63,412 nucleotides of DNA, taken from the NCBI GenBank assembly GCA_944388775.1, contig CALXKC010000002.1, forward strand, positions 1 to 63,412, given 5' to 3'. How positions within the stretch are numbered: the first letter of the stretch is position 1; each line of letters begins with the position of its first letter. The stretch comes from an uncultured Clostridia bacterium (GTDB taxonomy: Bacteria > Bacillota > Clostridia > TANB77 > CAG-508). Shown here in pieces: positions 1 to 63,412 of the stretch. The position numbers and the translations under genes were made by a program. A model generated the notes under the pieces. That model worked only from the letters and a program-made list of their open reading frames with translations. It had not been told where the DNA came from and did no database searches.

Positions 1-121
1 TTTGTAACAAAAAATTAAAATTTTTGTAACATTAAGAATTCTAAAAAATCGCTTGATTTTTTCTTGCTGATATAGTAGAATAGAAAACGCAAACAGGTAT
101 TTGAAGATAGTTTGGGAAAGA

Positions 122-175
122 GGAGTGTCCTCAAATCCCTAAAATCAGGGATTTTAAGGACCGTCCCCTAATCCC
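122..175 (-). repeat. GGGAC-box hairpin repeat, type 1 (inverted orientation)
   Basis: The reverse complement reads gggattaggggacggtccttaaaatccctgattttagggatttgaggacactcc. This is near-identical to the copies at 2528, 50187 and 42864(rc). Confidence 0.85.
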
Positions 176-192
176 GGAAAGGAAGATGTGTA

Positions 193-2535
193 GTGCAAGA
201 TGTTTTAGAAGGTTTAAATGATAAACAATATGAAGCTGTAATAAATACAGAAGGACCATGCTTAGTTATAGCAGGAGCTGGAAGTGGTAAGACAAAAGTT
301 TTAACACATAAAATTGCATATTTAATAGGAGAAAAAGGTGTTAAGCCATGGAATATATTAGCAATTACATTTACTAATAAAGCAGCAAATGAAATGAAAG
401 AGAGAATTGCAAATATTGTAGGTGATGATGCAAAAGATATTTGGATGGGAACATTCCATTCTATTTGTGTGCGTATTTTAAGAAAATTTATTGACAGAAT
501 TGGTTTTGATTCATCTTTCATAATTTTTGATACTTCTGACCAAAAGACTTTAGTAAAAGGCTGCTTAAAAGATTTATCAATAGATGATAAATTATTTAAT
601 GATAGAGCAGTATTATCAGAAATTAGTAATGCTAAAAATGAAATGTTAGATCCAGACCAATATGCCGTAAGAGCAAATGGAGATTTTAGAAAAGAAAAAA
701 TTGCAACAGTTTATGAATTGTATCAGAAGAGATTAAAAGAAAATAATGCAGTAGATTTTGATGATATTATTAATTATGCAATAAAAATATTAGAAGAAAA
801 TCCAGATATATTAGAATATTATTCAAATAAATTTCAATATGTTTTAGTAGATGAGTATCAAGATACAAATAAATCACAATTTACATTAGTTACAATGCTA
901 GCATCTAGAAATGGAAATATTACAGTAGTTGGAGATAATGACCAAGGAATATATAGCTTTAGGGGTGCTGATATTTCAAATATTTTGAATTTTGAAAGAG
1001 ATTTCCCAGGTACAAAGATTATAAAATTAGAGCAAAATTATCGTTGTACAGGAAATATATTAAAAGCTGCAAATGCAGTTATAAAAAATAATGAAGTTAA
1101 ATACAAAAAAGAATTATGGACACAAAATGAAGAAGGAAATTTGCCTAAAGTATATCAAGCAGATAATGAATATGATGAAGCAACATATATTGTAGAGCAA
1201 ATTGAACATTTAAAAAGAGAAGAATATTATAAATATTCAGACTTTGCTGTACTTTATAGAATGAATACTCAATCAAGAGCAATAGAAGATATTTTAAGAA
1301 GAGAAAATATACCATATAAAATTGTTGGTGGATTAAAATTCTATGAAAGAAAAGAAATTAAAGATACTATTGCGTATTTGAGATTGATACAAAATGGTAA
1401 TGATAATTTGAGTTTAAAAAGAATAATTAATGAACCTAAAAGAGGAATTGGAAAAACAAGTTTAGATAAAGTAGAACAAATTGCAGAAGCAAGTGGAAAT
1501 TCTATGTATGAAGTTATAAAAAAAGCTGATGAATTTGGTTTAAATAGAGTATTTTTAAATTCTAGAGAATTTGTAAATGTTATAGAAGAATTAAAAAGTA
1601 AAAAAGATGAACTTAGTGTTTCTGAATTGATAAAATTAACGCTTAAGAAAACAGGATATACAAAGGCTTTAGAAGCGGAAAATACAATCGAAGCAGAAAA
1701 TAGAATTGCAAACTTAGATGAGTTATTAACAGTTGCAATTGAATTTGAAGAAGAATTTGCAGAAAATTCACTATCAGAATTTTTAGAAGGAATAACATTG
1801 TCAAGTGATTTAGATAATATGGAAGAACAAGAAGATTCCGTTACATTAATGACATTACATAGTGCGAAAGGTTTGGAATTCCCAGTAGTATTTTTAGTTG
1901 GTATGGAAGAAGGAATTTTCCCAGGATATCAATCTATGATGGATCCTCAAGAGCTAGAAGAAGAAAGAAGATTATGCTATGTTGGAATTACTAGAGCAAA
2001 AGAAAACTTATTTTTAACATGTAGTAAGCAAAGAACAGTATTCGGCTCAACAAGCTATAATCCAGTATCTAGATTTTTAAATGAAATACCAGAAGACTTG
2101 TTAGAAGGTTATCAAGAAGCATTTGGAGAGCCAGATAATAATAAAAATCAAATGTTTAAAGAATCTAATTATAGTTGGACATATGGTAGTAGAGATAATA
2201 GAAATAACGGAAATAGTGCAATTAAGACATATAAAATTAATGAAAAAGAACCTGCTATGTCAGCAAGTAATAAAAATAGTGGTTTTGCATTTAGAACAGC
2301 AGAAAGTTTTCTAAATAGTATAGGAAAAAAATCTGCTATAAATACAAATAACCAAGTAGATTTGTCAAAATATGAGGCAGGTGTTAGAGTTTTTCATAAG
2401 AAATTTGGAGAAGGTACTATTAATATGGTAGAGCCTGAAGGTGAAGACTTAAAAGTTGATATTAATTTTGATAAAGCTGGTCATAAGAGATTGATGGCTA
2501 AATATGCAAATTTAGAAATCATAGACAGGGATTAG
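193..2535 (+). CDS. pcrA: ATP-dependent DNA helicase PcrA (UvrD family)
   Basis: 780-aa ORF with a GTG start. Helicase motifs AGAGSGKT, VDEYQDTN, LEQNYRC, TLHSAKGLEF and YVGITRA are present, plus a C-terminal Tudor-like tail (VRVFHKKFGEGTI). Confidence 0.95.
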   Translation: MQDVLEGLNDKQYEAVINTEGPCLVIAGAGSGKTKVLTHKIAYLIGEKGVKPWNILAITFTNKAANEMKERIANIVGDDAKDIWMGTFHSICVRILRKFIDRIGFDSSFIIFDTSDQKTLVKGCLKDLSIDDKLFNDRAVLSEISNAKNEMLDPDQYAVRANGDFRKEKIATVYELYQKRLKENNAVDFDDIINYAIKILEENPDILEYYSNKFQYVLVDEYQDTNKSQFTLVTMLASRNGNITVVGDNDQGIYSFRGADISNILNFERDFPGTKIIKLEQNYRCTGNILKAANAVIKNNEVKYKKELWTQNEEGNLPKVYQADNEYDEATYIVEQIEHLKREEYYKYSDFAVLYRMNTQSRAIEDILRRENIPYKIVGGLKFYERKEIKDTIAYLRLIQNGNDNLSLKRIINEPKRGIGKTSLDKVEQIAEASGNSMYEVIKKADEFGLNRVFLNSREFVNVIEELKSKKDELSVSELIKLTLKKTGYTKALEAENTIEAENRIANLDELLTVAIEFEEEFAENSLSEFLEGITLSSDLDNMEEQEDSVTLMTLHSAKGLEFPVVFLVGMEEGIFPGYQSMMDPQELEEERRLCYVGITRAKENLFLTCSKQRTVFGSTSYNPVSRFLNEIPEDLLEGYQEAFGEPDNNKNQMFKESNYSWTYGSRDNRNNGNSAIKTYKINEKEPAMSASNKNSGFAFRTAESFLNSIGKKSAINTNNQVDLSKYEAGVRVFHKKFGEGTINMVEPEGEDLKVDINFDKAGHKRLMAKYANLEIIDRD

Positions 2536-2581
2536 GGGACGGTCCTAAAAATCCCTAAAAGCAGGGATTTAGGGACGGACC
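2528..2581 (+). repeat. GGGAC-box hairpin repeat, type 1
   Basis: Sequence is gggattaggggacggtcctaaaaatccctaaaagcagggatttagggacggacc. It overlaps the last codons and the TAG stop of pcrA. The AAATCCCT/AGGGATTT stem has a 6-nt loop. Confidence 0.9.
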
Positions 2582-2624
2582 TTAAAATTTCAAAAATTAT
2601 TTACTGTCAAAGAGCAAATCATCA

Positions 2625-2662
2625 AAATACATCTAATAATAAAAAATTAGATGTATTTTTTG
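2625..2662 (+). terminator. Rho-independent terminator after pcrA
   Basis: The stem aaatacatctaat / attagatgtattt is followed by a T-run. Confidence 0.75.
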
Positions 2663-2731
2663 TTTAATGGTATAAAAAAATTAAATATAGTAAATACTTA
2701 ATAAAGAAATTAAAAGAAAGGAATGATTTAA

Positions 2732-2920
2732 ATGGCAGATTTAACACAAGCAGAATTACAACACCTAAGACATTTAATAGGTGCACATGAGACAGCATAT
2801 CAAAAATTAAACACATATTCAGCACAAGCTGTTGACCCACAAATAAAGCAAATATTTGCAAAATCAGCACAAGATGCTTTAAACACAAAACAAAAATTAA
2901 TGACATTTTTAAATAATTAA
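2732..2920 (+). CDS. small helical spore-coat-associated protein (CotF-like partner)
   Basis: 62-aa ORF with an AGGAA RBS. It lies 19 nt upstream of a clear Coat-F gene, and its helical Q/A-rich sequence resembles Coat-F family N-termini. Confidence 0.5.
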   Translation: MADLTQAELQHLRHLIGAHETAYQKLNTYSAQAVDPQIKQIFAKSAQDALNTKQKLMTFLNN

Positions 2921-2939
2921 GAAGGGAGAGAAAAGTATA

Positions 2940-3185
2940 ATGGATGAAAAAACAATGGTAAACGATATTTTAAGCGGTGTAAAATCAGATTTAACAGCAT
3001 ATCAAACAGCTATATCTGAATCTGAAAATATGAATTTAAGACAAACTTTTCAACAAATAAGAAATAATGATGAAAGTTTTCAATATGAATTATTTAAAAT
3101 AGCTCAAACTAAAGGATATTATAAACCAGCACAAAAAGCAACAGTAACAGAAATTAATCAAGTAAAAACAGAATTACAACAATAG
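2940..3185 (+). CDS. spore coat protein F family (Coat_F domain)
   Basis: 81-aa ORF with a GGGAGAG RBS. The pattern NDILSGVKS..YQTAISES.N..LR..F..IRN....FQYELF......KGYY is typical of the CotF family. Confidence 0.75.
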   Translation: MDEKTMVNDILSGVKSDLTAYQTAISESENMNLRQTFQQIRNNDESFQYELFKIAQTKGYYKPAQKATVTEINQVKTELQQ

Positions 3186-3191
3186 AAATTA

Positions 3192-3236
3192 AAAAGTATA
3201 TTCACATTCTTATATAGAACGAATATACTTTTTTAA
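3192..3236. terminator. bidirectional hairpin terminator between convergent genes
   Basis: The stem aaaagtatattc / gaatatactttt is flanked by A-runs and T-runs. Confidence 0.65.
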
Positions 3237-3238
3237 GA

Positions 3239-4246
3239 TTATTTAATAAATTGTTCTTTTTTTAGTCCAGTTATTTTTAAAATAATATTTATATCTATTT
3301 TTTCTGAAAGCATTTTTTTTGCTACATCAATTAAACTTTCTTGTCTTCCTTCTTGTAAGCCTTCTTCTATTGCTTTTTTTCTCATTTCTTCTGCTTCTTT
3401 TCTTAATACTTCATGAATATGTGCCATAACTTCATCTCCTCCTTTTTCTTTTAATATTATTTCTTTAATTTTTTCTAGCTTATCTTTTTCTAATCTATCT
3501 TCCCAAATATATCCTACTTCTCTTGCAAATTCTTCTCTTTCTTTTTCACTTGTTAGAGTTTCGGAAAACTTTTCTACAGCATTTAATAGTTGTTCAGATG
3601 AATTCAATCGATCAATTACAGATATTCTTGCTATTGCTGTTCTTCTTTCTATTGCTTCTTCTACACTTCGTATATCAACTAAATTATATCTAATGATTGA
3701 GCTACTACCTTTACGATGTTTAAAGACCTCTTGTGATTCTTCTAGTCCTTTTTTTGCTGTCCATTTCGATGTTCCTGCATAAATCACTATTGGTACAATA
3801 GTTGGTTGCAGTTTTTTATTTTTTTTGTCTTTTGAATTTTTTCTTGAATCCATGATTGATAGACTATAATCTGCCATTCTAAATGGCAGATTTTCATCTA
3901 CTTTTGTCTGATGTTCAATTAGAAAGAAAACTTCTTTACCTTTTAATTTGTATACAATATCTGCAATTCTTTCTTCAAATTTATTTGTTATATAATGTGT
4001 TTCATATTTTTCTAAATTTTCTGCCTTAATTTTGTCTTCAGGATCCAATTCCTGATTTATTAATTTAGCTACTTCTTCTTTATTATTTAATATTTGTCTA
4101 AATAGTTTATCATGTTTATGATGTTTATATTGTTTTTTTGCAGTATCTAATATATAGTCTTCACTTACATCATTTAAAACGTGTGTTACATTTTGATTTA
4201 CAAAAATAACTAAATCTAAATAATCTTTCATTGTATAATATTCCAA
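3239..4246 (-). CDS. Rpn-family recombination-promoting nuclease / putative transposase (YhgA-like PD-(D/E)XK)
   Basis: 335-aa ORF. It has the N-terminal HDKLFRQIL motif and the core ADIVYKL...FLIEHQTKVD..LPFRM. The C-terminal repeated helical module (IDVAKKML...ILKITGL) is typical of the family. Confidence 0.8.
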   Translation of the reverse strand: MEYYTMKDYLDLVIFVNQNVTHVLNDVSEDYILDTAKKQYKHHKHDKLFRQILNNKEEVAKLINQELDPEDKIKAENLEKYETHYITNKFEERIADIVYKLKGKEVFFLIEHQTKVDENLPFRMADYSLSIMDSRKNSKDKKNKKLQPTIVPIVIYAGTSKWTAKKGLEESQEVFKHRKGSSSIIRYNLVDIRSVEEAIERRTAIARISVIDRLNSSEQLLNAVEKFSETLTSEKEREEFAREVGYIWEDRLEKDKLEKIKEIILKEKGGDEVMAHIHEVLRKEAEEMRKKAIEEGLQEGRQESLIDVAKKMLSEKIDINIILKITGLKKEQFIK

Positions 4247-4528
4247 TATTTGAACCTCCTTTATTGTAATTCATTCACACTATAAAATCAAAGTTTATTT
4301 TATAGTAAAAATGGTGTGTTTATTAATATAATCTATGTATATCTTTTCTTTTCACCTCTTTTTATTATTTTTCTTTGTTTTTAATTTTTTTTGAAATTTA
4401 AGATTAAAATATTTAGTAATAAATTTAGTTTTAGATATAAATTTGAAGAAATTATATCCAAATATTATCATAATTTACTATGATTTGCAATGAAATTTTC
4501 AAAAATTATGTAATTTTTCATCGCATTT

Positions 4529-4535
4529 TTCGACA
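4529..4535 (-). promoter_or_regulatory. candidate Spo0A box (TGTCGAA on the minus strand)
   Basis: Exact 0A-box heptamer within the extended context gcatttttcgacaaaatat. That context is shared with the boxes at 33244 and 54440. It lies in the 530-nt intergenic region between rpn and the M23 peptidase gene. Confidence 0.35.
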
Positions 4536-4788
4536 AAATATTGTTTGATTATATTAAGAATACCAATAAAGATTAAAATAAATATCAAATAGTAGTGCGA
4601 ATAACTTTGAAACGAGGAAAAGAAAAAAAGAGATAAAACGAAGAAAAGTGAGATAAACGAAAAAAAACAAAAAAAACTTAGGGAAAATCAAGATGCATTA
4701 TCTTTGCAAAAAAACAAATGTTACAATATTATTACACTGATCGGCATGTAGTTTAAAGAACTAAATTACAAAGGAGAGATTGAATATC

Positions 4789-5814
4789 ATGTTCAAAAAG
4801 ATTTTGGTACACACAAGAAAGGGTATTAAATTTATTATATTATTTATGATTGCAGCTTTTTTAATAGTAGGTGCAATTGCTTTTTTATATAAACCAACAT
4901 ATAGTGTATTTATAAATGGAGAACAGGTTGGATATACAGAAAACCGTTCAGAATTACAGCACAAAATAAATGATTATGTTGAAAAAGGCGATGGAACAAA
5001 TGAAAATGTAGCATTTGTACAAGTAAATAATATGCCAGAATATAAATTGTGTTTGTTAAAAAAGAATATTGTAACAAATGATGATGAAATATTTAATGAT
5101 ATAAAGTCACAAGGAGTTACATATTATAGATATTATGCAATACTAGATAATCAAGAAGAAAAACTTTATGTATCTAATTTTGAAGATGCAGAAAACGTAG
5201 TTAATACATTAAAAGAAAAAGATAGTGCAAATGTTGAAACAATATCTATAGTTGAAAAATATGAAACAGAATTAAAAGATTTAGTATCTAGTGAAGAAGC
5301 TGTTTCAAAATTGTATGTAGAAAAACCAAAAGTTGTTAAAGTAGCTACAGCATCTTCAGGTAGGTCAAGTAGTGTATATCAAGCAACAGGAACCGTAAAT
5401 ACGAAAACTACAACTTCAAGTGGAAAAGTTAGTTTAGGAATATCACTAATTAAGCCAGTATCTGGAACAATATCATCTAGATTTGGTTCACGAAGTAGTG
5501 TTAGAAGTTCAGCCCATACTGGATTAGATATAGCTGCACCATCAGGAACAGCAGTTAAAGCTGCTGCATCAGGTACGGTAACATTTTCAGGATATAAAGG
5601 TTCATATGGAAATTTAATAGTAATTAGTCATGGAAATGGTGTACAAACATATTATGGACATTGTAGTAAATTATATCTTTCTGCTGGTACACAAGTTTCA
5701 CAGGGACAAACAATTGCAGCAGTTGGTTCTACTGGAAATTCAACTGGACCACATTTACATTTAGAAATACGTGTTAATGGGGTGGCATATAATCCACAAA
5801 ACTACTTATATTAA
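4789..5814 (+). CDS. M23 family (LytM-type) peptidoglycan endopeptidase, membrane-anchored
   Basis: ATG at 4789 lies 10 nt after the AAGGAGAG RBS; the track start at 4780 (TTG) is too close to the RBS. An N-terminal TM helix is present. Catalytic motifs are HTGLDIAAP and GSTGNSTGPHLHLE. Confidence 0.9.
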   Translation: MFKKILVHTRKGIKFIILFMIAAFLIVGAIAFLYKPTYSVFINGEQVGYTENRSELQHKINDYVEKGDGTNENVAFVQVNNMPEYKLCLLKKNIVTNDDEIFNDIKSQGVTYYRYYAILDNQEEKLYVSNFEDAENVVNTLKEKDSANVETISIVEKYETELKDLVSSEEAVSKLYVEKPKVVKVATASSGRSSSVYQATGTVNTKTTTSSGKVSLGISLIKPVSGTISSRFGSRSSVRSSAHTGLDIAAPSGTAVKAAASGTVTFSGYKGSYGNLIVISHGNGVQTYYGHCSKLYLSAGTQVSQGQTIAAVGSTGNSTGPHLHLEIRVNGVAYNPQNYLY

Positions 5815-5817
5815 TTA

Positions 5818-5940
5818 GTTGAAAAATAATTACAATTTTATCTACGTTAAATCACATTTAAAACGCAGTTACATACAAATAGTATGCGCCTTTGCATTTT
5901 AAATGTGATTTGCTTTGCTAAAATTTAATTCTTTTCTAAC
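5818..5940. repeat. long imperfect palindrome (~50-nt arms)
   Basis: The left arm gttgaaaaataattacaattttatctacgttaaatcacatttaaaacgc pairs with the right arm gcattttaaatgtgatttgctttgctaaaatttaattcttttctaac. Confidence 0.7.
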
Positions 5941-5958
5941 GTTATATATAAAGTTTTT

Positions 5959-6609
5959 TTAAACAAAGTATTGAATTCCTTTTGATATTGCATTATTTTT
6001 AATATAAATTTTTGCATGTTCAGCTAATTTGTATTCAAAATTAGCTGAAAAATTTTGAAATTTTGCAAATTCAGATAATATATTAAAAACTTTATGTACG
6101 TATTTATCTTTAAAATTAATATCTTTAAAAACCAAGAAAAACTTATTTTGGTAATTATAAAGAACAATTTTTTTTGCTAATTTGTCAATATTCAAATTTT
6201 CAATTTTAGATATACTGTTACAAAAATCGCAAAAATAATCAAAATTATCAAATTCATAAACAGCATTTTTTAAAGAAGGTGTATTGTTTTTTCTTTTTAC
6301 AATTAATTTCCTTTTGGAATCATTATTTAGAACATTATTTGTATTAATAGAGCTATTTTCAGAAGAAGAGTATTTTGTAATTGTAAATACTACAACATCT
6401 TCTAAAGTAGAAAATGCTTCTATTAATAATTTACATCCTTCTGTATGAAAGTCAACTTCTTTTTCAGCTTTTTGAAGGATATCTAAAAAAAGATTTTGTG
6501 AATTCATAATATTGTCAAAAAAAGTATGTATATCATTTGTATTCTTTTCTATGTCGTCTATATTCATGATAATTCTGATTTTATTATCTGTTAATTTTTC
6601 TATTTTCAT
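5959..6609 (-). CDS. mecA: MecA-family adaptor protein (Clp adaptor)
   Basis: 216-aa ORF. The N-terminus MKIEKLTDNKIRIIMNIDDIE and the C-terminal block (YEFDNFDYF...LYNY.NKFFLVF...LSEFA) are collinear with MecA architecture. Confidence 0.7.
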   Translation of the reverse strand: MKIEKLTDNKIRIIMNIDDIEKNTNDIHTFFDNIMNSQNLFLDILQKAEKEVDFHTEGCKLLIEAFSTLEDVVVFTITKYSSSENSSINTNNVLNNDSKRKLIVKRKNNTPSLKNAVYEFDNFDYFCDFCNSISKIENLNIDKLAKKIVLYNYQNKFFLVFKDINFKDKYVHKVFNILSEFAKFQNFSANFEYKLAEHAKIYIKNNAISKGIQYFV

Positions 6610-6817
6610 ATGGTAGGCCTCCTAATATCTATAATTATATTATACTACTAATATCATTATATGAAAAGGAGTAAATTTTGGTAAAATTATTGTAATATAC
6701 TTGAAAAATTTGCTAATTCAATATATAATAGCAAAGAGTTAAAAAAGAAATATCCGTAGCAAAAGATTGAAAAATAATTACAATTTTGGATTGTGAGTTA
6801 AGGAAGGAATGATTAAT

Positions 6818-7075
6818 ATGGCAACTAAAGAAAAAAATGTATGGATTTTATTAATATTTATTTTATCAGGACTAGTAGTTGGGGGACTACTGGGACAATT
6901 AGCATCAAATGTAAGCTGGTTATCATGGCTATCATATAGCCAAAGTTTTGGATTAGAAAATCCGGTAGTTTTAGATTTAAGTGTTGTAGAATTAACATTT
7001 GCACTTATGTTTAGAATTAATATAGCTAGCATTATAGGTATGATACTTGCAATATTTATTTATAAAAAAATCTAA
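6818..7075 (+). CDS. DUF4321-family small membrane protein
   Basis: ATG at 6818 lies 10 nt after the AAGGAAGG RBS. It has two TM segments and the motif LSWLSYSQSFGL..PVVLDLSVVELTF. The position upstream of radC-mreB is typical in Clostridia. Confidence 0.7.
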   Translation: MATKEKNVWILLIFILSGLVVGGLLGQLASNVSWLSWLSYSQSFGLENPVVLDLSVVELTFALMFRINIASIIGMILAIFIYKKI

Positions 7076-7119
7076 TAAAAAGTAGGGGCAATTAAAAACG
7101 AGGAAGGAATGACTATAAT

Positions 7120-7866
7120 TTGTCAATAACAATAAAACAATTGCCAGAAACAGAAAGACCATATGAGAAATTAGAATTATATGGAGAATCAACATTATCA
7201 AATGCTGAATTATTAGCAATAATTATAAAAACAGGAACAAAGGAAGAAACATCAGTACAACTTGCACAAAAAATATTAAATTTAAATGATACAAAGCAAG
7301 AAGGACTTAATTTTTTGAAAAATATAACTATTGAAGAATTAACTCAAATAAAAGGCATAGGAAAAATAAAGGCAATACAATTAAAGGCAATAGGTGAACT
7401 TGCAATAAGAATGTCAAAGCCAGTAAATTATAAAAGAGTTATTGTAAGAGAGCCAAAAGATATTGTAAATGTCATAATGGAAGAATTAAGATTTCAAAAA
7501 AGAGAAATTGCGAAAATAGTTATACTAAATGAGAAAAATGAAATACTAAAAATTAAAGATTTATCATTTGGAGGGACAAGCTATGTTAATATTTCAATAA
7601 AAGAAATATTAGTTGAACCTATAAAAATGAAAGCATCTAAAATAATATTGATACACAATCATCCGACAGGAGATTCAACTCCAAGTGATACAGATGTGAA
7701 ATTCACATATAATCTTTATGATTTAGGACAAATTTTGGGAATACAACTATTAGACCATATAGTAATAGGAGTAGATACTTACACAAGTATTTTTTCACAA
7801 ATAGTGGAAAGTATGCCTGATACAAATGAAAAGGAAAATAGGACAGAAGTTAAAAAGAAAGGATAA
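7120..7866 (+). CDS. radC: RadC-family JAB/MPN domain protein
   Basis: TTG start with a GAGGAAGG RBS. It has the HhH region (IKGIGKIKA) and the JAMM motif HNHPTGDSTPSDTD. Confidence 0.9.
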   Translation: MSITIKQLPETERPYEKLELYGESTLSNAELLAIIIKTGTKEETSVQLAQKILNLNDTKQEGLNFLKNITIEELTQIKGIGKIKAIQLKAIGELAIRMSKPVNYKRVIVREPKDIVNVIMEELRFQKREIAKIVILNEKNEILKIKDLSFGGTSYVNISIKEILVEPIKMKASKIILIHNHPTGDSTPSDTDVKFTYNLYDLGQILGIQLLDHIVIGVDTYTSIFSQIVESMPDTNEKENRTEVKKKG

Positions 7867-7875
7867 GCGATAATT

Positions 7876-8907
7876 ATGAAACTTTTTACATTTGGATCAA
7901 AAGATATTGGAATTGATTTGGGAACAGCAAATATTTTAGTTACAGTAAAGGGAAAAGGAATAGTTTTAAAAGAACCTTCAGTTGTAGCAATAGATAGAAA
8001 AACTGGAAATATATTGGCAACAGGAAATGAAGCAAAAGAAATGTTAGGAAGAACACCAGAGCAAATAAAAGCAGTAAGACCATTAAAAGATGGAGTAATT
8101 GCAGATTTTACTGCTACACAATTAATGCTTAAAAACTTAATAGAAAAAGTAGGGAAAAGATATAATGTTGGAAAGCCTAGAGTTGTTGTAGGTGTACCTT
8201 CAGGTATTACAGAAGTTGAAGAAAGAGCAGTAGAAGAGTCAGTAATTCAAGCTGGAGCAAAAGAAGTATATTTAATTGAAGAACCAATGGCAGCAGCAAT
8301 TGGTGCGTCACTAGATGTTGGAGAGCCAAGTGGAAGTATTATTGTTGATATTGGTGGAGGAACAACAGAAGTTGCAGTTATTTCTTTAGGAGGAATAGTT
8401 GTAAGCCATTCTTTACGTGTTGCTGGGGATGAATTAGATGAGGATATAGTGAACTTTGTTAAAAAGGAAGAAAATTTAGCAATTGGAGAAACAACAGCTG
8501 AACAAATAAAAATGCAAATAGGTTGTGCGATGCCACTTATGACAGAAATGTCAATGGAAGTTAGAGGAAGAGACTTAGCAGATGGATTACCTAGAACAGT
8601 GACAGTTACATCTACACAAATAGAAGAGGCAATGAAAGAATCTATTGGAAAAATTGTAGAAATTGTTAAACTAACATTGGAAAAAACACCACCTGAACTT
8701 GCATCAGATATTATGGAAAAAGGAATTGTGCTAGCTGGTGGTGGTGCATTAATAAAAAATCTAGATAAATTATTAAGTTTAGAAACAGGTATGCCAGTAT
8801 ATGTTGCAGAAGAGCCTTTAGACTGTGTAGTTAGAGGAACAGGAAAAACTTTAGAAGATTTAGAAAGATTAAAAACAGTTTTAATTAATGCAAGAAAAAG
8901 GAAATAG
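7876..8907 (+). CDS. mreB: rod shape-determining protein MreB
   Basis: 343-aa ORF with actin-fold motifs IGIDLGTANILV and DIGGGTTEVAV. Confidence 0.95.
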   Translation: MKLFTFGSKDIGIDLGTANILVTVKGKGIVLKEPSVVAIDRKTGNILATGNEAKEMLGRTPEQIKAVRPLKDGVIADFTATQLMLKNLIEKVGKRYNVGKPRVVVGVPSGITEVEERAVEESVIQAGAKEVYLIEEPMAAAIGASLDVGEPSGSIIVDIGGGTTEVAVISLGGIVVSHSLRVAGDELDEDIVNFVKKEENLAIGETTAEQIKMQIGCAMPLMTEMSMEVRGRDLADGLPRTVTVTSTQIEEAMKESIGKIVEIVKLTLEKTPPELASDIMEKGIVLAGGGALIKNLDKLLSLETGMPVYVAEEPLDCVVRGTGKTLEDLERLKTVLINARKRK

Positions 8908-8935
8908 AAAAGAAAAAAAGATTGAGAGGTAAAAA

Positions 8936-9751
8936 ATGTATAGGAATAAGAAAGCAGGAACTGTTGGAATTATAATTACTATTATTATTTTAATATTGAT
9001 TGTTATTTTCTCAAATGGAGAAAGTAATACTGCATTTTTTGAAAATGCAGCTAGTAATTTAGTTATGCCTATTCAAAATGGTTTAACTTATTTGAAAAAC
9101 AAAATAAGTGGTAATAATACATTTTTTACAGATATAAATAATTTACAAGCAGAAAATGAAGAGTTAAAACAAAAGAATAGTGAATTAGAGCAATCATTAA
9201 GAGAACTAGAAAATATAAAAACAGAAAATGAAACATTAAAAGAATATTTGAATTTAACTGAAAAATACGGGGAATATAGTACAGTACCGGGATATGTTAT
9301 AAATAAGGATATAAGTAATTATTCAAAAACAATAGTGATTAATTTAGGATCAGATGATGGAGTATCAGAAAATATGACTGTTATAGCAGACCAAGGTTTA
9401 GTTGGATATGTTGTTTCAGTTACAGATACAACAGCAAAAGTGGAAACAATAATTGATACGGCAAGTTCAGTTAGTTGTATTATGAGCTCAAATGATGAAA
9501 GTATAGTATGTAAAGGAACAATGGATGATGATTCTTCATTAAGGGCTATGTATATTCCAACTGATAGTAATATTGCACAGGGTGAAAGTATTGAAACATC
9601 AGGTTTGGGTGGAATTTATCCAAAAGGAATACATGTTGGAACAGTAGAAAGAGTAACAAATACTCAAAATTTGACAGATAGATATGCAATAGTGAAGACA
9701 GCAGTTGATTTTGATAAGTTGAATACGGTCTTAGTTATAACAAACCAATAA
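8936..9751 (+). CDS. mreC: rod shape-determining protein MreC
   Basis: N-terminal TM helix, coiled coil (LQAENEELKQKNSELEQ) and C-terminal SGLGGIYPKGIHVG. Confidence 0.9.
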   Translation: MYRNKKAGTVGIIITIIILILIVIFSNGESNTAFFENAASNLVMPIQNGLTYLKNKISGNNTFFTDINNLQAENEELKQKNSELEQSLRELENIKTENETLKEYLNLTEKYGEYSTVPGYVINKDISNYSKTIVINLGSDDGVSENMTVIADQGLVGYVVSVTDTTAKVETIIDTASSVSCIMSSNDESIVCKGTMDDDSSLRAMYIPTDSNIAQGESIETSGLGGIYPKGIHVGTVERVTNTQNLTDRYAIVKTAVDFDKLNTVLVITNQ

Positions 9752-9760
9752 ATGAATAGA

Positions 9761-9884
9761 GCTGATGATATATTTATATATTTTTCCGTAATCCCCATTC
9801 AAGAAAATGTAATTCACATACGTTCAAACATTTTCTAGAAAGGTCCCCCCAATATACTTCAAAATATATAAATATATCATCAGC
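9761..9884 (+). repeat. ~120-nt structured hairpin element (MITE-like), copy 1
   Basis: 24-nt terminal inverted repeats gctgatgatatatttatatatttt / aaaatatataaatatatcatcagc. The core ...taatccccattcaagaaaatgtaattcac..cgttcaaacattttctagaaaggtccccccaatatacttc is near-identical to 37495-37616. Confidence 0.85.
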
Positions 9885-9937
9885 AAATAAAAGAATATAG
9901 TTTTTGTAAGTTAAATAGCAAACTAAACGAAGTAAAA

Positions 9938-10489
9938 GTGAAAGAGGTGAACCAAGTGAAAAAATTAGTTATTAATATATTTTTGATTTTAACAATTTTT
10001 ATTATCTATTTTTTGCAATCTAATTTTTTCACTTGGTTTAATATTGCAGGAATAATGCCAAATCTTTTTGTTGTTATAGTTTTGTTTATAGGGCTATTTG
10101 CAAGCAAAACTATGGGAACAATTTATGGAATAGTTATTGGACTTATATTAGATTTACTATTTGGTAGAAGTGTTGGTATTCAGGCAGTTTCTTTGGGGCT
10201 AATTGGATTTTTAGCAGGAATATTTGATAAAAACTTTTCTAAAGATAGCAGAATGACAATTATGCTTATGGTTTTAAGTTCAACAGTAATTGTTGAAGTA
10301 TTAAATTATTTGTTTAAATACATGTTTGAAGGAATTAGTGTAGAAGTATTCAATTTTGTTAAAATTTTAATTTTAGAAGTTATATTTAATCTATTATTAA
10401 CGATCATATTGTATCCATTAATTCGAAAATTTGGATATGATATAGAAAATGAATATAAAGGAAATAAAATATTAACAAGGTATTTTTAA
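9938..10489 (+). CDS. mreD: rod shape-determining protein MreD
   Basis: Polytopic membrane ORF in the mreD position after mreC. The start is uncertain (GTG at 9938 or GTG at 9956). Confidence 0.8.
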   Translation: MKEVNQVKKLVINIFLILTIFIIYFLQSNFFTWFNIAGIMPNLFVVIVLFIGLFASKTMGTIYGIVIGLILDLLFGRSVGIQAVSLGLIGFLAGIFDKNFSKDSRMTIMLMVLSSTVIVEVLNYLFKYMFEGISVEVFNFVKILILEVIFNLLLTIILYPLIRKFGYDIENEYKGNKILTRYF

Positions 10490-10504
10490 AAGGCAGGTGA
10501 TAAT

Positions 10505-12640
10505 TTGGTAAGTATTAAAAGAGGAAATACTAGAAAAGTAGCAAAAAAGGCAAATACAAATTTAAGATTTAATATAATAACAGTATTAATATATATTGTA
10601 GGAATTATTTTAATTGCTAGATTATTCGACTTGCAAATTGTTCACGGTGCAGAATATAGAGAACAATCAAATACGAGGCTAACAAGAGAAAGTACAATTG
10701 AGGCAGCAAGAGGTTCAATATTAGATAGAAGTGGACAAGAATTAGTTACATCAAATGCACAATTTTCTTTGGAAATGTACAAGACAAAAGTAGATGACCA
10801 AACATTAAATCAAGATATATTAAATATGGTACAAGTATTAGAAAAATATGGTTGTTCATATTCTGATGATTTCCCAGTAAATACTGACACATTTGAATAT
10901 ACAATATCAGGAGATGAATTAGCTGAGTGGAAAGAAGATTATGATATAGATGAGGATATGACAGCTGAACAGGCTTTTTATGAATTTAAAGATAAATATG
11001 AAATTCAAAATACAGATATTCAAGAAATTAGAAAAATAATTGCAATAAGATATTTGATATCACAAAAAGGATATAGTAGTACGAGAGCTGTTACAATTTC
11101 AGAAAATATACCAAGAGAAGCGGTTGCAGAATTTAGTGAGAGCTCATCTAAATTTGCAGGTATAAATATTGTTGTTAAACCAGTTAGAAAATATACTTCT
11201 GGAACTTTAGCATCACATATTTTAGGATATGCAGCACAAATAAGTTCAGAAGAATATGAATCTAGAAAAGAATATTATTCTCAAAATGATATAATTGGAA
11301 AAACAGGAATAGAATATGTTTTTGAAGAATATTTAAAAGGAAAAAATGGAACAAAACAAATTGATATGGCAGTTGATGGTTCTACAACTGCTGAATATAT
11401 AGCAGAAGAAGCTATTAAAGGTTCAGATATAGTTCTAACAATAGATGCAAATTTACAACGAGTTACAGAGGAAGCCTTAAAAGCAAATATTGAGAAAATA
11501 CGAAATGGTGGATTTGGTCAAAGATTTGATACAAATGCAGGTGCTTGTGTTGTAATGAATGTAAATACTGGAGAAGTACTTGCAATGGCAAGTTATCCAG
11601 ATTATAACCCAGCAGATTTCGTTGGAGGAATTAGTACAGAAAACTGGAATAATTATACAAATAATGAAGCAAAACCATTGGTAAATAAAGCCGTACAAAA
11701 TTCATATTCACCAGGTTCTACTTTCAAAATGATTACAGCAATAGCAGGACTAGAGTCTGGAACAATAACTACTACAACAAAAATAAATGATGTTGGAGTG
11801 TATAGAAAATATAGAGATTATCAACCAAAATGTTGGTATTATAGTGATTATGGTAGAGGACATGGATGGCTAGATGTTGCAGGTGCAATTGAAAAATCAT
11901 GTAACTATTTCTTCTATCAAACAGCAGATAATATGGGAATTGACACTTTAGTAAAATATGCTAAATATTTTGGCTTAGGAACAAAAACTGGTATAGAATT
12001 GCAAAGTGAAACAGCAGGACAATTGGCAAGTAGAGAAACAAAACAAAAATTACATCCAAATGATCCAACTTGGTATCCAGCAGACTCATTACAAGCAGCA
12101 ATCGGACAAAACGACAATGAATTTAGCCCATTGCAAATGGCAAAATATATAAGTATGCTTGCAAATGGTGGTAAGCAAATAGATGTAAGTATTGTAAAAA
12201 CTATTAGAAATTCAGACGGATCAGAAGAATCAAAAGAAGAAATTAATAGTTTTGTAAATCAAAAATTAGGAATTGAAGAAACACAAACTGAAGATATAAC
12301 AATCAATCAAAATAACTTAAATGCAGTATTATCAGGAATGCAATCTGTTACAGGTGATTCTGGAGGAACAGCATATGTTAGATTTAAAGACTTTAATATA
12401 AGCGTTGGAGGAAAAACAGGTTCAGCTGAAGCACCAAATGATAAAGTTCATGCATGGTTTGTTGGATTTGCACCATTTGAAAATCCAGAAATAGCAATAG
12501 TTGTTATGGTTGAAAATGGAGGACATGGAAATTATACGGCAGAAGTTGTTAGAGATATAATGGAAGAGTATTTTGGAATGAATACACAAGATATTCAAGA
12601 GGATATGACTGCTGAGCCATACACGCAAAGTTTAAATTAG
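10505..12640 (+). CDS. mrdA: penicillin-binding protein 2 (class B transpeptidase)
   Basis: TTG start with a GGCAGGTG RBS. It has an N-terminal TM helix and the motifs SPGSTFK (SxxK), KSCN (SxN) and GGKTGSAE (KTG). Confidence 0.9.
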   Translation: MVSIKRGNTRKVAKKANTNLRFNIITVLIYIVGIILIARLFDLQIVHGAEYREQSNTRLTRESTIEAARGSILDRSGQELVTSNAQFSLEMYKTKVDDQTLNQDILNMVQVLEKYGCSYSDDFPVNTDTFEYTISGDELAEWKEDYDIDEDMTAEQAFYEFKDKYEIQNTDIQEIRKIIAIRYLISQKGYSSTRAVTISENIPREAVAEFSESSSKFAGINIVVKPVRKYTSGTLASHILGYAAQISSEEYESRKEYYSQNDIIGKTGIEYVFEEYLKGKNGTKQIDMAVDGSTTAEYIAEEAIKGSDIVLTIDANLQRVTEEALKANIEKIRNGGFGQRFDTNAGACVVMNVNTGEVLAMASYPDYNPADFVGGISTENWNNYTNNEAKPLVNKAVQNSYSPGSTFKMITAIAGLESGTITTTTKINDVGVYRKYRDYQPKCWYYSDYGRGHGWLDVAGAIEKSCNYFFYQTADNMGIDTLVKYAKYFGLGTKTGIELQSETAGQLASRETKQKLHPNDPTWYPADSLQAAIGQNDNEFSPLQMAKYISMLANGGKQIDVSIVKTIRNSDGSEESKEEINSFVNQKLGIEETQTEDITINQNNLNAVLSGMQSVTGDSGGTAYVRFKDFNISVGGKTGSAEAPNDKVHAWFVGFAPFENPEIAIVVMVENGGHGNYTAEVVRDIMEEYFGMNTQDIQEDMTAEPYTQSLN

Positions 12641-12660
12641 TTGCAATTTATAGTTTATAA

Positions 12661-12841
12661 AATGTTGGTATGTTAATTTTTCATAAATTTTTCGGTTCAA
12701 TACGAAAATATAATGATTTCTAAAATAATTTTATGGCACCCTTTCACGGCGAGCGCGAACATTTTCCATAAAATTATTTAAGAAATTCTAAATTTTCTCC
12801 AATCACATTCAAAATTTATTCAATATTAACATGCCAACATT
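12661..12841. repeat. 181-nt long palindrome with GC-rich centre
   Basis: ~76-nt arms (aatgttggtatgttaat... / ...attaacatgccaacatt) surround the centre caccctttcacggcgagcgcgaacatttt. Confidence 0.8.
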
Positions 12842-12900
12842 AAGTGAAATAACTTGACTATGAATTGCAACAAATAATAAAAGAAAAGAGGAAGTTTGAA

Positions 12901-13512
12901 ATGAAGAATTGTGTTAGTATTAATTTAAAGAAAAATGAAATTGTGATTAAATTAAGTGATAATGCAACTCAAAGAGAAATAGTAGAATGTTTAAGAAGAA
13001 AATTGCCAGAATTAAAAAAACTATATAAAGATGAAAAAACACCAATAACTGTTACAGGAAAGGTACTAAAAAATAGAGAAATAGATGAAATACAAGAATT
13101 AATAAAGAGTAAAATTGATGTAGAAATAGATTTTGATATGCCGAAGAGTTTAGGGTTATCAAGTATAAAGAAAACCTTTGAGAAAGAAATAGCAATTTCT
13201 GAAACTAAATTCCATAGAGGGTCATTACGTTCTGGTCAAAAATTAGAATCAGATGGAAGTTTAGTAATATTGGGGGATGTTAATTCGGGAGCAGAAGTAA
13301 TGGCATCTGATAATATTGTTGTATTAGGTGCATTAAGAGGATTAGCTCATGCAGGAGCAAAAGGAAATAAGCAAGCTATAATTGCAGCTGGATTATTAGA
13401 TACAGTTCAAATTAGAATAGCAAATATAGTAAGAGAAATAGACAGAGATGAAGAACCTATGCATAAGCAGGCTTATGTGAGTGTAATTGATGGCAAGATT
13501 GAAATTGAATAA
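12901..13512 (+). CDS. minC: septum site-determining protein MinC
   Basis: ATG at 12901 follows the AGAGGAAG RBS. The C-terminal beta-helix motif is GDVNSGAEVMASDNIVVLGALRGLAHAGAKGN. Confidence 0.85.
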   Translation: MKNCVSINLKKNEIVIKLSDNATQREIVECLRRKLPELKKLYKDEKTPITVTGKVLKNREIDEIQELIKSKIDVEIDFDMPKSLGLSSIKKTFEKEIAISETKFHRGSLRSGQKLESDGSLVILGDVNSGAEVMASDNIVVLGALRGLAHAGAKGNKQAIIAAGLLDTVQIRIANIVREIDRDEEPMHKQAYVSVIDGKIEIE

Positions 13513-13559
13513 AAAAGCCATAATTTAATTGAAAATAAAAACAAAAACCAGTAAAAGTG

Positions 13560-13943
13560 TTAACTCAAAAGCAACATTATTAAAACTAGATATAACATAT
13601 AATCTTTGACGCCTTCTTGATATAGAAAAAATAATAAACCAAGAATAATAATATCATCTAGATAAAGTGAAATACCTAAAATTTCAATAATTGGTTCACC
13701 ACTATCCATGTCGAATGGGTTTTGAAAATGGATAGGTCCAAAACCAGAATATCTAGATGATTTATTTTTTTTATCTTCGGCACGATTTGGTTCAATGACA
13801 CTATTTATATCATTGTTTGAATCAGGGGCATTATAGCTTGTATTAAAATTATTTGATTCCTTACTAATGTTTTTATTATAGTTATTTCTTGCATAATATC
13901 TATTCATATTATAAGGATATTGATAAAAAGGAAAAATAGGCAT
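13560..13943 (-). CDS. hypothetical protein, N/Y-rich N-terminus with a C-terminal hydrophobic segment
   Basis: 127-aa ORF. Its start overlaps the stop of the upstream ORF, suggesting translational coupling. Confidence 0.5.
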   Translation of the reverse strand: MPIFPFYQYPYNMNRYYARNNYNKNISKESNNFNTSYNAPDSNNDINSVIEPNRAEDKKNKSSRYSGFGPIHFQNPFDMDSGEPIIEILGISLYLDDIIILGLLFFLYQEGVKDYMLYLVLIMLLLS

Positions 13944-14434
13944 TATTTAGGACTCTCCTTATTATTTGAGTTGTCAGAATTATTTGCATTATCTGAAACA
14001 TTTTCTGAACTTCTATTATTTTGATTATTATCATTATTAAATAATCCTGTAATTTGAGCTATATTAAGTAAATTAGCATATTGATCAACCTTTTCTCTTC
14101 TACTTTCTCTAAGATAAGGTTTAAGAGAATGAAGTAAGTTACTACTAGGGTTATTTGAATTGTTCATTTTGTCCATTACTGATTTCATTTTCATAATAGT
14201 ATTCATATCTATGTTATTAAAATCAAAAGAATTAGTTGAGTTTTCAGTATTATTTGAGGAATTATTAGTATTGTTTTGACTATTGTTATTATTGTTATTC
14301 ATCATAGAAGAGAAATTTTGTATTATTTCAGGTGGAATTTGTGAAATTACATCATTTAATTCACCTTTATTCATCATATCTTTTAATTTATTAATTGTAT
14401 TTTCATCAAAATTCATATTATTCAAAAAAATCAC
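13943..14434 (-). CDS. hypothetical Asn-rich low-complexity protein
   Basis: 163-aa ORF with long N/S runs. The conserved-looking C-terminus is LHSLKPYLRESRREKVDQYANLL. The start may be the downstream Met (MNFDEN). Confidence 0.5.
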   Translation of the reverse strand: MIFLNNMNFDENTINKLKDMMNKGELNDVISQIPPEIIQNFSSMMNNNNNNSQNNTNNSSNNTENSTNSFDFNNIDMNTIMKMKSVMDKMNNSNNPSSNLLHSLKPYLRESRREKVDQYANLLNIAQITGLFNNDNNQNNRSSENVSDNANNSDNSNNKESPK

Positions 14435-14538
14435 CTCTTATATAAATATATTCTTTTTCAAATAATCTATGTTTATTATATGAAATAATAAAGAAAATGT
14501 TAATGAACATAAAAACTTGAAAAATAATAGCAAAACTG

Positions 14539-14567
14539 TTGAAAAAACTGGAAAAATGCGATATAAT
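14539..14567 (+). promoter_or_regulatory. sigma-A type promoter for the surface-protein operon A-B
   Basis: TTGAAA (14539-14544), 17-nt spacer, TATAAT (14562-14567), about 45 nt upstream of the ATG. Confidence 0.6.
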
Positions 14568-14611
14568 ATGTAATAGGTGGGAAAATGTAAAAAATAAAGG
14601 AGGCTATCATT

Positions 14612-17600
14612 ATGAAAAATAAAATATTAAAAATAGCAACAATTATTGTGCTAATAATGACTTTAACACTAACAAATTTCCTATTTGTAGGGTCAAGTCT
14701 TATTAGTTATGCTGCAAATGCATTAGAAACTAACCATAAAAATGTCGAGTTTAATGCATATTTTACAAATGCAAATAATCAAGAAATATCTTCAGTAGAT
14801 ATGTCAAGCGAAGAAGATATTTATTTAAATATGCAAATAGAAGTAAAAAATGAAGGATATTTTAATGGTAAAATTACAATAGGAGATAGTAATTTTACTT
14901 TAAAAAGTACAGACAGTAACTATGTAAATAATATAGAAGGAAATGTAATTACTTTAAATCAGATAAATGCTAATACAAAAGCAGAAATTAAAGTAAATGT
15001 AGAATTAAATAAAGATGAAATATTTAACTTAGAAAATTTGTCTAAAACTAATATAATCAAATTAGAAGGAAAATATTATGATAGCACTGAAAAAGATATA
15101 AATATTGAGGCTGAAAGAGATCTTAAGTTAGATTTAATTGAAAATTATACTTCTGATAATATTTCAGATAGTATAGAATTAATTACTAACAAAATAACTT
15201 CAGTTGATGGCAAAGAAAAAAGAGTTATTCAATTACTTTGGAATGTTGGATTAAAAGAAAATAACTATCCAATGAAAGAATTAGAAACAAATATAACAGT
15301 GCCAACAATTGATGGTAAAAGGGCAGAAGTTACAAAAGTTGTAGATTTTAATGAAATGACATATTATGACTATACATATGATGGTTCAAATGTGACTTTT
15401 AAATTCACAAACAAACCATCTAATAATAATGAAATTCGTTGGAAATTAGATGGAACTGAAAAAATAGTATTAACATATATTTATGATAGTGATGTAGAAA
15501 TAAATAGTCAAGAAATAGTAGCAGAACAAAAAATAAAATTGTATGATGATAAAGAATTATCATATACACAAAATCTTATTTTAGATAATGAGGAAAAAGA
15601 TAATATTGTAACTATAACTTCAGTACCAGAGCAACAAAGTATTTATAAAGGAAAATTATATGCAGGATTAGAAAAAGAATATGTTATAGATACAAGTATT
15701 AACATTAATTTTGCTAAAGCAATTATTGGTGGTATAACACTTCAAGAAAGTACAAATCAAAATATAATAAAAGATGTATATACAAAAACTGTAATATCAA
15801 AAGATGAATTTGACAAATTATTTGGCCAAACAGGAAAAATAACAATTTATGATGAAAATAGCCAAGTTATTGGTACAATTACTAATTCAACTCCGATAGA
15901 TGAAAATAGAAATATAGTAATTACATATAGTACAGAGCCAACAGCAATAAGATTAGAAACATCAATACCAATTGCAGAAGGAACATTAGAAATTAAAAAT
16001 TATAAAAAATTGATTTCAAACAGTTCAAGTAATATAGTTGAATTAGGACAAATTGGATACGTAACTGAAGTTGGTTATAATAACAACAAAATAGGACAAG
16101 TGGAAAATAGTATTGATTTACAAGAAACAACTACTCAAAGTAAATTTGAAATTGATAAAAGTACTTTATCAACAATAGCAGATAATTCTGTGGAAATGAG
16201 AGCTACATTGTTAACAAATAATGAACAATATGATTTATATCAAAATCCTGTATTTAGATTTGAATTACCAGAACAAGTAGAAAATATTCAAATTACAGGT
16301 GTAGAACTTTTATATGAAAATGAATTAAGAGTAGCAAATTATACTGTTGATGGTAGAAATATTATAGTCACATTAGAAGGTAAACAAACAGATTATAAAG
16401 ATACAGCAGTAGAAGGAGCAGTATTAGTAATTAATGCAAATGTAACTATGAATAAAAAAGCTCCAACTACTGACACAGCTATAACAATGTATTATGAAAA
16501 TGAAAATGCTCATTCATATGTAGATGGTACAAGTATAGGAAGTGAAACACAAGATATTAAAATAGTAGCACCAAAAGACTTAACAATAATTAATAGTATA
16601 CCAGAAATTTCATTAGAGACTACTGGGCAAGATGAAAATGCAAGTGTAAATTTAATTACGCAAGATGTACCAAAACAATTAGAAATACATTCAGAGATAA
16701 TAAACACAACTGAAAGTAGAATGAATAATGTAAGAATACTTGGAACATTATTAACAGATAGTAGCAAAAATAATTTAGGAATTCAGATTGTAGATGGTTT
16801 GCAAATATCTAATAGAGCAGATATAACGATTTATTATACAGAAAATGAAAATGCTACAAATGATTTAAATAGTGTAGATAATGGATGGAGTAAAGAATTT
16901 ACTCAAAATGCTAAAAAATATTTGGTAATTATAGACCAATTAGAAACTGGAGAAAGTATTGAAATCTCATATAATGTACAAATTCCAGAAACATTAGAAT
17001 ATAACAAAAAAGCAGAAGAATATTATAGTGTAAGTTATGTAAGTGGAGAAACATCAGTGGAAAATACATTGAGTTCATCAATAATTACATTAGAAACAGG
17101 AATTGGACCAAAATTAGAAGCAAAATTATCTGCAACAATTGGTGGAAAAGAAATTACTCAAAATGTAAAAAATGGAGAAGTAATACAATATAATATAGAG
17201 GTTTCAAATACAGGTTCTGAAAATATAGATAATATTGAAGTAATAGGCCAAGTTCCAGATGGTACAACAATGGTAGTACCAGAAGAAGATTACGAATATA
17301 CAGGAGCTTCATATTATGAAGAATTACAAGATAGAGAATATAAAACAACAATCGAAAATATTGAACCAGGAGATGTAAAAACAGTAACATATGAAGTAAG
17401 AGTAAATTCAGATACACCTGAAGGAACTAAATTAGAGAATAAGTTACAAGTTGCATTTAATGGGGTAACTTCAGAAACAGAAGCTCATGTATTAACAACT
17501 GAAAAAGGAAATTTAAGAGTAACAGTAAAAAGAGTTACAGATAGAAGTGTAGATTTATATACAGCAGGTGTAGTTCAATACTTTGCAATTATAGAAAACA

Positions 17601-19447
17601 TTTCAGATGAAGAACAAACAGATGTAAAAGTACATACAAATTTCTCTAACAATCTAGAACCACAAAGAGTAACTTTAATTTCTGGAATGGGTGAAGAAAA
17701 TGAAGAAATTTATAGAGTAGGGGTAGATGAAGATACATCAAGTTCATATACTCAAAATGATGAAGAGATAACAGAAACAGTTGATGATGGTATTACATCA
17801 GAAGATTTAGAATATAGTGATGAAATGAATATAGGAACAATAGCAGCAGGAGAAACAAAAGTATTGAGTTATGACATGTTAATAACTAAAACAGAAGAAA
17901 ATGCAATTAATTTCTCAGTTGTAGTAGATGATGGTGAAAAAGAATATAACTCAAATGCATTATCAGATGAGGTAAAAGACTTTGCTATTGATTTAAGTAT
18001 GGAAGATAAAACAGGAACACAAAATGTAAAATCAGGAGATGTAATAACTTATAGTATTAAAGTTAAAAATGAGACAAATACACAAACTAAAGACTTAATA
18101 ATAAGAGATAATATTCCAACTCAATTAACAATTCAAAGAATTTTAATAAATGGAGAAGAATATGAAATCTCTGATACAAATAATTTAGAAATACCTATTG
18201 ATATAGAGGCAAATGGAGAAACTGAAATTGAAATACAAGCAGTAGTTAATTATTCAGAAGGAAGAGTACAATCAGAAGCAATTACAAATGTAGCCACTGC
18301 TGAAGTATATGGAGAAACAATAGCAACTACGTCAGAAATTACACATATTATTTTGGCAAATGATAATTCAGGAGAAGGCGGAAGCGGAAATGGTCAAAAT
18401 GATGTAGAAGATAATGATGTAGCAACAGGAACTAGCACAATATCTGGACTTGCTTGGTACGATGAAAATGGCAATGGTAGAAAAGATGATTCAGAACAGT
18501 TATTACGTGGAATAAAAGTAAAATTATTAAATGTTGAGACAAATAATATAGTAAAAGATACTTCAGGAAACGAATTAGAAGCTACAACAAATGAAAATGG
18601 TGTATATGTACTAGATAAAATAGGAAACGGTAGATATATAGCAATATTTGAATATGACAATTCTCAATATACTTTAACAAGATATAAAGCAACTGATGTA
18701 CCTGAAAACCAAAATTCAGATGTTTTAATGAATAATTTAACAATAAATGGTGAAAATGAACAAGTTGCTTCAACAGATATTTTAGAAATAAATAATGATA
18801 ATATTTCAAATATTAACATTGGTTTAGCTTTATTACAAAATTATGATTTAAAACTAGATAAATATGTAAGTAGAATAGTTATGCAAAATAGCAGTGGAAC
18901 AACAGTTAGAGAATATCAAGATGAAACAATGGCTAAAGCAGAGTTAGATGCAAAACAAATAAATGGAACAACAGTTATAGTAGAGTATCAGATTAAAGTA
19001 ACAAATGTTGGAGAAGTAACGGGATATGTTAGAAAAATAGCAGATTATATACCAAGTGATATGACATTTAATTCAGAACTTAATAAAGACTGGTATCAAA
19101 CAGGAGATACAGTATATACATCAATTTTATCTAATGAACCAATAGCAGCAGGAGAAACAAAGACAGTTACTTTAACATTAGTAAAAACAATGACAGAGAA
19201 TAGTACAGGACGTATGAACAATAGGGCAGAAATTGCAGAGGATTATAATGATTTAGGACTTTCAGATATTAATTCTACACCAGGAAATCAAGTGTCAGGT
19301 GAAAATGACATGGGAAGTGCAGATGTTATTCTAAGTATTAGAACAGGTGGAGCTTTATATATAAGTATTGCTGTTGCAATTTTAGTAATACTAGTAATTA
19401 CAGGATTTGTGATTTGGAAAAAAAGAAATCACATTAAAGAAATATAA
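14612..19447 (+). CDS. giant surface protein A (DUF11/CARDB-like repeats plus an SdrD-B-like module, SIRTG-TM C-terminus)
   Basis: 1611 aa with an AAGGAGG RBS and a signal peptide (..LISYA/ANA). DUF11-like repeats are readable (GEVIQYNIEVSNTGSENIDNIEV, SGDVITYSIKVKNETN). An SdrD-B-like module is present (ISGLAWYDENGNGRKDDSEQLLRGIKVKL). The C-terminus is SIRTG, a TM helix, then KKRNHIKEI. Confidence 0.85.
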   Translation: MKNKILKIATIIVLIMTLTLTNFLFVGSSLISYAANALETNHKNVEFNAYFTNANNQEISSVDMSSEEDIYLNMQIEVKNEGYFNGKITIGDSNFTLKSTDSNYVNNIEGNVITLNQINANTKAEIKVNVELNKDEIFNLENLSKTNIIKLEGKYYDSTEKDINIEAERDLKLDLIENYTSDNISDSIELITNKITSVDGKEKRVIQLLWNVGLKENNYPMKELETNITVPTIDGKRAEVTKVVDFNEMTYYDYTYDGSNVTFKFTNKPSNNNEIRWKLDGTEKIVLTYIYDSDVEINSQEIVAEQKIKLYDDKELSYTQNLILDNEEKDNIVTITSVPEQQSIYKGKLYAGLEKEYVIDTSININFAKAIIGGITLQESTNQNIIKDVYTKTVISKDEFDKLFGQTGKITIYDENSQVIGTITNSTPIDENRNIVITYSTEPTAIRLETSIPIAEGTLEIKNYKKLISNSSSNIVELGQIGYVTEVGYNNNKIGQVENSIDLQETTTQSKFEIDKSTLSTIADNSVEMRATLLTNNEQYDLYQNPVFRFELPEQVENIQITGVELLYENELRVANYTVDGRNIIVTLEGKQTDYKDTAVEGAVLVINANVTMNKKAPTTDTAITMYYENENAHSYVDGTSIGSETQDIKIVAPKDLTIINSIPEISLETTGQDENASVNLITQDVPKQLEIHSEIINTTESRMNNVRILGTLLTDSSKNNLGIQIVDGLQISNRADITIYYTENENATNDLNSVDNGWSKEFTQNAKKYLVIIDQLETGESIEISYNVQIPETLEYNKKAEEYYSVSYVSGETSVENTLSSSIITLETGIGPKLEAKLSATIGGKEITQNVKNGEVIQYNIEVSNTGSENIDNIEVIGQVPDGTTMVVPEEDYEYTGASYYEELQDREYKTTIENIEPGDVKTVTYEVRVNSDTPEGTKLENKLQVAFNGVTSETEAHVLTTEKGNLRVTVKRVTDRSVDLYTAGVVQYFAIIENISDEEQTDVKVHTNFSNNLEPQRVTLISGMGEENEEIYRVGVDEDTSSSYTQNDEEITETVDDGITSEDLEYSDEMNIGTIAAGETKVLSYDMLITKTEENAINFSVVVDDGEKEYNSNALSDEVKDFAIDLSMEDKTGTQNVKSGDVITYSIKVKNETNTQTKDLIIRDNIPTQLTIQRILINGEEYEISDTNNLEIPIDIEANGETEIEIQAVVNYSEGRVQSEAITNVATAEVYGETIATTSEITHIILANDNSGEGGSGNGQNDVEDNDVATGTSTISGLAWYDENGNGRKDDSEQLLRGIKVKLLNVETNNIVKDTSGNELEATTNENGVYVLDKIGNGRYIAIFEYDNSQYTLTRYKATDVPENQNSDVLMNNLTINGENEQVASTDILEINNDNISNINIGLALLQNYDLKLDKYVSRIVMQNSSGTTVREYQDETMAKAELDAKQINGTTVIVEYQIKVTNVGEVTGYVRKIADYIPSDMTFNSELNKDWYQTGDTVYTSILSNEPIAAGETKTVTLTLVKTMTENSTGRMNNRAEIAEDYNDLGLSDINSTPGNQVSGENDMGSADVILSIRTGGALYISIAVAILVILVITGFVIWKKRNHIKEI

Positions 19448-19468
19448 TGGGAAAGGAGGAAGAGAGCT

Positions 19469-22400
19469 ATGAATAGAATGATTAACAAAACTAAAAAGAT
19501 AGTTTTAACAATAATAGCAATGGTCTTTGGAGTATTAAGCTTTACTACTGTAAGTTCAGCATATTATGTGGGACAACAACTAAATATTACCTATTCACAG
19601 TATGCAAGTAATTCTAGTATATATTGTGTTGAGCATGGCCAAGCATTAAGAGGTAGTGTAGCATATAGAATTATTTCTGAAGTTGATATAAATGGTAAGA
19701 CATCAACAGACTATACAGGAAAACAAATTACACATGATGATAATGCAAAACTTGCATATATATTATCAGCAGATAACGGAAGTAATAAAGATAGTGGACC
19801 AGTTGCAAATGGTATATGGAATTTCATGTATACTTGGATGCAAAGTGTAGGTCAATATCATGCAGGATTGTATAATGGATTTGTTAGTAACAGTAAAGGA
19901 AATAATAGTCATTTGAATTCAGAAGCAAATGATTATGCTAATAATTTAGGTAGTGCTCAAATATCTGATAATACAAATAAAAATAACATTCAGGTAAAAG
20001 CTTATCAAAGAAATGGACAAGATTATTTAAGAATAGGACCATTTAATTGGACTTTCTCTGGAACTATTACAGGAGTTACAGCTCTTGACCAAAATAGTAA
20101 TAATATAAGTGGAATGATATATAGTAGTTTCAATGGAAATAGTGAATATTGGTATAATGCAAGTGAAATAAAATCAGGAAGAGATTTTTATATATCAATT
20201 CCAGCAGATGGGAATGTTACACGAATAACTCAAATTTCAGCAACTGCTAGTATAGATGTTAAAGGTGTAAAAATATGGTTTTTAGAAGCAAAAAATGGGT
20301 ATATGCAAAACTTAATAATTAGAGAACCACATACAGGAAAAGATGAAATTACAACACCATTTGATTATGATATACCTATTCAAGGAAACTTAAGAGTAAT
20401 AAAGGTAAATGAAGATAACCATGAAATTAGATTACAAGGTGTTGGTTTTTATATCCAACATAAGCAAACTGGAAAATATGTACATCAAGATGCAAATGGA
20501 AATATTTCATATGTAGATTCAAGAGAACAGGCAACAGAATTTGTAACAGATTCTAATGGAGAAATTCTAATTAAAAATTTAATTGTTGGTACATATGTAG
20601 CATATGAAACTAAAAATCCTAATTATGGATATGAAATTGTAACAGATGGACAAGAACAGGATATTGTAGTTGACAAAACAACAGATTTTATTATTGGAAA
20701 TAAGCAAATATATGTAAAATTATCTGGATTTGTATGGGTGGATAAACAAGATCAAAAACAATGGATAAGAAATGACTTATATCATGATGATGAATTTGAT
20801 ATAAATGATATTTTATTAAATGGTATAACTGTACGACTAAAAGATAGAACAACAGGTGAAACTGTAAAAGAAATGGTAACAGGAGAAAATTCAGATTTAG
20901 GTGATGGACAATATTTATTTACAGATGTGTTGATTGAAAAATTATCTGATTACTACATTGAATTTGAATATGATGGATTAACATATACAAATGTAACACC
21001 ACACTTATATGATAATAATGGAAATGATTTACCAAATGGTTCTAAATCGGCAGAAAGTGCAGAAGAAAGAGATACATTTAATAAAGGATTTAGTGTAGTA
21101 GAAGGAAGAACACAAACAACAGGATTTACTAGGGATGAAAACGGAAATGAAAGACATCAATTATCATACAACTTTGATGCACTAGAACATAAATCAACAT
21201 TGATTAATAATGGACAATATCCAATAACAGCTAATACTGATGTTACAGAATATATAATTAGAGAACACTTTACATATGGACAAGAAGAAATTAAATATAT
21301 TAACTTAGGATTATATGAAAGAGAACAACCAGATTTAGCAATTGCCAAGGATATTGAAAATGTAAGAGTTACAGTAAATGGATATGAACATACATATGAA
21401 TATGCACAAAGATTTAATCACCCAGAAAATTATGGTGGGGATGGATTTAATGTAGGTGTTAAATTTGGTGAAAAATATGCAGCTGAACCATATAAAAGAG
21501 CAATCTATGAAGCTGATTATGAATATATAAATGAAAATGACCCAAGTAAAGAACTAAAAGTATATATTACATATAAAATAGCAATGAGAAACCAATCAAC
21601 AAATTTAATAGCTCAAATAAATAATATTGTAGATTACTATGATAGTAGATATACTATTATAGGAGTAGGTACAGGTGTAGATGAAAGAGGCAATGTAACT
21701 GGTGGACTTGAATATACAGATGGAACTTATAGTGATAATTATAAGAGAGTTATAATTAATAATAATACTAGAATAGATCCATTAACAAGTACATTAGATT
21801 CAAATGAAGGAAATGTATATGTGCAATTTGAATTAAATAGAGAAGCTGTGATAAATGTACTAAATGGACAAGAAACTTTAGACAATGTAGTTGAAATTAA
21901 TTCATATTCAATATTTGATAGCAGCGAAAATGTATATGCAGGTATAGATAAAGATTCTAATCCAGGTAGTAGCAATCCTGAAGATGAAACAACATTTGAA
22001 GATGATACAGATGCAGCATTATCTCTACAATTAGAAGTAGCAGATGCAAGAGAAATGACAGGTAAAGTATTTGAAGATGAACCAGTAGCAGAAAGTGGAG
22101 AAGATGTATCTGGAGTTATGACAGGAAAAGTAAGACAAGGTAGTGGAATTTACGAAGATGGTGAAACTGGAATTGGAGGCGTAGAAGTTACATTAACAGA
22201 AAATACAGGAAGCGGAAAAGTATATAATGCAACAACAGATGTAAATGGTGATTTCTATATAAGTGGATATATACCAGGAGACTATACATTAACATATACT
22301 TGGGGAGATCAAACTTATACAGTACAAAACTATAAAGGTACAGTGTATAATACTGATAGAGATCAAACTAATAAAGAATGGTATAAAGAAAATGTAGATA

Positions 22401-23437
22401 CACGTTATACAGATGCTTTAGATGATTATGAATTAAGACAAGCAATAGATGCAGAATTAATACATATAGAAAATAGTACACAAACGACAATTGACAAAAT
22501 GAATTCAACAACTCCAACTATGGGAATAGGTGTGGAATATGACACAACAACAACTGCGTCAACAGGAGATAGATACACATATCAAATAAGAAACATAGAC
22601 TTTGGTATTATAGAAAGAGCTAAACAAGATATATCAATAAATAAAAGAGTAAAAACATTAAAAGTTACATTAGCTAATGGACAAGTAGTAAATAATATTA
22701 CAATAGAAGATGATGGAAGCATAACAGGAGATAAAAGTAATATTACTTATATGCCACCATCAGACATGACACAACCTGCTAATGGATTTATAAGAGTAGA
22801 GCTAGATAATGAAATAATGCAAGGGGCAACATTAGAAGTAGGATATGAATTTGTAGTGACAAATAATAGTGAATTAGATTACTTATCTGAAAACTTCTAT
22901 AAATATGGAATTATAGAAGGAAATGTAGTAACAATTAGAGCAACAGGAATTATAGATTATCTAGACAATGATTGGGCATTTGATAGTAATATTAATACAC
23001 AATGGCAAATAAAAACACTAGATGAAGTAAAAGCCTTATTACAAGAAGAAGTTTATCAAACAGAAACTTCAACAATAAATGACAAAACAATTCTTTATAC
23101 AGATACTTTAAAAGACAAGCCAATAGAACCTACAAAATTTGAAAGTGTGATGTTAAATGTATCAAAAATTTTAACAACAAGTGAGGACATATCTTTAGAT
23201 AATGAAACTGAAATTGTAGAAGTAGACAAAACAGGAGGATCAGATTTAGTATCTACACCAGGTAACTATATACCAGGTACAGGCCATACAGAATCAGATG
23301 ATGATATGGCAGAAACGGTTATAGTTACACCAGCAACAGGAGATAACTTAGCATACATTGTACCAGTTACAATAGGAATAATTGCATTATTAGTAATAGG
23401 TGGATGTGTTGTAATAATAAAGAAAAAAGTTTTATAA
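19469..23437 (+). CDS. giant surface protein B (Cys-containing N-domain, Cna-B/SdrD-B-like modules, TPATG sorting-like signal)
   Basis: 1322 aa with an AAAGGAGG RBS and a signal peptide (..TVSSA/YY). It has the IYCVEHGQ motif and a Cna-B-like module (LRVIKVNED..GVGFYI...NGEILIKNLIVGTYVAYE). SdrD-B-like modules are also present. The C-terminus is TPATG, a TM helix, then KKKVL. Confidence 0.85.
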   Translation: MNRMINKTKKIVLTIIAMVFGVLSFTTVSSAYYVGQQLNITYSQYASNSSIYCVEHGQALRGSVAYRIISEVDINGKTSTDYTGKQITHDDNAKLAYILSADNGSNKDSGPVANGIWNFMYTWMQSVGQYHAGLYNGFVSNSKGNNSHLNSEANDYANNLGSAQISDNTNKNNIQVKAYQRNGQDYLRIGPFNWTFSGTITGVTALDQNSNNISGMIYSSFNGNSEYWYNASEIKSGRDFYISIPADGNVTRITQISATASIDVKGVKIWFLEAKNGYMQNLIIREPHTGKDEITTPFDYDIPIQGNLRVIKVNEDNHEIRLQGVGFYIQHKQTGKYVHQDANGNISYVDSREQATEFVTDSNGEILIKNLIVGTYVAYETKNPNYGYEIVTDGQEQDIVVDKTTDFIIGNKQIYVKLSGFVWVDKQDQKQWIRNDLYHDDEFDINDILLNGITVRLKDRTTGETVKEMVTGENSDLGDGQYLFTDVLIEKLSDYYIEFEYDGLTYTNVTPHLYDNNGNDLPNGSKSAESAEERDTFNKGFSVVEGRTQTTGFTRDENGNERHQLSYNFDALEHKSTLINNGQYPITANTDVTEYIIREHFTYGQEEIKYINLGLYEREQPDLAIAKDIENVRVTVNGYEHTYEYAQRFNHPENYGGDGFNVGVKFGEKYAAEPYKRAIYEADYEYINENDPSKELKVYITYKIAMRNQSTNLIAQINNIVDYYDSRYTIIGVGTGVDERGNVTGGLEYTDGTYSDNYKRVIINNNTRIDPLTSTLDSNEGNVYVQFELNREAVINVLNGQETLDNVVEINSYSIFDSSENVYAGIDKDSNPGSSNPEDETTFEDDTDAALSLQLEVADAREMTGKVFEDEPVAESGEDVSGVMTGKVRQGSGIYEDGETGIGGVEVTLTENTGSGKVYNATTDVNGDFYISGYIPGDYTLTYTWGDQTYTVQNYKGTVYNTDRDQTNKEWYKENVDTRYTDALDDYELRQAIDAELIHIENSTQTTIDKMNSTTPTMGIGVEYDTTTTASTGDRYTYQIRNIDFGIIERAKQDISINKRVKTLKVTLANGQVVNNITIEDDGSITGDKSNITYMPPSDMTQPANGFIRVELDNEIMQGATLEVGYEFVVTNNSELDYLSENFYKYGIIEGNVVTIRATGIIDYLDNDWAFDSNINTQWQIKTLDEVKALLQEEVYQTETSTINDKTILYTDTLKDKPIEPTKFESVMLNVSKILTTSEDISLDNETEIVEVDKTGGSDLVSTPGNYIPGTGHTESDDDMAETVIVTPATGDNLAYIVPVTIGIIALLVIGGCVVIIKKKVL

Positions 23438-23469
23438 AGTAGAACTATAAGGATTGTATAAAATTAGAA

Positions 23470-23509
23470 AACCTTTTTATGATGAAAAGCATCATAAAAA
23501 GGTTTTTTT
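23470..23509 (+). terminator. Rho-independent terminator after gene B
   Basis: 15-bp stem aacctttttatgatg / catcataaaaaggtt followed by a T7 run. Confidence 0.85.
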
Positions 23510-23774
23510 GCATCTAAGAAATTTTGAATTCCATAGATATAAAAAATATATTACACACTTACGCAAATAAGAAATAGCTAGAAAAAACTATAAAAAAATC
23601 GAAAAATGTAATCAAAATGAAATAGAAATATAATAATTTTGTATAAATTTAAAAAATTGAGTATCCCTAATACAAAATCAATGCAAAGAAAAAATAGGAA
23701 AAAGAACATATTGTAATGACTTGAAAAAAATATTATTATAGATATAGAAAGAATAAAAGGAGGCATAATATAGG

Positions 23775-26700
23775 ATGAAAAATATTGGTATTACGAAAAA
23801 AATACTTCTATCTATATTTGTATTAATATCAATAGTATTGATATTTGTATTTATGGTTAAAAACAGAGTTATAGCAATAGAAGAAAACAATGATGTTTTA
23901 CAAGCACTAGATATAAAAATAAATCAAGATGTAGAAAAATATTTTTATATTAGTGATAATGAAACTATTCTACAACAAGTTATTAATGTAGATATAAATA
24001 ATTTAGATTCTAATAACTTGGAAAGTATTAATTTAGAAAATGGAAGTTTGCAAATTAAATCGCCTATTATACAAAATAAGGTAGCTGGTTTTGCTACTAT
24101 TTTATGTGATGGACAAAAATTAGGTGAAGAAAATTATAAATATGACAATCAAACAGGAATAGTAAGTATTAATAATTTACAAATGACAGATATAAATAAG
24201 AAGTATAAAATTATATATGGCTATACTAATTTAAATAGAGAAGAAACACAGAAAATAGAGCTAAATTCTACTTTGACAATGAAACAAGTAGGTATGGAAG
24301 AAAAAACAGTTGAAGATAAAAAAGAAATAGATCTTGTAGAAAAAGGTAATGACGTATCTTTAGATGCAAGGATTACAGATGAGATATATAAAGGATATTT
24401 ATACGAAAATAGTAATAAAGAAACAATTTATAATGAATTATATGAAGTAGAAATATCTAATTTAAAGAATGTTAATGATGTAAGAATATCTAGTCTTGGC
24501 GAAAAATATACATATGCTGAAAATGATAATATTGTAGAAATATCTGATATTTGTAATACACAATATAAACAAACTATATTTAAAAAAGAAAATTTAAGAC
24601 AAATGTTGGGTGATGAGGGTAAAGTAGTAATTTTAAACTCAGCAAATGAAGTAATAGCACAAGTAGATATGAATACAGAAGAACAAGAAAATGGAGAAAT
24701 AGTTGTAAACTATGACAATATTGACAAAATACAAATAGTAACAACTAAGCCAATTCAAGAGGGAGTAATATATATAAAAAATACAAAAAAAGTTAACTTT
24801 AATACAAGATTAAAAAAAGAGCAATTGGAAAGAATTGAATTTTTAGAAGAATCTATAGGAGCTAATGAAAGTGTTGATACTATAAAGATGAAGTTAACAA
24901 ATCCAAAAACACAAATATTGTTTGAAACAAACAGAGAAGAACTTTCTACAATGGCAGTTAATGAAGATTTTGAAATGAATATTACTCTAAAATCAAATGG
25001 AACAGAAGATAGGTTATTTAAAAATCCGATAATAAAAATAACTTTACCAGAAGAAGTAAAAATGGTTGAACTAAAGGAAAAAAATTTATTGTATGATAGC
25101 AATTTAGAAATAGCTAGTATAGAAATGATAAATAAAGAGCTTATAATTAGGATTAATGGTGAGCAATCAGACTATAATGAAGGAGAATTGATAGGACCAG
25201 TTGTAAAATTAAAAATGAACCTTATATTGGATAGTAAGATGCCTAGTGCTGATAAGGAATTTATAGTACAATGCTTAAATGCGAATGAGATATCAGAACA
25301 AAGAAAAAATGTGAAAATAGTATCACCAAAAGATGTAATAACAGTAAATACAATTGAAGCAGCAGGAATAGAGACAGCTGGTGAGACAAATCAAGAGACA
25401 GTAAAATTGGATATAAATTCTGAAGCAAAAGAAATGGAAGTAACATCTAGAGTAATAAATAATAAGGCAGAAACTATAAAAAATGTAAATATAATGGGAA
25501 ACATTGGAACTGACGGAACATTTTTGAAAGATGATAAAGAACTTGTTAGTAACTTAAATGTAGAAATGCAATCATTAATAAATGCTTCTAATGAAAATGT
25601 AAAAATTTATTATACAGAAAATGAAAATGCAACTGAAGATTTAAATTATGCAAATAATCAATGGCAAGAAAATGTTGAAAATGTAGAAAATATAAATAAG
25701 TATTTAATTACAATAGATCAAATGGCCGAAAATGAATATATTGATTTTTCATATAGTATGGTTGTTCCAGAAAATTTGGAATATAATCAACAAGCATATG
25801 AAGGTTATAGTGTAACATATGAAGATGAAATGCAACAAACTTCAAATGAATCAAATTCTACTTTGATAGAATTAACAACAGGGCAAGGTCCAAAGTTACA
25901 AACACAATTAAAAGCTTTTGCTGGAGCAGATGAAATAGATGAAAATTCAATTATTAGAAGTGGTGGAATAATTACTTATCAGCTAGAGTTAGAAAATGTT
26001 GGAACTGAAGATGCAAGGGATGTATTGATTAGTGCAGAAGTACCTGCTGGTACTAGTTGGTATAATGATGAAAATGATAGTAGTAATATTGTAGAAATTA
26101 CTGTTGATGAAATAAAAGTTGGAGAAAAAATAACAGAGGAATTTTTCTTAAAGGTTGATGAAAATTTAACTAATCAAAGTATAATTACAATTAAAGCCAA
26201 TGTTAATTATAACAATATAGAAGAAACGTCAAATGAAATTACTAACAATATTGCTCCTGGAAAATTAACTGCTCAATTAATGTGTGTTACAGCTGAAGAT
26301 GTAACAAAAACTGTAGGAGATATTATAGAATATAAGTTAATACTTAATAATTTAGGAAATCAAGATTTAACTGAATTAAGATTAAAATGGAATATTAGTG
26401 ATAGTTATGAAATAGTAAATCAAACTATAGATGGTAATTCTAGTGAAGTAAATGGAGAGGAAACATTAATAGATGTTTTACAAGCTAATAGTTCTATGGA
26501 AATAAGAGTATTTTTAAGAATATTAGATTTTGAAGAAAATAGTAAAATGTTAGAAGTTTCAGCACAAATACTTGATGGAAACGAATCATATACTTCTCAA
26601 GTCCATAAAATTAGGGCATATAATACAAATAATTTTGATATTGAATTATCTGCAAATAATCCAAATGGATATGTTAAAGTAGATGATGAAATTAACTATA

Positions 26701-28097
26701 ATTTAACTGTAACTAATAATAATGTAAGTGATACTTATATTATTATAGAAGATTATGTTCCAGACGAACTAACAATAAGAAGTGTATTATTAAATGGAGT
26801 AGAGCAAGAGTTTGATGAAAATCAAAATTATATAAATATATCTCCAGTAGAAATCGGTTCAGGTGAAACTATAACTTTAGAAATAAAAACAGTAGTAAAT
26901 TATATCGAATATATGAGTACAGACATTTCTATACAAAATAAAGTAGAAATAATAAATGTAAATGGTAATGTTCAAGAGTCAAATACAATAGAACATATAA
27001 TAGATATGTCTCAAAATAATGTAGATGATCCAAATAATCCAAATGATCCAAGTAATCCAAGCAATCCAGGTGGCACAGAAGGACAAACATATAAAATAAG
27101 AGGAAAAGTTTGGGTAGATGGAAATAATGATGGAGCAATTCAACAAGGTGAAAGTGCATTATCAAATATTAAAGTACAATTAGTAGATATTAGAACAAAT
27201 AATGTTGTAATAAATTCAAATGGAGGAGAAATAACGGCGACAACAAATACATCTGGAATTTATGAACTATCAAATATACCAAATGGAGAATATATTGTTG
27301 TATTTGAATATGATACTTTAAGATATACTACGACAGAATACCAAAAAGAAGGTGTAGCAGAAGAAAATAATTCTAAGGCTTCTTCTATGAATAAAAAAAT
27401 TAATAATGTAGAAAAAGTATATGGTATAACTGATACAATATTAATAAATGGTGAAAGTAAATCAAATATAAATATGGGATTGATTAGATTAAAAGAATTT
27501 GACTTATCACTTAAAAAGTCAGTATCTAGAGTAATAGTACAAAGTAATAAAGATACAAAAGTATATAGCTTTAATGATGAAGAATTAGCAAAAATAGAAA
27601 TGGATGCAAAAAAAATAAATGGAGTAAATCTAATTATTGAATATAAAATAGCTGTAACTAACAATGGAGAAATAGGTGGATATATAAGAAAGATTGCAGA
27701 TTATATACCAAATGGTTATGAATTTAATTCTCAATTGAATAAAGATTGGTATCAAACAGATGGGGTATTGTATAACACAAGTTTAACGAACGAAAAAATT
27801 GAAGCAGGTGATACAAAAGTATTAACATTGACACTTACAAAGAGAATGACAGAAAATGATACTGGTTCGGTAATAAATACTGCAGAAATTGCAGAAACAT
27901 ATAATGAATTAGGTATAGATGATATAAATTCAGTACCAGGTAATAAAGCACAAGGTGAAGATGATATGAGTTCAGCAGAATTAATAATCAGTATTAGAAC
28001 AGGTAAAGTAATTATATACTTTGCAATTATTATTATGATAATTCTAATAATTGGAGCAGGAGTATATTTAATAAAAACAAAGGTTTTAAATAAGTAG
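23775..28097 (+). CDS. giant surface protein C (paralog of A)
   Basis: 1440 aa with an AAAGGAGG RBS and a signal/anchor N-terminus. It is collinear with A (IYYTENENAT, RKIADYIP, NKDWYQT, AEIAE.YN.LG..DINS.PGN). The C-terminus is SIRTG, a TM helix, then KTKVLNK. Confidence 0.85.
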   Translation: MKNIGITKKILLSIFVLISIVLIFVFMVKNRVIAIEENNDVLQALDIKINQDVEKYFYISDNETILQQVINVDINNLDSNNLESINLENGSLQIKSPIIQNKVAGFATILCDGQKLGEENYKYDNQTGIVSINNLQMTDINKKYKIIYGYTNLNREETQKIELNSTLTMKQVGMEEKTVEDKKEIDLVEKGNDVSLDARITDEIYKGYLYENSNKETIYNELYEVEISNLKNVNDVRISSLGEKYTYAENDNIVEISDICNTQYKQTIFKKENLRQMLGDEGKVVILNSANEVIAQVDMNTEEQENGEIVVNYDNIDKIQIVTTKPIQEGVIYIKNTKKVNFNTRLKKEQLERIEFLEESIGANESVDTIKMKLTNPKTQILFETNREELSTMAVNEDFEMNITLKSNGTEDRLFKNPIIKITLPEEVKMVELKEKNLLYDSNLEIASIEMINKELIIRINGEQSDYNEGELIGPVVKLKMNLILDSKMPSADKEFIVQCLNANEISEQRKNVKIVSPKDVITVNTIEAAGIETAGETNQETVKLDINSEAKEMEVTSRVINNKAETIKNVNIMGNIGTDGTFLKDDKELVSNLNVEMQSLINASNENVKIYYTENENATEDLNYANNQWQENVENVENINKYLITIDQMAENEYIDFSYSMVVPENLEYNQQAYEGYSVTYEDEMQQTSNESNSTLIELTTGQGPKLQTQLKAFAGADEIDENSIIRSGGIITYQLELENVGTEDARDVLISAEVPAGTSWYNDENDSSNIVEITVDEIKVGEKITEEFFLKVDENLTNQSIITIKANVNYNNIEETSNEITNNIAPGKLTAQLMCVTAEDVTKTVGDIIEYKLILNNLGNQDLTELRLKWNISDSYEIVNQTIDGNSSEVNGEETLIDVLQANSSMEIRVFLRILDFEENSKMLEVSAQILDGNESYTSQVHKIRAYNTNNFDIELSANNPNGYVKVDDEINYNLTVTNNNVSDTYIIIEDYVPDELTIRSVLLNGVEQEFDENQNYINISPVEIGSGETITLEIKTVVNYIEYMSTDISIQNKVEIINVNGNVQESNTIEHIIDMSQNNVDDPNNPNDPSNPSNPGGTEGQTYKIRGKVWVDGNNDGAIQQGESALSNIKVQLVDIRTNNVVINSNGGEITATTNTSGIYELSNIPNGEYIVVFEYDTLRYTTTEYQKEGVAEENNSKASSMNKKINNVEKVYGITDTILINGESKSNINMGLIRLKEFDLSLKKSVSRVIVQSNKDTKVYSFNDEELAKIEMDAKKINGVNLIIEYKIAVTNNGEIGGYIRKIADYIPNGYEFNSQLNKDWYQTDGVLYNTSLTNEKIEAGDTKVLTLTLTKRMTENDTGSVINTAEIAETYNELGIDDINSVPGNKAQGEDDMSSAELIISIRTGKVIIYFAIIIMIILIIGAGVYLIKTKVLNK

Positions 28098-28113
28098 TTT
28101 GAAAGGAGGAGCT

Positions 28114-31100
28114 ATGAAAAGGAAATTAATTATTAGTATATTGCTATTAATGAGTCTATTCTTAATATTAAATTTAAATGAAGTAAGTGCATTTTATAGT
28201 ATAGGTACTAAACTAACTGTTGATGTAGCACGTGAGACATATGCAGATCTAGATTTGAATGGACCTAATGCAATTACGTATTGTATCCAAGCAGGACAGC
28301 CTGTAAACTCTGGTACTCAATATACAGTTACTAGATATGCATATATAAATGGAAGAGCAGCTAATATTAATATTGGAAACAATGTAAATGGAAACTATGT
28401 AGATGGAGAGACAAAATATATAGAATGTGATGAAAATGCAATAATGGCATATATAATCAGTCAACCAAATGGAGACGGAAGTCAACATCAAAACGGAATA
28501 TATTCAGCAAAACAAAAAGCTATTTATAATTATTTTGCTACATGGGCTAATAGAGTGGGATTTGATGAGAATCTGGGTATAACTAGTGGTTGGTATGGTG
28601 ATGATCCAGAAGTGATAACAATTCTTAATAATGCTAGAGAATATGCTAAGTCACTAACTACACAAACAGCAAGTATAAAAAATAATAATGCTGTTGAGGA
28701 TAGCTTTAGTAAGCAATTGTATGAATATCAAGGGCAAGAATATATAAAGGTAGGACCTTTTAATTGGACATTTACTGGAAATCTTGATAGTGTAAATGTA
28801 TATGATCAAAATAATAAACAACTAAGCGTAAAATATGCTAAATATGATGGTGGAAATCTAAAAATTTCAGACAGTGCTTCTGGAATTATAAAATCAGATA
28901 CTGGTTTTTATATATTAATAAATGCAAAAGATAATGTAGAAAAAATAAGCAAAATAACAGCTAAAGTAAAAGCAACTAAAAATGTTATCAAAGCAGAAAT
29001 CATAGGTCTAGAAACAGATGCAACAACTAATGGATTAGAGGATCAAAATCTAATTGCGATTAATATGGTTGCAAATACAGAGCAACAGAATACAGAAGCG
29101 TCTTTGGAAATGAATGATATAAATTTACTAGGAAGTATAAGCGTATTAAAAAGAGATTCGATAACAGAAAATACCTTAGATAATGTTTATTTTACAATAA
29201 GAATGTTAACAGGAAGTAAAGCTGGACAATATGTTAGTGTAGATGATAATGGAAATGCTGTATATACAACTGAAGAAGCTAGAGTAAAAACAGTAAACGG
29301 ACTAATTAATATACAAAATGCATATTTTGGTGAATATGAATTAACCGAGGTTGAAAATGAAAATTATGGATATGAAGATTTACCAAGAGTAATAGGAACA
29401 TATAGTGTTAATTTGTTTAATACTGTACAAGATGATAAAAGAGTTATAAAAGATGGGGTTTACGAAATTGAATCGGCATTAGACTCTAATAAAGTTGTAG
29501 ATTTATTTAGTGCTTTAACAGACAATGGTACAAATATACAGTTATATACAAGAAATAATACATATGCACAAAGATTCTATGTTAAATATATTGGAGATGG
29601 ATATTATAAGATAATATCACTTATTCCAAATAAAAATCTAGAAGTAGCAAATGGTGGTACTGAGCCAGGTACAAATGTATGGGTTTATGAAGATAATGAT
29701 ACAGATTCTCAGAAATGGAGATTACAAGATGCTGGAAATGGATATTATAATATAATTTCAAAGCTTAATGGATTATGTTTGGATGTAGATGATGCATTGA
29801 CAGCAGATGGAACTAATATAAAAGTTTTTACTGCTAATTATTCAAATGCACAAAAATTTAAATTTAATAATTTAGACAACAGTATGGATGGTAATACAAA
29901 TGGTACTGTACAAGTGGTAGTTGAAAATACAAGGAAATATATACAAGTATCAGGATATGTATGGGAAGATATGATAAGTAGCAAATCTACAGTAAGAGAT
30001 TATTTATATACAGAGCCAGACACAGATGAAGAAAATAGAGATAGATTAGTAGCAAATGTTACAGTAAAACTTAAAGACAGTGAAGGAAATGCAGTTAACT
30101 TTAAGATATTAAATGAGAATGGAGAGTATGAAGAAGTACTAGAAACTAAAACAGATGAAAATGGCTCATATAGAATGTATGACATTTTAATTGATGAGAT
30201 AGATAATTACTATGTTGAATTTACATACAATGGAATGAGTTATACAACTGTTCCAATAGTAGATATAAGTTATAACAACGCTTCAAAAGCATTAGAAGGA
30301 GACGAAAGAACAAGATTTAACAATGAGTATGCACAAATAACAGATGATGAAAATAATGTTCAAAATGTGGGTCAAGCAAATAATAGTAATGGTGAAATGT
30401 CATATAATATAAATTATGATTATGACACACAAAGTCAAAAGAGTAGTGTTAATTATGGACCAAATTCTGAATATGGTTATGATGGCCAAAGCTTCCCAAT
30501 TAATGGAACAGACGAGCAATATTTGATAACAGCAACAACATATAATGGTTATGTATCTGCAGGTGGAAGTGGATATTTATCAGATATATATACAGCAGAA
30601 TATATTAAGCAAAATGGAATAACTGAAATAGAAAATATTAATATGGGATTGTATCAAAGAGAACAACCAGATTTATCAGTTGCAAAAGATATAGAAAGAG
30701 CAAATGTAAGTGTAGCAGGAGCAGAACATATATATATATATGCTGATAGATTTAATGAAGAATTATGGAGTAAAAATGGTTTGTATGGAGTAGAAGCAAA
30801 TGACTTAGAACCTCAAGTAAAATTCCAACAAGAAGGGGCATATGGTTCAATGTCATATACAAGGTATTTATATGCATCAGATATTATGTATAAAGATGGA
30901 GAAAATGCGGACGATAAGTTGAGTGTAAAAATGACATATGCAATTTCTGTAAAAAATCAAGCAACTACATTGAATGCTCAAATATATGAATTAGAGGATT
31001 ATTACGACACTAAATATGTTGATATTTTAGGCATAGGAACAGAAATGAATTCAGATGGAAGTATAAAAGAAGGAACAGAAATAGAATATTATGAATCAGG

Positions 31101-33144
31101 AGAAAGTATTGGAAATTATAATAAGATAGTAATTGGAGAAAATAATGAACCAATTTTAGAACTTGAACCTCAAACTAAAAAATATATTTATGTACAATTA
31201 GAAGTAAATAGAGATAATATTAAAGATATCTTAGAAGGAAATGTAGATGTTAAACTAGATAATGTAGTAGAAATAAATAAATATGGAACTACTATTGTAA
31301 ATGAACAAGGACAAGAAGAAATATATGCAGGGATAGATAAAGATTCACAACCAGGAAATATGGATGTAACAGATAGAACAACATATGAAGATGATACAGA
31401 TAGTGCACCTGGAATGATGTTAAAATTACAAGAAGAAAGACAGATAAATGGTAAAGTTTTCTTAGATGAAGATGAAAATGCATTAGATGCAGGAAAGCGT
31501 ACACATGCTGGAGTAGAAAGACAAGGTGATGGAAAATATACTAAAGGTGAAAACTCTATCAAAAATGTTCAGGTAACTCTAAAAAATCCAGATGGAAGTA
31601 CAGCACAGTTCTATAATGAAGATACTGGAAATTTTGAAGATGCAGTAACTTATACAGATGAAAATGGTGATTATACATTTGAAGGATTTGTACCAGGTGA
31701 TTATTACATAACATATACATGGGGCGGAGATATAGTAAATGGAGAAAATTCAACATATATTGATGCTGGAGGAAATGAACAAACTATAAATGTTCAAAAT
31801 TATAAGAGTACAGTCGTAAATGAAACAGTATGGAACCAAAAAGAATCAAATGATCAATGGTATAAAGATAGTTTTAAACAAAATTATGATGGAATAGAAT
31901 GGGACTCTTCAACTGGAACAGATATAAGAAATTCAGATGCAGTTGATGATTGGAACAAAAGACTAGAAATAGACAATGAGATAGGAGAAGTAACATATAG
32001 TGAAACACAAAAATTAGAAAATACTTATAATGGAAATCCAGATGGAGGAGAAACATATACTAATATTCAAATGGATTCAAATACGCCAGAATTTGTTGTA
32101 AACCTTGAATATTCAGACACAACTAAAGAAAATCCAGATACAAATACTACTGATCAAAGAGATGAATTTGAGCAAAATGCAGATGGAACATTAGCTAAAG
32201 ATCAAAATGGTGACTATATATCAAATGGATATTTTACAAATACTTTAAAAAATATAGACTTTGGAATTATAGAAAGAGCAAGGCAAATATTAGAATTAGA
32301 TAAAGAAATAACAGCAGTAAAAATAACTTTAGCAAATTCAAATGTAATAGTAAATGCTCAGTTAGAAGATGGAAAATTAAAAGATTTTGCACAATATGTA
32401 ACAGTAATACCACCTTCAAATGCAAATAGTGGACAAATAAAAGTTGAAGTAGACCAAGAGATAATACAAGGAGCAACACTTAATGTAGAATATGGATTAA
32501 AAGTAACAAATAGTAGTGAGCTAGATTATCAAACACAAGAATTCTATATGTATGGAGTGGGATACGGAGAGAATGAATCTGCACTTGTAACGTTACAACC
32601 ATCACTATTAATAGATTACGTAGATAGTAATATGTCAATAGATGATAGTGATTCTAATAGTTGGACTGGAATTGCACAAGCGGATAGAGCAGATTACTTA
32701 TATGATGTTAATAGTAACCCAGATGGATTATTGTCTAAAGATTTGGAAAGCACATTAAATAGTACAATTAGGGTTGTAACAACAGAACAATTAAAAAATA
32801 TTGAATTAAAACCTATAGGAAATGAAGTTGATACAAGTGCAACAGCGAAGTTAAATGCACAAAGATTGTTATCGAATAATGATGAAACATTCTTAGAAAA
32901 TCATGCTGAAATTATAAGAGTTACTAGAAATCACGGTGGTCCAGTATTAATTACAACACCAGGAAACTATGTACCAGGAAATACTTATACATCAGAAGAA
33001 GATGATTCAGAATCACCAAGTGTAACAGTAGTTCCACCAACAGGATTAACAACAAATACTATTTCATATATTATAATTGCAATAAGTTCACTAGGAATAC
33101 TAGTTGCAGGAATAATCTTAATTAAGAAATTTGTGATTAAATAG
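28114..33144 (+). CDS. giant surface protein D (paralog of B with an inserted ricin-type lectin domain)
   Basis: ATG at 28114 follows the AAAGGAGG RBS; the track start at 28099 (TTG) is rejected. Signal peptide ..NEVSA/FY. It has the TYCIQAGQ motif and a beta-trefoil with three Q.[WF] motifs. It is collinear with B (GPFNWTF, GLYQREQPDL, YAGIDKDSQPG, NIDFGIIERA). The C-terminus is VPPTG, a TM helix, then KKFVIK. Confidence 0.85.
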   Translation: MKRKLIISILLLMSLFLILNLNEVSAFYSIGTKLTVDVARETYADLDLNGPNAITYCIQAGQPVNSGTQYTVTRYAYINGRAANINIGNNVNGNYVDGETKYIECDENAIMAYIISQPNGDGSQHQNGIYSAKQKAIYNYFATWANRVGFDENLGITSGWYGDDPEVITILNNAREYAKSLTTQTASIKNNNAVEDSFSKQLYEYQGQEYIKVGPFNWTFTGNLDSVNVYDQNNKQLSVKYAKYDGGNLKISDSASGIIKSDTGFYILINAKDNVEKISKITAKVKATKNVIKAEIIGLETDATTNGLEDQNLIAINMVANTEQQNTEASLEMNDINLLGSISVLKRDSITENTLDNVYFTIRMLTGSKAGQYVSVDDNGNAVYTTEEARVKTVNGLINIQNAYFGEYELTEVENENYGYEDLPRVIGTYSVNLFNTVQDDKRVIKDGVYEIESALDSNKVVDLFSALTDNGTNIQLYTRNNTYAQRFYVKYIGDGYYKIISLIPNKNLEVANGGTEPGTNVWVYEDNDTDSQKWRLQDAGNGYYNIISKLNGLCLDVDDALTADGTNIKVFTANYSNAQKFKFNNLDNSMDGNTNGTVQVVVENTRKYIQVSGYVWEDMISSKSTVRDYLYTEPDTDEENRDRLVANVTVKLKDSEGNAVNFKILNENGEYEEVLETKTDENGSYRMYDILIDEIDNYYVEFTYNGMSYTTVPIVDISYNNASKALEGDERTRFNNEYAQITDDENNVQNVGQANNSNGEMSYNINYDYDTQSQKSSVNYGPNSEYGYDGQSFPINGTDEQYLITATTYNGYVSAGGSGYLSDIYTAEYIKQNGITEIENINMGLYQREQPDLSVAKDIERANVSVAGAEHIYIYADRFNEELWSKNGLYGVEANDLEPQVKFQQEGAYGSMSYTRYLYASDIMYKDGENADDKLSVKMTYAISVKNQATTLNAQIYELEDYYDTKYVDILGIGTEMNSDGSIKEGTEIEYYESGESIGNYNKIVIGENNEPILELEPQTKKYIYVQLEVNRDNIKDILEGNVDVKLDNVVEINKYGTTIVNEQGQEEIYAGIDKDSQPGNMDVTDRTTYEDDTDSAPGMMLKLQEERQINGKVFLDEDENALDAGKRTHAGVERQGDGKYTKGENSIKNVQVTLKNPDGSTAQFYNEDTGNFEDAVTYTDENGDYTFEGFVPGDYYITYTWGGDIVNGENSTYIDAGGNEQTINVQNYKSTVVNETVWNQKESNDQWYKDSFKQNYDGIEWDSSTGTDIRNSDAVDDWNKRLEIDNEIGEVTYSETQKLENTYNGNPDGGETYTNIQMDSNTPEFVVNLEYSDTTKENPDTNTTDQRDEFEQNADGTLAKDQNGDYISNGYFTNTLKNIDFGIIERARQILELDKEITAVKITLANSNVIVNAQLEDGKLKDFAQYVTVIPPSNANSGQIKVEVDQEIIQGATLNVEYGLKVTNSSELDYQTQEFYMYGVGYGENESALVTLQPSLLIDYVDSNMSIDDSDSNSWTGIAQADRADYLYDVNSNPDGLLSKDLESTLNSTIRVVTTEQLKNIELKPIGNEVDTSATAKLNAQRLLSNNDETFLENHAEIIRVTRNHGGPVLITTPGNYVPGNTYTSEEDDSESPSVTVVPPTGLTTNTISYIIIAISSLGILVAGIILIKKFVIK

Positions 33145-33187
33145 GGACGTGCCAAAGCGTTTCAAAATGAAACAAAAGGGACAGACC
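33144..33187 (+). repeat. GGGAC-box repeat, type 2
   Basis: Sequence is gggacgtgccaaagcgtttcaaaatgaaacaaaagggacagacc, immediately after the TAG stop of gene D. It matches both arms of the 41696-41813 element. Confidence 0.85.
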
Positions 33188-33200
33188 TTGATGTAAATAA

Positions 33201-33233
33201 AAAACTATTGAAATAATTTTCAGTAGTTTTTTC
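33201..33233 (+). terminator. Rho-independent terminator after gene D
   Basis: Stem aaaactattgaaa / tttcagtagtttt (one G-U pair) followed by a T-run. Confidence 0.7.
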
Positions 33234-33243
33234 TATTGCTTTT

Positions 33244-33250
33244 TTCGACA
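33244..33250 (-). promoter_or_regulatory. candidate Spo0A box upstream of spoIIE
   Basis: ttcgaca (reverse complement TGTCGAA) in the context gcttttttcgacaatatg, about 175 nt upstream of the spoIIE ATG. spoIIE is a classical Spo0A-activated gene in Bacillus. Confidence 0.45.
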
Positions 33251-33423
33251 ATATGTAATAAAATAAAAAACGTAAAAAGAGTAAATAAAAGAAATAAAGG
33301 AAAACCTCTTAAAAAAACATAAAAAAATGTAAAAAACTTTTTTGAATTAGATTACCAAAAAAGACAAAAACCACAAAGGACAAGTAGTAAAATAAGCTTA
33401 TCAAAAACAAAGAGGTGGTAAGG

Positions 33424-35871
33424 ATGTTTCAAAATATGGATGGAAATGCAATAAATGTAAATGAAGAAAAAAAGAAAGTAAAAAGTGGAGTAAATATTTT
33501 TTCAAATGTATTTACAAAGAAAAATATATTAATATACATAGTATCATTATTAGTATCATTAGTAAGTATAGGATGGGACTTTTCAGTATTTAGCATAAGT
33601 TTATTAGGTGCTTGTTTAGGCTCATCTGTACCTGTACTTGGAATTGTACTAATTTCATTAGTAGGAAATGGTATTAAATTTGGAGTAGGAGGGGCATTAG
33701 AATACTTTTTAACAACATTAGTTCTAGTAGTATCTCTTTTCATATTTAAACCAAGATATAACGAAAATGAAAGAAATGAAAAAATAAGAATAGGAAAAAA
33801 TATCTTTTTAGCAACAATTATAATACAAATAGCAAAATATGCAATTTCAGGATTTACGCTTTATGATATATTATCAGGAATTACAGTATCAATAATTGCA
33901 ATGGTATTTTATAAAATATTTGTAAATTCTATTGTAGTATTACAAGACTTCAGAGAAAAAAAGGCATTTTCAATTGAAGAATTAATGGGAGCAAGTCTGT
34001 TGCTTGCGATTTCCGTAGGAGCATTTGGAGATTTTAACATAGTAGGATTTAATATTAGAAACATATTAAGCATATTTATAGTAATGGCATTAGGATGGAA
34101 AAATGGAATTTTAGTTGGGACAACCTCTGGAGTAACAATAGGAGTTACTTTAGGAGTAATAACAGGTTCAGAGCCAATTATGATAGCAGCATATGCAATA
34201 TCAGGTATGCTTGCAGGAATATTCAATAAACTAGGAAAAATTGGAGTAATAATAGGATTTGCATTAGGAAATGTGCTACTTGCATATGTTTCAAATGGAT
34301 ATACTGTAGAATTAATATATTTTAAAGAAATATTAGTAGCATCAATAGGATTATTATTATTACCAAAAAATTTTCAAATTGATTTAGAAGAGTTTATAGG
34401 AAATTCAAAATTTTTACCAGTTACACCAAATGGAGCACTAAATAAAAGTAAAGAAGTTGCAGAAAACTTAACACATGTATCAGATGCAATAAAAGAAATG
34501 GCAACATCATATAGAGGAAATATCGAAGATGCAAGTGATGTAGAAATAAAAGAAAAAAATAAAGAAATATTTATGACAGAATTATTAAATAATTTAGAGC
34601 CATATAAAGATAATATGCTATATGATGACATAGCAAATCCAGAAAGTGAAATCACACAAAAAATATTTGAATATTTATTAGATAAACAAGAAATAGACAG
34701 AAAAGCATTATTACAAATATTTGCAGATTGTAATAGCTATGTTGTAGGATTTGATGATAAAGAAGTTAGTCAATATTTAGAAGACAATATATCTCAAATG
34801 ATTACATTAATAAACATTTCATATAAAGTTAGTAAGAATGATTTTATATGGAGGAAAAAGATAGAGCAGAGCCAAAAAAATATAGGAAATCAATTAACGG
34901 CAATGTCAAAAGCCATAGAAAAAATGGCAAAAGGAATGAAACAAGAAATACAAGAAGAAGCAAGCGGAAAAAGTGAAAATTATCAAAAAGAAACAATAGA
35001 AATTACAGAACTTTTAAAACAAAAAGATATACAAGTAGAAGAAATATCAATACAAAAACAAGATAGATTTTTTGTTACAATATATGCAAAAGAGATATTA
35101 GAAACAGCAAAGATAGAATTAATTGAAAAACTACTAACAAAGAGTTTAAATGAAAAAATAGTATTAAATGACGAAACGAGTGTTGGAACAAAATACACAT
35201 TTTTATCAGATGATAGATTTGAAATGGCAATAGGAAATAGTATGGCAACAAAATCAAAAAGTGAAGTATCAGGGGATAGTGTATTAAATATAAGATTAAA
35301 AGATGGAAAATACCTAGTTGCAATAAGTGATGGAATGGGAACAGGAAATCAAGCTAAGAAAAGCAGTACACAAGCTTTAAAAATGCTAGAAAACTTGCTA
35401 TTGTCAGGCTTTGATAAAAAAACATCATTAGACTTAATAAACTCATCATTAATAAATCAGGATAATGAAGTATTTGCAACACTAGACATAGCAATTGTAG
35501 ACTTATATAACGGAAACATAGAATTTATAAAAAGTGGAGCATGTCCAACATACATAAAAAACAATAAAAGAGTACAAATAATAAAAGCAAATTCATTACC
35601 AACAGGAATAATAGAAAAAGGAAACATACAAACATTTGACTATGACATAAACTCAGGTGATATTCTATTAATGTGCACAGATGGAGTATTAGACGCAAAC
35701 ATAGAATACAAAAATAAAGACCTATGGTTAAAATACTTATTAGAAGACATAGAAACAACAAATACAGGAAAAATAGCAGACTTAATATTAAATGAAGCAA
35801 TAGACAACAACTTTGGAGTAATAAAAGATGATATGAGTATAATAGTATGCAAATTCAAAAAGAGGGATTAG
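33424..35871 (+). CDS. spoIIE: stage II sporulation protein E (PP2C phosphatase SpoIIE)
   Basis: ATG at 33424 follows the AGAGGTGG RBS. The N-terminal third is polytopic membrane. The C-terminal PP2C motifs are SGDSVLNI....AISDGMGTGNQA and DDMSIIV. Confidence 0.9.
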   Translation: MFQNMDGNAINVNEEKKKVKSGVNIFSNVFTKKNILIYIVSLLVSLVSIGWDFSVFSISLLGACLGSSVPVLGIVLISLVGNGIKFGVGGALEYFLTTLVLVVSLFIFKPRYNENERNEKIRIGKNIFLATIIIQIAKYAISGFTLYDILSGITVSIIAMVFYKIFVNSIVVLQDFREKKAFSIEELMGASLLLAISVGAFGDFNIVGFNIRNILSIFIVMALGWKNGILVGTTSGVTIGVTLGVITGSEPIMIAAYAISGMLAGIFNKLGKIGVIIGFALGNVLLAYVSNGYTVELIYFKEILVASIGLLLLPKNFQIDLEEFIGNSKFLPVTPNGALNKSKEVAENLTHVSDAIKEMATSYRGNIEDASDVEIKEKNKEIFMTELLNNLEPYKDNMLYDDIANPESEITQKIFEYLLDKQEIDRKALLQIFADCNSYVVGFDDKEVSQYLEDNISQMITLINISYKVSKNDFIWRKKIEQSQKNIGNQLTAMSKAIEKMAKGMKQEIQEEASGKSENYQKETIEITELLKQKDIQVEEISIQKQDRFFVTIYAKEILETAKIELIEKLLTKSLNEKIVLNDETSVGTKYTFLSDDRFEMAIGNSMATKSKSEVSGDSVLNIRLKDGKYLVAISDGMGTGNQAKKSSTQALKMLENLLLSGFDKKTSLDLINSSLINQDNEVFATLDIAIVDLYNGNIEFIKSGACPTYIKNNKRVQIIKANSLPTGIIEKGNIQTFDYDINSGDILLMCTDGVLDANIEYKNKDLWLKYLLEDIETTNTGKIADLILNEAIDNNFGVIKDDMSIIVCKFKKRD

Positions 35872-35892
35872 GGGACGGTCCTAAAAATCCCT
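35864..35892 (+). repeat. GGGAC-box repeat, type 1, left half only
   Basis: Sequence is gggattaggggacggtcctaaaaatccct. It overlaps the final codons (..RD) and the TAG stop of spoIIE. Confidence 0.8.
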
Positions 35893-35933
35893 TTTATGAT
35901 ATATTTTAGTTGCTAGAAAAGGAGGCAAATAAT

Positions 35934-37454
35934 TTGAGCAGAGGAAAGAGATACGAAGAACCAAAACTAAATTTAAAAAAAGTTTTTGCAGTGATAATAG
36001 CATTTGTAGTATTAATAATGTTTATATTTATGATAAGAGGGTTATTTGAAAGAGATGGAGAACAAACAAGAATAACAAGCAAGGACTACTTTGCAGCATT
36101 TCAAAATAACAAATGGGGGATTATTGATTCAACAGGAGCAGTAGTTATTGATCCATCATATGAAGAAATGATGGTAGTTCCAAATAGCAAAAAAGATGTA
36201 TTTTTATGTACTTTTGATGTGAATTATGAAACAGGAGAATATAGTACAAAAGCTCTAAATAGTAAGAATGAAGAAATATTTACACAATATAATCAAATAG
36301 AGCCATTACAAGCAGTTGATAAAAATGGACAAGTAAGTTATATCAGTAATGCTCTAAAAGTTCAAAAAGATGGAAAATACGGTCTTATTGATTTAGACGG
36401 AAATGAATTGCAACCTTGTCAATATGACTCAATTTCAACTCTTGAAGGAAAACAAGACGTAATAAAAGTACAAAAAGATGGAAAATATGGTCTTATAGAT
36501 GTTAAAGGAAAAGAAATAATATTAGTACAGTATGCTGATATAAGAACATTAAAGGCTGATGATACAACAAACTATTTAGTTCAAAACGACGAAGGAAAAT
36601 ATGGAATTATTAGCAACAGTAATCAAGTAGTCTTAGAGCCAAATTATGATGAAATAAAAGATGTTTATACAAGTAATTATTATGTTATACAACAAGGTGA
36701 AGCAGAAAAATTAATTAGAAAAGATGGCACAGATGTTTTAACAACTGGATTTGATGAAATTACAGGAATATTAAAAAATGAAGAAAATGGTGTAATATTT
36801 AAGCAAAATGAAAAATATGGAATTATGAATATGTCAGGAGAAATCACACTAAATCCAACATATGATGATTTAAAAGAAGCTAAAACAGGAATATTTATTG
36901 CCAAGCAAGGTGGAAAATATGGCATAATAGATTTGGCAGGTGCTGAAAAATTAGGATTTACGTATCAAAGTTTAAATTATTATGAAAAAGCAGATTTATA
37001 TGTAGGAGAAGATGAAAACTTTAATAATTCAATAATTAATGGAAACTTTGAAGTGAAACAAACAGGTATTTTAATTGATGTTGACGAAGAAGAAGGTTAT
37101 TTTGAATTAAGACAAGACGATGCAAACAAATATTATGATTTTTCATTTAATGAGAAAAAAGAATCAGATATATTTAAAACTCGTACATTATTTGTAAGTA
37201 AAAAAGATGGAAAATATGGTTTTGTTGATAAAGATGGAAAGGTGGTTGTAGATTATATTTATGATGATGCGACTTCACAAAATAATTTTGGATATGCAGC
37301 AGTAAAGAAAGATGGGAAATGGGGAAGTATTGATGATAAAGGTACAGTAATTCAAGAGCCTACTTATAATTTAGATGATTATTTGACAATTGATTTTATA
37401 GGTAGATGGCATTATGGAAAAGATGTTAATATGAATTACTACAACCAATTGTAG
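35934..37454 (+). CDS. WG-repeat (KWG) protein, membrane-anchored
   Basis: TTG at 35934 lies 7 nt after the AAAGGAGG RBS. An N-terminal TM helix is present. There are at least 8 repeats of the DGKYG(L/I)ID..G type. Confidence 0.8.
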   Translation: MSRGKRYEEPKLNLKKVFAVIIAFVVLIMFIFMIRGLFERDGEQTRITSKDYFAAFQNNKWGIIDSTGAVVIDPSYEEMMVVPNSKKDVFLCTFDVNYETGEYSTKALNSKNEEIFTQYNQIEPLQAVDKNGQVSYISNALKVQKDGKYGLIDLDGNELQPCQYDSISTLEGKQDVIKVQKDGKYGLIDVKGKEIILVQYADIRTLKADDTTNYLVQNDEGKYGIISNSNQVVLEPNYDEIKDVYTSNYYVIQQGEAEKLIRKDGTDVLTTGFDEITGILKNEENGVIFKQNEKYGIMNMSGEITLNPTYDDLKEAKTGIFIAKQGGKYGIIDLAGAEKLGFTYQSLNYYEKADLYVGEDENFNNSIINGNFEVKQTGILIDVDEEEGYFELRQDDANKYYDFSFNEKKESDIFKTRTLFVSKKDGKYGFVDKDGKVVVDYIYDDATSQNNFGYAAVKKDGKWGSIDDKGTVIQEPTYNLDDYLTIDFIGRWHYGKDVNMNYYNQL

Positions 37455-37494
37455 TTGAAAAGTTACAATTTACAGCAATTTAAATAGTTAGTAT

Positions 37495-37616
37495 CAAATG
37501 ATATATTTATATATTTTTGCATAATCCCCATTCAAGAAAATGTAATTCACTAACGTTCAAACATTTTCTAGAAAGGTCCCCCCAATATACTTCAAAATAT
37601 CTAAATATATCATTTG
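37495..37616 (+). repeat. ~120-nt structured hairpin element (MITE-like), copy 2
   Basis: The core is near-identical to 9761-9884 and in the same orientation. The outer stem ends differ (caaatgat.../...atcatttg) but remain complementary. Confidence 0.85.
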
Positions 37617-37699
37617 CTAATGCAAAAGTATTAAAAGTGACTGTGAATTGTGAGGTAAAAATAATTATAATAATAAATTCAAAAGAGAAGGTGATAATT

Positions 37700-38935
37700 G
37701 TGGAACTAAAGACGAACTACCAATACACATATTTTATTCATCCATTTATAATAAAAAATGGACAATATCAAAAATACATTTTAAAAATGCTAAAAGACGA
37801 AAATTGTAAATTAAAAATCTTTCAAAAAGAAAAAGATTTTAAGATGTATAAATACTTTTTACCTAAGACAAGAGAATTCTTATTTTCAAGTTTTAGTATG
37901 AGTAATGAAAAAGTAAAACAACTAGAAGAACTACCAATTGAAACAAGAGCAGCACTTTTGGCTAAATATCAATGTAACATATTTGAATATCATTTAAAAA
38001 AAGATATTCAAGCAAAGGTGCAAGATAAATCAGGAATATTCTTCAAAATACAAAAGATAGAAGTTATATGTTTTCAAACTGGAATAGCATTTTTAGTAAT
38101 AAAAACAACTTTAGATGAATATGAAAAATTTTCAAATGTATTAAATTTTAATTACAAATTTAGAAATATTAATAATGAATTATCTGATTTAGAAAATTAT
38201 GATAATATCTCAATACAAACAGATAGTTTTGCAACTGCTCAAAGTTTTAGAGATTTTGTTAGAAAGATTACAGGAGGAAAATCTGAGGCATTAAAACTAA
38301 ATATAGATACAGAGAGTTTTTTGACATATTCATATGTTTGTGTAGACCAAGAAGCATGGAATCCAACTACACAATTTGAGAATATTCAATATTACTTCAA
38401 TAAGTATGCAAATATATTGCCAGCAGACAATAGTATAGAACTAGATAATGAAAAAGTAGAGACGTTTTCAAAGTGGAAATATGCAAAATTAGGATTAACT
38501 AAATTAGGAATGACTTTGTTTTCTTCAACAAGTGATATGAATAATTATACCATTCTTCCAGAGGAATATGAAAATCAATATTTTTATACATATATTATTA
38601 ATTTGTATAAGAAAATATATTTAAAGAAACTTGAAAATGATTTTAAAAATAGAAATAATATTAAAAAAGCAAGAAGAAAATTTATTGAGTTTACTAAAAA
38701 GATGTGGATTCAAGAAATAACAGATGATGAGACAGGTACATTATTAAATCACAAATTGCAAGAGGTATTCGAATTAGAAAAACTATATGCAGAAGTGAAA
38801 AACAAATATGATGTATTATATAAAGAGTTGAATATTGAAAGAAATAGAAATTCATTAATAATAATTTCTGTAATATTAGTGATTTCATTAATACTTAATA
38901 TTTTAAATTTTATAGTTTTAACAAATAATAGGTAA
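37700..38935 (+). CDS. hypothetical tail-anchored membrane protein (unknown family)
   Basis: GTG at 37700 follows the GAGAAGG RBS; the track start at 37517 runs through the repeat element. About 411 aa, with a predicted coiled coil before a single C-terminal TM helix (LIIISVILVISLILNILNFIVL). Confidence 0.6.
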   Translation: MELKTNYQYTYFIHPFIIKNGQYQKYILKMLKDENCKLKIFQKEKDFKMYKYFLPKTREFLFSSFSMSNEKVKQLEELPIETRAALLAKYQCNIFEYHLKKDIQAKVQDKSGIFFKIQKIEVICFQTGIAFLVIKTTLDEYEKFSNVLNFNYKFRNINNELSDLENYDNISIQTDSFATAQSFRDFVRKITGGKSEALKLNIDTESFLTYSYVCVDQEAWNPTTQFENIQYYFNKYANILPADNSIELDNEKVETFSKWKYAKLGLTKLGMTLFSSTSDMNNYTILPEEYENQYFYTYIINLYKKIYLKKLENDFKNRNNIKKARRKFIEFTKKMWIQEITDDETGTLLNHKLQEVFELEKLYAEVKNKYDVLYKELNIERNRNSLIIISVILVISLILNILNFIVLTNNR

Positions 38936-38973
38936 TAGCAATTTAAAATAACAAATTTTAATATAAAATAAAA

Positions 38974-39002
38974 GAAAAGTTTCATTATAATGAAACTTTT
39001 TC
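38974..39002 (+). terminator. Rho-independent terminator
   Basis: Stem gaaaagtttcat / atgaaacttttc with a 4-nt loop. Confidence 0.7.
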
Positions 39003-39019
39003 TAAAAGAGGAGTAAAAA

Positions 39020-39382
39020 ATGCAGATAACTTGTGGAACAGATATAATTGAAATAGAAAGAATTAAAGAGAGTATAGAAGATTTAGGTGAAAAGTTTCTA
39101 AATAGAATTTATACACAAAAAGAAATTGAATATTGTGAAAGTAAGAAAGGTCAAAAATATCAGCATTATGCTGCTAGATTTGCTGCAAAAGAGGCAATAT
39201 TTAAAGCAATTTCAAAAGAATTAAAAGATAAATATGAAATAGGTTGGAAAGACATGGAGATTTTAAATGATGTGCAGGGAAGGCCACAAGTTAAAATTAA
39301 AGGAGTCCAAAGAGAAAATATAGATATCAGCATTTCGCATTGTAGGGATTATGCTGTAGCAATGGTGGTGATGTCCATTTAG
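39020..39382 (+). CDS. acpS: holo-[acyl-carrier-protein] synthase
   Basis: 120 aa with a GAGGAG RBS. Motifs are GTDIIEIERI and ARFAAKEAIFKA. Confidence 0.9.
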   Translation: MQITCGTDIIEIERIKESIEDLGEKFLNRIYTQKEIEYCESKKGQKYQHYAARFAAKEAIFKAISKELKDKYEIGWKDMEILNDVQGRPQVKIKGVQRENIDISISHCRDYAVAMVVMSI

Positions 39383-39429
39383 GGACGTTTCTAAATGAGA
39401 CAATTTGTCCTTTTTGGGACGCATTTGTC
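39372..39429 (+). repeat. GGGAC-box repeat, type 3
   Basis: Sequence is tgtccatttagggacgtttctaaatgagacaatttgtcctttttgggacgc. It is about 80 percent identical to the reverse complement of 44864-44916 and covers the last codons and stop of acpS. Confidence 0.8.
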
Positions 39430-39480
39430 TTTTATAATTAGATTATGAAACAAAAAGTTCAAAAACACGAAACAGAAAAG

Positions 39481-39572
39481 CACAAAATTATGAAATAAAA
39501 TGCCACAAAATTACGAAGTAAAGAACCACAAAAATATGAAATAAAATACCACAAAATATTGAAACAAACAAA
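39481..39572 (+). repeat. 23-nt tandem direct repeat, 4 units
   Basis: Units are cacaaaattatgaaataaaatgc / cacaaaattacgaagtaaagaac / cacaaaaatatgaaataaaatac / cacaaaatattgaaacaaacaaa, with exact 23-nt phasing. Confidence 0.8.
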
Positions 39573-39626
39573 AAATCATGATATAATAACTATAAAAGTT
39601 AGTATATTATTCTAGGAGATGATTTT

Positions 39627-40895
39627 GTGAAATATATAAAGAGAATAATAGATAATGAAATAAAAGAAAAATTGTCTATTATGGGTGCCATAGTGATAAA
39701 AGGGCCAAAATGGTGTGGTAAAACCACAAGTGCAAAACAAATAGCAAAAAGTGTTTTAGAAATGCAAAATCCTGATTTGCAAGAAAATTATATTGAGCTG
39801 GCAGATACAAAACCATCATTATTGTTGGAAGGTGAAAAACCAAGATTAATAGATGAGTGGCAATTAGCACCAAAACTTTGGAATGCTGTGAGATACTCAG
39901 TTGATGAAATAGGTCTACCAAATCAATATATTCTTACAGGCTCTTCAACACCAGTAGAGGATTCTTCTTTACATAGTGGTGTAGGGAGATTTGCGTTTGT
40001 AACTATGAAGCCAATGACACTATTTGAAAGTGGAGATTCTAACGGTAAGATTTCTTTGAGTGATATCTTAAATGGTAATAGAGAAATTGATGGTATAAAG
40101 ACAGATTTGGGATATGAAGAAATTGCATATGTATTATGTAGAGGTGGATGGCCAGCTTCAATAAATTTAGATAAAAATAAATCTTTAGAAATATCTAAAA
40201 ATTATATAGATGTACTTTGTGAGTCTGATATTTCAAGAGTAGATGGTGTCCATAGAAATCCAAATTTGGCAAGAGCTATTTTAAAGTCATATGCTAGGCA
40301 GGTATCAACAATAGATTCAAATCAATCATTAATTGATGATGTAAAAGCAAATTATGCAGATGTAAGTGATAGAACTATATTAGAATATCTAAGCGTCTTA
40401 AAAAGGTTATATATTATAGAAGATATAGAAGCATGGAATCCAAATATAAGAAGCAAGACTGCAATTAGAACGGCTCCGAAGAAAAGTATGATTGATCCAT
40501 CTTTAGCAGTTGCTGCTTTAGGGGTATCACCAAAAGAGATAATGTTAGATATAAGAACATATGGATTACTATTTGAAAATTTAGTTAATAGAGATTTAAG
40601 TGTGTATGTGAGTTCACTTGGTGGAATTTTAAAGCATTATCGAGATAGATATAATTTGGAATGTGATAATGTTATCCATTTTAATGATGGAAGATATGCG
40701 TTAATAGAAACTAAACTAGGAGGAACAAGAATTAAAGAAGCAGAAGAACATTTAATAGCGTTAAGGGAATTGATAATGAAAAACCAGCCTAAAATAGGAA
40801 AACCAGAATTTTTAATGGTTATTACAGCCACTAATATGGCTTATACAACAGAGAGTGGTGTAATGGTCGTACCAATAGGATGTTTGAAAAACTAA
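39627..40895 (+). CDS. AAA-type ATP-binding protein (AAA_14 + DUF4143-like architecture)
   Basis: GTG start with a TAGGAG RBS. Walker A is KGPKWCGKTT and the putative Walker B is LIDEWQ. The ~420-aa length and C-terminal region are typical of the DUF4143 ATPase family. Confidence 0.7.
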   Translation: MKYIKRIIDNEIKEKLSIMGAIVIKGPKWCGKTTSAKQIAKSVLEMQNPDLQENYIELADTKPSLLLEGEKPRLIDEWQLAPKLWNAVRYSVDEIGLPNQYILTGSSTPVEDSSLHSGVGRFAFVTMKPMTLFESGDSNGKISLSDILNGNREIDGIKTDLGYEEIAYVLCRGGWPASINLDKNKSLEISKNYIDVLCESDISRVDGVHRNPNLARAILKSYARQVSTIDSNQSLIDDVKANYADVSDRTILEYLSVLKRLYIIEDIEAWNPNIRSKTAIRTAPKKSMIDPSLAVAALGVSPKEIMLDIRTYGLLFENLVNRDLSVYVSSLGGILKHYRDRYNLECDNVIHFNDGRYALIETKLGGTRIKEAEEHLIALRELIMKNQPKIGKPEFLMVITATNMAYTTESGVMVVPIGCLKN

Positions 40896-40920
40896 AATAG
40901 AAATGTTTTGAGGGGGTAGT

Positions 40921-41712
40921 ATGGAATTTTTTGATAGTCATGCACATTTAGATGATGAAAAATTTGATGAAGATAGAGAAGAAATCATAGAAAAAATAAA
41001 AATAAGTGGAGTTACAAGATTAATCAGTGCGGGATATAGTTTAGAAGGCTCAAAAAAAGCAGTAGAATTATCAAAAAAATATGATTTTATTTATGCAACT
41101 TGTGGTATCTCACCAAATGATATTCCACAAACTGAAGAAGAATTGTGGAAAAATATAAGCGAAATAAAGCAAATCACAACAAATAATTCAAAAGTTGTTG
41201 CAATTGGTGAAATAGGTTTAGATTATTATTGGGAAAAAGATATTGAAAGAAGAAAATTACAAAGAAAAGCATTTATTAAACAAATTAAGTTGGCAAATGA
41301 ATTGCAATTACCAATAGTAATTCATACAAGAGAAGCGGTAATGAATACACTTCAAATATTGAAAGAAAATGAAGTATTAAAAAAAGGAGTATTTCATTGT
41401 TGTCCATTAAATAGAGAACTTGTAAAAGAAGCATTAAAATTGGGATTTTATATATCATTTGCAGGACCAATAACTTTTAAAAATTCAAAAAATGCATCTG
41501 AAATAATAGAACTGGTACCAAATAATAGAATGCTAATAGAAACAGATAGTCCATATCTTTCACCAGAACCATTGAGAGGAAAAAGAAATGATTCTAGAAA
41601 CGTAAAATTAATGGCACAAAAAATAGCAGAAGTTAAAAAAATGCCACTAGAAGAAGTGGCAAAAATAACGTATGAAAATGCAATTTCGTTATTTGGGGAC
41701 ATGCCAAAATGA
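40921..41712 (+). CDS. tatD: TatD-family metal-dependent DNase/hydrolase
   Basis: 263 aa with motifs FDSHAHLD, GEIGLDY, HTREA and ETDSPYL. Confidence 0.9.
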   Translation: MEFFDSHAHLDDEKFDEDREEIIEKIKISGVTRLISAGYSLEGSKKAVELSKKYDFIYATCGISPNDIPQTEEELWKNISEIKQITTNNSKVVAIGEIGLDYYWEKDIERRKLQRKAFIKQIKLANELQLPIVIHTREAVMNTLQILKENEVLKKGVFHCCPLNRELVKEALKLGFYISFAGPITFKNSKNASEIIELVPNNRMLIETDSPYLSPEPLRGKRNDSRNVKLMAQKIAEVKKMPLEEVAKITYENAISLFGDMPK

Positions 41713-41813
41713 GCAAAAAATGCACAAAAGGGACAGACCTAAGTGTTAATAGAAATTAACGTTTAAAAGGTCTGTCCCTTTTGGTATCATTTTGAAACGA
41801 TTTGGCACGTCCC
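41696..41813. repeat. GGGAC-box repeat, type 2, complete inverted pair (also the bidirectional terminator hairpin between tatD and htpX)
   Basis: The left unit is gggacatgccaaaatgagcaaaaaatgcacaaaagggacagacc. The right unit is its inverted counterpart ggtctgtcccttttggtatcattttgaaacgatttggcacgtccc. A 15-bp stem aaaagggacagacct / aggtctgtccctttt forms, and the left unit overlaps the tatD 3' end. Confidence 0.85.
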
Positions 41814-41816
41814 TAA

Positions 41817-42719
41817 TTAGTTCAAATTTCTTAAGGCTTCAATTCTATCTTCTATGCTTGGGTGAGTAGACCAAATGCTAGAAGATTTTTTCTTGCCTTC
41901 TTTAGTATTTTTCTTAAATGGATTTACAATATACATATTAGCAGTTGCACTATTTGCAGTTTGTAATTGATTTTCATCAGCGTCAAGTTTTTGCAGAGCA
42001 GAAATTAATCCTTCTGGATTTCTGGTAAATTCGACTGCCGTGCTATCAGCCAGAAATTCTCTTTTTCTAGATAAAGCAAGTTGCATTAGAGAGCCAAATA
42101 TAGGTGATAAAATCAAGAAAACAAGTCCAATTAACATTAAAATACCATTTCCTTTATTATCACTATCTCTATCTCCCATTCCTCCCCAGAATAAAAACCT
42201 AGAAAATAAATCTGCTAACATTACAATAAATCCTACCATAACAGAAACTACACAACTTAAAAGAATATCATAATTTTTGATATGACTTAACTCATGAGCG
42301 ACAACACCTTCCAACTCATAGTAATCTAATTTTTCTAATAAACCAGTTGTGACACAAATTACTGCATTTTTAGGATTTCTACCTGTTGCAAATGCATTTG
42401 GTTGAGGATCATCAACTACGTATAATCTAGGTTTGTATTCTAAACCAGATGCGACCATTAAAGAATCAAGAATATTTACTAATTTTAAATCTTCTTCTTT
42501 AGTCGCTGGTCTAGCTCTATTAATTGAAAGTACAATTTTGTCACTATAATAATATGATCCCCAAGCTGTTGCAATTGAGAATACTAAAGCAATTACAATT
42601 GACAAACTTCCTAATCTTAAAGCATGACAAATATAATATACAATTAATGTTATTACAAGGATAAAGATTGCTACAATTATTCCTGATTCAATTTTATTCT
42701 TTTTTATACTTTTAAACAT
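41817..42719 (-). CDS. htpX: zinc metalloprotease HtpX (M48)
   Basis: 300 aa with four TM segments and the HELSHIKNYD (HExxH) motif. Confidence 0.9.
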   Translation of the reverse strand: MFKSIKKNKIESGIIVAIFILVITLIVYYICHALRLGSLSIVIALVFSIATAWGSYYYSDKIVLSINRARPATKEEDLKLVNILDSLMVASGLEYKPRLYVVDDPQPNAFATGRNPKNAVICVTTGLLEKLDYYELEGVVAHELSHIKNYDILLSCVVSVMVGFIVMLADLFSRFLFWGGMGDRDSDNKGNGILMLIGLVFLILSPIFGSLMQLALSRKREFLADSTAVEFTRNPEGLISALQKLDADENQLQTANSATANMYIVNPFKKNTKEGKKKSSSIWSTHPSIEDRIEALRNLN

Positions 42720-42863
42720 TTGACAATTAATTTTTTCGTATAAATAGTTTTTAAGGTTAAATATTAATAATAGTATGATAAGTTTATTATACGAATTTCT
42801 CCTTTCATCTTATTAAATAAGAGACATCTTTAATAGATAAAGAATGTCCCTCTTTTGTTTGAA

Positions 42864-42918
42864 GGTCCGTCCCTCAATCCCTAAAAACAGGGATTTTAAG
42901 GACCGTCCCCCGAATCCC
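42864..42918 (-). repeat. GGGAC-box hairpin repeat, type 1 (inverted orientation)
   Basis: The reverse complement reads gggattcgggggacggtccttaaaatccctgtttttagggattgagggacggacc. It lies between lemA and htpX. Confidence 0.85.
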
Positions 42919-42923
42919 TCTTT

Positions 42924-43475
42924 CTAAAAGCTTACTTTTACATTTTTTCTAGCTTCATCGCTATCTGCTGTGAATAAATCACGAGCTTTGAATTTGAATA
43001 TGTTTGCGATTATATTAGAAGGGAAAACTTCTAATTTTGTGTTATACATTGTTACAGTGTCGTTATAAAATTGTCTTGAAAAAGATATTTTATTTTCTGT
43101 ATTTCTTAATTCTTCTGATAGTTCTGAGAAGTTTTGATTAGCTTTTAAATCTGGATAGTTTTCTGCAACAGCCATAATTGTTTTTAAAGCAGTTGACAAT
43201 TCGCTATCTAAATTTGCTTTTTCAGCTACAGTTTGTGTTTCTGACCAAGAACTTCTTAGACTAGTAATTTTTTCAAATGTTTCTTTTTCATGTGTCATAT
43301 AGCCTTTTACTGTTTCAACAAAATTTGGTATTAAATCAAATCTTCTTTGTAATTGTACATCGATTTGACTCCAAGCATTGTCTACTTTTATTCTTGCTTG
43401 AACTAAACTGTTGTACATTCCAATTACTGCGATAACTAGAATAACTACAATGGCTAATATTATCCAACCAATCAT
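42924..43475 (-). CDS. lemA: LemA family protein
   Basis: 183 aa with an N-terminal TM helix and the motifs NAWSQIDVQLQRR.DLIPN and ENYPDLKAN. Confidence 0.9.
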   Translation of the reverse strand: MIGWIILAIVVILVIAVIGMYNSLVQARIKVDNAWSQIDVQLQRRFDLIPNFVETVKGYMTHEKETFEKITSLRSSWSETQTVAEKANLDSELSTALKTIMAVAENYPDLKANQNFSELSEELRNTENKISFSRQFYNDTVTMYNTKLEVFPSNIIANIFKFKARDLFTADSDEARKNVKVSF

Positions 43476-43753
43476 GTTTTTTCCTCCAATCTATTATATA
43501 TTTATTATTATATACAAAATCATAATAACATATTAATTTTTTTTATACAATAATTATGTGAAAATTTGGTGAAAATTCTGTAATTCTTAATTAAAATTAT
43601 AATAAAGAAGTAAATTATAAAAAATAATTATAATCTTAATGTAAAACTATAAATTCTGTAATAAATAAGAAACCAAATGCATAAAATAGTATAAAGCAAA
43701 AAATACATCTTTGTTTACGGACAAAGCATTTTGCGACGAAAAAATCTCAAAAT

Positions 43754-43782
43754 TTGACAAAAAAAGAAAAAAATAGTATAAT
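43754..43782 (+). promoter_or_regulatory. consensus sigma-A promoter
   Basis: TTGACA (43754-43759), 17-nt spacer, TATAAT (43777-43782), upstream of the G5/3D-domain gene. Confidence 0.7.
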
Positions 43783-43816
43783 ATACTTGTTGCCAAAAAG
43801 GAGGTAATTAATTTAT

Positions 43817-44749
43817 ATGAAAAAAGAAGAAAAAGCTTCAATTTCTATAATGAAAATCATCTGTATAAGTATAATTCTAATCCTAATATCAGGGATAGGA
43901 GTTATGGCAGTAAATACACAATTAAGTGATGTTAAGATAGTACTTCAAAACGGATATGAAATGACAGCATTAACATCAAAAACAAAAGTATCAGACATAT
44001 TAGAAGAAAATAATATTATTTTAGAAGATAATCAAAAAACAATACCAGACTTAGATAGTGAAATTACAGCAGGAGAAACAATAAAAATTACAGATAAATC
44101 ATATAACGAAGTACAAATAGCAAAAATTTCAGAAGATGGTGTAGAAACATCATTAGACCAATTATTGGAAAACTATGCACCAGTTACTGAAAAAATAGTT
44201 GTAGAACAAGTAACAATACCTTATGAAACAGTTACAAAAAATACAACAAATGCAACTACAGGAACAACAAATAAAGTTTTACAACAAGGAAAAGATGGTT
44301 TAAAAGAAGTAACTTACAAAGTTAAATATCAAAATGAAGTAGAAATTGAAAAAACAGTAATTTCTGAAGTGGTTATAACAGAACCAGTTGATAAGATAGT
44401 TCAAGTTCAAAAAGTTCAAACATCAAGATCATCAACATTACCAAGAACATCTTCAAGTTCTACTACTGGAGGAACAACTTATAAAATTACAGCATATTGT
44501 CCATGTAGCAAATGTTGTGGAAAAGCAACTGGAAGAACAGCTTCAGGAACAAAAGCAACAGCAGGAAGAACTGTTGCAGCATCAAGTAAATTCGCATTTG
44601 GAACAAAATTAAATATAGGAGGTCACATCTATACTGTTGAAGATAGAGGTGGCGCAGTAAATGGTAACAAAATAGACATATTTGTTAATACACATGCAGA
44701 AGCTCTTCAATGGGGAGTTAGATACATGAATGTAAGTGTAGTTAACTAA
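43817..44749 (+). CDS. DUF348-G5-3D domain cell-wall protein (YabE/RpfB-like)
   Basis: 310 aa with an N-terminal TM helix. It has a DUF348-like segment and a G5 segment (LQQGKDGLKEVTYKV). The C-terminal 3D domain reads YKITAYCPCSKCCGK...TVEDRGGAV.GNKIDIF. Confidence 0.85.
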   Translation: MKKEEKASISIMKIICISIILILISGIGVMAVNTQLSDVKIVLQNGYEMTALTSKTKVSDILEENNIILEDNQKTIPDLDSEITAGETIKITDKSYNEVQIAKISEDGVETSLDQLLENYAPVTEKIVVEQVTIPYETVTKNTTNATTGTTNKVLQQGKDGLKEVTYKVKYQNEVEIEKTVISEVVITEPVDKIVQVQKVQTSRSSTLPRTSSSSTTGGTTYKITAYCPCSKCCGKATGRTASGTKATAGRTVAASSKFAFGTKLNIGGHIYTVEDRGGAVNGNKIDIFVNTHAEALQWGVRYMNVSVVN

Positions 44750-44863
44750 AATTTGATTTGAAAATGATTGAGGTAGGAATGTAAAGTTTTCTGCCTCGTT
44801 TTTCTTTTAATTGCTATTTTTACTAAAACATGATAAAATAGGGCTACTAGAAAGATACATGAT

Positions 44864-44916
44864 GTGTCCCAGAATGGACAAAAGTGTCCATATGGAAACG
44901 TCCCCAAATGGACAAA
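44864..44916 (-). repeat. GGGAC-box repeat, type 3 (inverted orientation)
   Basis: The reverse complement reads tttgtccatttggggacgtttccatatggacacttttgtccattctgggacac. It abuts the RBS of xth. Confidence 0.8.
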
Positions 44917-44930
44917 AAGGAGGAAAATAG

Positions 44931-45701
44931 ATGAAGTTAATATCATGGAATGTAAATGGAATAAGAGCATGTGTGAATAAAGGATTCAAAGAATTCTTTA
45001 AAGAAATAGATGCAGACATATTTTGCATACAAGAAACAAAATGTCAAGAAGGGCAAATAGAATTAGAATTTGAAGGATATAAAAGTTTTTGGAATAGTGC
45101 TGAAAGAAAAGGATACTCAGGAACAGCAATATTTACAAAAATAAATCCATTATCAGTTAGATATGGAATTGGAATAGAAGAGCATGATAAAGAAGGAAGA
45201 GTTATAACACTAGAATTTGAAGACTTTTATATGGTAAATATCTATACACCAAACTCAAAAAGAGAATTGGAAAGACTAGATTATAGACAAATATGGGAAG
45301 ATGAAATAAGAAAATATTTATTAAAATTAAACGAAACAAAACCTGTAATAATGTGTGGAGATTTAAATGTAGCACATGAAGAAATAGACTTAAAAAATCC
45401 AAAAACAAATAGAGGAAATGCAGGATTTACAGATGAAGAAAGAGCAAAAATGACAGAACTATTAAATGCTGGGTTTGTAGATAGTTTCCGTTACCTATAT
45501 CCTGATAAAGAAGGACAATATAGTTGGTGGTCATATATGGGAAAAGCAAGAGAAAAGAATGCAGGATGGAGAATTGACTATTTTATAGTATCAAAAGATA
45601 TAAAGGATAAAATAAAAGAAGCCACAATTTATCCAGAAGTTATGGGAAGCGACCATTGTCCAGTCGGGCTTGTGGTTAGTTTGGGGACAGGTTCGGACTG
45701 A
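44931..45701 (+). CDS. xth: exodeoxyribonuclease III
   Basis: 256 aa with motifs SWNVNGIRA, CIQETK, GDLNVAH and SDHCPV. The last ~7 residues (SLGTGSD) are encoded by the downstream repeat. Confidence 0.9.
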   Translation: MKLISWNVNGIRACVNKGFKEFFKEIDADIFCIQETKCQEGQIELEFEGYKSFWNSAERKGYSGTAIFTKINPLSVRYGIGIEEHDKEGRVITLEFEDFYMVNIYTPNSKRELERLDYRQIWEDEIRKYLLKLNETKPVIMCGDLNVAHEEIDLKNPKTNRGNAGFTDEERAKMTELLNAGFVDSFRYLYPDKEGQYSWWSYMGKAREKNAGWRIDYFIVSKDIKDKIKEATIYPEVMGSDHCPVGLVVSLGTGSD

Positions 45702-45729
45702 CCATTTTTGGATAGTTTAGGGACGCCAC
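45683..45729 (+). repeat. GGGAC-box repeat, divergent type 3
   Basis: Sequence is ggggacaggttcggactgaccatttttggatagtttagggacgccac. The two GGGAC boxes are 36 nt apart, and it overlaps the xth stop. Confidence 0.7.
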
Positions 45730-45837
45730 TTTTATATATTAATTAATGTTAGCTATAAATAGTAGGATATTAAATTTCACTAACAGTGCAAAAGTAGACG
45801 GTTTAATTAGAACTAAAAAGAAAGGATTGAAAATTTT

Positions 45838-46989
45838 ATGGAGAAAATAAAAAATGATTGGAAAAAGTGGTTATACTGGTTTTTGTTGGGATTTGCAATA
45901 ATTGTAGTATATAATATCTTTAATAATTTTGATGAAGTAATGGGAGTATTAGGAAGATTTTTTGATATAGTAGCTCCATTTATAGCTGGTATCTTTATAG
46001 CATATTTGTTATATATGCCATGTAGAAAAATAGAAAGATTTTTTTCAAAGTCTAAGTCAAAATTTGTAAAGAAACGAGCAAGAGTTTTAAGCATAATAAC
46101 TGTTTATTTAATAGTTCTATTAATAATTGCAGTTTTAATAGGAGTTATATTACCTGTTGTTATAGAAAGTGTAACAGACTTTTTAAACAATATTCAAAAT
46201 TATTATGAAACAGCAATTGATAGATATAATGCTTTACCAGAAGATTCAATATTAAAAAGTGATATAGTAAATGATGCAATTCAGAGTATACAACATATAG
46301 ATATCAAACAATATTTCCAAATGGATAAGATAATAGGTTATGTAATGACAGCTGTTCAAGCAGTTACTGGTATTGTTGATATATTTGTTACATTAATTGT
46401 TTCTATATACATATTAGCAGAAAGAACAAAAATTATAGCATTTTTGAAAAGAGTTGCTTCTGCTATGTTTAAAGAAAGAACATACAAAAATGTAAATAAA
46501 TATTTTAATAATTCAAATGAAATATTTTTTAAATTTATTGCTAGTCAATTTTTAGATGCAGTAGTAGTTGGAACTTTAATTACAATTGCATTAACAATTA
46601 TGGGAGTTAGATATGCTCCATTACTTGGATTTTTTATAGGATTATTTAATATGATTCCTTTTGTTGGAGCAATAATTGCTACTGTAATTTCAGCATTGAT
46701 TACTTTAATTACAGGAGGACTTAGTCAAGCTATATGGATGCTTATTGTAACTATTGTATTGCAACAAATTGATGCAAATATAATTAATCCTAAAATTGTA
46801 GGTCAGTCATTGAAGATTAGCCCATTATTAGTTTTGTTTGCAGTAACTGTTGGAGGAGCATATTTTGGAATATTAGGTATGTTTTTAGCTGTTCCAGTTG
46901 TTGCGGTTATACGTATTTTAGTAGATGATTTTGTGAGTTATAGATTAGTTGTTAAAAAAAGAGAAAAGAAAATGGTGGTTGAAAAATAA
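45838..46989 (+). CDS. AI-2E family transporter (UPF0118/PerM-like permease)
   Basis: 383 aa, polytopic. The C-terminal block IPFVGAIIA....QQIDANIINPKIVG is typical of the family. Confidence 0.8.
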   Translation: MEKIKNDWKKWLYWFLLGFAIIVVYNIFNNFDEVMGVLGRFFDIVAPFIAGIFIAYLLYMPCRKIERFFSKSKSKFVKKRARVLSIITVYLIVLLIIAVLIGVILPVVIESVTDFLNNIQNYYETAIDRYNALPEDSILKSDIVNDAIQSIQHIDIKQYFQMDKIIGYVMTAVQAVTGIVDIFVTLIVSIYILAERTKIIAFLKRVASAMFKERTYKNVNKYFNNSNEIFFKFIASQFLDAVVVGTLITIALTIMGVRYAPLLGFFIGLFNMIPFVGAIIATVISALITLITGGLSQAIWMLIVTIVLQQIDANIINPKIVGQSLKISPLLVLFAVTVGGAYFGILGMFLAVPVVAVIRILVDDFVSYRLVVKKREKKMVVEK

Positions 46990-47055
46990 CTGTAATTGAT
47001 ATTTATTATAATAATCTGTATGTTACAATTCACAGTTGAAATAATTTCTTATTAG

Positions 47056-47229
47056 TTAGGATATTATATTAAATATTTTTTTGTACCTTGTTGTCGCAAC
47101 AGATTGATTATCAAAAGAAAAATAAATTTTTCTTTTGATAGAAAGAAAGTTGCTCCAATCGCACTCGCCTTAAAAAGGCTCGTTTGGGCGCTACGCGGTA
47201 CTGCAAAATTATTTAATATAATATCCTAA
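47056..47229. repeat. 174-nt palindromic element with GC-rich interior
   Basis: Arms are ttaggatattatattaaatatttttttgtacc / ggtactgcaaaattatttaatataatatcctaa. The interior has a perfect hairpin (tatcaaaagaaaaa..tttttcttttgata) and a GC-rich stretch cgcactcgcc...ggcgctacgcgg. Confidence 0.8.
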
Positions 47230-47256
47230 GTGTGGAAAGGAAAGAAATAAAAATTT

Positions 47257-48249
47257 ATGAAAGAAGAAGTACTTGAAACAATAAAAAAATATAACATGAT
47301 AGAAAACGGAGACAAGATAGTTCTAGCAGTATCTGGAGGACCAGATTCTATTTGCATGCTAGATATATTAAACGATATAAAAAATGACGCAACAATAGAT
47401 ATAAACTTTGAAATAGTAGTTGCACATGTTAACCATATGATTAGAAAAGAAGCTCAAGAGGACGAAAAATATGTAAAAAAATATTGTGAAGAAAAACAAA
47501 TAGAATTTTATTCAAAAAGTATAGATGTTCAAAAAATGGCTAATAATAATAAAATAGGAATAGAAGAAGCTGGAAGAAAAGCAAGATATGATTTTTTTAA
47601 TGAAATTTTAGAAAGGACAAATGCGCAAAAAATAGCAATTGCTCATAACAAAAATGACAAAGTTGAAACAGTTTTAATGCATATCCTAAGGGGTAGCGGA
47701 ATAAATGGTTTGAAAGGAATTGAAGCAAAAAGAGGAAAATATATAAGACCATTAATTGAATGTGAAAGAAACGAAATTGAAGATTATTGTAGTAACAAAA
47801 ATTTACAACCTAGAATTGATAAAACAAATTTTGAAAATGAATATACAAGAAATAAAGTGAGAAACCTCTTAATTCCGTATATTCAGAAGGAATTTAATCC
47901 AAATCTAATACAAACAATTGATAGATTATCAAATCTAGTGGCAGAAGAAGAAAAATATATGGACAAGCAAGTTGAAAAAGTATATAAAGAAATGTTAATT
48001 AGTGAAAGTGAAAATGAAATTCAGTTACGATTAAAAACATTTAATATCCAAGAAAAAGTAATAAAATCAAGGATTATATTATATACTATAACAAGACTTT
48101 TTGGAAATTCTAAAGGATTAGAAAAGATACATATAGAAGATATAATAAAACTATGCAGTAATAATATAGGTAATAAGTATTTGACTCCAAATAAAAATAT
48201 AAAAATATTGATAAAAAATCATAAGATTTACTTTATGAGTCAAGTGTAG
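47257..48249 (+). CDS. tilS: tRNA(Ile)-lysidine synthase (short form)
   Basis: 330 aa with the PP-loop motif LAVSGGPDS and IAHNKNDKVETVLM. Confidence 0.9.
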   Translation: MKEEVLETIKKYNMIENGDKIVLAVSGGPDSICMLDILNDIKNDATIDINFEIVVAHVNHMIRKEAQEDEKYVKKYCEEKQIEFYSKSIDVQKMANNNKIGIEEAGRKARYDFFNEILERTNAQKIAIAHNKNDKVETVLMHILRGSGINGLKGIEAKRGKYIRPLIECERNEIEDYCSNKNLQPRIDKTNFENEYTRNKVRNLLIPYIQKEFNPNLIQTIDRLSNLVAEEEKYMDKQVEKVYKEMLISESENEIQLRLKTFNIQEKVIKSRIILYTITRLFGNSKGLEKIHIEDIIKLCSNNIGNKYLTPNKNIKILIKNHKIYFMSQV

Positions 48250-48310
48250 AAATCCGTAATGAAAAATGCTACAACCATTGAAATGTCACAAAAAAGTCAT
48301 AAAAAAAGTA

Positions 48311-48339
48311 TTGAAAAAATAAAAGTGATATGTTATAAA
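48311..48339 (+). promoter_or_regulatory. sigma-A promoter with extended -10 upstream of ftsH
   Basis: TTGAAA (48311-48316), 17-nt spacer, TGtTATAAA (48331-48339). Confidence 0.55.
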
Positions 48340-48375
48340 AGCAATATGAAAAACAAAACATAAGGAGGAATTAAT

Positions 48376-50187
48376 TTGAAAAACGGGATTAAAACATTAG
48401 CAATGTGGTTAATAATAGGGGTAATTTTTATAGTAGTCTTATCTTCAATTGTAGAAAACAGCGAATCAAAACTACAATATTCTGAATTAATTACAAACAT
48501 TAATGAAGGAAATGTAGAAGCAATTCAAATAGAAGCGGATGGAACAACAGCTACAGTTGAATTGAAAGATGATAAAATAAAGAAAGAAGTTAATATTCCA
48601 GATATGGGTAGTTTTATGACATATACAGAAGAATTCCTAAAAGATGGAGCATTTTCTTTAGAAGAAGAATCTCAATCAATATTTATAACAGTACTTAGTT
48701 TGTTAACTCCATTTGGATTATTAATAATATTCTTAATATTCTGGTTCTTTATGATGGGAGGAACAGCAGGAGGCGGAAATCCAGGAAGCAAAACAATGAC
48801 ATTTGGAAAAAGCAAAGCTAGAATGATGACACCTGCTGACAAAAACAAAATTACATTTGATGATGTAGCCGGAGTAGATGAAGAAAAAGAAGAATTAGAA
48901 GAAATAGTACAATTCTTAAAAAATCCAAAGAAATTTACAGATATGGGAGCTAGAATTCCAAAAGGAGTTTTATTAGTTGGTCAACCAGGAACAGGTAAAA
49001 CACTTTTAGCTAAAGCAGTAGCAGGAGAAGCAGGAGTACCATTTTTCATAATAAGTGGTTCAGACTTTGTTGAAATGTTTGTTGGTGTTGGAGCATCAAG
49101 AGTAAGAGACTTATTTGACCAAGCTAAGAAAAATGCACCATGTATCATATTCATAGACGAAATTGATGCAGTAGGACGTCAAAGAGGAGCTGGTCTTGGT
49201 GGAGGACATGATGAAAGAGAACAAACATTAAACCAATTGTTAGTTGAAATGGACGGATTTGCAGCAAATGAAGGAGTTATAGTATTAGCTGCAACAAATA
49301 GACCAGATGTATTAGATAAAGCTCTACTTAGGGCAGGAAGATTTGACAGACAAATAGTAGTAGGATTACCAGATGTAAAAGCAAGAGAACAAATATTAGA
49401 AGTACATTCAAGAAAGAAAAGATTAGCAGATGATGTAGACTTAAAAGTTATTGCTAAAAACACATCAGGATTTGCGGGAGCAGACCTAGAAAATGTATTA
49501 AATGAAGCAGCACTTTTAGCAGCAAGAAGAAATCTAACTGAAATAGGAATGAGAGAAATAGAAGATGCAATGATAAAAGTAACAATGGGACCTGAAAAGA
49601 AAACAAAAGTAAGAAGCGAAAAAGAAAATAAATTAGTTGCATATCATGAAGCAGGTCATGCAGTAGTAAGCCATTACTTAGAAACACAAGATCCAGTACA
49701 TGAAATATCAATAGTACCAAGAGGAATGGCTGGTGGATATACAATGTATAGACCAACAGAAGATAAATCATTCATGTCAAAAACAGAAATGGAAGAAAAT
49801 ATCGTATCACTATTAGGTGGTAGAGTTGCAGAAGCACTTATATTAAATGATATATCAACAGGAGCAAGTAACGACATAGAAAGAGCAACAAAAATTGCAA
49901 GAAGTATGGTTACAAAATACGGAATGAGTGAAAGAATTGGAGCATTAATGCTAGGTTCAAGTCAAGACGAAGTATTTTTAGGAAGGGACTTTGGTCATAC
50001 AAAAGAATATTCAGAAGAAACAGCAGCAATAATAGATGAAGAAACAAAGAAAATAGTAGATACTGGATATAATAGAGCAAAACAAATATTATCAGACAAT
50101 ATAGATAAATTACACAAAGTTGCAGGAATATTACTAGAGAAAGAAAAAATCAATGCAGAAGAATTCGAAGCAATCTTTGGAGAATAG
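48376..50187 (+). CDS. ftsH: ATP-dependent zinc metalloprotease FtsH
   Basis: TTG start with a TAAGGAGG RBS. It has two TM segments, Walker A GQPGTGKT, the SRH region and the HEAGHA zinc motif. Confidence 0.95.
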
Positions 50188-50241
50188 GGATTAGGGGGAC
50201 GGTCCTAAAAATCCCTGCTTTTAGGGATTTAGGGACGGACC
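50187..50241 (+). repeat. GGGAC-box hairpin repeat, type 1
   Basis: Sequence is gggattagggggacggtcctaaaaatccctgcttttagggatttagggacggacc. It starts on the last base of the ftsH TAG stop. Confidence 0.9.
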
Positions 50242-50254
50242 TTAAAAATAAAAG

Positions 50255-50291
50255 GAAAGTAGCAAAAATATATTGCTATTTTCTTTTTTTT
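50255..50291 (+). terminator. Rho-independent terminator after ftsH
   Basis: 11-bp stem gaaagtagcaa / ttgctattttc followed by a T8 run. Confidence 0.75.
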
Positions 50292-50340
50292 GCGATAAAA
50301 TTAAAACACCAAAGAGAAAAAAGAAAAGTAGGGAATAGCA

Positions 50341-50703
50341 ATGAAAAATTACTATGAAATATTAGAGGTTAATAAAAAAGCCTCGAAAGAAGTAATAGAA
50401 AAAGCATATAAAGTATTAGTAAAAAAATATCATCCAGACTTATATTCTGGTCAAAAGAAAAATTATGCCGAAGAAAAAATAAAAGAAATAAACGAAGCAT
50501 ATAGTGTTTTAACAGATGAATTTATGAAAGCGCAATATGATGCTGAATTAGAAAAACAAGAACAGGAAGATTTATACAAAAAATATAATCAAAAGCAAAG
50601 TGAGAATACGCAAAGAAATATGAATAGTACTAATAACGTTCATAGAGAAAATAAATCACAGAAATCACGGACAAAACAAGAAAAAAGAAGTAGAAGATTT
50701 TAA
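50341..50703 (+). CDS. J-domain (DnaJ-like) protein
   Basis: 120 aa with the J-domain sequence YYEILEV...[12 protein letters not shown]. It may be the N-terminal part of a frameshifted gene (see findings). Confidence 0.75.
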
Positions 50704-50710
50704 TGAAAGA

Positions 50711-50959
50711 ATGAAAAAACATAAAGTTGGTTCATTTTCTGGAATAGTTGAGTTATGCAAAGAATTATATAAAAATAAGCCTAAAAGAGATGAAATGAAA
50801 GAGGTAACTAAAAAAGATGTTATAGCATTAATATTAACAATAGTAGTTGTAATATTGATACTTGTGGCTTTATGGTACATACCATTTACAAATGGATGGA
50901 TAAGGCAATTATTATTCGAAAATTCACTTTTTAATGCAATAGCAGGATTGTTTAAATGA
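50711..50959 (+). CDS. small membrane protein, possibly the C-terminal part of the J-domain gene
   Basis: 82 aa with one TM helix (VIALILTIVVVILILVALWYI). Its reading frame is already open from 50624, overlapping the upstream ORF. Confidence 0.5.
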   Translation: MKKHKVGSFSGIVELCKELYKNKPKRDEMKEVTKKDVIALILTIVVVILILVALWYIPFTNGWIRQLLFENSLFNAIAGLFK

Positions 50960-50988
50960 AAATAGGTTGATTTATTGAATTTTAGCTA

Positions 50989-51017
50989 TTGACAACAACA
51001 ATTCATTAATGTATAAT
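50989..51017 (+). promoter_or_regulatory. consensus sigma-A promoter of rpsU
   Basis: TTGACA (50989-50994), 17-nt spacer, TATAAT (51012-51017). Confidence 0.75.
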
Positions 51018-51082
51018 AGTAGCGTTAAGAAGGGTTATCCCACATACACTTTTCGTATGGACCGGAAGGAGGGGAATAAAAA

Positions 51083-51253
51083 ATGTCAGAAATAAAAGTT
51101 AATAATGGAAATATAGAAGATGCACTAAGAAGATTTAAAAGACAATGTGCAAGAAATGGAGTACTTCAGGAAGTACGTAAAAGAGAACACTATGAAAAAC
51201 CTAGTGTAAAGAGAAAGAAAAAATCAGAAGCAGCTAGAAAAAGAAAATTTTAG
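51083..51253 (+). CDS. rpsU: 30S ribosomal protein S21
   Basis: 56-aa ORF below the track cutoff, with a GGAAGGAGGGG RBS. The sequence is [47 protein letters not shown]. Confidence 0.9.
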
Positions 51254-51274
51254 TATGAAAATAAAAAGGATTGG

Positions 51275-51321
51275 ATTGGAAGTTAAGGATGTACATATAA
51301 CATGAGACTTCCAATTTTTTT
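51275..51321 (+). terminator. Rho-independent terminator after rpsU
   Basis: Stem attggaagt / acttccaat followed by a T7 run. Confidence 0.75.
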
Positions 51322-51345
51322 ATTAAAAATTGTGATATATTCTCT

Positions 51346-51524
51346 AAGTTAAAATATAAAATTTTACTTATTAAATGGTTAACATTACAGAATATACAAA
51401 TTCTAACATTATAAATCAGGCACTTCTCAAAGACAAGTTTGAGATTCTCCTAATTTATAATTTAAGAATTTGTAATATTCTTTCATTCACATATTTAATT
51501 GCATAAAATTTCATATTTTAACTT
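51346..51524. repeat. 179-nt long palindrome
   Basis: ~76-nt arms (aagttaaaatataaaatttta... / ...taaaatttcatattttaactt) surround the centre cacttctcaaagacaagtttgagattct. The geometry is the same as 12661-12841. Confidence 0.8.
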
Positions 51525-51653
51525 GTTGAATGTAAAAAAGTTTCAGGCTAATAAATAAAATTTATAAATTTAATATATAAAATTAAGAAAATAAGTGTAT
51601 AATAAATAATATTAAAGCAAAAAATTGAAAGTAAATAAAAAGGAGGAAAATTT

Positions 51654-52922
51654 ATGCAATATCAAGAGAAAGAAATAAAAAAAGGAATAGAATTCCATGA
51701 GCTTAATACAAATAAATTTAAAACAAACCTAGTGGCAGTATTTTTAACAACAGAGCTAACAAGAGAAAATGTAACAAAAAATGCATTAATATCAACAATC
51801 TTAAGAAGAGGTTCTAAAAACATGCCATCACAAGAAGAAATAAGTAAGCAAATGGAAGAAATGTATGGAGCAAGTTTTGACTGTGGATTAGATAAAATTG
51901 GAGATAATCAAGTTTTAAAATTTTATATGGAAACAATAAATGATGATTTTATTCCACTACAAAAGGAAAAAATGTTGAAAACTACACTTGAAAAGATACT
52001 TGAAATAGTATTTAATCCATATATCGAAAATGGAGAATTCAAAAAAGAATATGTAGAGCAAGAAAAAAATACTATAAAACAAAGAATAGAAGGAAAAATA
52101 GATAATAAAGCAAGATATGCTTTAAATAGATGTATTGAAGAAATGTATAAAGATGAGCCGTATGGGTTATATAAGTTCGGATATGTTGAAGATTTAGATG
52201 CAATTGATGGTAAAAATCTATATGAATATTATCAAGAGTTAATTAAAAATTGTAAAATTGATATTCTTGTTTCTGGAATATTGCCAGATGATATTGAAGA
52301 GCTAATCAAAGAAAACGAAAATATCAAAAATTTACAAGAAAGAGAACCAAAATACGTAATGCCAAAATTGGCAACTAAAAATACAGAAAAAGAAAATGTA
52401 GTTACAGAATCAATGGAAGTAACACAAGGAAAATTAGTTTTAGGATTGGATATCAAGTTGGAAGATGATAAACAAAAATATGATGCTTTGTTATATAACA
52501 GTATTTTAGGTGGAACACCAAATTCTAAGATGTTCCAAAATGTAAGAGAAAAAGCGCATTTAGCATATGCTGCAAGTTCTAGTTATATAAGACAAAAAAG
52601 CAATATATTTATAAATTGTGGAATAGAAATAAGCAACTATGAAAAAGCATTAGAAATTGTAAAAAAACAAATTGAAGATATGAAAAAAGGAGATTTTACA
52701 GAAGAGGATATAGAAAATGCTAAAAAAGGAATAATATCAACAATAGACTTGATAGATGACGAACAAGATACAGGTATCACATATTATTTTGGACAAGAAT
52801 TATCTAATAATAAGATAAGTCCTGAAGAATATAAAGAAATTGTACAAAAAGTTCAAAAAGATGATATTGTTAAAATAGCAAATTCAGTAAGTATAAATAC
52901 AATTTACTTTTTAAAAGACTAA
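51654..52922 (+). CDS. M16-family peptidase-like protein, non-catalytic subunit (no HxxEH)
   Basis: 422 aa with an AAGGAGG RBS. It has M16 fold-type sequence but no zinc motif, and is paired with the downstream catalytic homolog. Confidence 0.75.
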   Translation: MQYQEKEIKKGIEFHELNTNKFKTNLVAVFLTTELTRENVTKNALISTILRRGSKNMPSQEEISKQMEEMYGASFDCGLDKIGDNQVLKFYMETINDDFIPLQKEKMLKTTLEKILEIVFNPYIENGEFKKEYVEQEKNTIKQRIEGKIDNKARYALNRCIEEMYKDEPYGLYKFGYVEDLDAIDGKNLYEYYQELIKNCKIDILVSGILPDDIEELIKENENIKNLQEREPKYVMPKLATKNTEKENVVTESMEVTQGKLVLGLDIKLEDDKQKYDALLYNSILGGTPNSKMFQNVREKAHLAYAASSSYIRQKSNIFINCGIEISNYEKALEIVKKQIEDMKKGDFTEEDIENAKKGIISTIDLIDDEQDTGITYYFGQELSNNKISPEEYKEIVQKVQKDDIVKIANSVSINTIYFLKD

Positions 52923-52938
52923 AATAGGAGGGAAAAAT

Positions 52939-54222
52939 ATGCAACTTATAGAAAATTTGAAAGTTAAAGAAAAAGTATATAAAGAAAAATTAGAAAATGG
53001 ATTAACAGTTATGATAATACCAAAACCTGGTATGAAAAAGAAATATATGATATGGGGGACACATTATGGTTCATTAGAAAATGAATTTGTAGTTCCAGGA
53101 GAAGAAAAACCAACAGTTGTGCCAAATGGAGTAGCACATTTTTTAGAGCATAAAATGTTTGAACAAGAAAATGGTACAAATAGTTTAGATGTATTAACTG
53201 CTTTAGGAGTAGATGCTAATGCATATACAACAAATGACCATACAGCATATTTATTTGAATGTACAGATAATTTTTATGAAGCAATGGATGAATTAATGGA
53301 TTATGTTCAACATCCATATTTTACAGATGAAAACGTAGAAAAAGAAAAAGGAATAATCGGACAAGAAATTGGGATGTATGACGATTCTCCTGATTGGAAA
53401 GTTTATTTGAATGCGATGAATGCAATGTATCATGAATGTCCTGTGAAAATAGATATAGTTGGGACAGTTGAAACAATAAGTAAAATAGATAAAGATATTT
53501 TATATAAATGTTATAACACATTTTATAATCCATCAAACATGGTAATGGTTATATGCGGAGACTTTAAACCGGAAGAAATGCTTGAAGAAGTTAAAAAAAG
53601 ATTAATTGATAAAAAAGCAAATGGAGAGATAAAGAGAATATATCCAAAAGAGCCAGAAACAATAGTACAAGAAAAAATTGAGCAAAAATTAGAAGTTAGT
53701 CAACCTTTATATACAATAGGAATAAAAGATACAATTCAAGATAATTGTAATCAAAATAAATCAGATTTAGTTAAAAAACATATAGCAATTGAAATATTGT
53801 TAAATTTAATAATGGGAAGAAGTTCAAATTTATTTCAGAGATTGTATAAAGATGGAATTATTTATGCTCAACCAGGACTAAGTTATGAATTTACAAATAT
53901 TTATGCACATGTTTTAATTGATGGCCAATCAAGTAATCCTGATAAGGTTTATGAGGAATTTAAAAAAGAGGTTAAAAGTTTAAAGGAAAATGGAATAAAT
54001 GAACAGGATTTTGAGAGAATTAGAAAGATGATTTATGGTGGATATGTTAAGGAATATAATGATGTGACTGATATTTCTAGAATGTTTTTAGCTGATTTCT
54101 TTAAAGGTATTAATAGTTTTGATTATTTGGATGAGATTGATAGTGTTTCAAAGGAGTATGCTGAGCAAGTTTTAAAGCAAGTTTTTAGAGAGGATAGGAT
54201 GGTTCTTTCAGTTGTTGGCTAA
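52939..54222 (+). CDS. M16-family (pitrilysin-type) zinc peptidase
   Basis: 427 aa with a TAGGAGGG RBS and the inverted zinc motif HFLEHKMFE (HxxEH). Confidence 0.85.
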   Translation: MQLIENLKVKEKVYKEKLENGLTVMIIPKPGMKKKYMIWGTHYGSLENEFVVPGEEKPTVVPNGVAHFLEHKMFEQENGTNSLDVLTALGVDANAYTTNDHTAYLFECTDNFYEAMDELMDYVQHPYFTDENVEKEKGIIGQEIGMYDDSPDWKVYLNAMNAMYHECPVKIDIVGTVETISKIDKDILYKCYNTFYNPSNMVMVICGDFKPEEMLEEVKKRLIDKKANGEIKRIYPKEPETIVQEKIEQKLEVSQPLYTIGIKDTIQDNCNQNKSDLVKKHIAIEILLNLIMGRSSNLFQRLYKDGIIYAQPGLSYEFTNIYAHVLIDGQSSNPDKVYEEFKKEVKSLKENGINEQDFERIRKMIYGGYVKEYNDVTDISRMFLADFFKGINSFDYLDEIDSVSKEYAEQVLKQVFREDRMVLSVVG

Positions 54223-54385
54223 CTACTTGACAAATAATTGTATTTTGGCGTTGTTAAACTTCGCTATTTTGTATTAGAGTTAAGAGTAATTTTCCACATT
54301 ATAATTACAAGGTGTGGATTATAGTTACAAAAAATGAAATTTAAAGGTAAAAAATTTTAAAAAATGGCTAAGAAAAAAATGTTGA

Positions 54386-54428
54386 AAAAACGGTAGTAAA
54401 TTCTAAATAGGATTTTTACCGTTTTTAT
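54386..54428 (+). terminator. hairpin terminator downstream of the M16 pair
   Basis: Stem aaaaacggta / taccgttttt with a large loop. Confidence 0.5.
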
Positions 54429-54439
54429 ATGATGCAAAA

Positions 54440-54446
54440 TGTCGAA
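54440..54446 (+). promoter_or_regulatory. candidate Spo0A box upstream of the Spo0E-like gene
   Basis: Exact TGTCGAA in the context atgcaaaatgtcgaaaaatat, about 50 nt upstream of the putative -35. Confidence 0.4.
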
Positions 54447-54495
54447 AAATATAAAAACTCGTCGTACGAAAGTTGCCAAAAACCATTGAAAATAC

Positions 54496-54524
54496 TTGAC
54501 TTGAGAAAGATAATGTGGTAATTT
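54496..54524 (+). promoter_or_regulatory. sigma-A type promoter (extended -10)
   Basis: TTGACT (54496-54501), 17-nt spacer counting the TGg extension, TGgTAATTT. Confidence 0.45.
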
Positions 54525-54567
54525 ATAAATATACGGAAGATAAATTAAAGAAAAGGAGAGATGATGT

Positions 54568-54732
54568 ATGTTAGATGATGAAATTTGTAAATTAAGGGAT
54601 AAATTGAATAAAAGCATAGAAAATGGAGAGGATTATAGCGTAATTTATCAATTGAGCATAGAATTGGACGAGCTTATAGCACAGTATTATGCTAAAAATA
54701 ATAAAAAAAAACTGTTGTGGGCGGTGACATAG
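54568..54732 (+). CDS. Spo0E-family sporulation regulatory phosphatase-like protein
   Basis: 54-aa ORF below the track cutoff, with an AAAGGAGAG RBS. The sequence is MLDDEICKLRDKLNKSIENGEDYSVIYQLSIELDELIAQYY, which carries the family S..LD.LI signature. Confidence 0.7.
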   Translation: MLDDEICKLRDKLNKSIENGEDYSVIYQLSIELDELIAQYYAKNNKKKLLWAVT

Positions 54733-54770
54733 AAAAAACAATTATTAATGAAAAGGAAAAAACAAGCTAA

Positions 54771-54816
54771 AAAGACAATTCAGTCAGATTTAAAATCTAA
54801 CTAATTGTCTTTTAAG
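54771..54816 (+). terminator. hairpin terminator
   Basis: Stem aaagacaatt / aattgtcttt with a nested agattt/aaatct hairpin. Confidence 0.6.
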
Positions 54817-54905
54817 TTTTAATAAATAGGTACGTTTGTACTTGCTTTTTAACACATTATATAGTAAAATTGAAACTAGAAATTAATAGAAAGTGGGGTA
54901 AAGAA

Positions 54906-56588
54906 ATGAAGAAATTACCTTATGGAATAAGTAACTATCAAGAATTAATAGAGGACAATTACTATTATGTAGATAAAACTAAATATATAGAAAAATTAGA
55001 AAACTTAGCAGAAAAAAGAATAATGTTTTTAAGACCGAGAAAATTTGGAAAAACATTATTTACAAGCGTGTTAGAAAATTATTATGATGTAAAAAAGACA
55101 GATAAATTTGATGAACTATATAAGGATACATATATAGGTAAGAATCCAACAAATTTGAAAAATAGCTATCATATATTAAGATTCAATTTTTCAGGAATAG
55201 ACACAACAAATACAGAAACAACAATAAAAGGGTTTAAGAGGGAAGTTGCATCTTCAATAAAAGTATTTGTAGAAAAATATGGAATGGATTTTTATATAAA
55301 TGAAGAAGATGAGGCAGAAAATATACTAGATAATTTAATAAAAGCATTTGGTATTCAAAGGTCAAAAGAGAAAATATATGTAATAATAGATGAATATGAC
55401 CATTTCGCAAATGAACTATTAGGATTTAATCCAAATCAATTTAAAGATTTGGTATCAAAAAATGGAAAAGTAAGAAAATGGTATGAAATACTAAAAAAAG
55501 GCACAGAAAGTGTAGTGGATAGGATATTTATAACAGGAGTAGCCCCAATAACACTAGATAGTTTAACATCAGGATTTAATATAGGATTAGATATGACACA
55601 AGATAGAGATTTTAATGAAATGATGGGATTTACAGAAGAAGAGTTAAGGAAATTAATGAAAGAACAAAATATATCAAAAGAAGAACAAGAAGAAATATTG
55701 CCAATAATGAAAGAAAATTATGATGGATACAGATTTTCCTTAAAAGGAAAAGAAAAAATGTATAATTCAAATATGTGCTTATATTTCTTAAATAGTTATA
55801 TAAGATTTAAAGAAATACCGAATCAATTAATAGATGTAAATATAGCAAGTGATTATAGCAAATTGGGAAAAATGTTAGATTTGTGCAAAGGAGAAAATAG
55901 GGCAGAAATTATAGAAAAAACAGTATCAGGAGAAGGAATATTAGCAGATATAGTAGAGAAGTTTAATCCTGCAATGGAATTTACAGAAAGAGAATTAGTA
56001 TCTATGTTATATTATTTAGGATATTTAACAATAGAAGATGAAGTGGCAGGTTATTCAAAACTAAATATACCAAATAAAGTTATGAAAGAAATATATTCAC
56101 AATATTTTTTAAAAATATTAGGAGAAGAAATAAATGTGGATATAGAAGAAAATTATGCAGAGATAACGAAAGAAATAGCATTAGAAGGAAAAATAGATAA
56201 AATCGTTGAGTTACTACAAAAATATCTAAAAAATCTATCAAATCGTGATTATCAAAGATTTGATGAAAAATATGTAAAACTAATATTTTATTGTATAGTG
56301 ATGAATCTAAAAATATATTCAGTAAAATCAGAGTTAGAAGTAGAAAGGGAATATCCTGATATAGTGTTAATACCAAGAGATAGAAGCAAAGGATATAATG
56401 CAATAATGGTAGAATTTAAATATCTAAAAAAGAGTGAAGAAGGAAAAATAGAAGAAAAGCAAAAAGAAGCAAAAGAGCAAATAGAAAGATATGCTAATAC
56501 AGAAGAAATGAAAGATATAGAAAAAATGAATAAGTACACAATAGTAGTTGTAAATGATAAGTTGTATGTAGAAAAAATAAAATCTTAG
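54906..56588 (+). CDS. AAA-ATPase-like protein with a C-terminal PD-(D/E)XK nuclease domain (PF09820 + PDDEXK_9 architecture)
   Basis: ATG at 54906. The N-terminus is KLPYGISNYQELIEDNYYYVDKTKYI...RPRKFGKT. The C-terminus is EREYPDIVLIP...NAIMVEFKY. Confidence 0.75.
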   Translation: MKKLPYGISNYQELIEDNYYYVDKTKYIEKLENLAEKRIMFLRPRKFGKTLFTSVLENYYDVKKTDKFDELYKDTYIGKNPTNLKNSYHILRFNFSGIDTTNTETTIKGFKREVASSIKVFVEKYGMDFYINEEDEAENILDNLIKAFGIQRSKEKIYVIIDEYDHFANELLGFNPNQFKDLVSKNGKVRKWYEILKKGTESVVDRIFITGVAPITLDSLTSGFNIGLDMTQDRDFNEMMGFTEEELRKLMKEQNISKEEQEEILPIMKENYDGYRFSLKGKEKMYNSNMCLYFLNSYIRFKEIPNQLIDVNIASDYSKLGKMLDLCKGENRAEIIEKTVSGEGILADIVEKFNPAMEFTERELVSMLYYLGYLTIEDEVAGYSKLNIPNKVMKEIYSQYFLKILGEEINVDIEENYAEITKEIALEGKIDKIVELLQKYLKNLSNRDYQRFDEKYVKLIFYCIVMNLKIYSVKSELEVEREYPDIVLIPRDRSKGYNAIMVEFKYLKKSEEGKIEEKQKEAKEQIERYANTEEMKDIEKMNKYTIVVVNDKLYVEKIKS

Positions 56589-56605
56589 TAATGATAGTAA
56601 AGATG

Positions 56606-56635
56606 AAAAATGTCACGGTTTTGTGGCATTTTTTT
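56606..56635 (+). terminator. Rho-independent terminator
   Basis: Stem aaatgtcac / gtggcattt (one G-U pair) followed by a T-run. Confidence 0.65.
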
Positions 56636-56720
56636 CGTTCTTTTCTACTTGCTTTTTTCTAAAAAATATTATATAATCTTTAGCCGAGAAAAAGAAAAAA
56701 ATAATTATAGGTGAGAGATT

Positions 56721-59700
56721 ATGATAGTAAGCCAACAAATATTAGACAGTTTGTGTCAAGATGCTGGAGAAAAAAGAACACAAAAAGCAAGAATGTATAA
56801 ATCATTAGGAAGAGTCGAAATAATAGAAGTAGAATATCAAGATAGTAATAATTTTGCTATAAGAGGAATGGTAGTAGGCTCTGAACCATATAAAACATAC
56901 ATATCAGTAAGTAATGGAGAAATAGATGACATTACTTGTAATTGTCAAGACTATTATAATCACTATGGAGTTTGTAAGCACACATTAGCATCTGTTATGG
57001 CATTTGCAGAAGACGAAAACTATAGAAGAAAATATGAAAAGCCAGAAAATATAATAAATGAAAGAAAAGAAAAACTAAATACAAGTAACAATATACAATA
57101 CAGAAATTTCAGACAAATGGTAAACACATTTTATAACGAAGAAATAGATGGAATTGATAGTGATGACGAAGAATTAAAAAATAAAGGAACAATTCATTTA
57201 GAGCCTAAAGTAATCTACGATAAATTTTTAGGAGACATGAAAGTAGAATTCAAAATTGGAAACAAAAGAATGTATAAAATAAAAAATCTATCAGAATTTT
57301 ATACAAGAATGATGGAAAAAGAATTCTATAAATACGGAGAAAAACTACAATTTGTACATACTAAAGAAATGTTTGATGAAGAAAGTCAAAAACTACTAGA
57401 ATTTTTATTAAAATATGCAGAAATTATAAAATATGCAAATTCAAATTCAAATAGTAATTATCGTTATTATGGAAAAGCATTGAGTGAAACAAGCATTTTG
57501 CTAGGAAATAGCGGAATAGATGATTTATTTGAAATATTACAAGGAAAACAAGTAGAATTTCAAAGAGATTATTTAAATGAAAAAATTGAATTTGCAAATG
57601 AGGACCCTAAAATATCTTTTACATTAAAAAAGAAATCAGATAATCAATATGTAATTTTGCCAAATGTAGAGATATTTAATGTTAGTATTTTAAAAGGAAA
57701 AGAATACAAATACATTTTAGATAGTAAAAAAATATATAGATGTAGTAAAGAATTTGAAAATGCTAATTTAAAACTATTAGAATTTTTTAGACAAAATTAT
57801 ATGACAGAAATAGTTTTAGGAAAAGAAGAATTAACACAGTTATTTTCAATAATAATGCCAAAAGTAAAAGCAGCAATAACAATTGAAAATATATCAGAAG
57901 AAGAAATCGAAAAATACAAACCAAAAGAATTAGTAGTAAAAGTATATTTAGATTTTGATGAGCAGGATTACCTAGTTGCAGATGTGTTATTTTGTTATGA
58001 AAATAATGAATTTAATCCATTAGATGAAAAACAAGAACTAAAATTTCCGAGAAATATGATTCAAGAAACAAAAGCATTAAACATATTTAGAAAAACAGGA
58101 TTTATGCTAGATACAAAGAATCTAAGATTTATATTACCAGATAATGATAAAATTTATGAATTTTTGACAGAAGATATAAATGTATATATGAAAAGGTTTG
58201 AAGTTTTAGCTACTGAAAAATTTAAAACAAAGCAAATAAGACAAGCAAAAATTGGTAATATTGGAGTAAAAGTCGAAAATAACTTATTATCAATAGATTT
58301 AAATGATTTAGATATAGATATAAAAGAATTACAAAAGATAATGGAAAAATATCAATTAAAAAAGAAATATCATAGACTAAAAGATGGTAGTTTTTTAAAC
58401 TTAGAAGATAATAAAGAGATTGACTTTTTAGATAAACTTGTTACCGGAATGGATATTGATTATAAAGAACTAGAAAAAGGAGAAGTCGTTTTACCTGCTT
58501 ATAGAAGTTTATATTTAAACCAGTTGTTAAAAAGTAAAAAAGGTATACAAGTAACAAAAAATAGTGAATATAGAGAAATAGTAAATAATTTAGATAAAGA
58601 CCATTTAGAAGATGAAATCCAAATACCAGAAAATTTAAATAATGTTTTAAGATATTATCAAAAAACAGGATTTAAATGGTTAAAAATTTTAGATTCATAT
58701 AAATTTGGTGGAATACTTGCAGATGATATGGGACTTGGAAAAACTATTCAAATGTTATCTGTAATTGTTGATTATGTAGAAGAAACTAAAAACAATCAAG
58801 AAACTAAAAGAGCAAGTCTAGTTGTTTCACCGAGTTCACTAACATTAAACTGGCAAAATGAAGCAAATAAATTTGCAAAAGATTTAAAAATATTAGTAAT
58901 AAGGGGAACTTTGTCAGAAAGAAAAAGACAAATAAGAGAAATAGAAAACTATGATTTAGTCATTACATCATATGACTTATTAAAAAGAGATATAGACTTA
59001 TATAAAGATAAGAAATATCAATTTAGATATATAATAGCAGATGAAGCACAGTATTTAAAAAATAGTAATACACAAAATGCAAAAGCAATAAAACAAATAA
59101 AAGCAGACACAAGATATGCTTTAACTGGAACACCAATAGAAAACTCATTAGCAGAGTTATGGTCAATATTTGACTTTATCATGCCAGGATATTTATTTAC
59201 ATATAAGCAATTCAAAACAATGTATGAAGTACCAATAGTAAAAGATAATGACGAAAAAGCAATGGCAAAATTAAAAATGCTAATAGAACCATTTGTACTA
59301 AGAAGAAATAAAAAAGAAGTATTAACAGAATTACCAGATAAAACAATAACAGTATTAAATAATGAAATGGAAGAAGAGCAAAGAAATATCTATCTAACAT
59401 ATTTAGCGCAAGCAAAACAAGACTTATTCCAAGAAATAGAATTAAATGGATATGAAAAAAGTCATATGCAAATATTAGCAGTATTAACAAGATTAAGACA
59501 GATATGTTGCCACCCAAGCCTATTTATCAAAGACTATAAAGCAGGAAGCGGGAAACTAAACCAATGTATGGAAATAGTACAAGATGCAATAGAAGGAGGG
59601 CACAAAATATTACTATTTTCAGGATATACATCTATGTTCCCAATAATAGAAGAAGAATTAAAAAAGAAAAACATTCAATATTATAAACTAACAGGAAGCA

Positions 59701-60059
59701 CAAAAGTGGATGAAAGAATAAGAATGGTAGATGAATTTAATAGTAATTCAGACATAAAAATATTCTTGATATCATTAAAAGCAGGAGGAACAGGATTAAA
59801 CCTAACAGGTGCAGATATGGTAATACATTATGATCCATGGTGGAATATATCTACAGAAAATCAAGCAACAGACAGAGCATACAGAATTGGACAAAAAAAT
59901 AATGTACAAGTATATAAACTAATAACAAAAAATTCAATAGAAGAAAAAATATACGAATTGCAACAAAAAAAATCAGAATTAGTAGACAACATGCTAAGTA
60001 CAAAAACGTCATTTATAAACAAGTTATCAAGAGAAGAAATAATGAATTTGTTTAACTAA
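56721..60059 (+). CDS. SNF2-family helicase with N-terminal SWIM zinc finger (YwqA-like)
   Basis: 1112 aa. The SWIM motif is [15 protein letters not shown]. Helicase motifs are [27 protein letters not shown] and [11 protein letters not shown]. Confidence 0.9.
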
Positions 60060-60078
60060 AAAAGAATGGAGAAGAAAG

Positions 60079-61515
60079 ATGAACAAATATATCACAATAA
60101 TAGGTGGAGGTTTAGCTGGATGTGAGGCAGCATATCAAATTGCAAAAAGAGGAATAAAAGTAAAACTATATGAAATGAAGCCTAAAAAATTTTCACCTGC
60201 ACATAGCAATAAGGATTTAGCTGAAATAGTTTGTAGCAATTCTTTTAAATCTAATTTATTGACAAATGCTTGTGGATTATTAAAAGAAGAATTAAGAAGA
60301 TTAGATTCCCTATTGATAAAAATAGCAGATGAAACGAGCGTGCCAGCTGGACAAGCTTTAGCGGTAGACAGAGAAGAATTTTCTCATAAAGTTACAGAGT
60401 CAATAAAAAATAATGAATTAATTGAAATTATAAATGAAGAAGTAACAGACATTGAAGATATAGCTAAAGAAGGAATTGTTATAGTTGCGACAGGACCATT
60501 AACATCTGATGGATTAGCAAAGCAAATCCAAGAAATAACTGGACAGGACAAGTTGTATTTTTATGATGCTGCAGCTCCAATAGTATCAAAAGATAGTATC
60601 AATTTTTATATAGCATTTTATGGTGATAGATATAGCCAAGAAAAAAGAAAAGAAGAAACAGTTGAACAGTGGAAGAAAAGATTAGAAAAACAAAAAAGTG
60701 AAGAACAGAGTTATATTAATTTGCCAATGTCAAAAGAAGAGTATGAAAGATTTTGGCAAGAACTTGTAAATGCCGAAGTTGTAACATTGCATGAATTTGA
60801 GAAAAGAGAAATATTTGAAGGATGTATGCCAATAGAAATAATGGCAAAAAGAGGAATAGATACATTAAGATTTGGACCATTAAAACCAGTAGGATTTGAT
60901 GATCCAAGAACTGCAAAAAGACCATATGCTTTAGTACAACTAAGACAAGATGATAAACAAGCAAGCATATATAATTTAGTAGGATTTCAAACAAATTTGA
61001 AATATGGAGAGCAAAAAAGAGTATTTAGCATGATACCAGGACTAGAAAATGCAGAATTTGTTAAATATGGTGTAATGCACAGAAATACATACATAAATTC
61101 TAGTAAATTATTAGATGAAACATACAATTTAAAAACAAATAAAAATATATATTTTGCAGGACAAATAACCGGAGTAGAAGGATATGTTGAATCAATTTCA
61201 TCTGGATTAGTTGCAGGAATAAATGCAGTTAGTAAATTGCAATATTTTGAAAAACGAGGATTTGGGGACGGAGAAAAAAATCATGGCGATTTTGGAAATG
61301 AAGAAAAAAATTCTGAGATAGTCTTTTCAGAATTTACTGTGATAGGAGCTTTAGCTAAATATATTTCTACATTTAATGAAAAATTTCAACCAATGAATGC
61401 AAATTTTGGAATATTACCAGAATTAGAAGGCAAGAAGATAAAAGATAAAAGAGAAAGATACATGAAACTAGCAGAAAGAAGCTTGGAAAATTTGAATACA
61501 ACTTTTTTAATATAG
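60079..61515 (+). CDS. trmFO: methylenetetrahydrofolate--tRNA-(uracil-5-)-methyltransferase TrmFO
   Basis: 478 aa with the FAD motif [12 protein letters not shown] and the blocks [14 protein letters not shown] and QPMNANFG. Confidence 0.9.
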
Positions 61516-61573
61516 AATAAATATTACAAATATTACTAAAAAGTGACATTTTAATTAAAAACAACAAAAATTT

Positions 61574-61606
61574 ACATAATTCTATTGCAAGAATTATGTT
61601 TTTTTG
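61574..61606 (+). terminator. Rho-independent terminator after trmFO
   Basis: Stem acataattc / gaattatgt followed by a T7 run. Confidence 0.75.
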
Positions 61607-61668
61607 TTATAATTATTTATAAGTGATATTTTAATAAGAATATTTGTATATTCTGAAAGGGGTAAAAA

Positions 61669-63291
61669 ATGGAAGAGAAGCTAATTCAAGAAATACAAAA
61701 TAGAATAGAAAAAATAAAGAATGAAACTGAAATTGCAACTAAAAATTTATCTGCAACGAAAAAGAAACTAGAAGAAGAATTGGAAACATATAGTGGTAGT
61801 TTACAATATTTAGATGGAAAATTTGTAGAACCTAAAGAAAAAACTGATTTGAAAGCTGATATAAATAAAATAGAGATCGAGTTACAAGGAATTAAGGATA
61901 ATTCTAATCAAAATATAGAAGAACTTGAAGAAGATAAAAAAACTTTTAAAAAATTACAAGAAAAAAAATTAAATTTGAATAAAAAACAGGAAGAATTAGA
62001 GCTAATTATTAAAAAATTAGAAAAAGATAAAGAACAATGTATTCAAGAAATAAATGTTTGGAAACAAAAAATGGTTTTTATTGATGGAAAGATGCAAAAA
62101 TCTAAAGAGTTAATAGTACTTGAGATGGATTTAGAAAGTATAGAATCTGAACTTGAAAACTTGATGAAACAGAAAAATAATAACCTACGAAAATTGAATA
62201 GTACAGTAAAAAAACTTGATAAAATGATATTAAAATATAATGTTAAAGAAAAAATTGAGCCTGAACCAGAGCCTGAACCAGAGCCAGAACCTGAGCCAGA
62301 GAAAAAAACTAATGTTGGAAAACTATATGGTAAGTTAGATTTAAAATCTAGAAAAGGGGATAGTATAGATTGGTCAATAGTAAAAATAACATGTGAAACT
62401 AAGCTTGGTAGATATATTATAGAATATGCAGATGGAGAAGTTATAACTGCAACTCCAATGGTTACAAATAAAAAACAGGCAAAAAGAATTTTAAATACAT
62501 TGGGCGTTGATACAAAATCAAAAATTGATCCTAATATATTATTGTTCCACTTATACAATTATGGCGTAATAAGTGAAAATGATAGGGAAAATATTCTACT
62601 TGGTAAATTTGATGTAGAAAATAATAAATCTGCTAGAGAATGCATAGATGAATATGTAAAAAATCCTAATTCTGAATTTAGTGTTGTATATTCAGATAAA
62701 TTAGATATAGAAAAAGGAAAATTAGTAGTAGACGATGAAATACAAAAAACAGATTTTGAATTAGAAAGTAAGATAAAAAGAGGGGAAAAAAGGTATCTAA
62801 AAAAACTTGCTATTGAGCAACGTGAAGCCAAGAATGCATTTGCATTAATAGATGATAGAAATGTTTTTCAAAAGATACAAGATGGTATTTTAACAAAAAT
62901 TGGAAAAGAGCCTAAATATCTACCTGCTGTTACTAATTATAGAGAATATGTAAATGGGATATTTAATGCTAAAGAAAATCAAGCTATTGAGGATAATATT
63001 AATCAACAAATTCAAAGTACTAAAATAGACAGAGATAGAAGCGAGGGGTCTTTTGATCAATATTGGGACTTTAGAGAGGAAATACTAAATCATGAGGATG
63101 AGCAAGAAAAAAATGAAAACGCAAAAAATGCTTTATCAAAACAATTTAGAGAAGGTTATAAATATGAACCTATATACAAAAAGCATATGAATGAATATAT
63201 GAGTACATCAAAAGATCCATTTTCAAAGACAAAACAACTTATAGATAGAAAAATCGAAGAAAAAGAAGAGAGTGGAGATGAAAGAGAATAA
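61669..63291 (+). CDS. hypothetical coiled-coil protein with an (EP)7 linker
   Basis: 540 aa with a GAAAGGGG RBS. The N-terminal ~195 aa are heptad-rich (K/E/L). EPEPEPEPEPEPEPE follows at 62257-62301, then a globular C-terminal region of unknown family. Confidence 0.7.
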   Translation: MEEKLIQEIQNRIEKIKNETEIATKNLSATKKKLEEELETYSGSLQYLDGKFVEPKEKTDLKADINKIEIELQGIKDNSNQNIEELEEDKKTFKKLQEKKLNLNKKQEELELIIKKLEKDKEQCIQEINVWKQKMVFIDGKMQKSKELIVLEMDLESIESELENLMKQKNNNLRKLNSTVKKLDKMILKYNVKEKIEPEPEPEPEPEPEPEKKTNVGKLYGKLDLKSRKGDSIDWSIVKITCETKLGRYIIEYADGEVITATPMVTNKKQAKRILNTLGVDTKSKIDPNILLFHLYNYGVISENDRENILLGKFDVENNKSARECIDEYVKNPNSEFSVVYSDKLDIEKGKLVVDDEIQKTDFELESKIKRGEKRYLKKLAIEQREAKNAFALIDDRNVFQKIQDGILTKIGKEPKYLPAVTNYREYVNGIFNAKENQAIEDNINQQIQSTKIDRDRSEGSFDQYWDFREEILNHEDEQEKNENAKNALSKQFREGYKYEPIYKKHMNEYMSTSKDPFSKTKQLIDRKIEEKEESGDERE

Positions 63292-63412
63292 TAGTTATTG
63301 TATAAAATCTAAAGAAAAAATTGCAAATAAAATTCGTTACTAGATAATGGTTTCGAATTGAAAAAAGCCGAAACAATTCTGCTGTAATGATTTTGTAATC
63401 TAAATTTAATAT

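Follow-up and report, generated by a model that had tools for sequence, protein, structure and literature searches.

Repeat copies at the locus

The DNA analysed here, a stretch of 63,412 nucleotides hereafter called the window, carries the genes pcrA, spoIIE, ftsH and lemA, for which Pfam matches confirm PcrA/UvrD at 193-2535, SpoIIE at 33415-35871, FtsH at 48376-50187 and, on the minus strand, LemA at 42924-43475. A search with an nhmmer profile made from 59 family members detects exactly five copies of a GC-rich palindromic repeat of 54 nt, designated T1, in the window with E-values between 6e-20 and 1e-10, and the next match, which is unrelated, has an E-value above 0.2. The core pattern AAATCCCT-N6-AGGGATTT, with up to two mismatches allowed, occurs four times against an expectation of 0.02, a count reached in none of 100 shuffled versions of the window. 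The copies, and the parts of the second one, are as follows.

119-176, minus strand: T1 copy 1, located in the 5' leader of pcrA in inverted orientation
2527-2581 (profile match 2526-2586), plus strand: T1 copy 2, 1.5-unit form
2527-2533: 5' arm AGGGATT of the first unit of copy 2
2533-2535, plus strand: pcrA stop codon TAG, inside copy 2
2535-2545: box 1 of copy 2, GGGGACGGTCC
2550-2556: 3' arm AATCCCT of the first unit of copy 2
2557-2562: spacer AAAAGC of copy 2
2563-2570: second arm of copy 2, AGGGATTT
2572-2581: box 2 of copy 2, GGGACGGACC
35862-35892 (profile match 35862-35897), plus strand: T1 copy 3, a monomer (unit only), with the spoIIE stop codon TAG (35869-35871) inside it
42859-42919, minus strand: T1 copy 4, 5 nt past the lemA stop codon (42924-42926, minus strand)
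50186-50246, plus strand: T1 copy 5, its first G overlapped by the ftsH stop codon TAG (50185-50187)

All five copies had been listed in an earlier sequence-only reading, at positions borne out by the pattern and nhmmer searches, and the loops given there (GATTTT, AAAAGC, GCTTTT and GTTTTT) are correct on the element strand. The 8-bp central stem described in that reading stands except in the copy at 42864-42918, where it is of 7 bp. Placement at gene 3' ends holds for the copies of pcrA, spoIIE, ftsH and lemA, but not for the copy at 122-175, which is the one inverted in the pcrA leader. The unit end of this copy adjoins the pcrA ribosome-binding site, a promoter-like site (53-81) lies on its other side and its 3' box is the variant GAGGACACTCC.

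Anatomy and folding of the T1 unit

The basic T1 unit is a hairpin of 29-35 nt, AGGGATT-AG-GGGACGGTCCT-AAA-AATCCCT, in which a 7-bp stem (AGGGATT/AATCCCT) encloses a 15-nt loop with the conserved box GGGGACGGTCC. The 8-bp hairpin had been taken for the centre of the repeat; the functional unit is instead the 29-35 nt hairpin carrying GGACGGTCC in its loop. Three forms were recognised, namely the monomer, an inverted dimer resembling a REPIN and a form with 1.5 direct units, which is the window form. Dimers of the U-N6-U' type are present in twelve comparison loci (designated by L and a number: L009, L010, L011, L019, L024, L029, L045, L050, L060, L064, L079 and L094), and the inverted dimer constitutes a perfect hairpin of about 64 nt with a predicted folding energy of -60 kcal/mol (z -9.8). 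Copy 2, folded as RNA, gives -25.2 kcal/mol (z -5.45) for the top strand and -19.4 kcal/mol (z -3.3) for the bottom strand.

No compensatory pairs were observed within T1 for either hairpin, the similarity among copies being too great for a covariation test, and support for the structure therefore comes only from cross-family comparison. The 5' flank has the consensus A-A-[C/G/T]-A ahead of GGGATT. A GTAG/GTGG tetranucleotide is absent from the foot of the T1 hairpin, and TTAG/TTTAG occurs only inside the loop.

Sister families in the window

GGGAC boxes are common to at least four sister families in the window, T1 among them, and the other three are represented by the following copies.

33144-33187, plus strand: T2 (GGGACGTGCC...GGGACAGACC), box 1 overlapped by the TAG stop codon of a 1681-aa ORF
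41696-41739, plus strand: T2, further copy
41769-41813, minus strand: T2, further copy
39371-39425, plus strand: T3 (GTCCATTTAGGGACGTTTC...TTTTTGGGACGCATT), box 1 overlapped by the stop codon of the ORF at 39020-39382
44861-44917, minus strand: T3, second copy, reversed relative to the plus-strand genes on either side
45684-45729, plus strand: T4 (GGGACAGGTT...GGGACGCCAC), containing the stop codon of the ORF at 44931-45701

The two GGGAC boxes and their spacing of 34-36 nt are all that the four families share. Further T3 copies were found in L100 and at L112:300, and T3 is also the family that flanks a Y1 transposase gene in relatives (see below).

Position relative to stop codons, transcription and terminators

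All the T1 copies are intergenic or overlap a stop codon; they adjoin the upstream gene's stop or include it. The upstream stops cluster at offsets of -5 to +6 from the element start, 40 of the 83 upstream ORFs ending at -2, +5 or +6 from the start of the unit; TAG accounts for 53 of these 83 stops, and the frames of the stops that lie inside the unit are non-random (p = 8e-6). Co-orientation with the upstream gene is observed in 65 of 87 cases (p = 4e-6), and the preference for gene 3' ends proposed from the window is thus upheld genome-wide, with these 65 copies lying at the 3' end of a co-oriented gene. Between co-directional genes, 19 T1 copies are forward and five reverse. Local GC skew, used for separating a transcriptional bias from a replication-strand bias, gives discordant T1 cases in a ratio of 10 to 6 (p = 0.45), which does not tell the two apart, and the 8-kb skew is itself driven by gene orientation.

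The copies had also been described as lying upstream of separate terminators. Such terminators are visible by eye downstream of the pcrA and ftsH copies, where a simple scan leaves them uncalled because they have fewer than three G-C pairs, but none follows the spoIIE copy. T1 does not itself resemble an intrinsic terminator, as no T-run comes after the element (CCTTAAAA) and the terminator scan calls no T1 copy. For many T1 copies, the ribosome-binding site of the next gene lies 5-40 nt downstream.

These positions are also those that would be expected of a host-selected RNA element having no link to a transposase, placed after stops or before ribosome-binding sites as a block to 3' exonucleases, as RNase III sites in operons or for tuning of translational coupling. 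The orientation bias with transcription (65/87), the better folding of the transcribed strand (-25.2 vs -19.4 kcal/mol), the G-U pairs of the inner stem, whose counterparts on the complementary strand would be C-A mismatches, and the location of copies between a stop and a separate terminator or inside operons are in agreement with such a role. However, near-identical copies occur at unrelated genes with no compensatory change, one quarter of the copies are reversed, their presence, absence and form differ among genomes that are 82-97% identical, and the Y1 transposase gene is bracketed by the same architecture. An origin of the family as an RNA element is therefore considered unlikely, while an RNA role is compatible with the data as a secondary, exapted one.

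Other kinds of signal were considered and dropped: UAG read-through or a PYLIS-like signal, as the frames after the TAG close within 8-16 codons (spoIIE, ftsH), and CsrA GGA sites or uptake sequences, on reading of the sequence.

Distribution and turnover among relatives

T1 units with at most one mismatch number 158 in 852 kb of sequence (the window and the comparison loci) against none in shuffled sequence, and members of the family were recovered from at least 21 species-level gut Clostridia assemblies. The T1 pattern has no match in 2.9 million viral contigs. Rfam, to which the sequence-only reading had looked for a known RNA family, returns no match at the gathering score for the window and 10 loci and only chance-level matches around copy 2 at permissive E-values of up to 10; a literature search with the sequence string likewise retrieved no relevant match. 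Integron attC sites were dropped as candidates because the flanking genes are housekeeping genes, and CRISPR because there are no arrays.

Individual sites vary between genomes. The ftsH site is empty in L094, a relative that is 82% identical, where the stop codon is followed by the terminator; in L100, pcrA ends three codons earlier with TAA and without T1, and a different element occupies its 3' end. The spoIIE site carries the full 1.5-unit form together with a 1.4-kb extra gene in L014, L015 and L088. At another comparison, a monomer in L012/L082 has a dimer as its counterpart at the same site in L024/L091. A search for empty sites with 150-nt flanks in close relatives revealed form changes and indels only, with no clean empty site; sites that are empty or different appeared only in the more distant genomes, and among close relatives there is no clean pair of filled and empty sites that would define the exact ends of T1. 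No cleavage motif was found either.

An alternative is that T1 is a conventional MITE, an internally deleted derivative of a DDE-type IS mobilised through its terminal inverted repeats. Inverted T1 units do bracket 70-255 nt of other sequence in L031, L037, L005, L006, L058 and L054, and 700 nt separate copy 2 from a YhgA/Transposase_31-like gene. Against this, no target-site duplication was found at T1 and no direct duplication lies beside any dimer; the 852 kb contain no full-length IS with T1 ends, and lone units as short as 29 nt persist. The YhgA/Transposase_31 gene (3239-4246) was rejected as the mobiliser since relatives of its protein are present in only two other loci. Taken together, these observations make the MITE explanation very improbable.

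A RAYT-like Y1 transposase gene in T1 lineages

A Y1_Tnp ORF (PF01797, E 3e-15) was identified at L040:3316-4083 and in L081, the latter belonging to a MAG with 96.9% identity to the window. It was located with a RAYT-like probe, the match then being verified with Pfam and NCBIfam; probes for IS200 and IS608 had no match. The protein carries the HUH motif NHVHL and the tyrosine motif RYIHQNP. Its best NCBIfam model is the REP-associated tyrosine transposase NF047646, with 63.7 bits against a cut-off of 80 (IS200, 22 bits), and the homologue in L194 scores 82.6 bits, above the cut-off of 80. The only PDB match is to E. coli TnpA-REP (4ER8, E 0.01), which has 165 aa against 256 aa for the Y1 protein. 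HTH_23 was detected in 3 of 30 Y1 members with E-values of 0.02 or higher, and other HTH models in one or two members.

The Y1 gene is bracketed by inverted copies of TGTCTCA-TTGGGGACGTTTC-TGTG-TGAGACA...GGGACATATC, hairpins which are colinear with T1 and share its architecture and its GGGGACG loop box, with different stems. T1 and the Y1 gene occur on one contig in L040, L081 and L112. The gene lies in conserved synteny (mreB, radical-SAM, Y1, radA, disA) with 56-98% protein identity, one paralogue in another context being found in L122/L123; many Y1-bearing contigs are only about 1 kb long. It is regarded as a domesticated tyrosine (HUH) transposase gene, probably single-locus and vertically inherited, in the same genomes as T1. 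No Y1 gene flanked by T1 itself was found among the loci at hand, the T1-lineage gene being flanked by T3 (loop GGGGACGTTTC). The transposase that the sequence-only reading had suggested searching for is present as a RAYT-like Y1 gene with inverted flanks of the same architecture in the same lineages as T1.

The flanks of more distant homologues were surveyed in about 54 loci with both flanks available. In most of these, Y1 lies between inverted [stem]-GGGACRK-[stem'] hairpins, for which 44 distinct stems were recorded. Stems of at least 6 bp are present in 51 of 86 cases, compared with 268 of 1720 pairings of arms taken from different loci (p = 6e-19). L194 carries the exact T1 box GGGACGGTCC with another stem, and dispersed repeats match the Y1-flanking type in L124 and, with a variant loop, in L122/L123.

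The co-varying stems and the fixed loop box at the Y1 flanks point to a folded single strand and not to a duplex site. They bear on the further possibility that T1 copies are double-stranded binding sites at which a chromosomal protein (a nucleoid protein, gyrase, an IHF-like protein or a regulator) reads GGGAC boxes 34-36 bp apart. The boxes and spacing common to the four window families would be in line with such sites, as would the established binding of gyrase and IHF by REP/BIMEs (cited in PMC2817692). The co-variation of the stems argues against them, however, a candidate protein is lacking and the tight link to stop codons is left unexplained; very little credence is given to this explanation.

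Interpretation and significance

The resemblance to REP/BIME elements proposed in the sequence-only reading is supported by the absence from Rfam, the 3'-end position and the Y1 gene. It is considered likely that T1 is a REP/REPIN-type family of non-autonomous palindromic DNA in AT-rich uncultured gut Clostridia, mobilised by the Y1 enzyme and surviving at harmless sites. Points that speak against this reading are the T3 identity of the Y1 flanks in T1-bearing lineages, the NCBIfam score below the cut-off in this lineage, the missing GTAG guide, the lack of compensatory changes in T1 and the failure to find a target-site duplication, a cleavage motif or, in close relatives, a clean pair of filled and empty sites. 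By analogy with E. coli TnpA-REP acting on REPs and IS200/IS605 TnpA acting on element ends, the Y1 enzyme would recognise the hairpin and its loop box where single-stranded DNA has folded at replication forks, and would cut and rejoin the DNA, seeding new copies. Copies would persist only where they are harmless, which in these compact genomes would mean the short gap that separates a stop codon from the ribosome-binding site or terminator that comes next. With TAG/TAA inside the unit, insertions that clip the last codons of a gene would still terminate translation, and a transcribed T1 copy would place a stable hairpin directly after the stop, which could buffer 3'-to-5' mRNA decay.

A broader reading is put forward tentatively and as a whole, with a probability that we place a little below even. 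The GGGACRK-loop hairpins may be unrecognised REP-type substrates of the whole clade of long RAYT-like Y1 enzymes (TIRYT/subclass 2.1), widespread in anaerobic Firmicutes of guts, digesters and sediments; recognition by the enzyme may depend on the loop sequence and not on a guide tetranucleotide at the 5' side; what transposes may be the 1.5-unit module, whose two hairpins exclude each other; and a large share of the stop-proximal sites may have been colonised in some gut Clostridia.

To our knowledge, REP/RAYT systems are textbook material for the Proteobacteria and barely documented in the Firmicutes. Here such elements shape gene ends in an abundant uncultured group of gut Clostridia, where they supply stops and extra C-terminal residues, occupy operon junctions and interrupt metagenome assemblies, as the short Y1-bearing contigs show. 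The comparative set provides a clear recognition rule that can be tested, in which the stem varies and the GGGACRK loop is fixed, for a Y1 clade whose DNA targets had been described only as inverted repeats of loose similarity. The repeats offer a practical marker for the lineage as well, and they give rise to mis-annotation where genes end.

Comparison with known systems

IS200/IS605 ends and PATEs resemble the present system in involving a Y1 HUH enzyme, one-strand recognition of subterminal hairpins, two similar hairpin modules in direct order and no target-site duplication. Unlike IS200/IS605, the present system lacks tnpB and multi-copy autonomous elements, its gene keeps a fixed syntenic position and its Y1 protein fits the RAYT model far better than the IS200 model (63.7 vs 22 bits).

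The dRS3 element has the form ATTCCC-N8-GGGAAT and resembles AATCCC-N8-GGGATT, a resemblance taken as a lead only. The CGTC-tagged REPs (e.g. Neisseria dRS3, Rickettsia RPE-4/6), for which no dedicated transposase has been found, have an unpaired CGTC end, an 8-9 bp stem starting from A/T pairs, a 4-5 nt loop and a CCA tail (PMC3733652). The opposite-strand T1 box, YGTCCC (CGTC/TGTC), is similar in lying 2 nt 5' of the 8-bp AAATCCCT/AGGGATTT stem, the reverse strand of T1 reading CGTC-CC-TAAATCCCT-N6-AGGGATTT. T1 differs in its 6-nt loop, the lack of a CCA tail, the CC that sets the tag off from the stem and the association with a Y1 gene.

With REP, REPIN and BIME elements, T1 shares short extragenic palindromes in high copy number, occurring as singles and inverted dimers, and, as described for REPs, a position within 20 nt of the stop of the upstream ORF, sometimes supplying that stop, at a variable distance from the downstream gene (PMC3733652). 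A Y1 gene with inverted copies on either side, probably confined to one locus and passed on vertically, is likewise common to both systems. In T1 lineages, however, the Y1 flanks belong to the sister family T3 with other stems; the 5' GTAG/GTGG guide tetranucleotide of REPs is absent from the T1 hairpin foot; a conserved box of 7-11 nt lies inside a large loop of 15-17 nt; and direct copies of 1.5 units are frequent. The hosts belong to the Bacillota and not to the Proteobacteria, and the Clostridial Y1 protein is about 90 residues longer and lies below the NCBIfam RayT cut-off.

Among known systems, those of the REP/REPIN-RAYT kind come closest, especially the TIRYT or "TIRtron" repeats (Di Nocera, De Gregorio & Rocco 2013, PMC3733652), which probably correspond to TnpA-Y1 subclass 2.1 (Quentin et al. 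2018, PMC6006769). The texts of these two papers mention no Firmicute or Clostridial case, and Quentin et al. found no REP-like structures beside subclass 2.1 genes (PMC6006769). In TIRYTs, a RAYT-like Y1 gene is flanked by inverted repeats sharing GGGGWSAS (PMC3733652). The sequence GGGGACAG, present in L127, L128, L133, L137, L171, L202 and some T1 3' boxes, fits this motif, while the main T1 box GGGGACGG matches it at seven of eight positions and the T3 box GGGGACGT at six of eight. The differences are that the motif lies here in the loop of a hairpin with a co-varying stem and that a C-terminal HTH is only faintly detectable in the Clostridial Y1. Both systems have a RAYT-like Y1 gene longer than that of E. 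coli TnpA-REP and inverted flanks with a G-rich motif. TIRYT flanking repeats can belong to dispersed families of singles, dimers and clusters, and the T3 repeats flanking the Y1 gene are dispersed as well, in the window, L100 and L112. The kind of element that T1 represents has already been described in other phyla, as REP/RAYT and TIRYT repeats.

Identification and distribution of the T1 repeat

All five copies of T1, the 54-nt GC-rich hairpin repeat, described in the sequence-only reading were located, and searching the window with a 59-member family profile recovered these five (E 6e-20 to 1e-10) and no other sequence. The core AAATCCCT-N6-AGGGATTT has four matches in the window (G+C 27.4%) against 0.02 expected, and Pfam agrees with the neighbouring genes named earlier, PcrA, SpoIIE, FtsH and LemA. 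Scanning a collection of species-representative genomes for the pattern identified at least 111 loci in no fewer than 21 assemblies. These are MAGs of uncultured gut Clostridia from chicken, human and other faecal samples, and several of the loci are 91-97% identical to the window. Hairpin units number 158 in 852 kb, with none in shuffled sequence. One MAG labelled Candidatus Gastranaerophilales carries a perfect T1 dimer on a 3.1-kb contig (CALVEU010000134.1, locus L011), most likely a mis-binned Clostridial contig.

Organisation and folding of the repeat unit

Alignment of the copies establishes a modular anatomy, with a unit of 29-35 nt, (AAC)AGGGATT-AG-GGGACGGTCCT-AAA-AATCCCT(GTT), a hairpin with an invariant box in its loop and a G-U-containing inner helix, GGGG/TCCT, pairable in every case. 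The central stem of the sequence-only reading exists but is not the basic unit: in Form I, it forms when the 5' arm of the second unit pairs with the first unit's 3' arm. Four arrangements were observed.

Arrangements of the T1 unit (U; U', inverted unit)
Form I: 1.5 units in direct order, the form of the window
Form II: inverted dimer U-N6-U', a perfect hairpin of ~64 nt folding at -60 kcal/mol
Form III: monomer, e.g. window 35862-35892
Fourth arrangement: inverted units around 70-255 nt of other sequence

The second unit of Form I, AGGGATT-TA-GGGACGGACC, has no closing arm; this form folds at -25.2 kcal/mol on the top strand (z -5.45) and -19.4 kcal/mol on the bottom strand. Compensatory changes within the T1 family were not found, and the near-identity of the copies is as expected of a young or actively homogenised repeat. 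Rfam, which the earlier reading had proposed to search, yielded no T1 match at either the gathering score or permissive E-values. An origin of T1 purely in an RNA function is less well supported than spread by an enzyme.

A recurrent element of ~200 nt (…TTTCTCGGCTAAC…CCAATAGG-hairpin-CCTATTGG…), with its own promoter-like inverted ends and without a match in Rfam, is found in both orientations, with inverted T1 units on its two sides. It may represent a small gene, or else another mobile element whose target is T1 dimers.

The ~200-nt element between T1 units in related loci of other genomes (L-numbers)
L031:1343-1603
L037:2374-2649
L084:7031-7320
L080:4713-5025
L065:4700-4813
L052:7917-8000

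Position and orientation at stop codons

Among 121 unique T1 contexts, 83 lie near the end of an ORF of 80 codons or more, the stop-codon offsets peaking at -2 (TAGggatt, n=17), +5 (gggatTAG, n=15), -5 (n=9) and +6 (n=8). TAG accounts for 53 of these 83 stops, and the three frames are unequally represented among stops within the unit (p = 8e-6). T1 copies in the window contain the stops of pcrA and spoIIE and overlap that of ftsH. The preference for gene 3' ends claimed earlier is borne out by these clustered offsets and by the asymmetric forms, which share the orientation of the upstream gene in 65/87 cases (p = 4e-6); between co-directional genes, co-oriented T1 prevails by 19 to 5. Reversed T1 places the outer end of the unit 3-8 nt from the Shine-Dalgarno of the next gene, as in window copy 1 before pcrA, and dimers fill stop-to-SD or stop-to-stop gaps near-exactly. 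The element is not followed by a U-tract, and the AT-rich terminators found 3' of the pcrA and ftsH copies are distinct from it.

Reversed 5'-leader copies in the lineage of the window carry the 3' box variant GGGACACTCC, which on the mRNA strand reads GGAGTGTCC and is Shine-Dalgarno-like.

Reversed leader copies with the box variant
Window 119-176 (-)
L021:3029-3092
L100:4132-4195
L046:737-800
L006:3387-3450

Turnover among relatives

T1 sites are subject to turnover. In L100, pcrA ends three codons earlier, without T1 there; the ftsH site of L094 (82% identical) is empty, with the stop followed by the terminator; and one orthologous site holds a monomer in L012 and L082 and a dimer in L024 and L091. 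The half copy of the window corresponds in L014, L015 and L088 to a full Form I and an extra gene of 1.4 kb; the segment, absent at window 35892/35893, comprises the missing right half of T1 and a 401-aa ORF whose sequence includes the Walker-A-like RRCGKS.

The 1.4-kb insertion/deletion exactly at the half copy
L014:1794-3209
L088:433-1849
L015:3844-5259

A clean empty T1 site was not found among the closest relatives, nor a target-site duplication at T1; that T1 is a DDE-type MITE is less well supported. T1 copy 2 is followed after 700 nt by a YhgA/Rpn-type 'Transposase_31' gene (window 3239-4246 (-), PF04754, E 6e-26), whose relatives show no enrichment near T1 elsewhere.

Sister families and other repeats

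The window contains 38 GGGAC sites where 16 are expected, and pairs of TTTRGGGACR boxes make up most of the excess. The two boxes of a pair are spaced by 34-36 nt and lie in direct order on either side of a hairpin, and the pairs are located at stop codons or overlap them. They constitute three or more additional families (T2 to T4), which share the plan of T1 but have different stems.

Spans of T2 to T4 in the window, with their box pairs
33144-33187 (+), boxes 33144/33178
41696-41739 (+), boxes 41696/41730
41769-41813 (-), boxes 41813/41778 (-)
39371-39425 (+), boxes 39382/39416
44861-44917 (-), boxes 44904/44870 (-)
45684-45729 (+), boxes 45684/45720

Directly after the T3 copy at 39371-39425, a 23-nt A-rich unit (CAAAAxxAxGAAAxAxAAxxxCCA) is repeated in tandem about five times (39460-39574). 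A 134-nt MITE-like element, present in two copies 91% identical (9765-9898 and 37498-37631), has 24-nt terminal inverted repeats (GCTGATGATATATTTATATATTTT…), folds as a single long palindrome and has only chance-level matches in Rfam.

The Y1 transposase gene and its flanking repeats

The search for a RAYT-like transposase suggested earlier, using a RAYT-like probe whose matches were then verified, identified ORFs in L040, L081 (part of the MAG closest to the window) and L030; the same lineages have a Y1 gene between inverted hairpins of the same plan. The ORFs match Pfam Y1_Tnp (E 3e-15) and carry HUH (NHVHL) and Tyr (RYIHQNP) motifs; the top NCBIfam model is "REP-associated tyrosine transposase" (63.7 bits, below the cut-off of 80; IS200 22 bits), and among PDB entries only E. 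coli TnpA-REP 4ER8 is related. The flanks are inverted copies of TGTCTCA-TTGGGGACGTTTC-TGTG-TGAGACA-TTTTGTCCATTTT-GGGACATATC, a repeat of the T3 family that aligns with T1 arm by arm and box by box, and T1 itself occurs on the same contigs in L040, L081 and L112. The neighbourhood is constant (mreB, radical-SAM, small ORF, Y1, radA, disA, PPIase; protein identity 56-98%). In L112-L121 and L124, the gene always lies directly upstream of radA and disA (DNA repair/integrity genes). Many contigs with the Y1 gene are just 0.9-1.1 kb, which suggests assembly breakage in the flanking repeats.

With a 30-sequence Y1 alignment as query, metagenomes yielded a further 80 loci, more remote ones (30-62% identity). 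Where both flanks are present (~54 loci), Y1 mostly lies inside inverted [6-9 bp stem]-R-GGGAC(G/A)(G/T)-3..5 nt-[stem'] hairpins. Across clades the loop box is conserved while the stem co-varies, since 44 distinct stems occur and stems of at least 6 bp are found in 51/86 cases against 268/1720 after swapping arms between loci (p = 6e-19). The T1 unit, with its 7-bp stem, fits this geometry, and its exact box GGGACGGTCC is present in L194. A duplex protein-binding site is a less well supported explanation of T1 than a hairpin recognised by a Y1 enzyme.

Dispersed repeats vary along with the Y1-flanking type in L124 and L122/L123. The latter, with the loop TAGGTTCGTTTG and GGGACRK boxes at 0.10 per kb against 0.4-0.65 per kb elsewhere, represent a second enzyme-repeat pair with an altered loop box. 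Their Y1 gene is a paralogue with different neighbours, and it lies between tandem pairs of a hairpin, TGTCGCAT-TAGGTTCGTTTGTCT-ATGCGACA, that is also scattered nearby before ribosome-binding sites.

Sites of the L122/L123 hairpin
8684-8760
9737-9830
10790-10870
14219
15311
16987

By analogy with the established action of E. coli TnpA-REP and of IS200/IS605 TnpA, the Y1 enzyme would bind the folded single strand, cut and rejoin it, so that units spread; the T3-flanked enzyme, or a paralogue not seen here, would act on T1 in trans. Copies would survive selection only where gene ends offer a few neutral bases, and transcribed copies may stabilise the upstream mRNA.

Comparison with known systems

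The positions of T1 match those of REPs as portrayed by Di Nocera et al. (PMC3733652), which lie at most 20 bp from the upstream ORF end and at variable distance from the downstream ORF, the TAG stop often being donated by GTAG REPs. T1 resembles classical REP/RAYT systems in its copy pattern, its dimers and its proximity to stop codons, and also in the presence of a bracketed Y1 gene, here apparently at a single locus and with T3 copies as the brackets. The GTAG/GTGG guide at the hairpin foot that defines those systems is absent. Assignment as a GTAG-REP or CGTC-REP was rejected, as T1 lacks the defining features of both families.

TIRYT/TIRtrons are RAYT-like genes inside inverted repeats sharing GGGGWSAS, some of these repeats forming dispersed families of moderate abundance (PMC3733652); Quentin et al. 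(PMC6006769) equate TIRYTs with TnpA-Y1 subclass 2.1, long proteins with a C-terminal HTH, and report finding no REP-like structures beside the genes. The motif is fitted by GGGGACAG, while the commonest T1 and T3 boxes deviate at one or two positions, and the HTH is only faintly detectable in the present Y1 proteins. Based on these comparisons, T1 is classed as a new member of the REP/TIRYT kind; the original observation is solid and its REP-like interpretation holds. Firmicutes are unmentioned as hosts of such repeats in either paper (PMC3733652, PMC6006769). The type of element is already known from other phyla, and what is new is the loop-box rule and the distribution in Firmicutes.

Follow-up and report, generated by a model that had tools for sequence, protein, structure and literature searches.

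Organization of the locus

The stretch of DNA analysed here, 63,412 nucleotides of contig CALXKC010000002.1 from an uncultured Clostridia bacterium (hereafter the window), carries four consecutive plus-strand genes, called A to D, which are arranged as two units of one a-type and one b-type gene each. They span 18,533 nt, or 29.2% of the window, and their open reading frames (ORFs) lie where a preliminary description, made by reading the letters, had placed them (about 29% of the window). The features of the locus are as follows.

13560-13943, minus strand: sm2, small Asn-rich ORF with a C-terminal hydrophobic segment, between minC and A
13943-14434, minus strand: sm1, small Asn-rich ORF between minC and A, divergent from A
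14539-14567, plus strand: sigma-70-type promoter-like site upstream of A (TTGAAA-17-TATAAT, consensus match only)
14612-19447, plus strand: gene A, unit 1, a-type, 1,611 aa (ORF)
19469-23437, plus strand: gene B, unit 1, b-type, 1,322 aa (ORF)
23468-23506, strand not assigned: hairpin with a 17-bp stem and T-runs on its flanks
23775-28097, plus strand: gene C, unit 2, a-type, 1,440 aa, paralogue of A
28114-33144, plus strand: gene D, unit 2, b-type, 1,676 aa, paralogue of B

Within each unit the two genes are closely coupled, as had been claimed: 21 nt separate A from B and 16 nt separate C from D, with AGGAGG in both gaps. The ORF of D opens at TTG 28099, and ATG 28114, which has AGGAGG just upstream, is the likely start. 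The 337-nt spacer between B and C had been credited with a strong terminator, and the hairpin that it holds is indeed likely to be the terminator of an A-B operon. The promoter-like site upstream of A agrees with the consensus at 11 of 12 positions and is among the best of a 20-kb scan; a divergent promoter-like match for the small ORF lies at 14503-14475 (11/12, likewise a consensus match only).

The position of the four genes between minC (upstream) and spoIIE (downstream) was given correctly in the preliminary description, but the two minus-strand ORFs sm1 and sm2 had been overlooked. Both are syntenic with the a-b module in nearly all loci. Scans against Pfam and NCBIfam gave no family match for either of them, and none of the 1,427 homologues of sm1 is functionally named (only 'hypothetical protein' and 'FL=1' appear). 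The neighbours upstream of the module are vegetative cell-shape and division genes. Of the window's other ORFs with at least 100 aa, 30 were scanned (those at 60079-61515 and 61669-63291 excepted), and none is a sortase, secretion ATPase, glycosyltransferase or obvious regulator, in line with the earlier reading, and no sortase appeared among the 34 scanned ORFs when A to D are included. No T4SS, relaxase or integrase genes are present at the locus, and its GC content is not atypical. A scan of the window with Rfam and a tRNA search detected no RNA genes, and a search for invertible or phase-variable elements gave no convincing inverted repeats beside promoters.

Duplication and Distribution of the a-b Module

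The four genes form two paralogous pairs. In composition-adjusted BLASTP, A and C are 33% identical over 1,278 aa (E = 0), and B and D are 33% identical over 1,104 aa (E = 7e-141), with a further match of 31% over the N-terminal 408 aa (E = 1e-30). Every peptide block that had been quoted as common to the members of a pair is present. Low complexity, against which such alignments had been proposed as a test, is ruled out as the source of the likeness by these composition-adjusted values and by more than 1,100 collinear residues in each pair.

A search of genome neighbourhoods, also suggested beforehand, found the a-b pair between minC and spoIIE in at least 79 species-level metagenome-assembled genomes (MAGs) of uncultured gut Clostridia. 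All relatives found are MAGs, and their isolate labels indicate a gut or faecal origin, which includes human, mouse and rabbit samples. In every locus that reaches that far, spoIIE is directly downstream. When 129 b-type cores are placed in a neighbour-joining tree, unit-1 and unit-2 copies part at the deepest split. The duplication is thus old and common to the lineage, and it predates the radiation of the lineage's species. The DNA repeats between the two units are short and just 61-81% identical; together with the split that precedes the species radiation, they exclude a recent duplication or gene conversion. The history proposed earlier, an ancestral A-B operon that was duplicated and has since diverged, agrees with this tree and with the tight pairing of the genes in other genomes.

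The module is less conserved than its surroundings, and its two units differ in this. Across the lineage, identity is 48% for A and 60% for B, against 75-90% for neighbouring housekeeping proteins. The length of unit 1 is near-constant. The b-type core has a median pairwise identity of 41.9% in unit 2 as against 63.8% in unit 1, and the value of unit 2 is below that of unit 1 in 100% of species pairs. An example is the comparison of the window with locus L006: identity is about 97-100% for the flanking proteins and A and 91.5% for B, whereas C reaches at most 31%, the stalk of D 57%, and the head of D has no match. By these comparisons, unit 1 can be classed as the conserved copy and unit 2 as the hypervariable one.

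Adjacency of the a-type and b-type genes is strict in every complete locus. The gaps between them have medians of 20 nt (73 first pairs) and 16 nt (23 second pairs), and Shine-Dalgarno-like sequences are found at these conserved gaps of 16-20 nt in 86 of the 96 pairs. In 26 loci the pair is a single ORF (a~b), usually in unit 2. At the junction of these ORFs the anchor helix, a K/R loop and the signal peptide are all kept in 26/26 cases. An a~b ORF might be taken as 'Rosetta stone' proof of a complex, and this was rejected on account of that junction: since the anchor helix and the signal peptide are retained between the halves, the arrangement speaks for co-expression, not for a fused ectodomain. 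It is the fixed a-b pairing and the fast-changing second copy that are new here; the building blocks are of known kinds.

The a-type Proteins

The preliminary description had assigned to all four proteins a signal peptide, DUF11/CARDB-like or Cna-B/SdrD-B-like modules, and a C-terminal motif followed by a membrane helix and a basic tail. Pfam and a hydrophobicity scan agree with this. Across the four proteins, PF01345, PF17210 and PF17802 all exceed their gathering cutoffs.

A consists of an N-terminal signal peptide, an Ig-like rod and a sorting-signal-like tail. It has three DUF11/CLIPPER (PF01345) matches, the best stretch being aa 850-947, and an SdrD_B domain at aa 1279-1375; C has four DUF11/CLIPPER matches and SdrD_B. 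The PF01345 scores are 48.7 bits for A (three stretches) and 54.8 bits for C (four stretches), with a cutoff of 24.6, and TIGR01451 of NCBIfam scores 51.4 and 40 bits, respectively. Both proteins are cysteine-free, and more than 1,000 full-length homologues of A were found. AF2 models A aa 36-850 as all-beta (pLDDT 88.9). In Foldseek, the top matches of this region are the Ig-like domains of PrgB, and integrin legs and MG domains of alpha-2-macroglobulin are also matched; within the region all is Ig-like, and no recognisable adhesive head was seen. A and C are predicted to be rods in which about a dozen or more Ig-like stalk domains follow one another.

CLIPPER/DUF11 (PF01345), as described, is a domain of fibrillar-adhesin stalks that contains an isopeptide between Lys and Asn, with a catalytic Asp/Glu, and some DUF11 domains are without the bond (bioRxiv 10.1101/2025.04.25.650565). 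A and C are like such stalks in having 3-4 PF01345 domains, great length, a signal peptide and a sorting domain. A is unlike these adhesins in that it shows no recognisable adhesive head and its C-terminal motif is non-canonical. A and C can be placed among the CLIPPER/DUF11 stalks of fibrillar adhesins, and their presumed role follows from the fold and from the position beside b-type genes. Another relative in structure is PrgB (pCF10), with the antigen I/II adhesins: its Ig-like stalk is the best fold match of the N-terminal 815 aa of A. This likeness is at the level of the fold only (9% identity), A is without a polymer-adhesin/V-region head, and the A-D locus is part of the chromosomal core whereas PrgB is carried on a plasmid.

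The b-type Proteins

B (837 homologues) is ordered as signal peptide, thioester-domain-like head, SpaA/CnaB domain (aa 306-405), long stalk, SdrD_B domain (aa 891-974) and TPATG tail. Pfam detects SpaA and SdrD_B/CarboxypepD_reg in both B and D. The features of the heads and the insertion in D are listed here.

19550-20383, plus strand: head of B, class II thioester-domain-like (aa 28-305)
19625-19627, plus strand: Cys53 codon of B (IYCVE)
19802-19819, plus strand: TQXXphiW-like VANGIW of B (motif match)
20306-20308, plus strand: Gln280 codon of B (MQNLI)
aa 23-340 of D, plus strand: head of D with Cys57, KQKAIY and Gln311; the SpaA domain is next
28282-28284, plus strand: Cys57 codon of D (TYC57IQ)
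29044-29046, plus strand: Gln311 codon of D (DQ311NLI)
29461-29862, plus strand: ricin-type beta-trefoil lectin insertion in D (aa 450-583), without counterpart in B

In the AF2 model of B aa 28-420 (pLDDT 89), a helical lobe with three helices, a beta-sandwich and a long beta-hairpin are seen, and Gln280 is placed in the loop that joins the two long hairpin strands. C53 is the sole Cys of the B ectodomain. The best PDB match of the head in Foldseek is 6fwv, BaTIE (E = 2.7e-13, 411 columns), which stands above all pilins; its TMq of 0.32 is low, partly because the query is multi-domain. The head and SpaA region of B also resemble sortase pilins in fold.

The motifs of thioester domains (TEDs) and the Cys-Gln spacing of 171-204 aa in class II have been defined previously (PMC6194298). 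In the heads of B and D the motif [YFL]C-phi-zeta, a TQXXphiW-like site and the motif phi-Q-zeta-phi-phi come in the right order, and the Cys-Gln spacing of B is class II-like, with 227 aa as against 171-204 aa in the solved class II TEDs. Among related head domains, the Cys is kept in 87/87 and the Gln in 88/89. At the TQXXphiW site, VANGIW of B has Ala for Gln and keeps Trp, and KQKAIY of D keeps Gln and has Tyr for Trp; across the loci, 41 domains have Q and 36 have A at the Gln position, and Trp is found in 82/87. The residues of TQXXphiW, Gln included, are non-essential for formation of the thioester bond (PMC6194298). In sequence searches, the heads of B and D had no match in Pfam (TED / TQXA) or NCBIfam even at E <= 1-10, the Pfam TED model matched none of 30 divergent relatives, and a head profile had zero matches at E <= 10 among PDB sequences.

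In the stalk, PF17802 (SpaA; cutoff 23.1) scores 36.3 bits in B and 34.0 bits in D, and profile matches to CnaB-type pilin domains go down to E = 2.3e-21. The insertion in D matches PF14200 (RicinB_lectin_2) at E = 5.6e-38 in three stretches, as well as PF00652 and lectin models of NCBIfam. This ricin-type lectin points to glycan binding.

The closest described relatives of B and D are the thioester-isopeptide-ester (TIE) proteins of class II, such as BaTIE (6FWV), SaTIE and EfmTIE86, which have the same layout of signal peptide, Cys-Gln head, CnaB-SpaA stalk and xPxTG motif. In both groups the head has a beta-sandwich insert and a long hairpin (modelled for B), and BaTIE is the best fold match. 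There are also differences: the heads have no sequence-profile match to Pfam TED or any solved TED; B and D are 2-3 times the length of BaTIE (mature about 520 aa), with a large stalk region that matches no family; their motif is TPxTG/VPPTG, not the LPATG of BaTIE; and, unlike TIE adhesins, they are always paired with an a-type gene. B and D thus look like TIE-type adhesins with a putative class II-like thioester head, and the b-type fibre probably has a reactive thioester tip for covalent attachment. The preliminary statement that no described system matches the locus was too strong, given the TIE layout and BaTIE fold of B and D and the CLIPPER/DUF11 stalks of A and C.

Probable C-terminal Sorting Signals and Anchoring

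A hydrophobicity scan shows in each of the four proteins a hydrophobic signal segment at the N-terminus and, at the C-terminus, a hydrophobic helix with a basic tail behind it. Just before this helix stands a pentapeptide of the form xxxTG.

19334-19447, plus strand: sorting-signal-like cassette of A, with SIRTG at 19334-19348, membrane helix and KKRNHIKEI tail
23327-23437, plus strand: C-terminal sorting signal of B, with TPATG at 23327-23341, membrane helix and KKKVL tail
27990-28004, plus strand: SIRTG of C; helix and tail are next
33031-33045, plus strand: VPPTG of D; helix and tail are next

All four motifs lie within 17-45 residues of the C-terminus, as in LPXTG-like signals, of which the pentapeptides are variants. 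TIGR01167 (LPXTG_anchor; cutoff 15.9 bits) scores 16.9 in A and 14.6 in D and has no match in B and C. The arrangement of xxxTG, helix and K/R tail is kept in 240 homologues. The a-type motif [SG][IVL][RK]TG, which is without Pro, is kept in 120 homologues, and the b-type motif TP[ANSP]TG is conserved, with its P, T and G invariant in one alignment. The C-terminal motif, which had earlier been named without an assignment, is probably a variant of sortase-type sorting signals.

It is known that SrtB of C. difficile cleaves (S/P)PXTG between T and G, and that NVQTG of CbpA is left uncut in vitro. The substrates of SrtB and the proteins of the window have in common a PxTG-type motif, a hydrophobic helix and a basic tail. 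The b-type TPxTG/VPPTG resembles (S/P)PXTG, but its first residue is T or V, not S/P; the a-type S[IV]xTG is similar to the uncleaved NVQTG. The syntenic flanks of the loci that have Pfam-annotated gene calls (L001-L005) contain no sortase. A precedent for sortase-independent display is TIEpLS20 (pLS20 gene 34), in which a class II thioester domain is followed by Cna domains and which works without a sortase. This protein is plasmid-borne and conjugative and is without LPXTG and a C-terminal helix, whereas the proteins of the window have xxxTG and a helix.

Possible Functions of the Module

It is fairly probable that the locus consists of two tandem two-gene operons for pairs of long, Sec-exported surface proteins, each with an Ig-like rod (a-type) and a TIE-type adhesin (b-type) that are held at their C-termini. 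The N-terminal signal would be taken off by signal peptidase, and the C-terminal helix and basic tail would keep the proteins in the membrane. A sortase encoded elsewhere would cut between T and G in TPxTG/VPPTG (b-type) and [SG][IVL]xTG (a-type) and link the protein to peptidoglycan; otherwise the helix itself would be the anchor. The b-type head would form a Cys-Gln thioester (C53-Q280 in B), which would react with a nucleophile of the target to give a covalent bond. It would sit on a stalk of SpaA/CnaB-type and SdrD-B-type domains, to which D adds the ricin-type lectin. Tight coupling, or a single ORF with a membrane hairpin, would cause the a and b partners to be made in about equal amounts. 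Unit 1 would be a conserved housekeeping copy and unit 2 a rapidly diversifying, exchanged copy, in which a varying head would fit a changing target specificity.

The preliminary description proposed instead a heteromeric fibre of a-type and b-type subunits. In such a covalent fibre or pilus, a would be the shaft and b the tip, joined by sortase or thioester. The strict adjacency and conserved tight coupling of the genes, the a~b ORFs of 26 loci and a membrane-proximal domain that A and B have in common (28% identity, E = 8e-13) would all suit this idea, as would the pilin-like fold of the B head and SpaA region; some pili carry a thioester adhesin at the tip, for example Cpa (cited in PMC6194298). 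CnaA/CnaB-type domains are also a feature that the module has in common with sortase pili (SpaA, RrgB, BcpA, EbpB/C), and the SpaA domain is matched in both fold and sequence. However, a YPKN-type pilin motif is absent from A, B, C and D (no [YFW]PK[NDQ] or PKN), and no class C or other sortase was found in the scanned window ORFs or the syntenic flanks of L001-L005. Each of a and b has its own signal peptide and full C-terminal anchor, and the a~b forms retain the helix and signal peptide in mid-ORF, so that they are not ectodomain fusions. The proteins are also far larger than pilins, 1,300-1,700 aa against about 250-600 residues in the solved chains of the fold-matched ones. The fibre thus found no direct support, and we regard it as unlikely.

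To a similar degree, it is improbable that the module forms a lineage-specific structural coat rather than an adhesin, that is, a brush or S-layer substitute, anchored by its helices without a sortase, in which Cys and Gln would serve stability or self-crosslinking. A coat would be in keeping with a module that is core and syntenic in at least 79 species beside cell-shape genes, with the near-constant length of unit 1, with an a-type motif that is no proven sortase site, and with the ability of a thioester adhesin to work sortase-free. Yet A and B, at 48% and 60% identity beside neighbours at 75-90%, evolve like exposed, interaction-driven proteins, the heads of unit 2 are hypervariable, and D carries a lectin. 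Moreover, thioesters add little stability, and covalent adhesion has been proposed as their role (PMC6194298).

A further and bolder reading, to which we give little credence, is that a and b are an obligate two-component organelle of an undescribed kind. The two would be inserted side by side, the b head would react with a or with adjacent fibres to build a covalent fibre or mesh independent of a pilus sortase, and unit 2 would supply exchangeable specificity cassettes. In many genomes the a~b polypeptide would then thread the membrane as a hairpin of anchor helix and signal peptide and be cut afterwards.

A role on the spore surface, as exosporium or appendage proteins, is very unlikely. It is suggested by position, as spoIIE is directly downstream, but a sigma-70-type promoter match (11/12, by consensus only) is directly upstream of A, the upstream neighbours belong to vegetative cell shape and division, and Sec signal peptides with sorting-signal anchors suit export across the cell membrane to the wall and would, on general grounds, suit deposition on a spore less. 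Finally, the PrgB-like fold of the A stalk and the conjugative service of a class II thioester adhesin in B. subtilis might recall adhesins by which an integrated mobile element brings about aggregation or mating, as PrgB does for pCF10 and TIEpLS20 for pLS20. Such an origin is hardly credible, since the chromosomal site is fixed between housekeeping genes in at least 79 species, the locus is without T4SS, relaxase and integrase genes, and the GC content is unremarkable.

Implications

If, as favoured here, the b-type proteins are TIE-type adhesins whose heads are true thioester domains, a whole sub-family, about 300 clusters at 50% identity, goes unrecognised by Pfam, and the lineage would possess a means of covalent attachment in which one specificity is conserved and the other exchangeable. 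Hypervariable as it is, unit 2 could be used as a strain marker, and it is a candidate for what determines specificity for host or niche. The recurrent a~b ORFs are a natural case of two secreted proteins in one membrane-hairpin precursor, and they bear on how paired surface proteins stay in equal amounts. Since about 18.5 kb at a fixed chromosomal site is given over to four genes, the module is likely to be the lineage's main surface contact with its host, mucus or other microbes.

Gene layout and paralogy

The window has a G+C content of about 27%, and 29.2% of it is taken up by four large ORFs. They form two units, each of an a-type gene (A, C) followed by a b-type gene (B, D), preceded by two divergent small ORFs.

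13560-14434, minus strand: two small Asn-rich ORFs, divergent from A and kept there in nearly all related loci
14612-19447, plus strand: A, ORF of 1,611 aa
19469-23437, plus strand: B, ORF of 1,322 aa
23468-23506: hairpin with a 17-bp stem and T-runs, within the 337-nt B-C spacer
23775-28097, plus strand: C, ORF of 1,440 aa
28099/28114-33144, plus strand: D, ORF of 1,676 aa counted from ATG

The gaps within the units are 21 nt (A-B) and 16 nt (C-D), and both contain AGGAGG. The top sigma-70-type consensus match of the region, TTGAAA-17-TATAAT, is found 45 nt ahead of A. The a-type pair, A and C, aligns over 1,278 residues with 33% identity (E = 0); for B and D the identity is likewise 33%, over 1,104 residues (E = 7e-141), with a further 31% across the N-terminal 408. 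Likeness between A and B is confined to the last ~200 residues (28%, E = 8e-13). The preliminary description had reported four plus-strand ORFs filling 29% of the window, two paralogous pairs, short gaps with AGGAGG and a terminator in the 337-nt spacer. All of these elements were confirmed, and it omitted only the two minus-strand ORFs in the minC-A interval. These encode 163 and 127 aa, the shorter with a hydrophobic segment at its C-terminal end. Neither has a family match, and the 1,427 homologues of the longer one all lack a functional name.

Distribution and synteny

Relatives number more than 1,000 for A and 837 for B; of the best 120 listed for each, almost all are full length and almost all metagenomic. 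With one genome scanned for each species, b-type genes turned up in 133 stretches, and 79 loci were kept. All 79 belong to uncultured Clostridia MAGs, one record being Clostridium sp. CAG:343, and human, mouse and rabbit are among the sample sources named in their isolate labels. Mapping of the window proteins onto these loci gave a near-invariant order: mreB-mreC-mreD-PBP-minC, the two small ORFs on the minus strand, a, b, in most loci another a-b, and then spoIIE, a WG-repeat protein and orf472. Only five loci (L003, L033, L039, L071 and L084) have a single a-b pair. The median identity to the window protein across loci is 90% for MreB, 82% for MinC and 75% for PBP, against 60% for B and 48% for A. 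Therefore, the giant proteins evolve faster than their neighbours, yet are retained. In three loci (L044 2762-5906, L062 3814-6344, L038 4461-6411), ~2-3 kb of extra sequence lies between the small divergent ORF and the a-type gene.

Several neighbours deserve mention. minC (12865-13512) follows mreBCD-PBP with no adjoining minD or minE; a Pfam scan found no MinD-like ORF among 30 other window ORFs, and this orphan position is kept in related loci. In the four loci reaching that far, orf472 (37517-38935; 472 aa, without a Pfam match) likewise stands behind spoIIE and the WG-repeat protein, with 64-68% identity. A YhgA-like transposase (PF04754; 3239-4246, minus strand) lies between a PcrA/UvrD helicase and an M23 peptidase. 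L003 instead has small ORFs at this site, a Coat_F gene among them, which suggests an insertion confined to the window's genome. Further along, 54870-60059 holds a predicted AAA-ATPase that contains a PD-(D/E)XK nuclease domain (PF09820/PF08011) and, after it, a SNF2-family helicase (1,112 aa, with a bacterial SNF2-associated domain); the two may be a defence or mobile-element pair.

An ancient duplication with a hypervariable second unit

In a neighbour-joining tree of 129 b-type cores, the first split separates unit 1 (82 first-unit sequences and three called second by locus order, e.g., in L063 and L011) from unit 2 (44 sequences). Thus, the duplication is older than the radiation of these genomes. 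Unit 2 is hypervariable: its median identity is 41.9% versus 63.8% for unit 1, and it diverges faster in every matched species pair (44 genomes). In the closest relative, L006, MreC, MreD, PBP, SpoIIE and A are 97-100% identical to those of the window and B is 91.5% identical. By contrast, identity does not exceed 31% for C and is 57% for the D stalk, and no match exists for the D head. Divergent C and D between near-identical flanks indicate that unit 2 has undergone cassette replacement or strong diversification. Unit 2 heads vary in length between 334 and 852 aa. A profile of unit 1 heads misses 41 of them, and most of those displayed retain the [YFW]C-phi-zeta and [ILV]GPF motifs. L078 carries an extra b-type gene (12796-18096), with a 741-aa head containing nine cysteines, downstream of a gene in which a-type and b-type form a single ORF; thus, the two-unit pattern does not cover all the variation in copy number and head type.

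A probable thioester domain at the head of b-type proteins

Pfam detects SpaA (CnaB-type) and SdrD_B/CarboxypepD_reg domains in B and D; in addition, D alone has three ricin-type lectin repeats. The N-terminal ~280 residues of both, the head, match nothing in Pfam or NCBIfam. A model of B residues 28-420 (pLDDT 89) shows a three-helix lobe, a beta-sandwich and a long beta-hairpin, then the SpaA domain. Its top PDB match is the Bacillus anthracis TIE protein 6FWV (E = 2.7e-13, 411 columns), which outranks ~50 sortase pilins. Class II thioester domains, of which 6FWV is the type structure, are marked by three motifs (PMC6194298). Both heads have counterparts of these in the same order, the second in variant form: [YFL]C-phi-zeta as IYC53VE in B and YC57IQ in D; the TQXXphiW position as VANGIW in B, VQNAIW in many orthologues and KQKAIY in D; and phi-Q-zeta-phi-phi as MQ280NLI in B and DQ311NLI in D. 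The motif Gln sits in the loop joining two long hairpin strands, in agreement with the class II description. Among 89 related domains from the fetched loci, the Cys is kept by every aligned one (87/87) and the Gln by 88/89, and C53 is the sole cysteine of the B ectodomain.

Against this, the Pfam TED model matched none of 30 divergent relatives, a head profile found nothing at E <= 10 among PDB sequences, and the TM-scores of the structure matches are modest. Weighing motifs, fold and Cys/Gln conservation against the absent sequence-model matches, we regard the head as probably a sequence-divergent class II-like thioester domain. The nearest known system for B and D is the class II TED/TIE adhesins. 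B and D, which are predicted to form the thioester bond, share with them the Cys and Gln motifs, fold and architecture, but the curated sequence model does not recognize the two proteins. The head sub-family comprises ~300 clusters at 50% identity, unseen by Pfam; the head is almost always N-terminal, in full-length proteins of about 1,200-1,900 aa. Several unit 1 orthologues of about 1,195 aa (P0141-P0147) lack SpaA after the head, as seen by alignment for P0142 and inferred from precomputed Pfam lists for the rest, and P0182 and P0236 (about 1,425 aa) have two in tandem. Thus, stalk length is modular.

The a-type proteins and proposed C-terminal anchoring

In both A and C, Pfam finds one SdrD_B match and three to four matches to DUF11/CLIPPER. 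CLIPPER was recently described as an isopeptide-containing stalk domain of fibrillar adhesins (bioRxiv 10.1101/2025.04.25.650565), and such CLIPPER/DUF11 stalk proteins are the nearest known system for A and C. The first 815 mature residues of A match no family and are modeled (pLDDT 88.9) as an unbroken string of beta-sandwich domains, closest to PrgB Ig-like domains, integrin alpha legs, alpha-2-macroglobulin MG domains and antigen I/II C-domains. A has no cysteine, and neither its structure model nor family searches revealed a distinct head domain.

All four proteins end in the same cassette. A conserved stretch, …STPGN…E-[ND]-D-x-x-[SA]-A-[DE]-x-[IV]-[IL]…, precedes xxxTG, after which come a hydrophobic helix and a K/R tail. 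Its resemblance to the typical DUF11 C-terminal pattern suggests that this stretch may form the final strands of a CLIPPER-like domain. The b-type motif is TP[ANSP]TG (TPATG in 65/120; VPPTG in D) and the a-type motif [SG][IVL][RK]TG (SIRTG in 57/120). A scores above the LPXTG_anchor cutoff and D just under. Clostridioides difficile SrtB cuts (S/P)PXTG between T and G and leaves NVQTG uncut in vitro, and TIEpLS20 functions without sortase. From motif scores, this specificity and the sortase-free precedent, sortase anchoring seems plausible for b-type and uncertain for a-type proteins. As initially noted, the locus has no sortase: none was found among 34 scanned window ORFs (36 have at least 100 aa outside overlaps with A-D).

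Single-ORF forms

In 26 loci, a-type and b-type form one ORF of 2,560-3,187 aa. It corresponds to the second unit in 24 loci; in L076 and L078 it is the first pair. Every junction (26/26) runs from the a-type xxxTG through a membrane helix, a short K/R loop, a second hydrophobic segment, which is the b-type signal peptide, and an AxA-like site to the b-type head. Reading these ORFs as fusions that prove a complex was rejected, since the junction keeps helix and signal peptide and the ectodomains are not fused. Such a precursor would cross the membrane as a hairpin, leaving both large parts on the outer side, and signal peptidase could cut it into the same two proteins as the split genes yield. 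By their predicted topology, these forms identify the C-terminal helix as a true stop-transfer anchor; they also show that a and b are co-translated, and that a-then-b order and equal amounts matter, or at least are tolerated. Where the genes are split, the gap is ~20 nt in unit 1 and ~16 nt in unit 2, and 86/96 pairs carry a Shine-Dalgarno-like sequence.

Proposed function and alternatives

The proteins would be exported by Sec and retained at the surface through their C-terminal signal, sortase-dependent or not. The a-type protein would be a long inert rod, and the b-type protein a rod whose thioester head captures its target covalently, with the lectin of D perhaps contributing glycan binding. 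Unit 1 may serve a conserved target and unit 2 variable ones. The heteromeric fibre of the preliminary description, if covalent, is improbable: pilin motif and pilus sortase are absent from the four proteins and the scanned window ORFs, respectively. None of A-D qualifies as a sortase-assembled pilin. A structural coat is an equally doubtful reading. Spore-surface proteins are very unlikely given the sigma-70-type promoter match upstream of A, and mating adhesins of a mobile element still more so, since the core chromosomal position is fixed across loci.

What is new is the obligate a-b pairing, its fixed position lineage-wide, the contrast of a conserved with a hypervariable unit, the recurrent hairpin-precursor form and a head sub-family that Pfam does not see. 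These features concern mainly specialists of the gut microbiome and of Gram-positive surface proteins.
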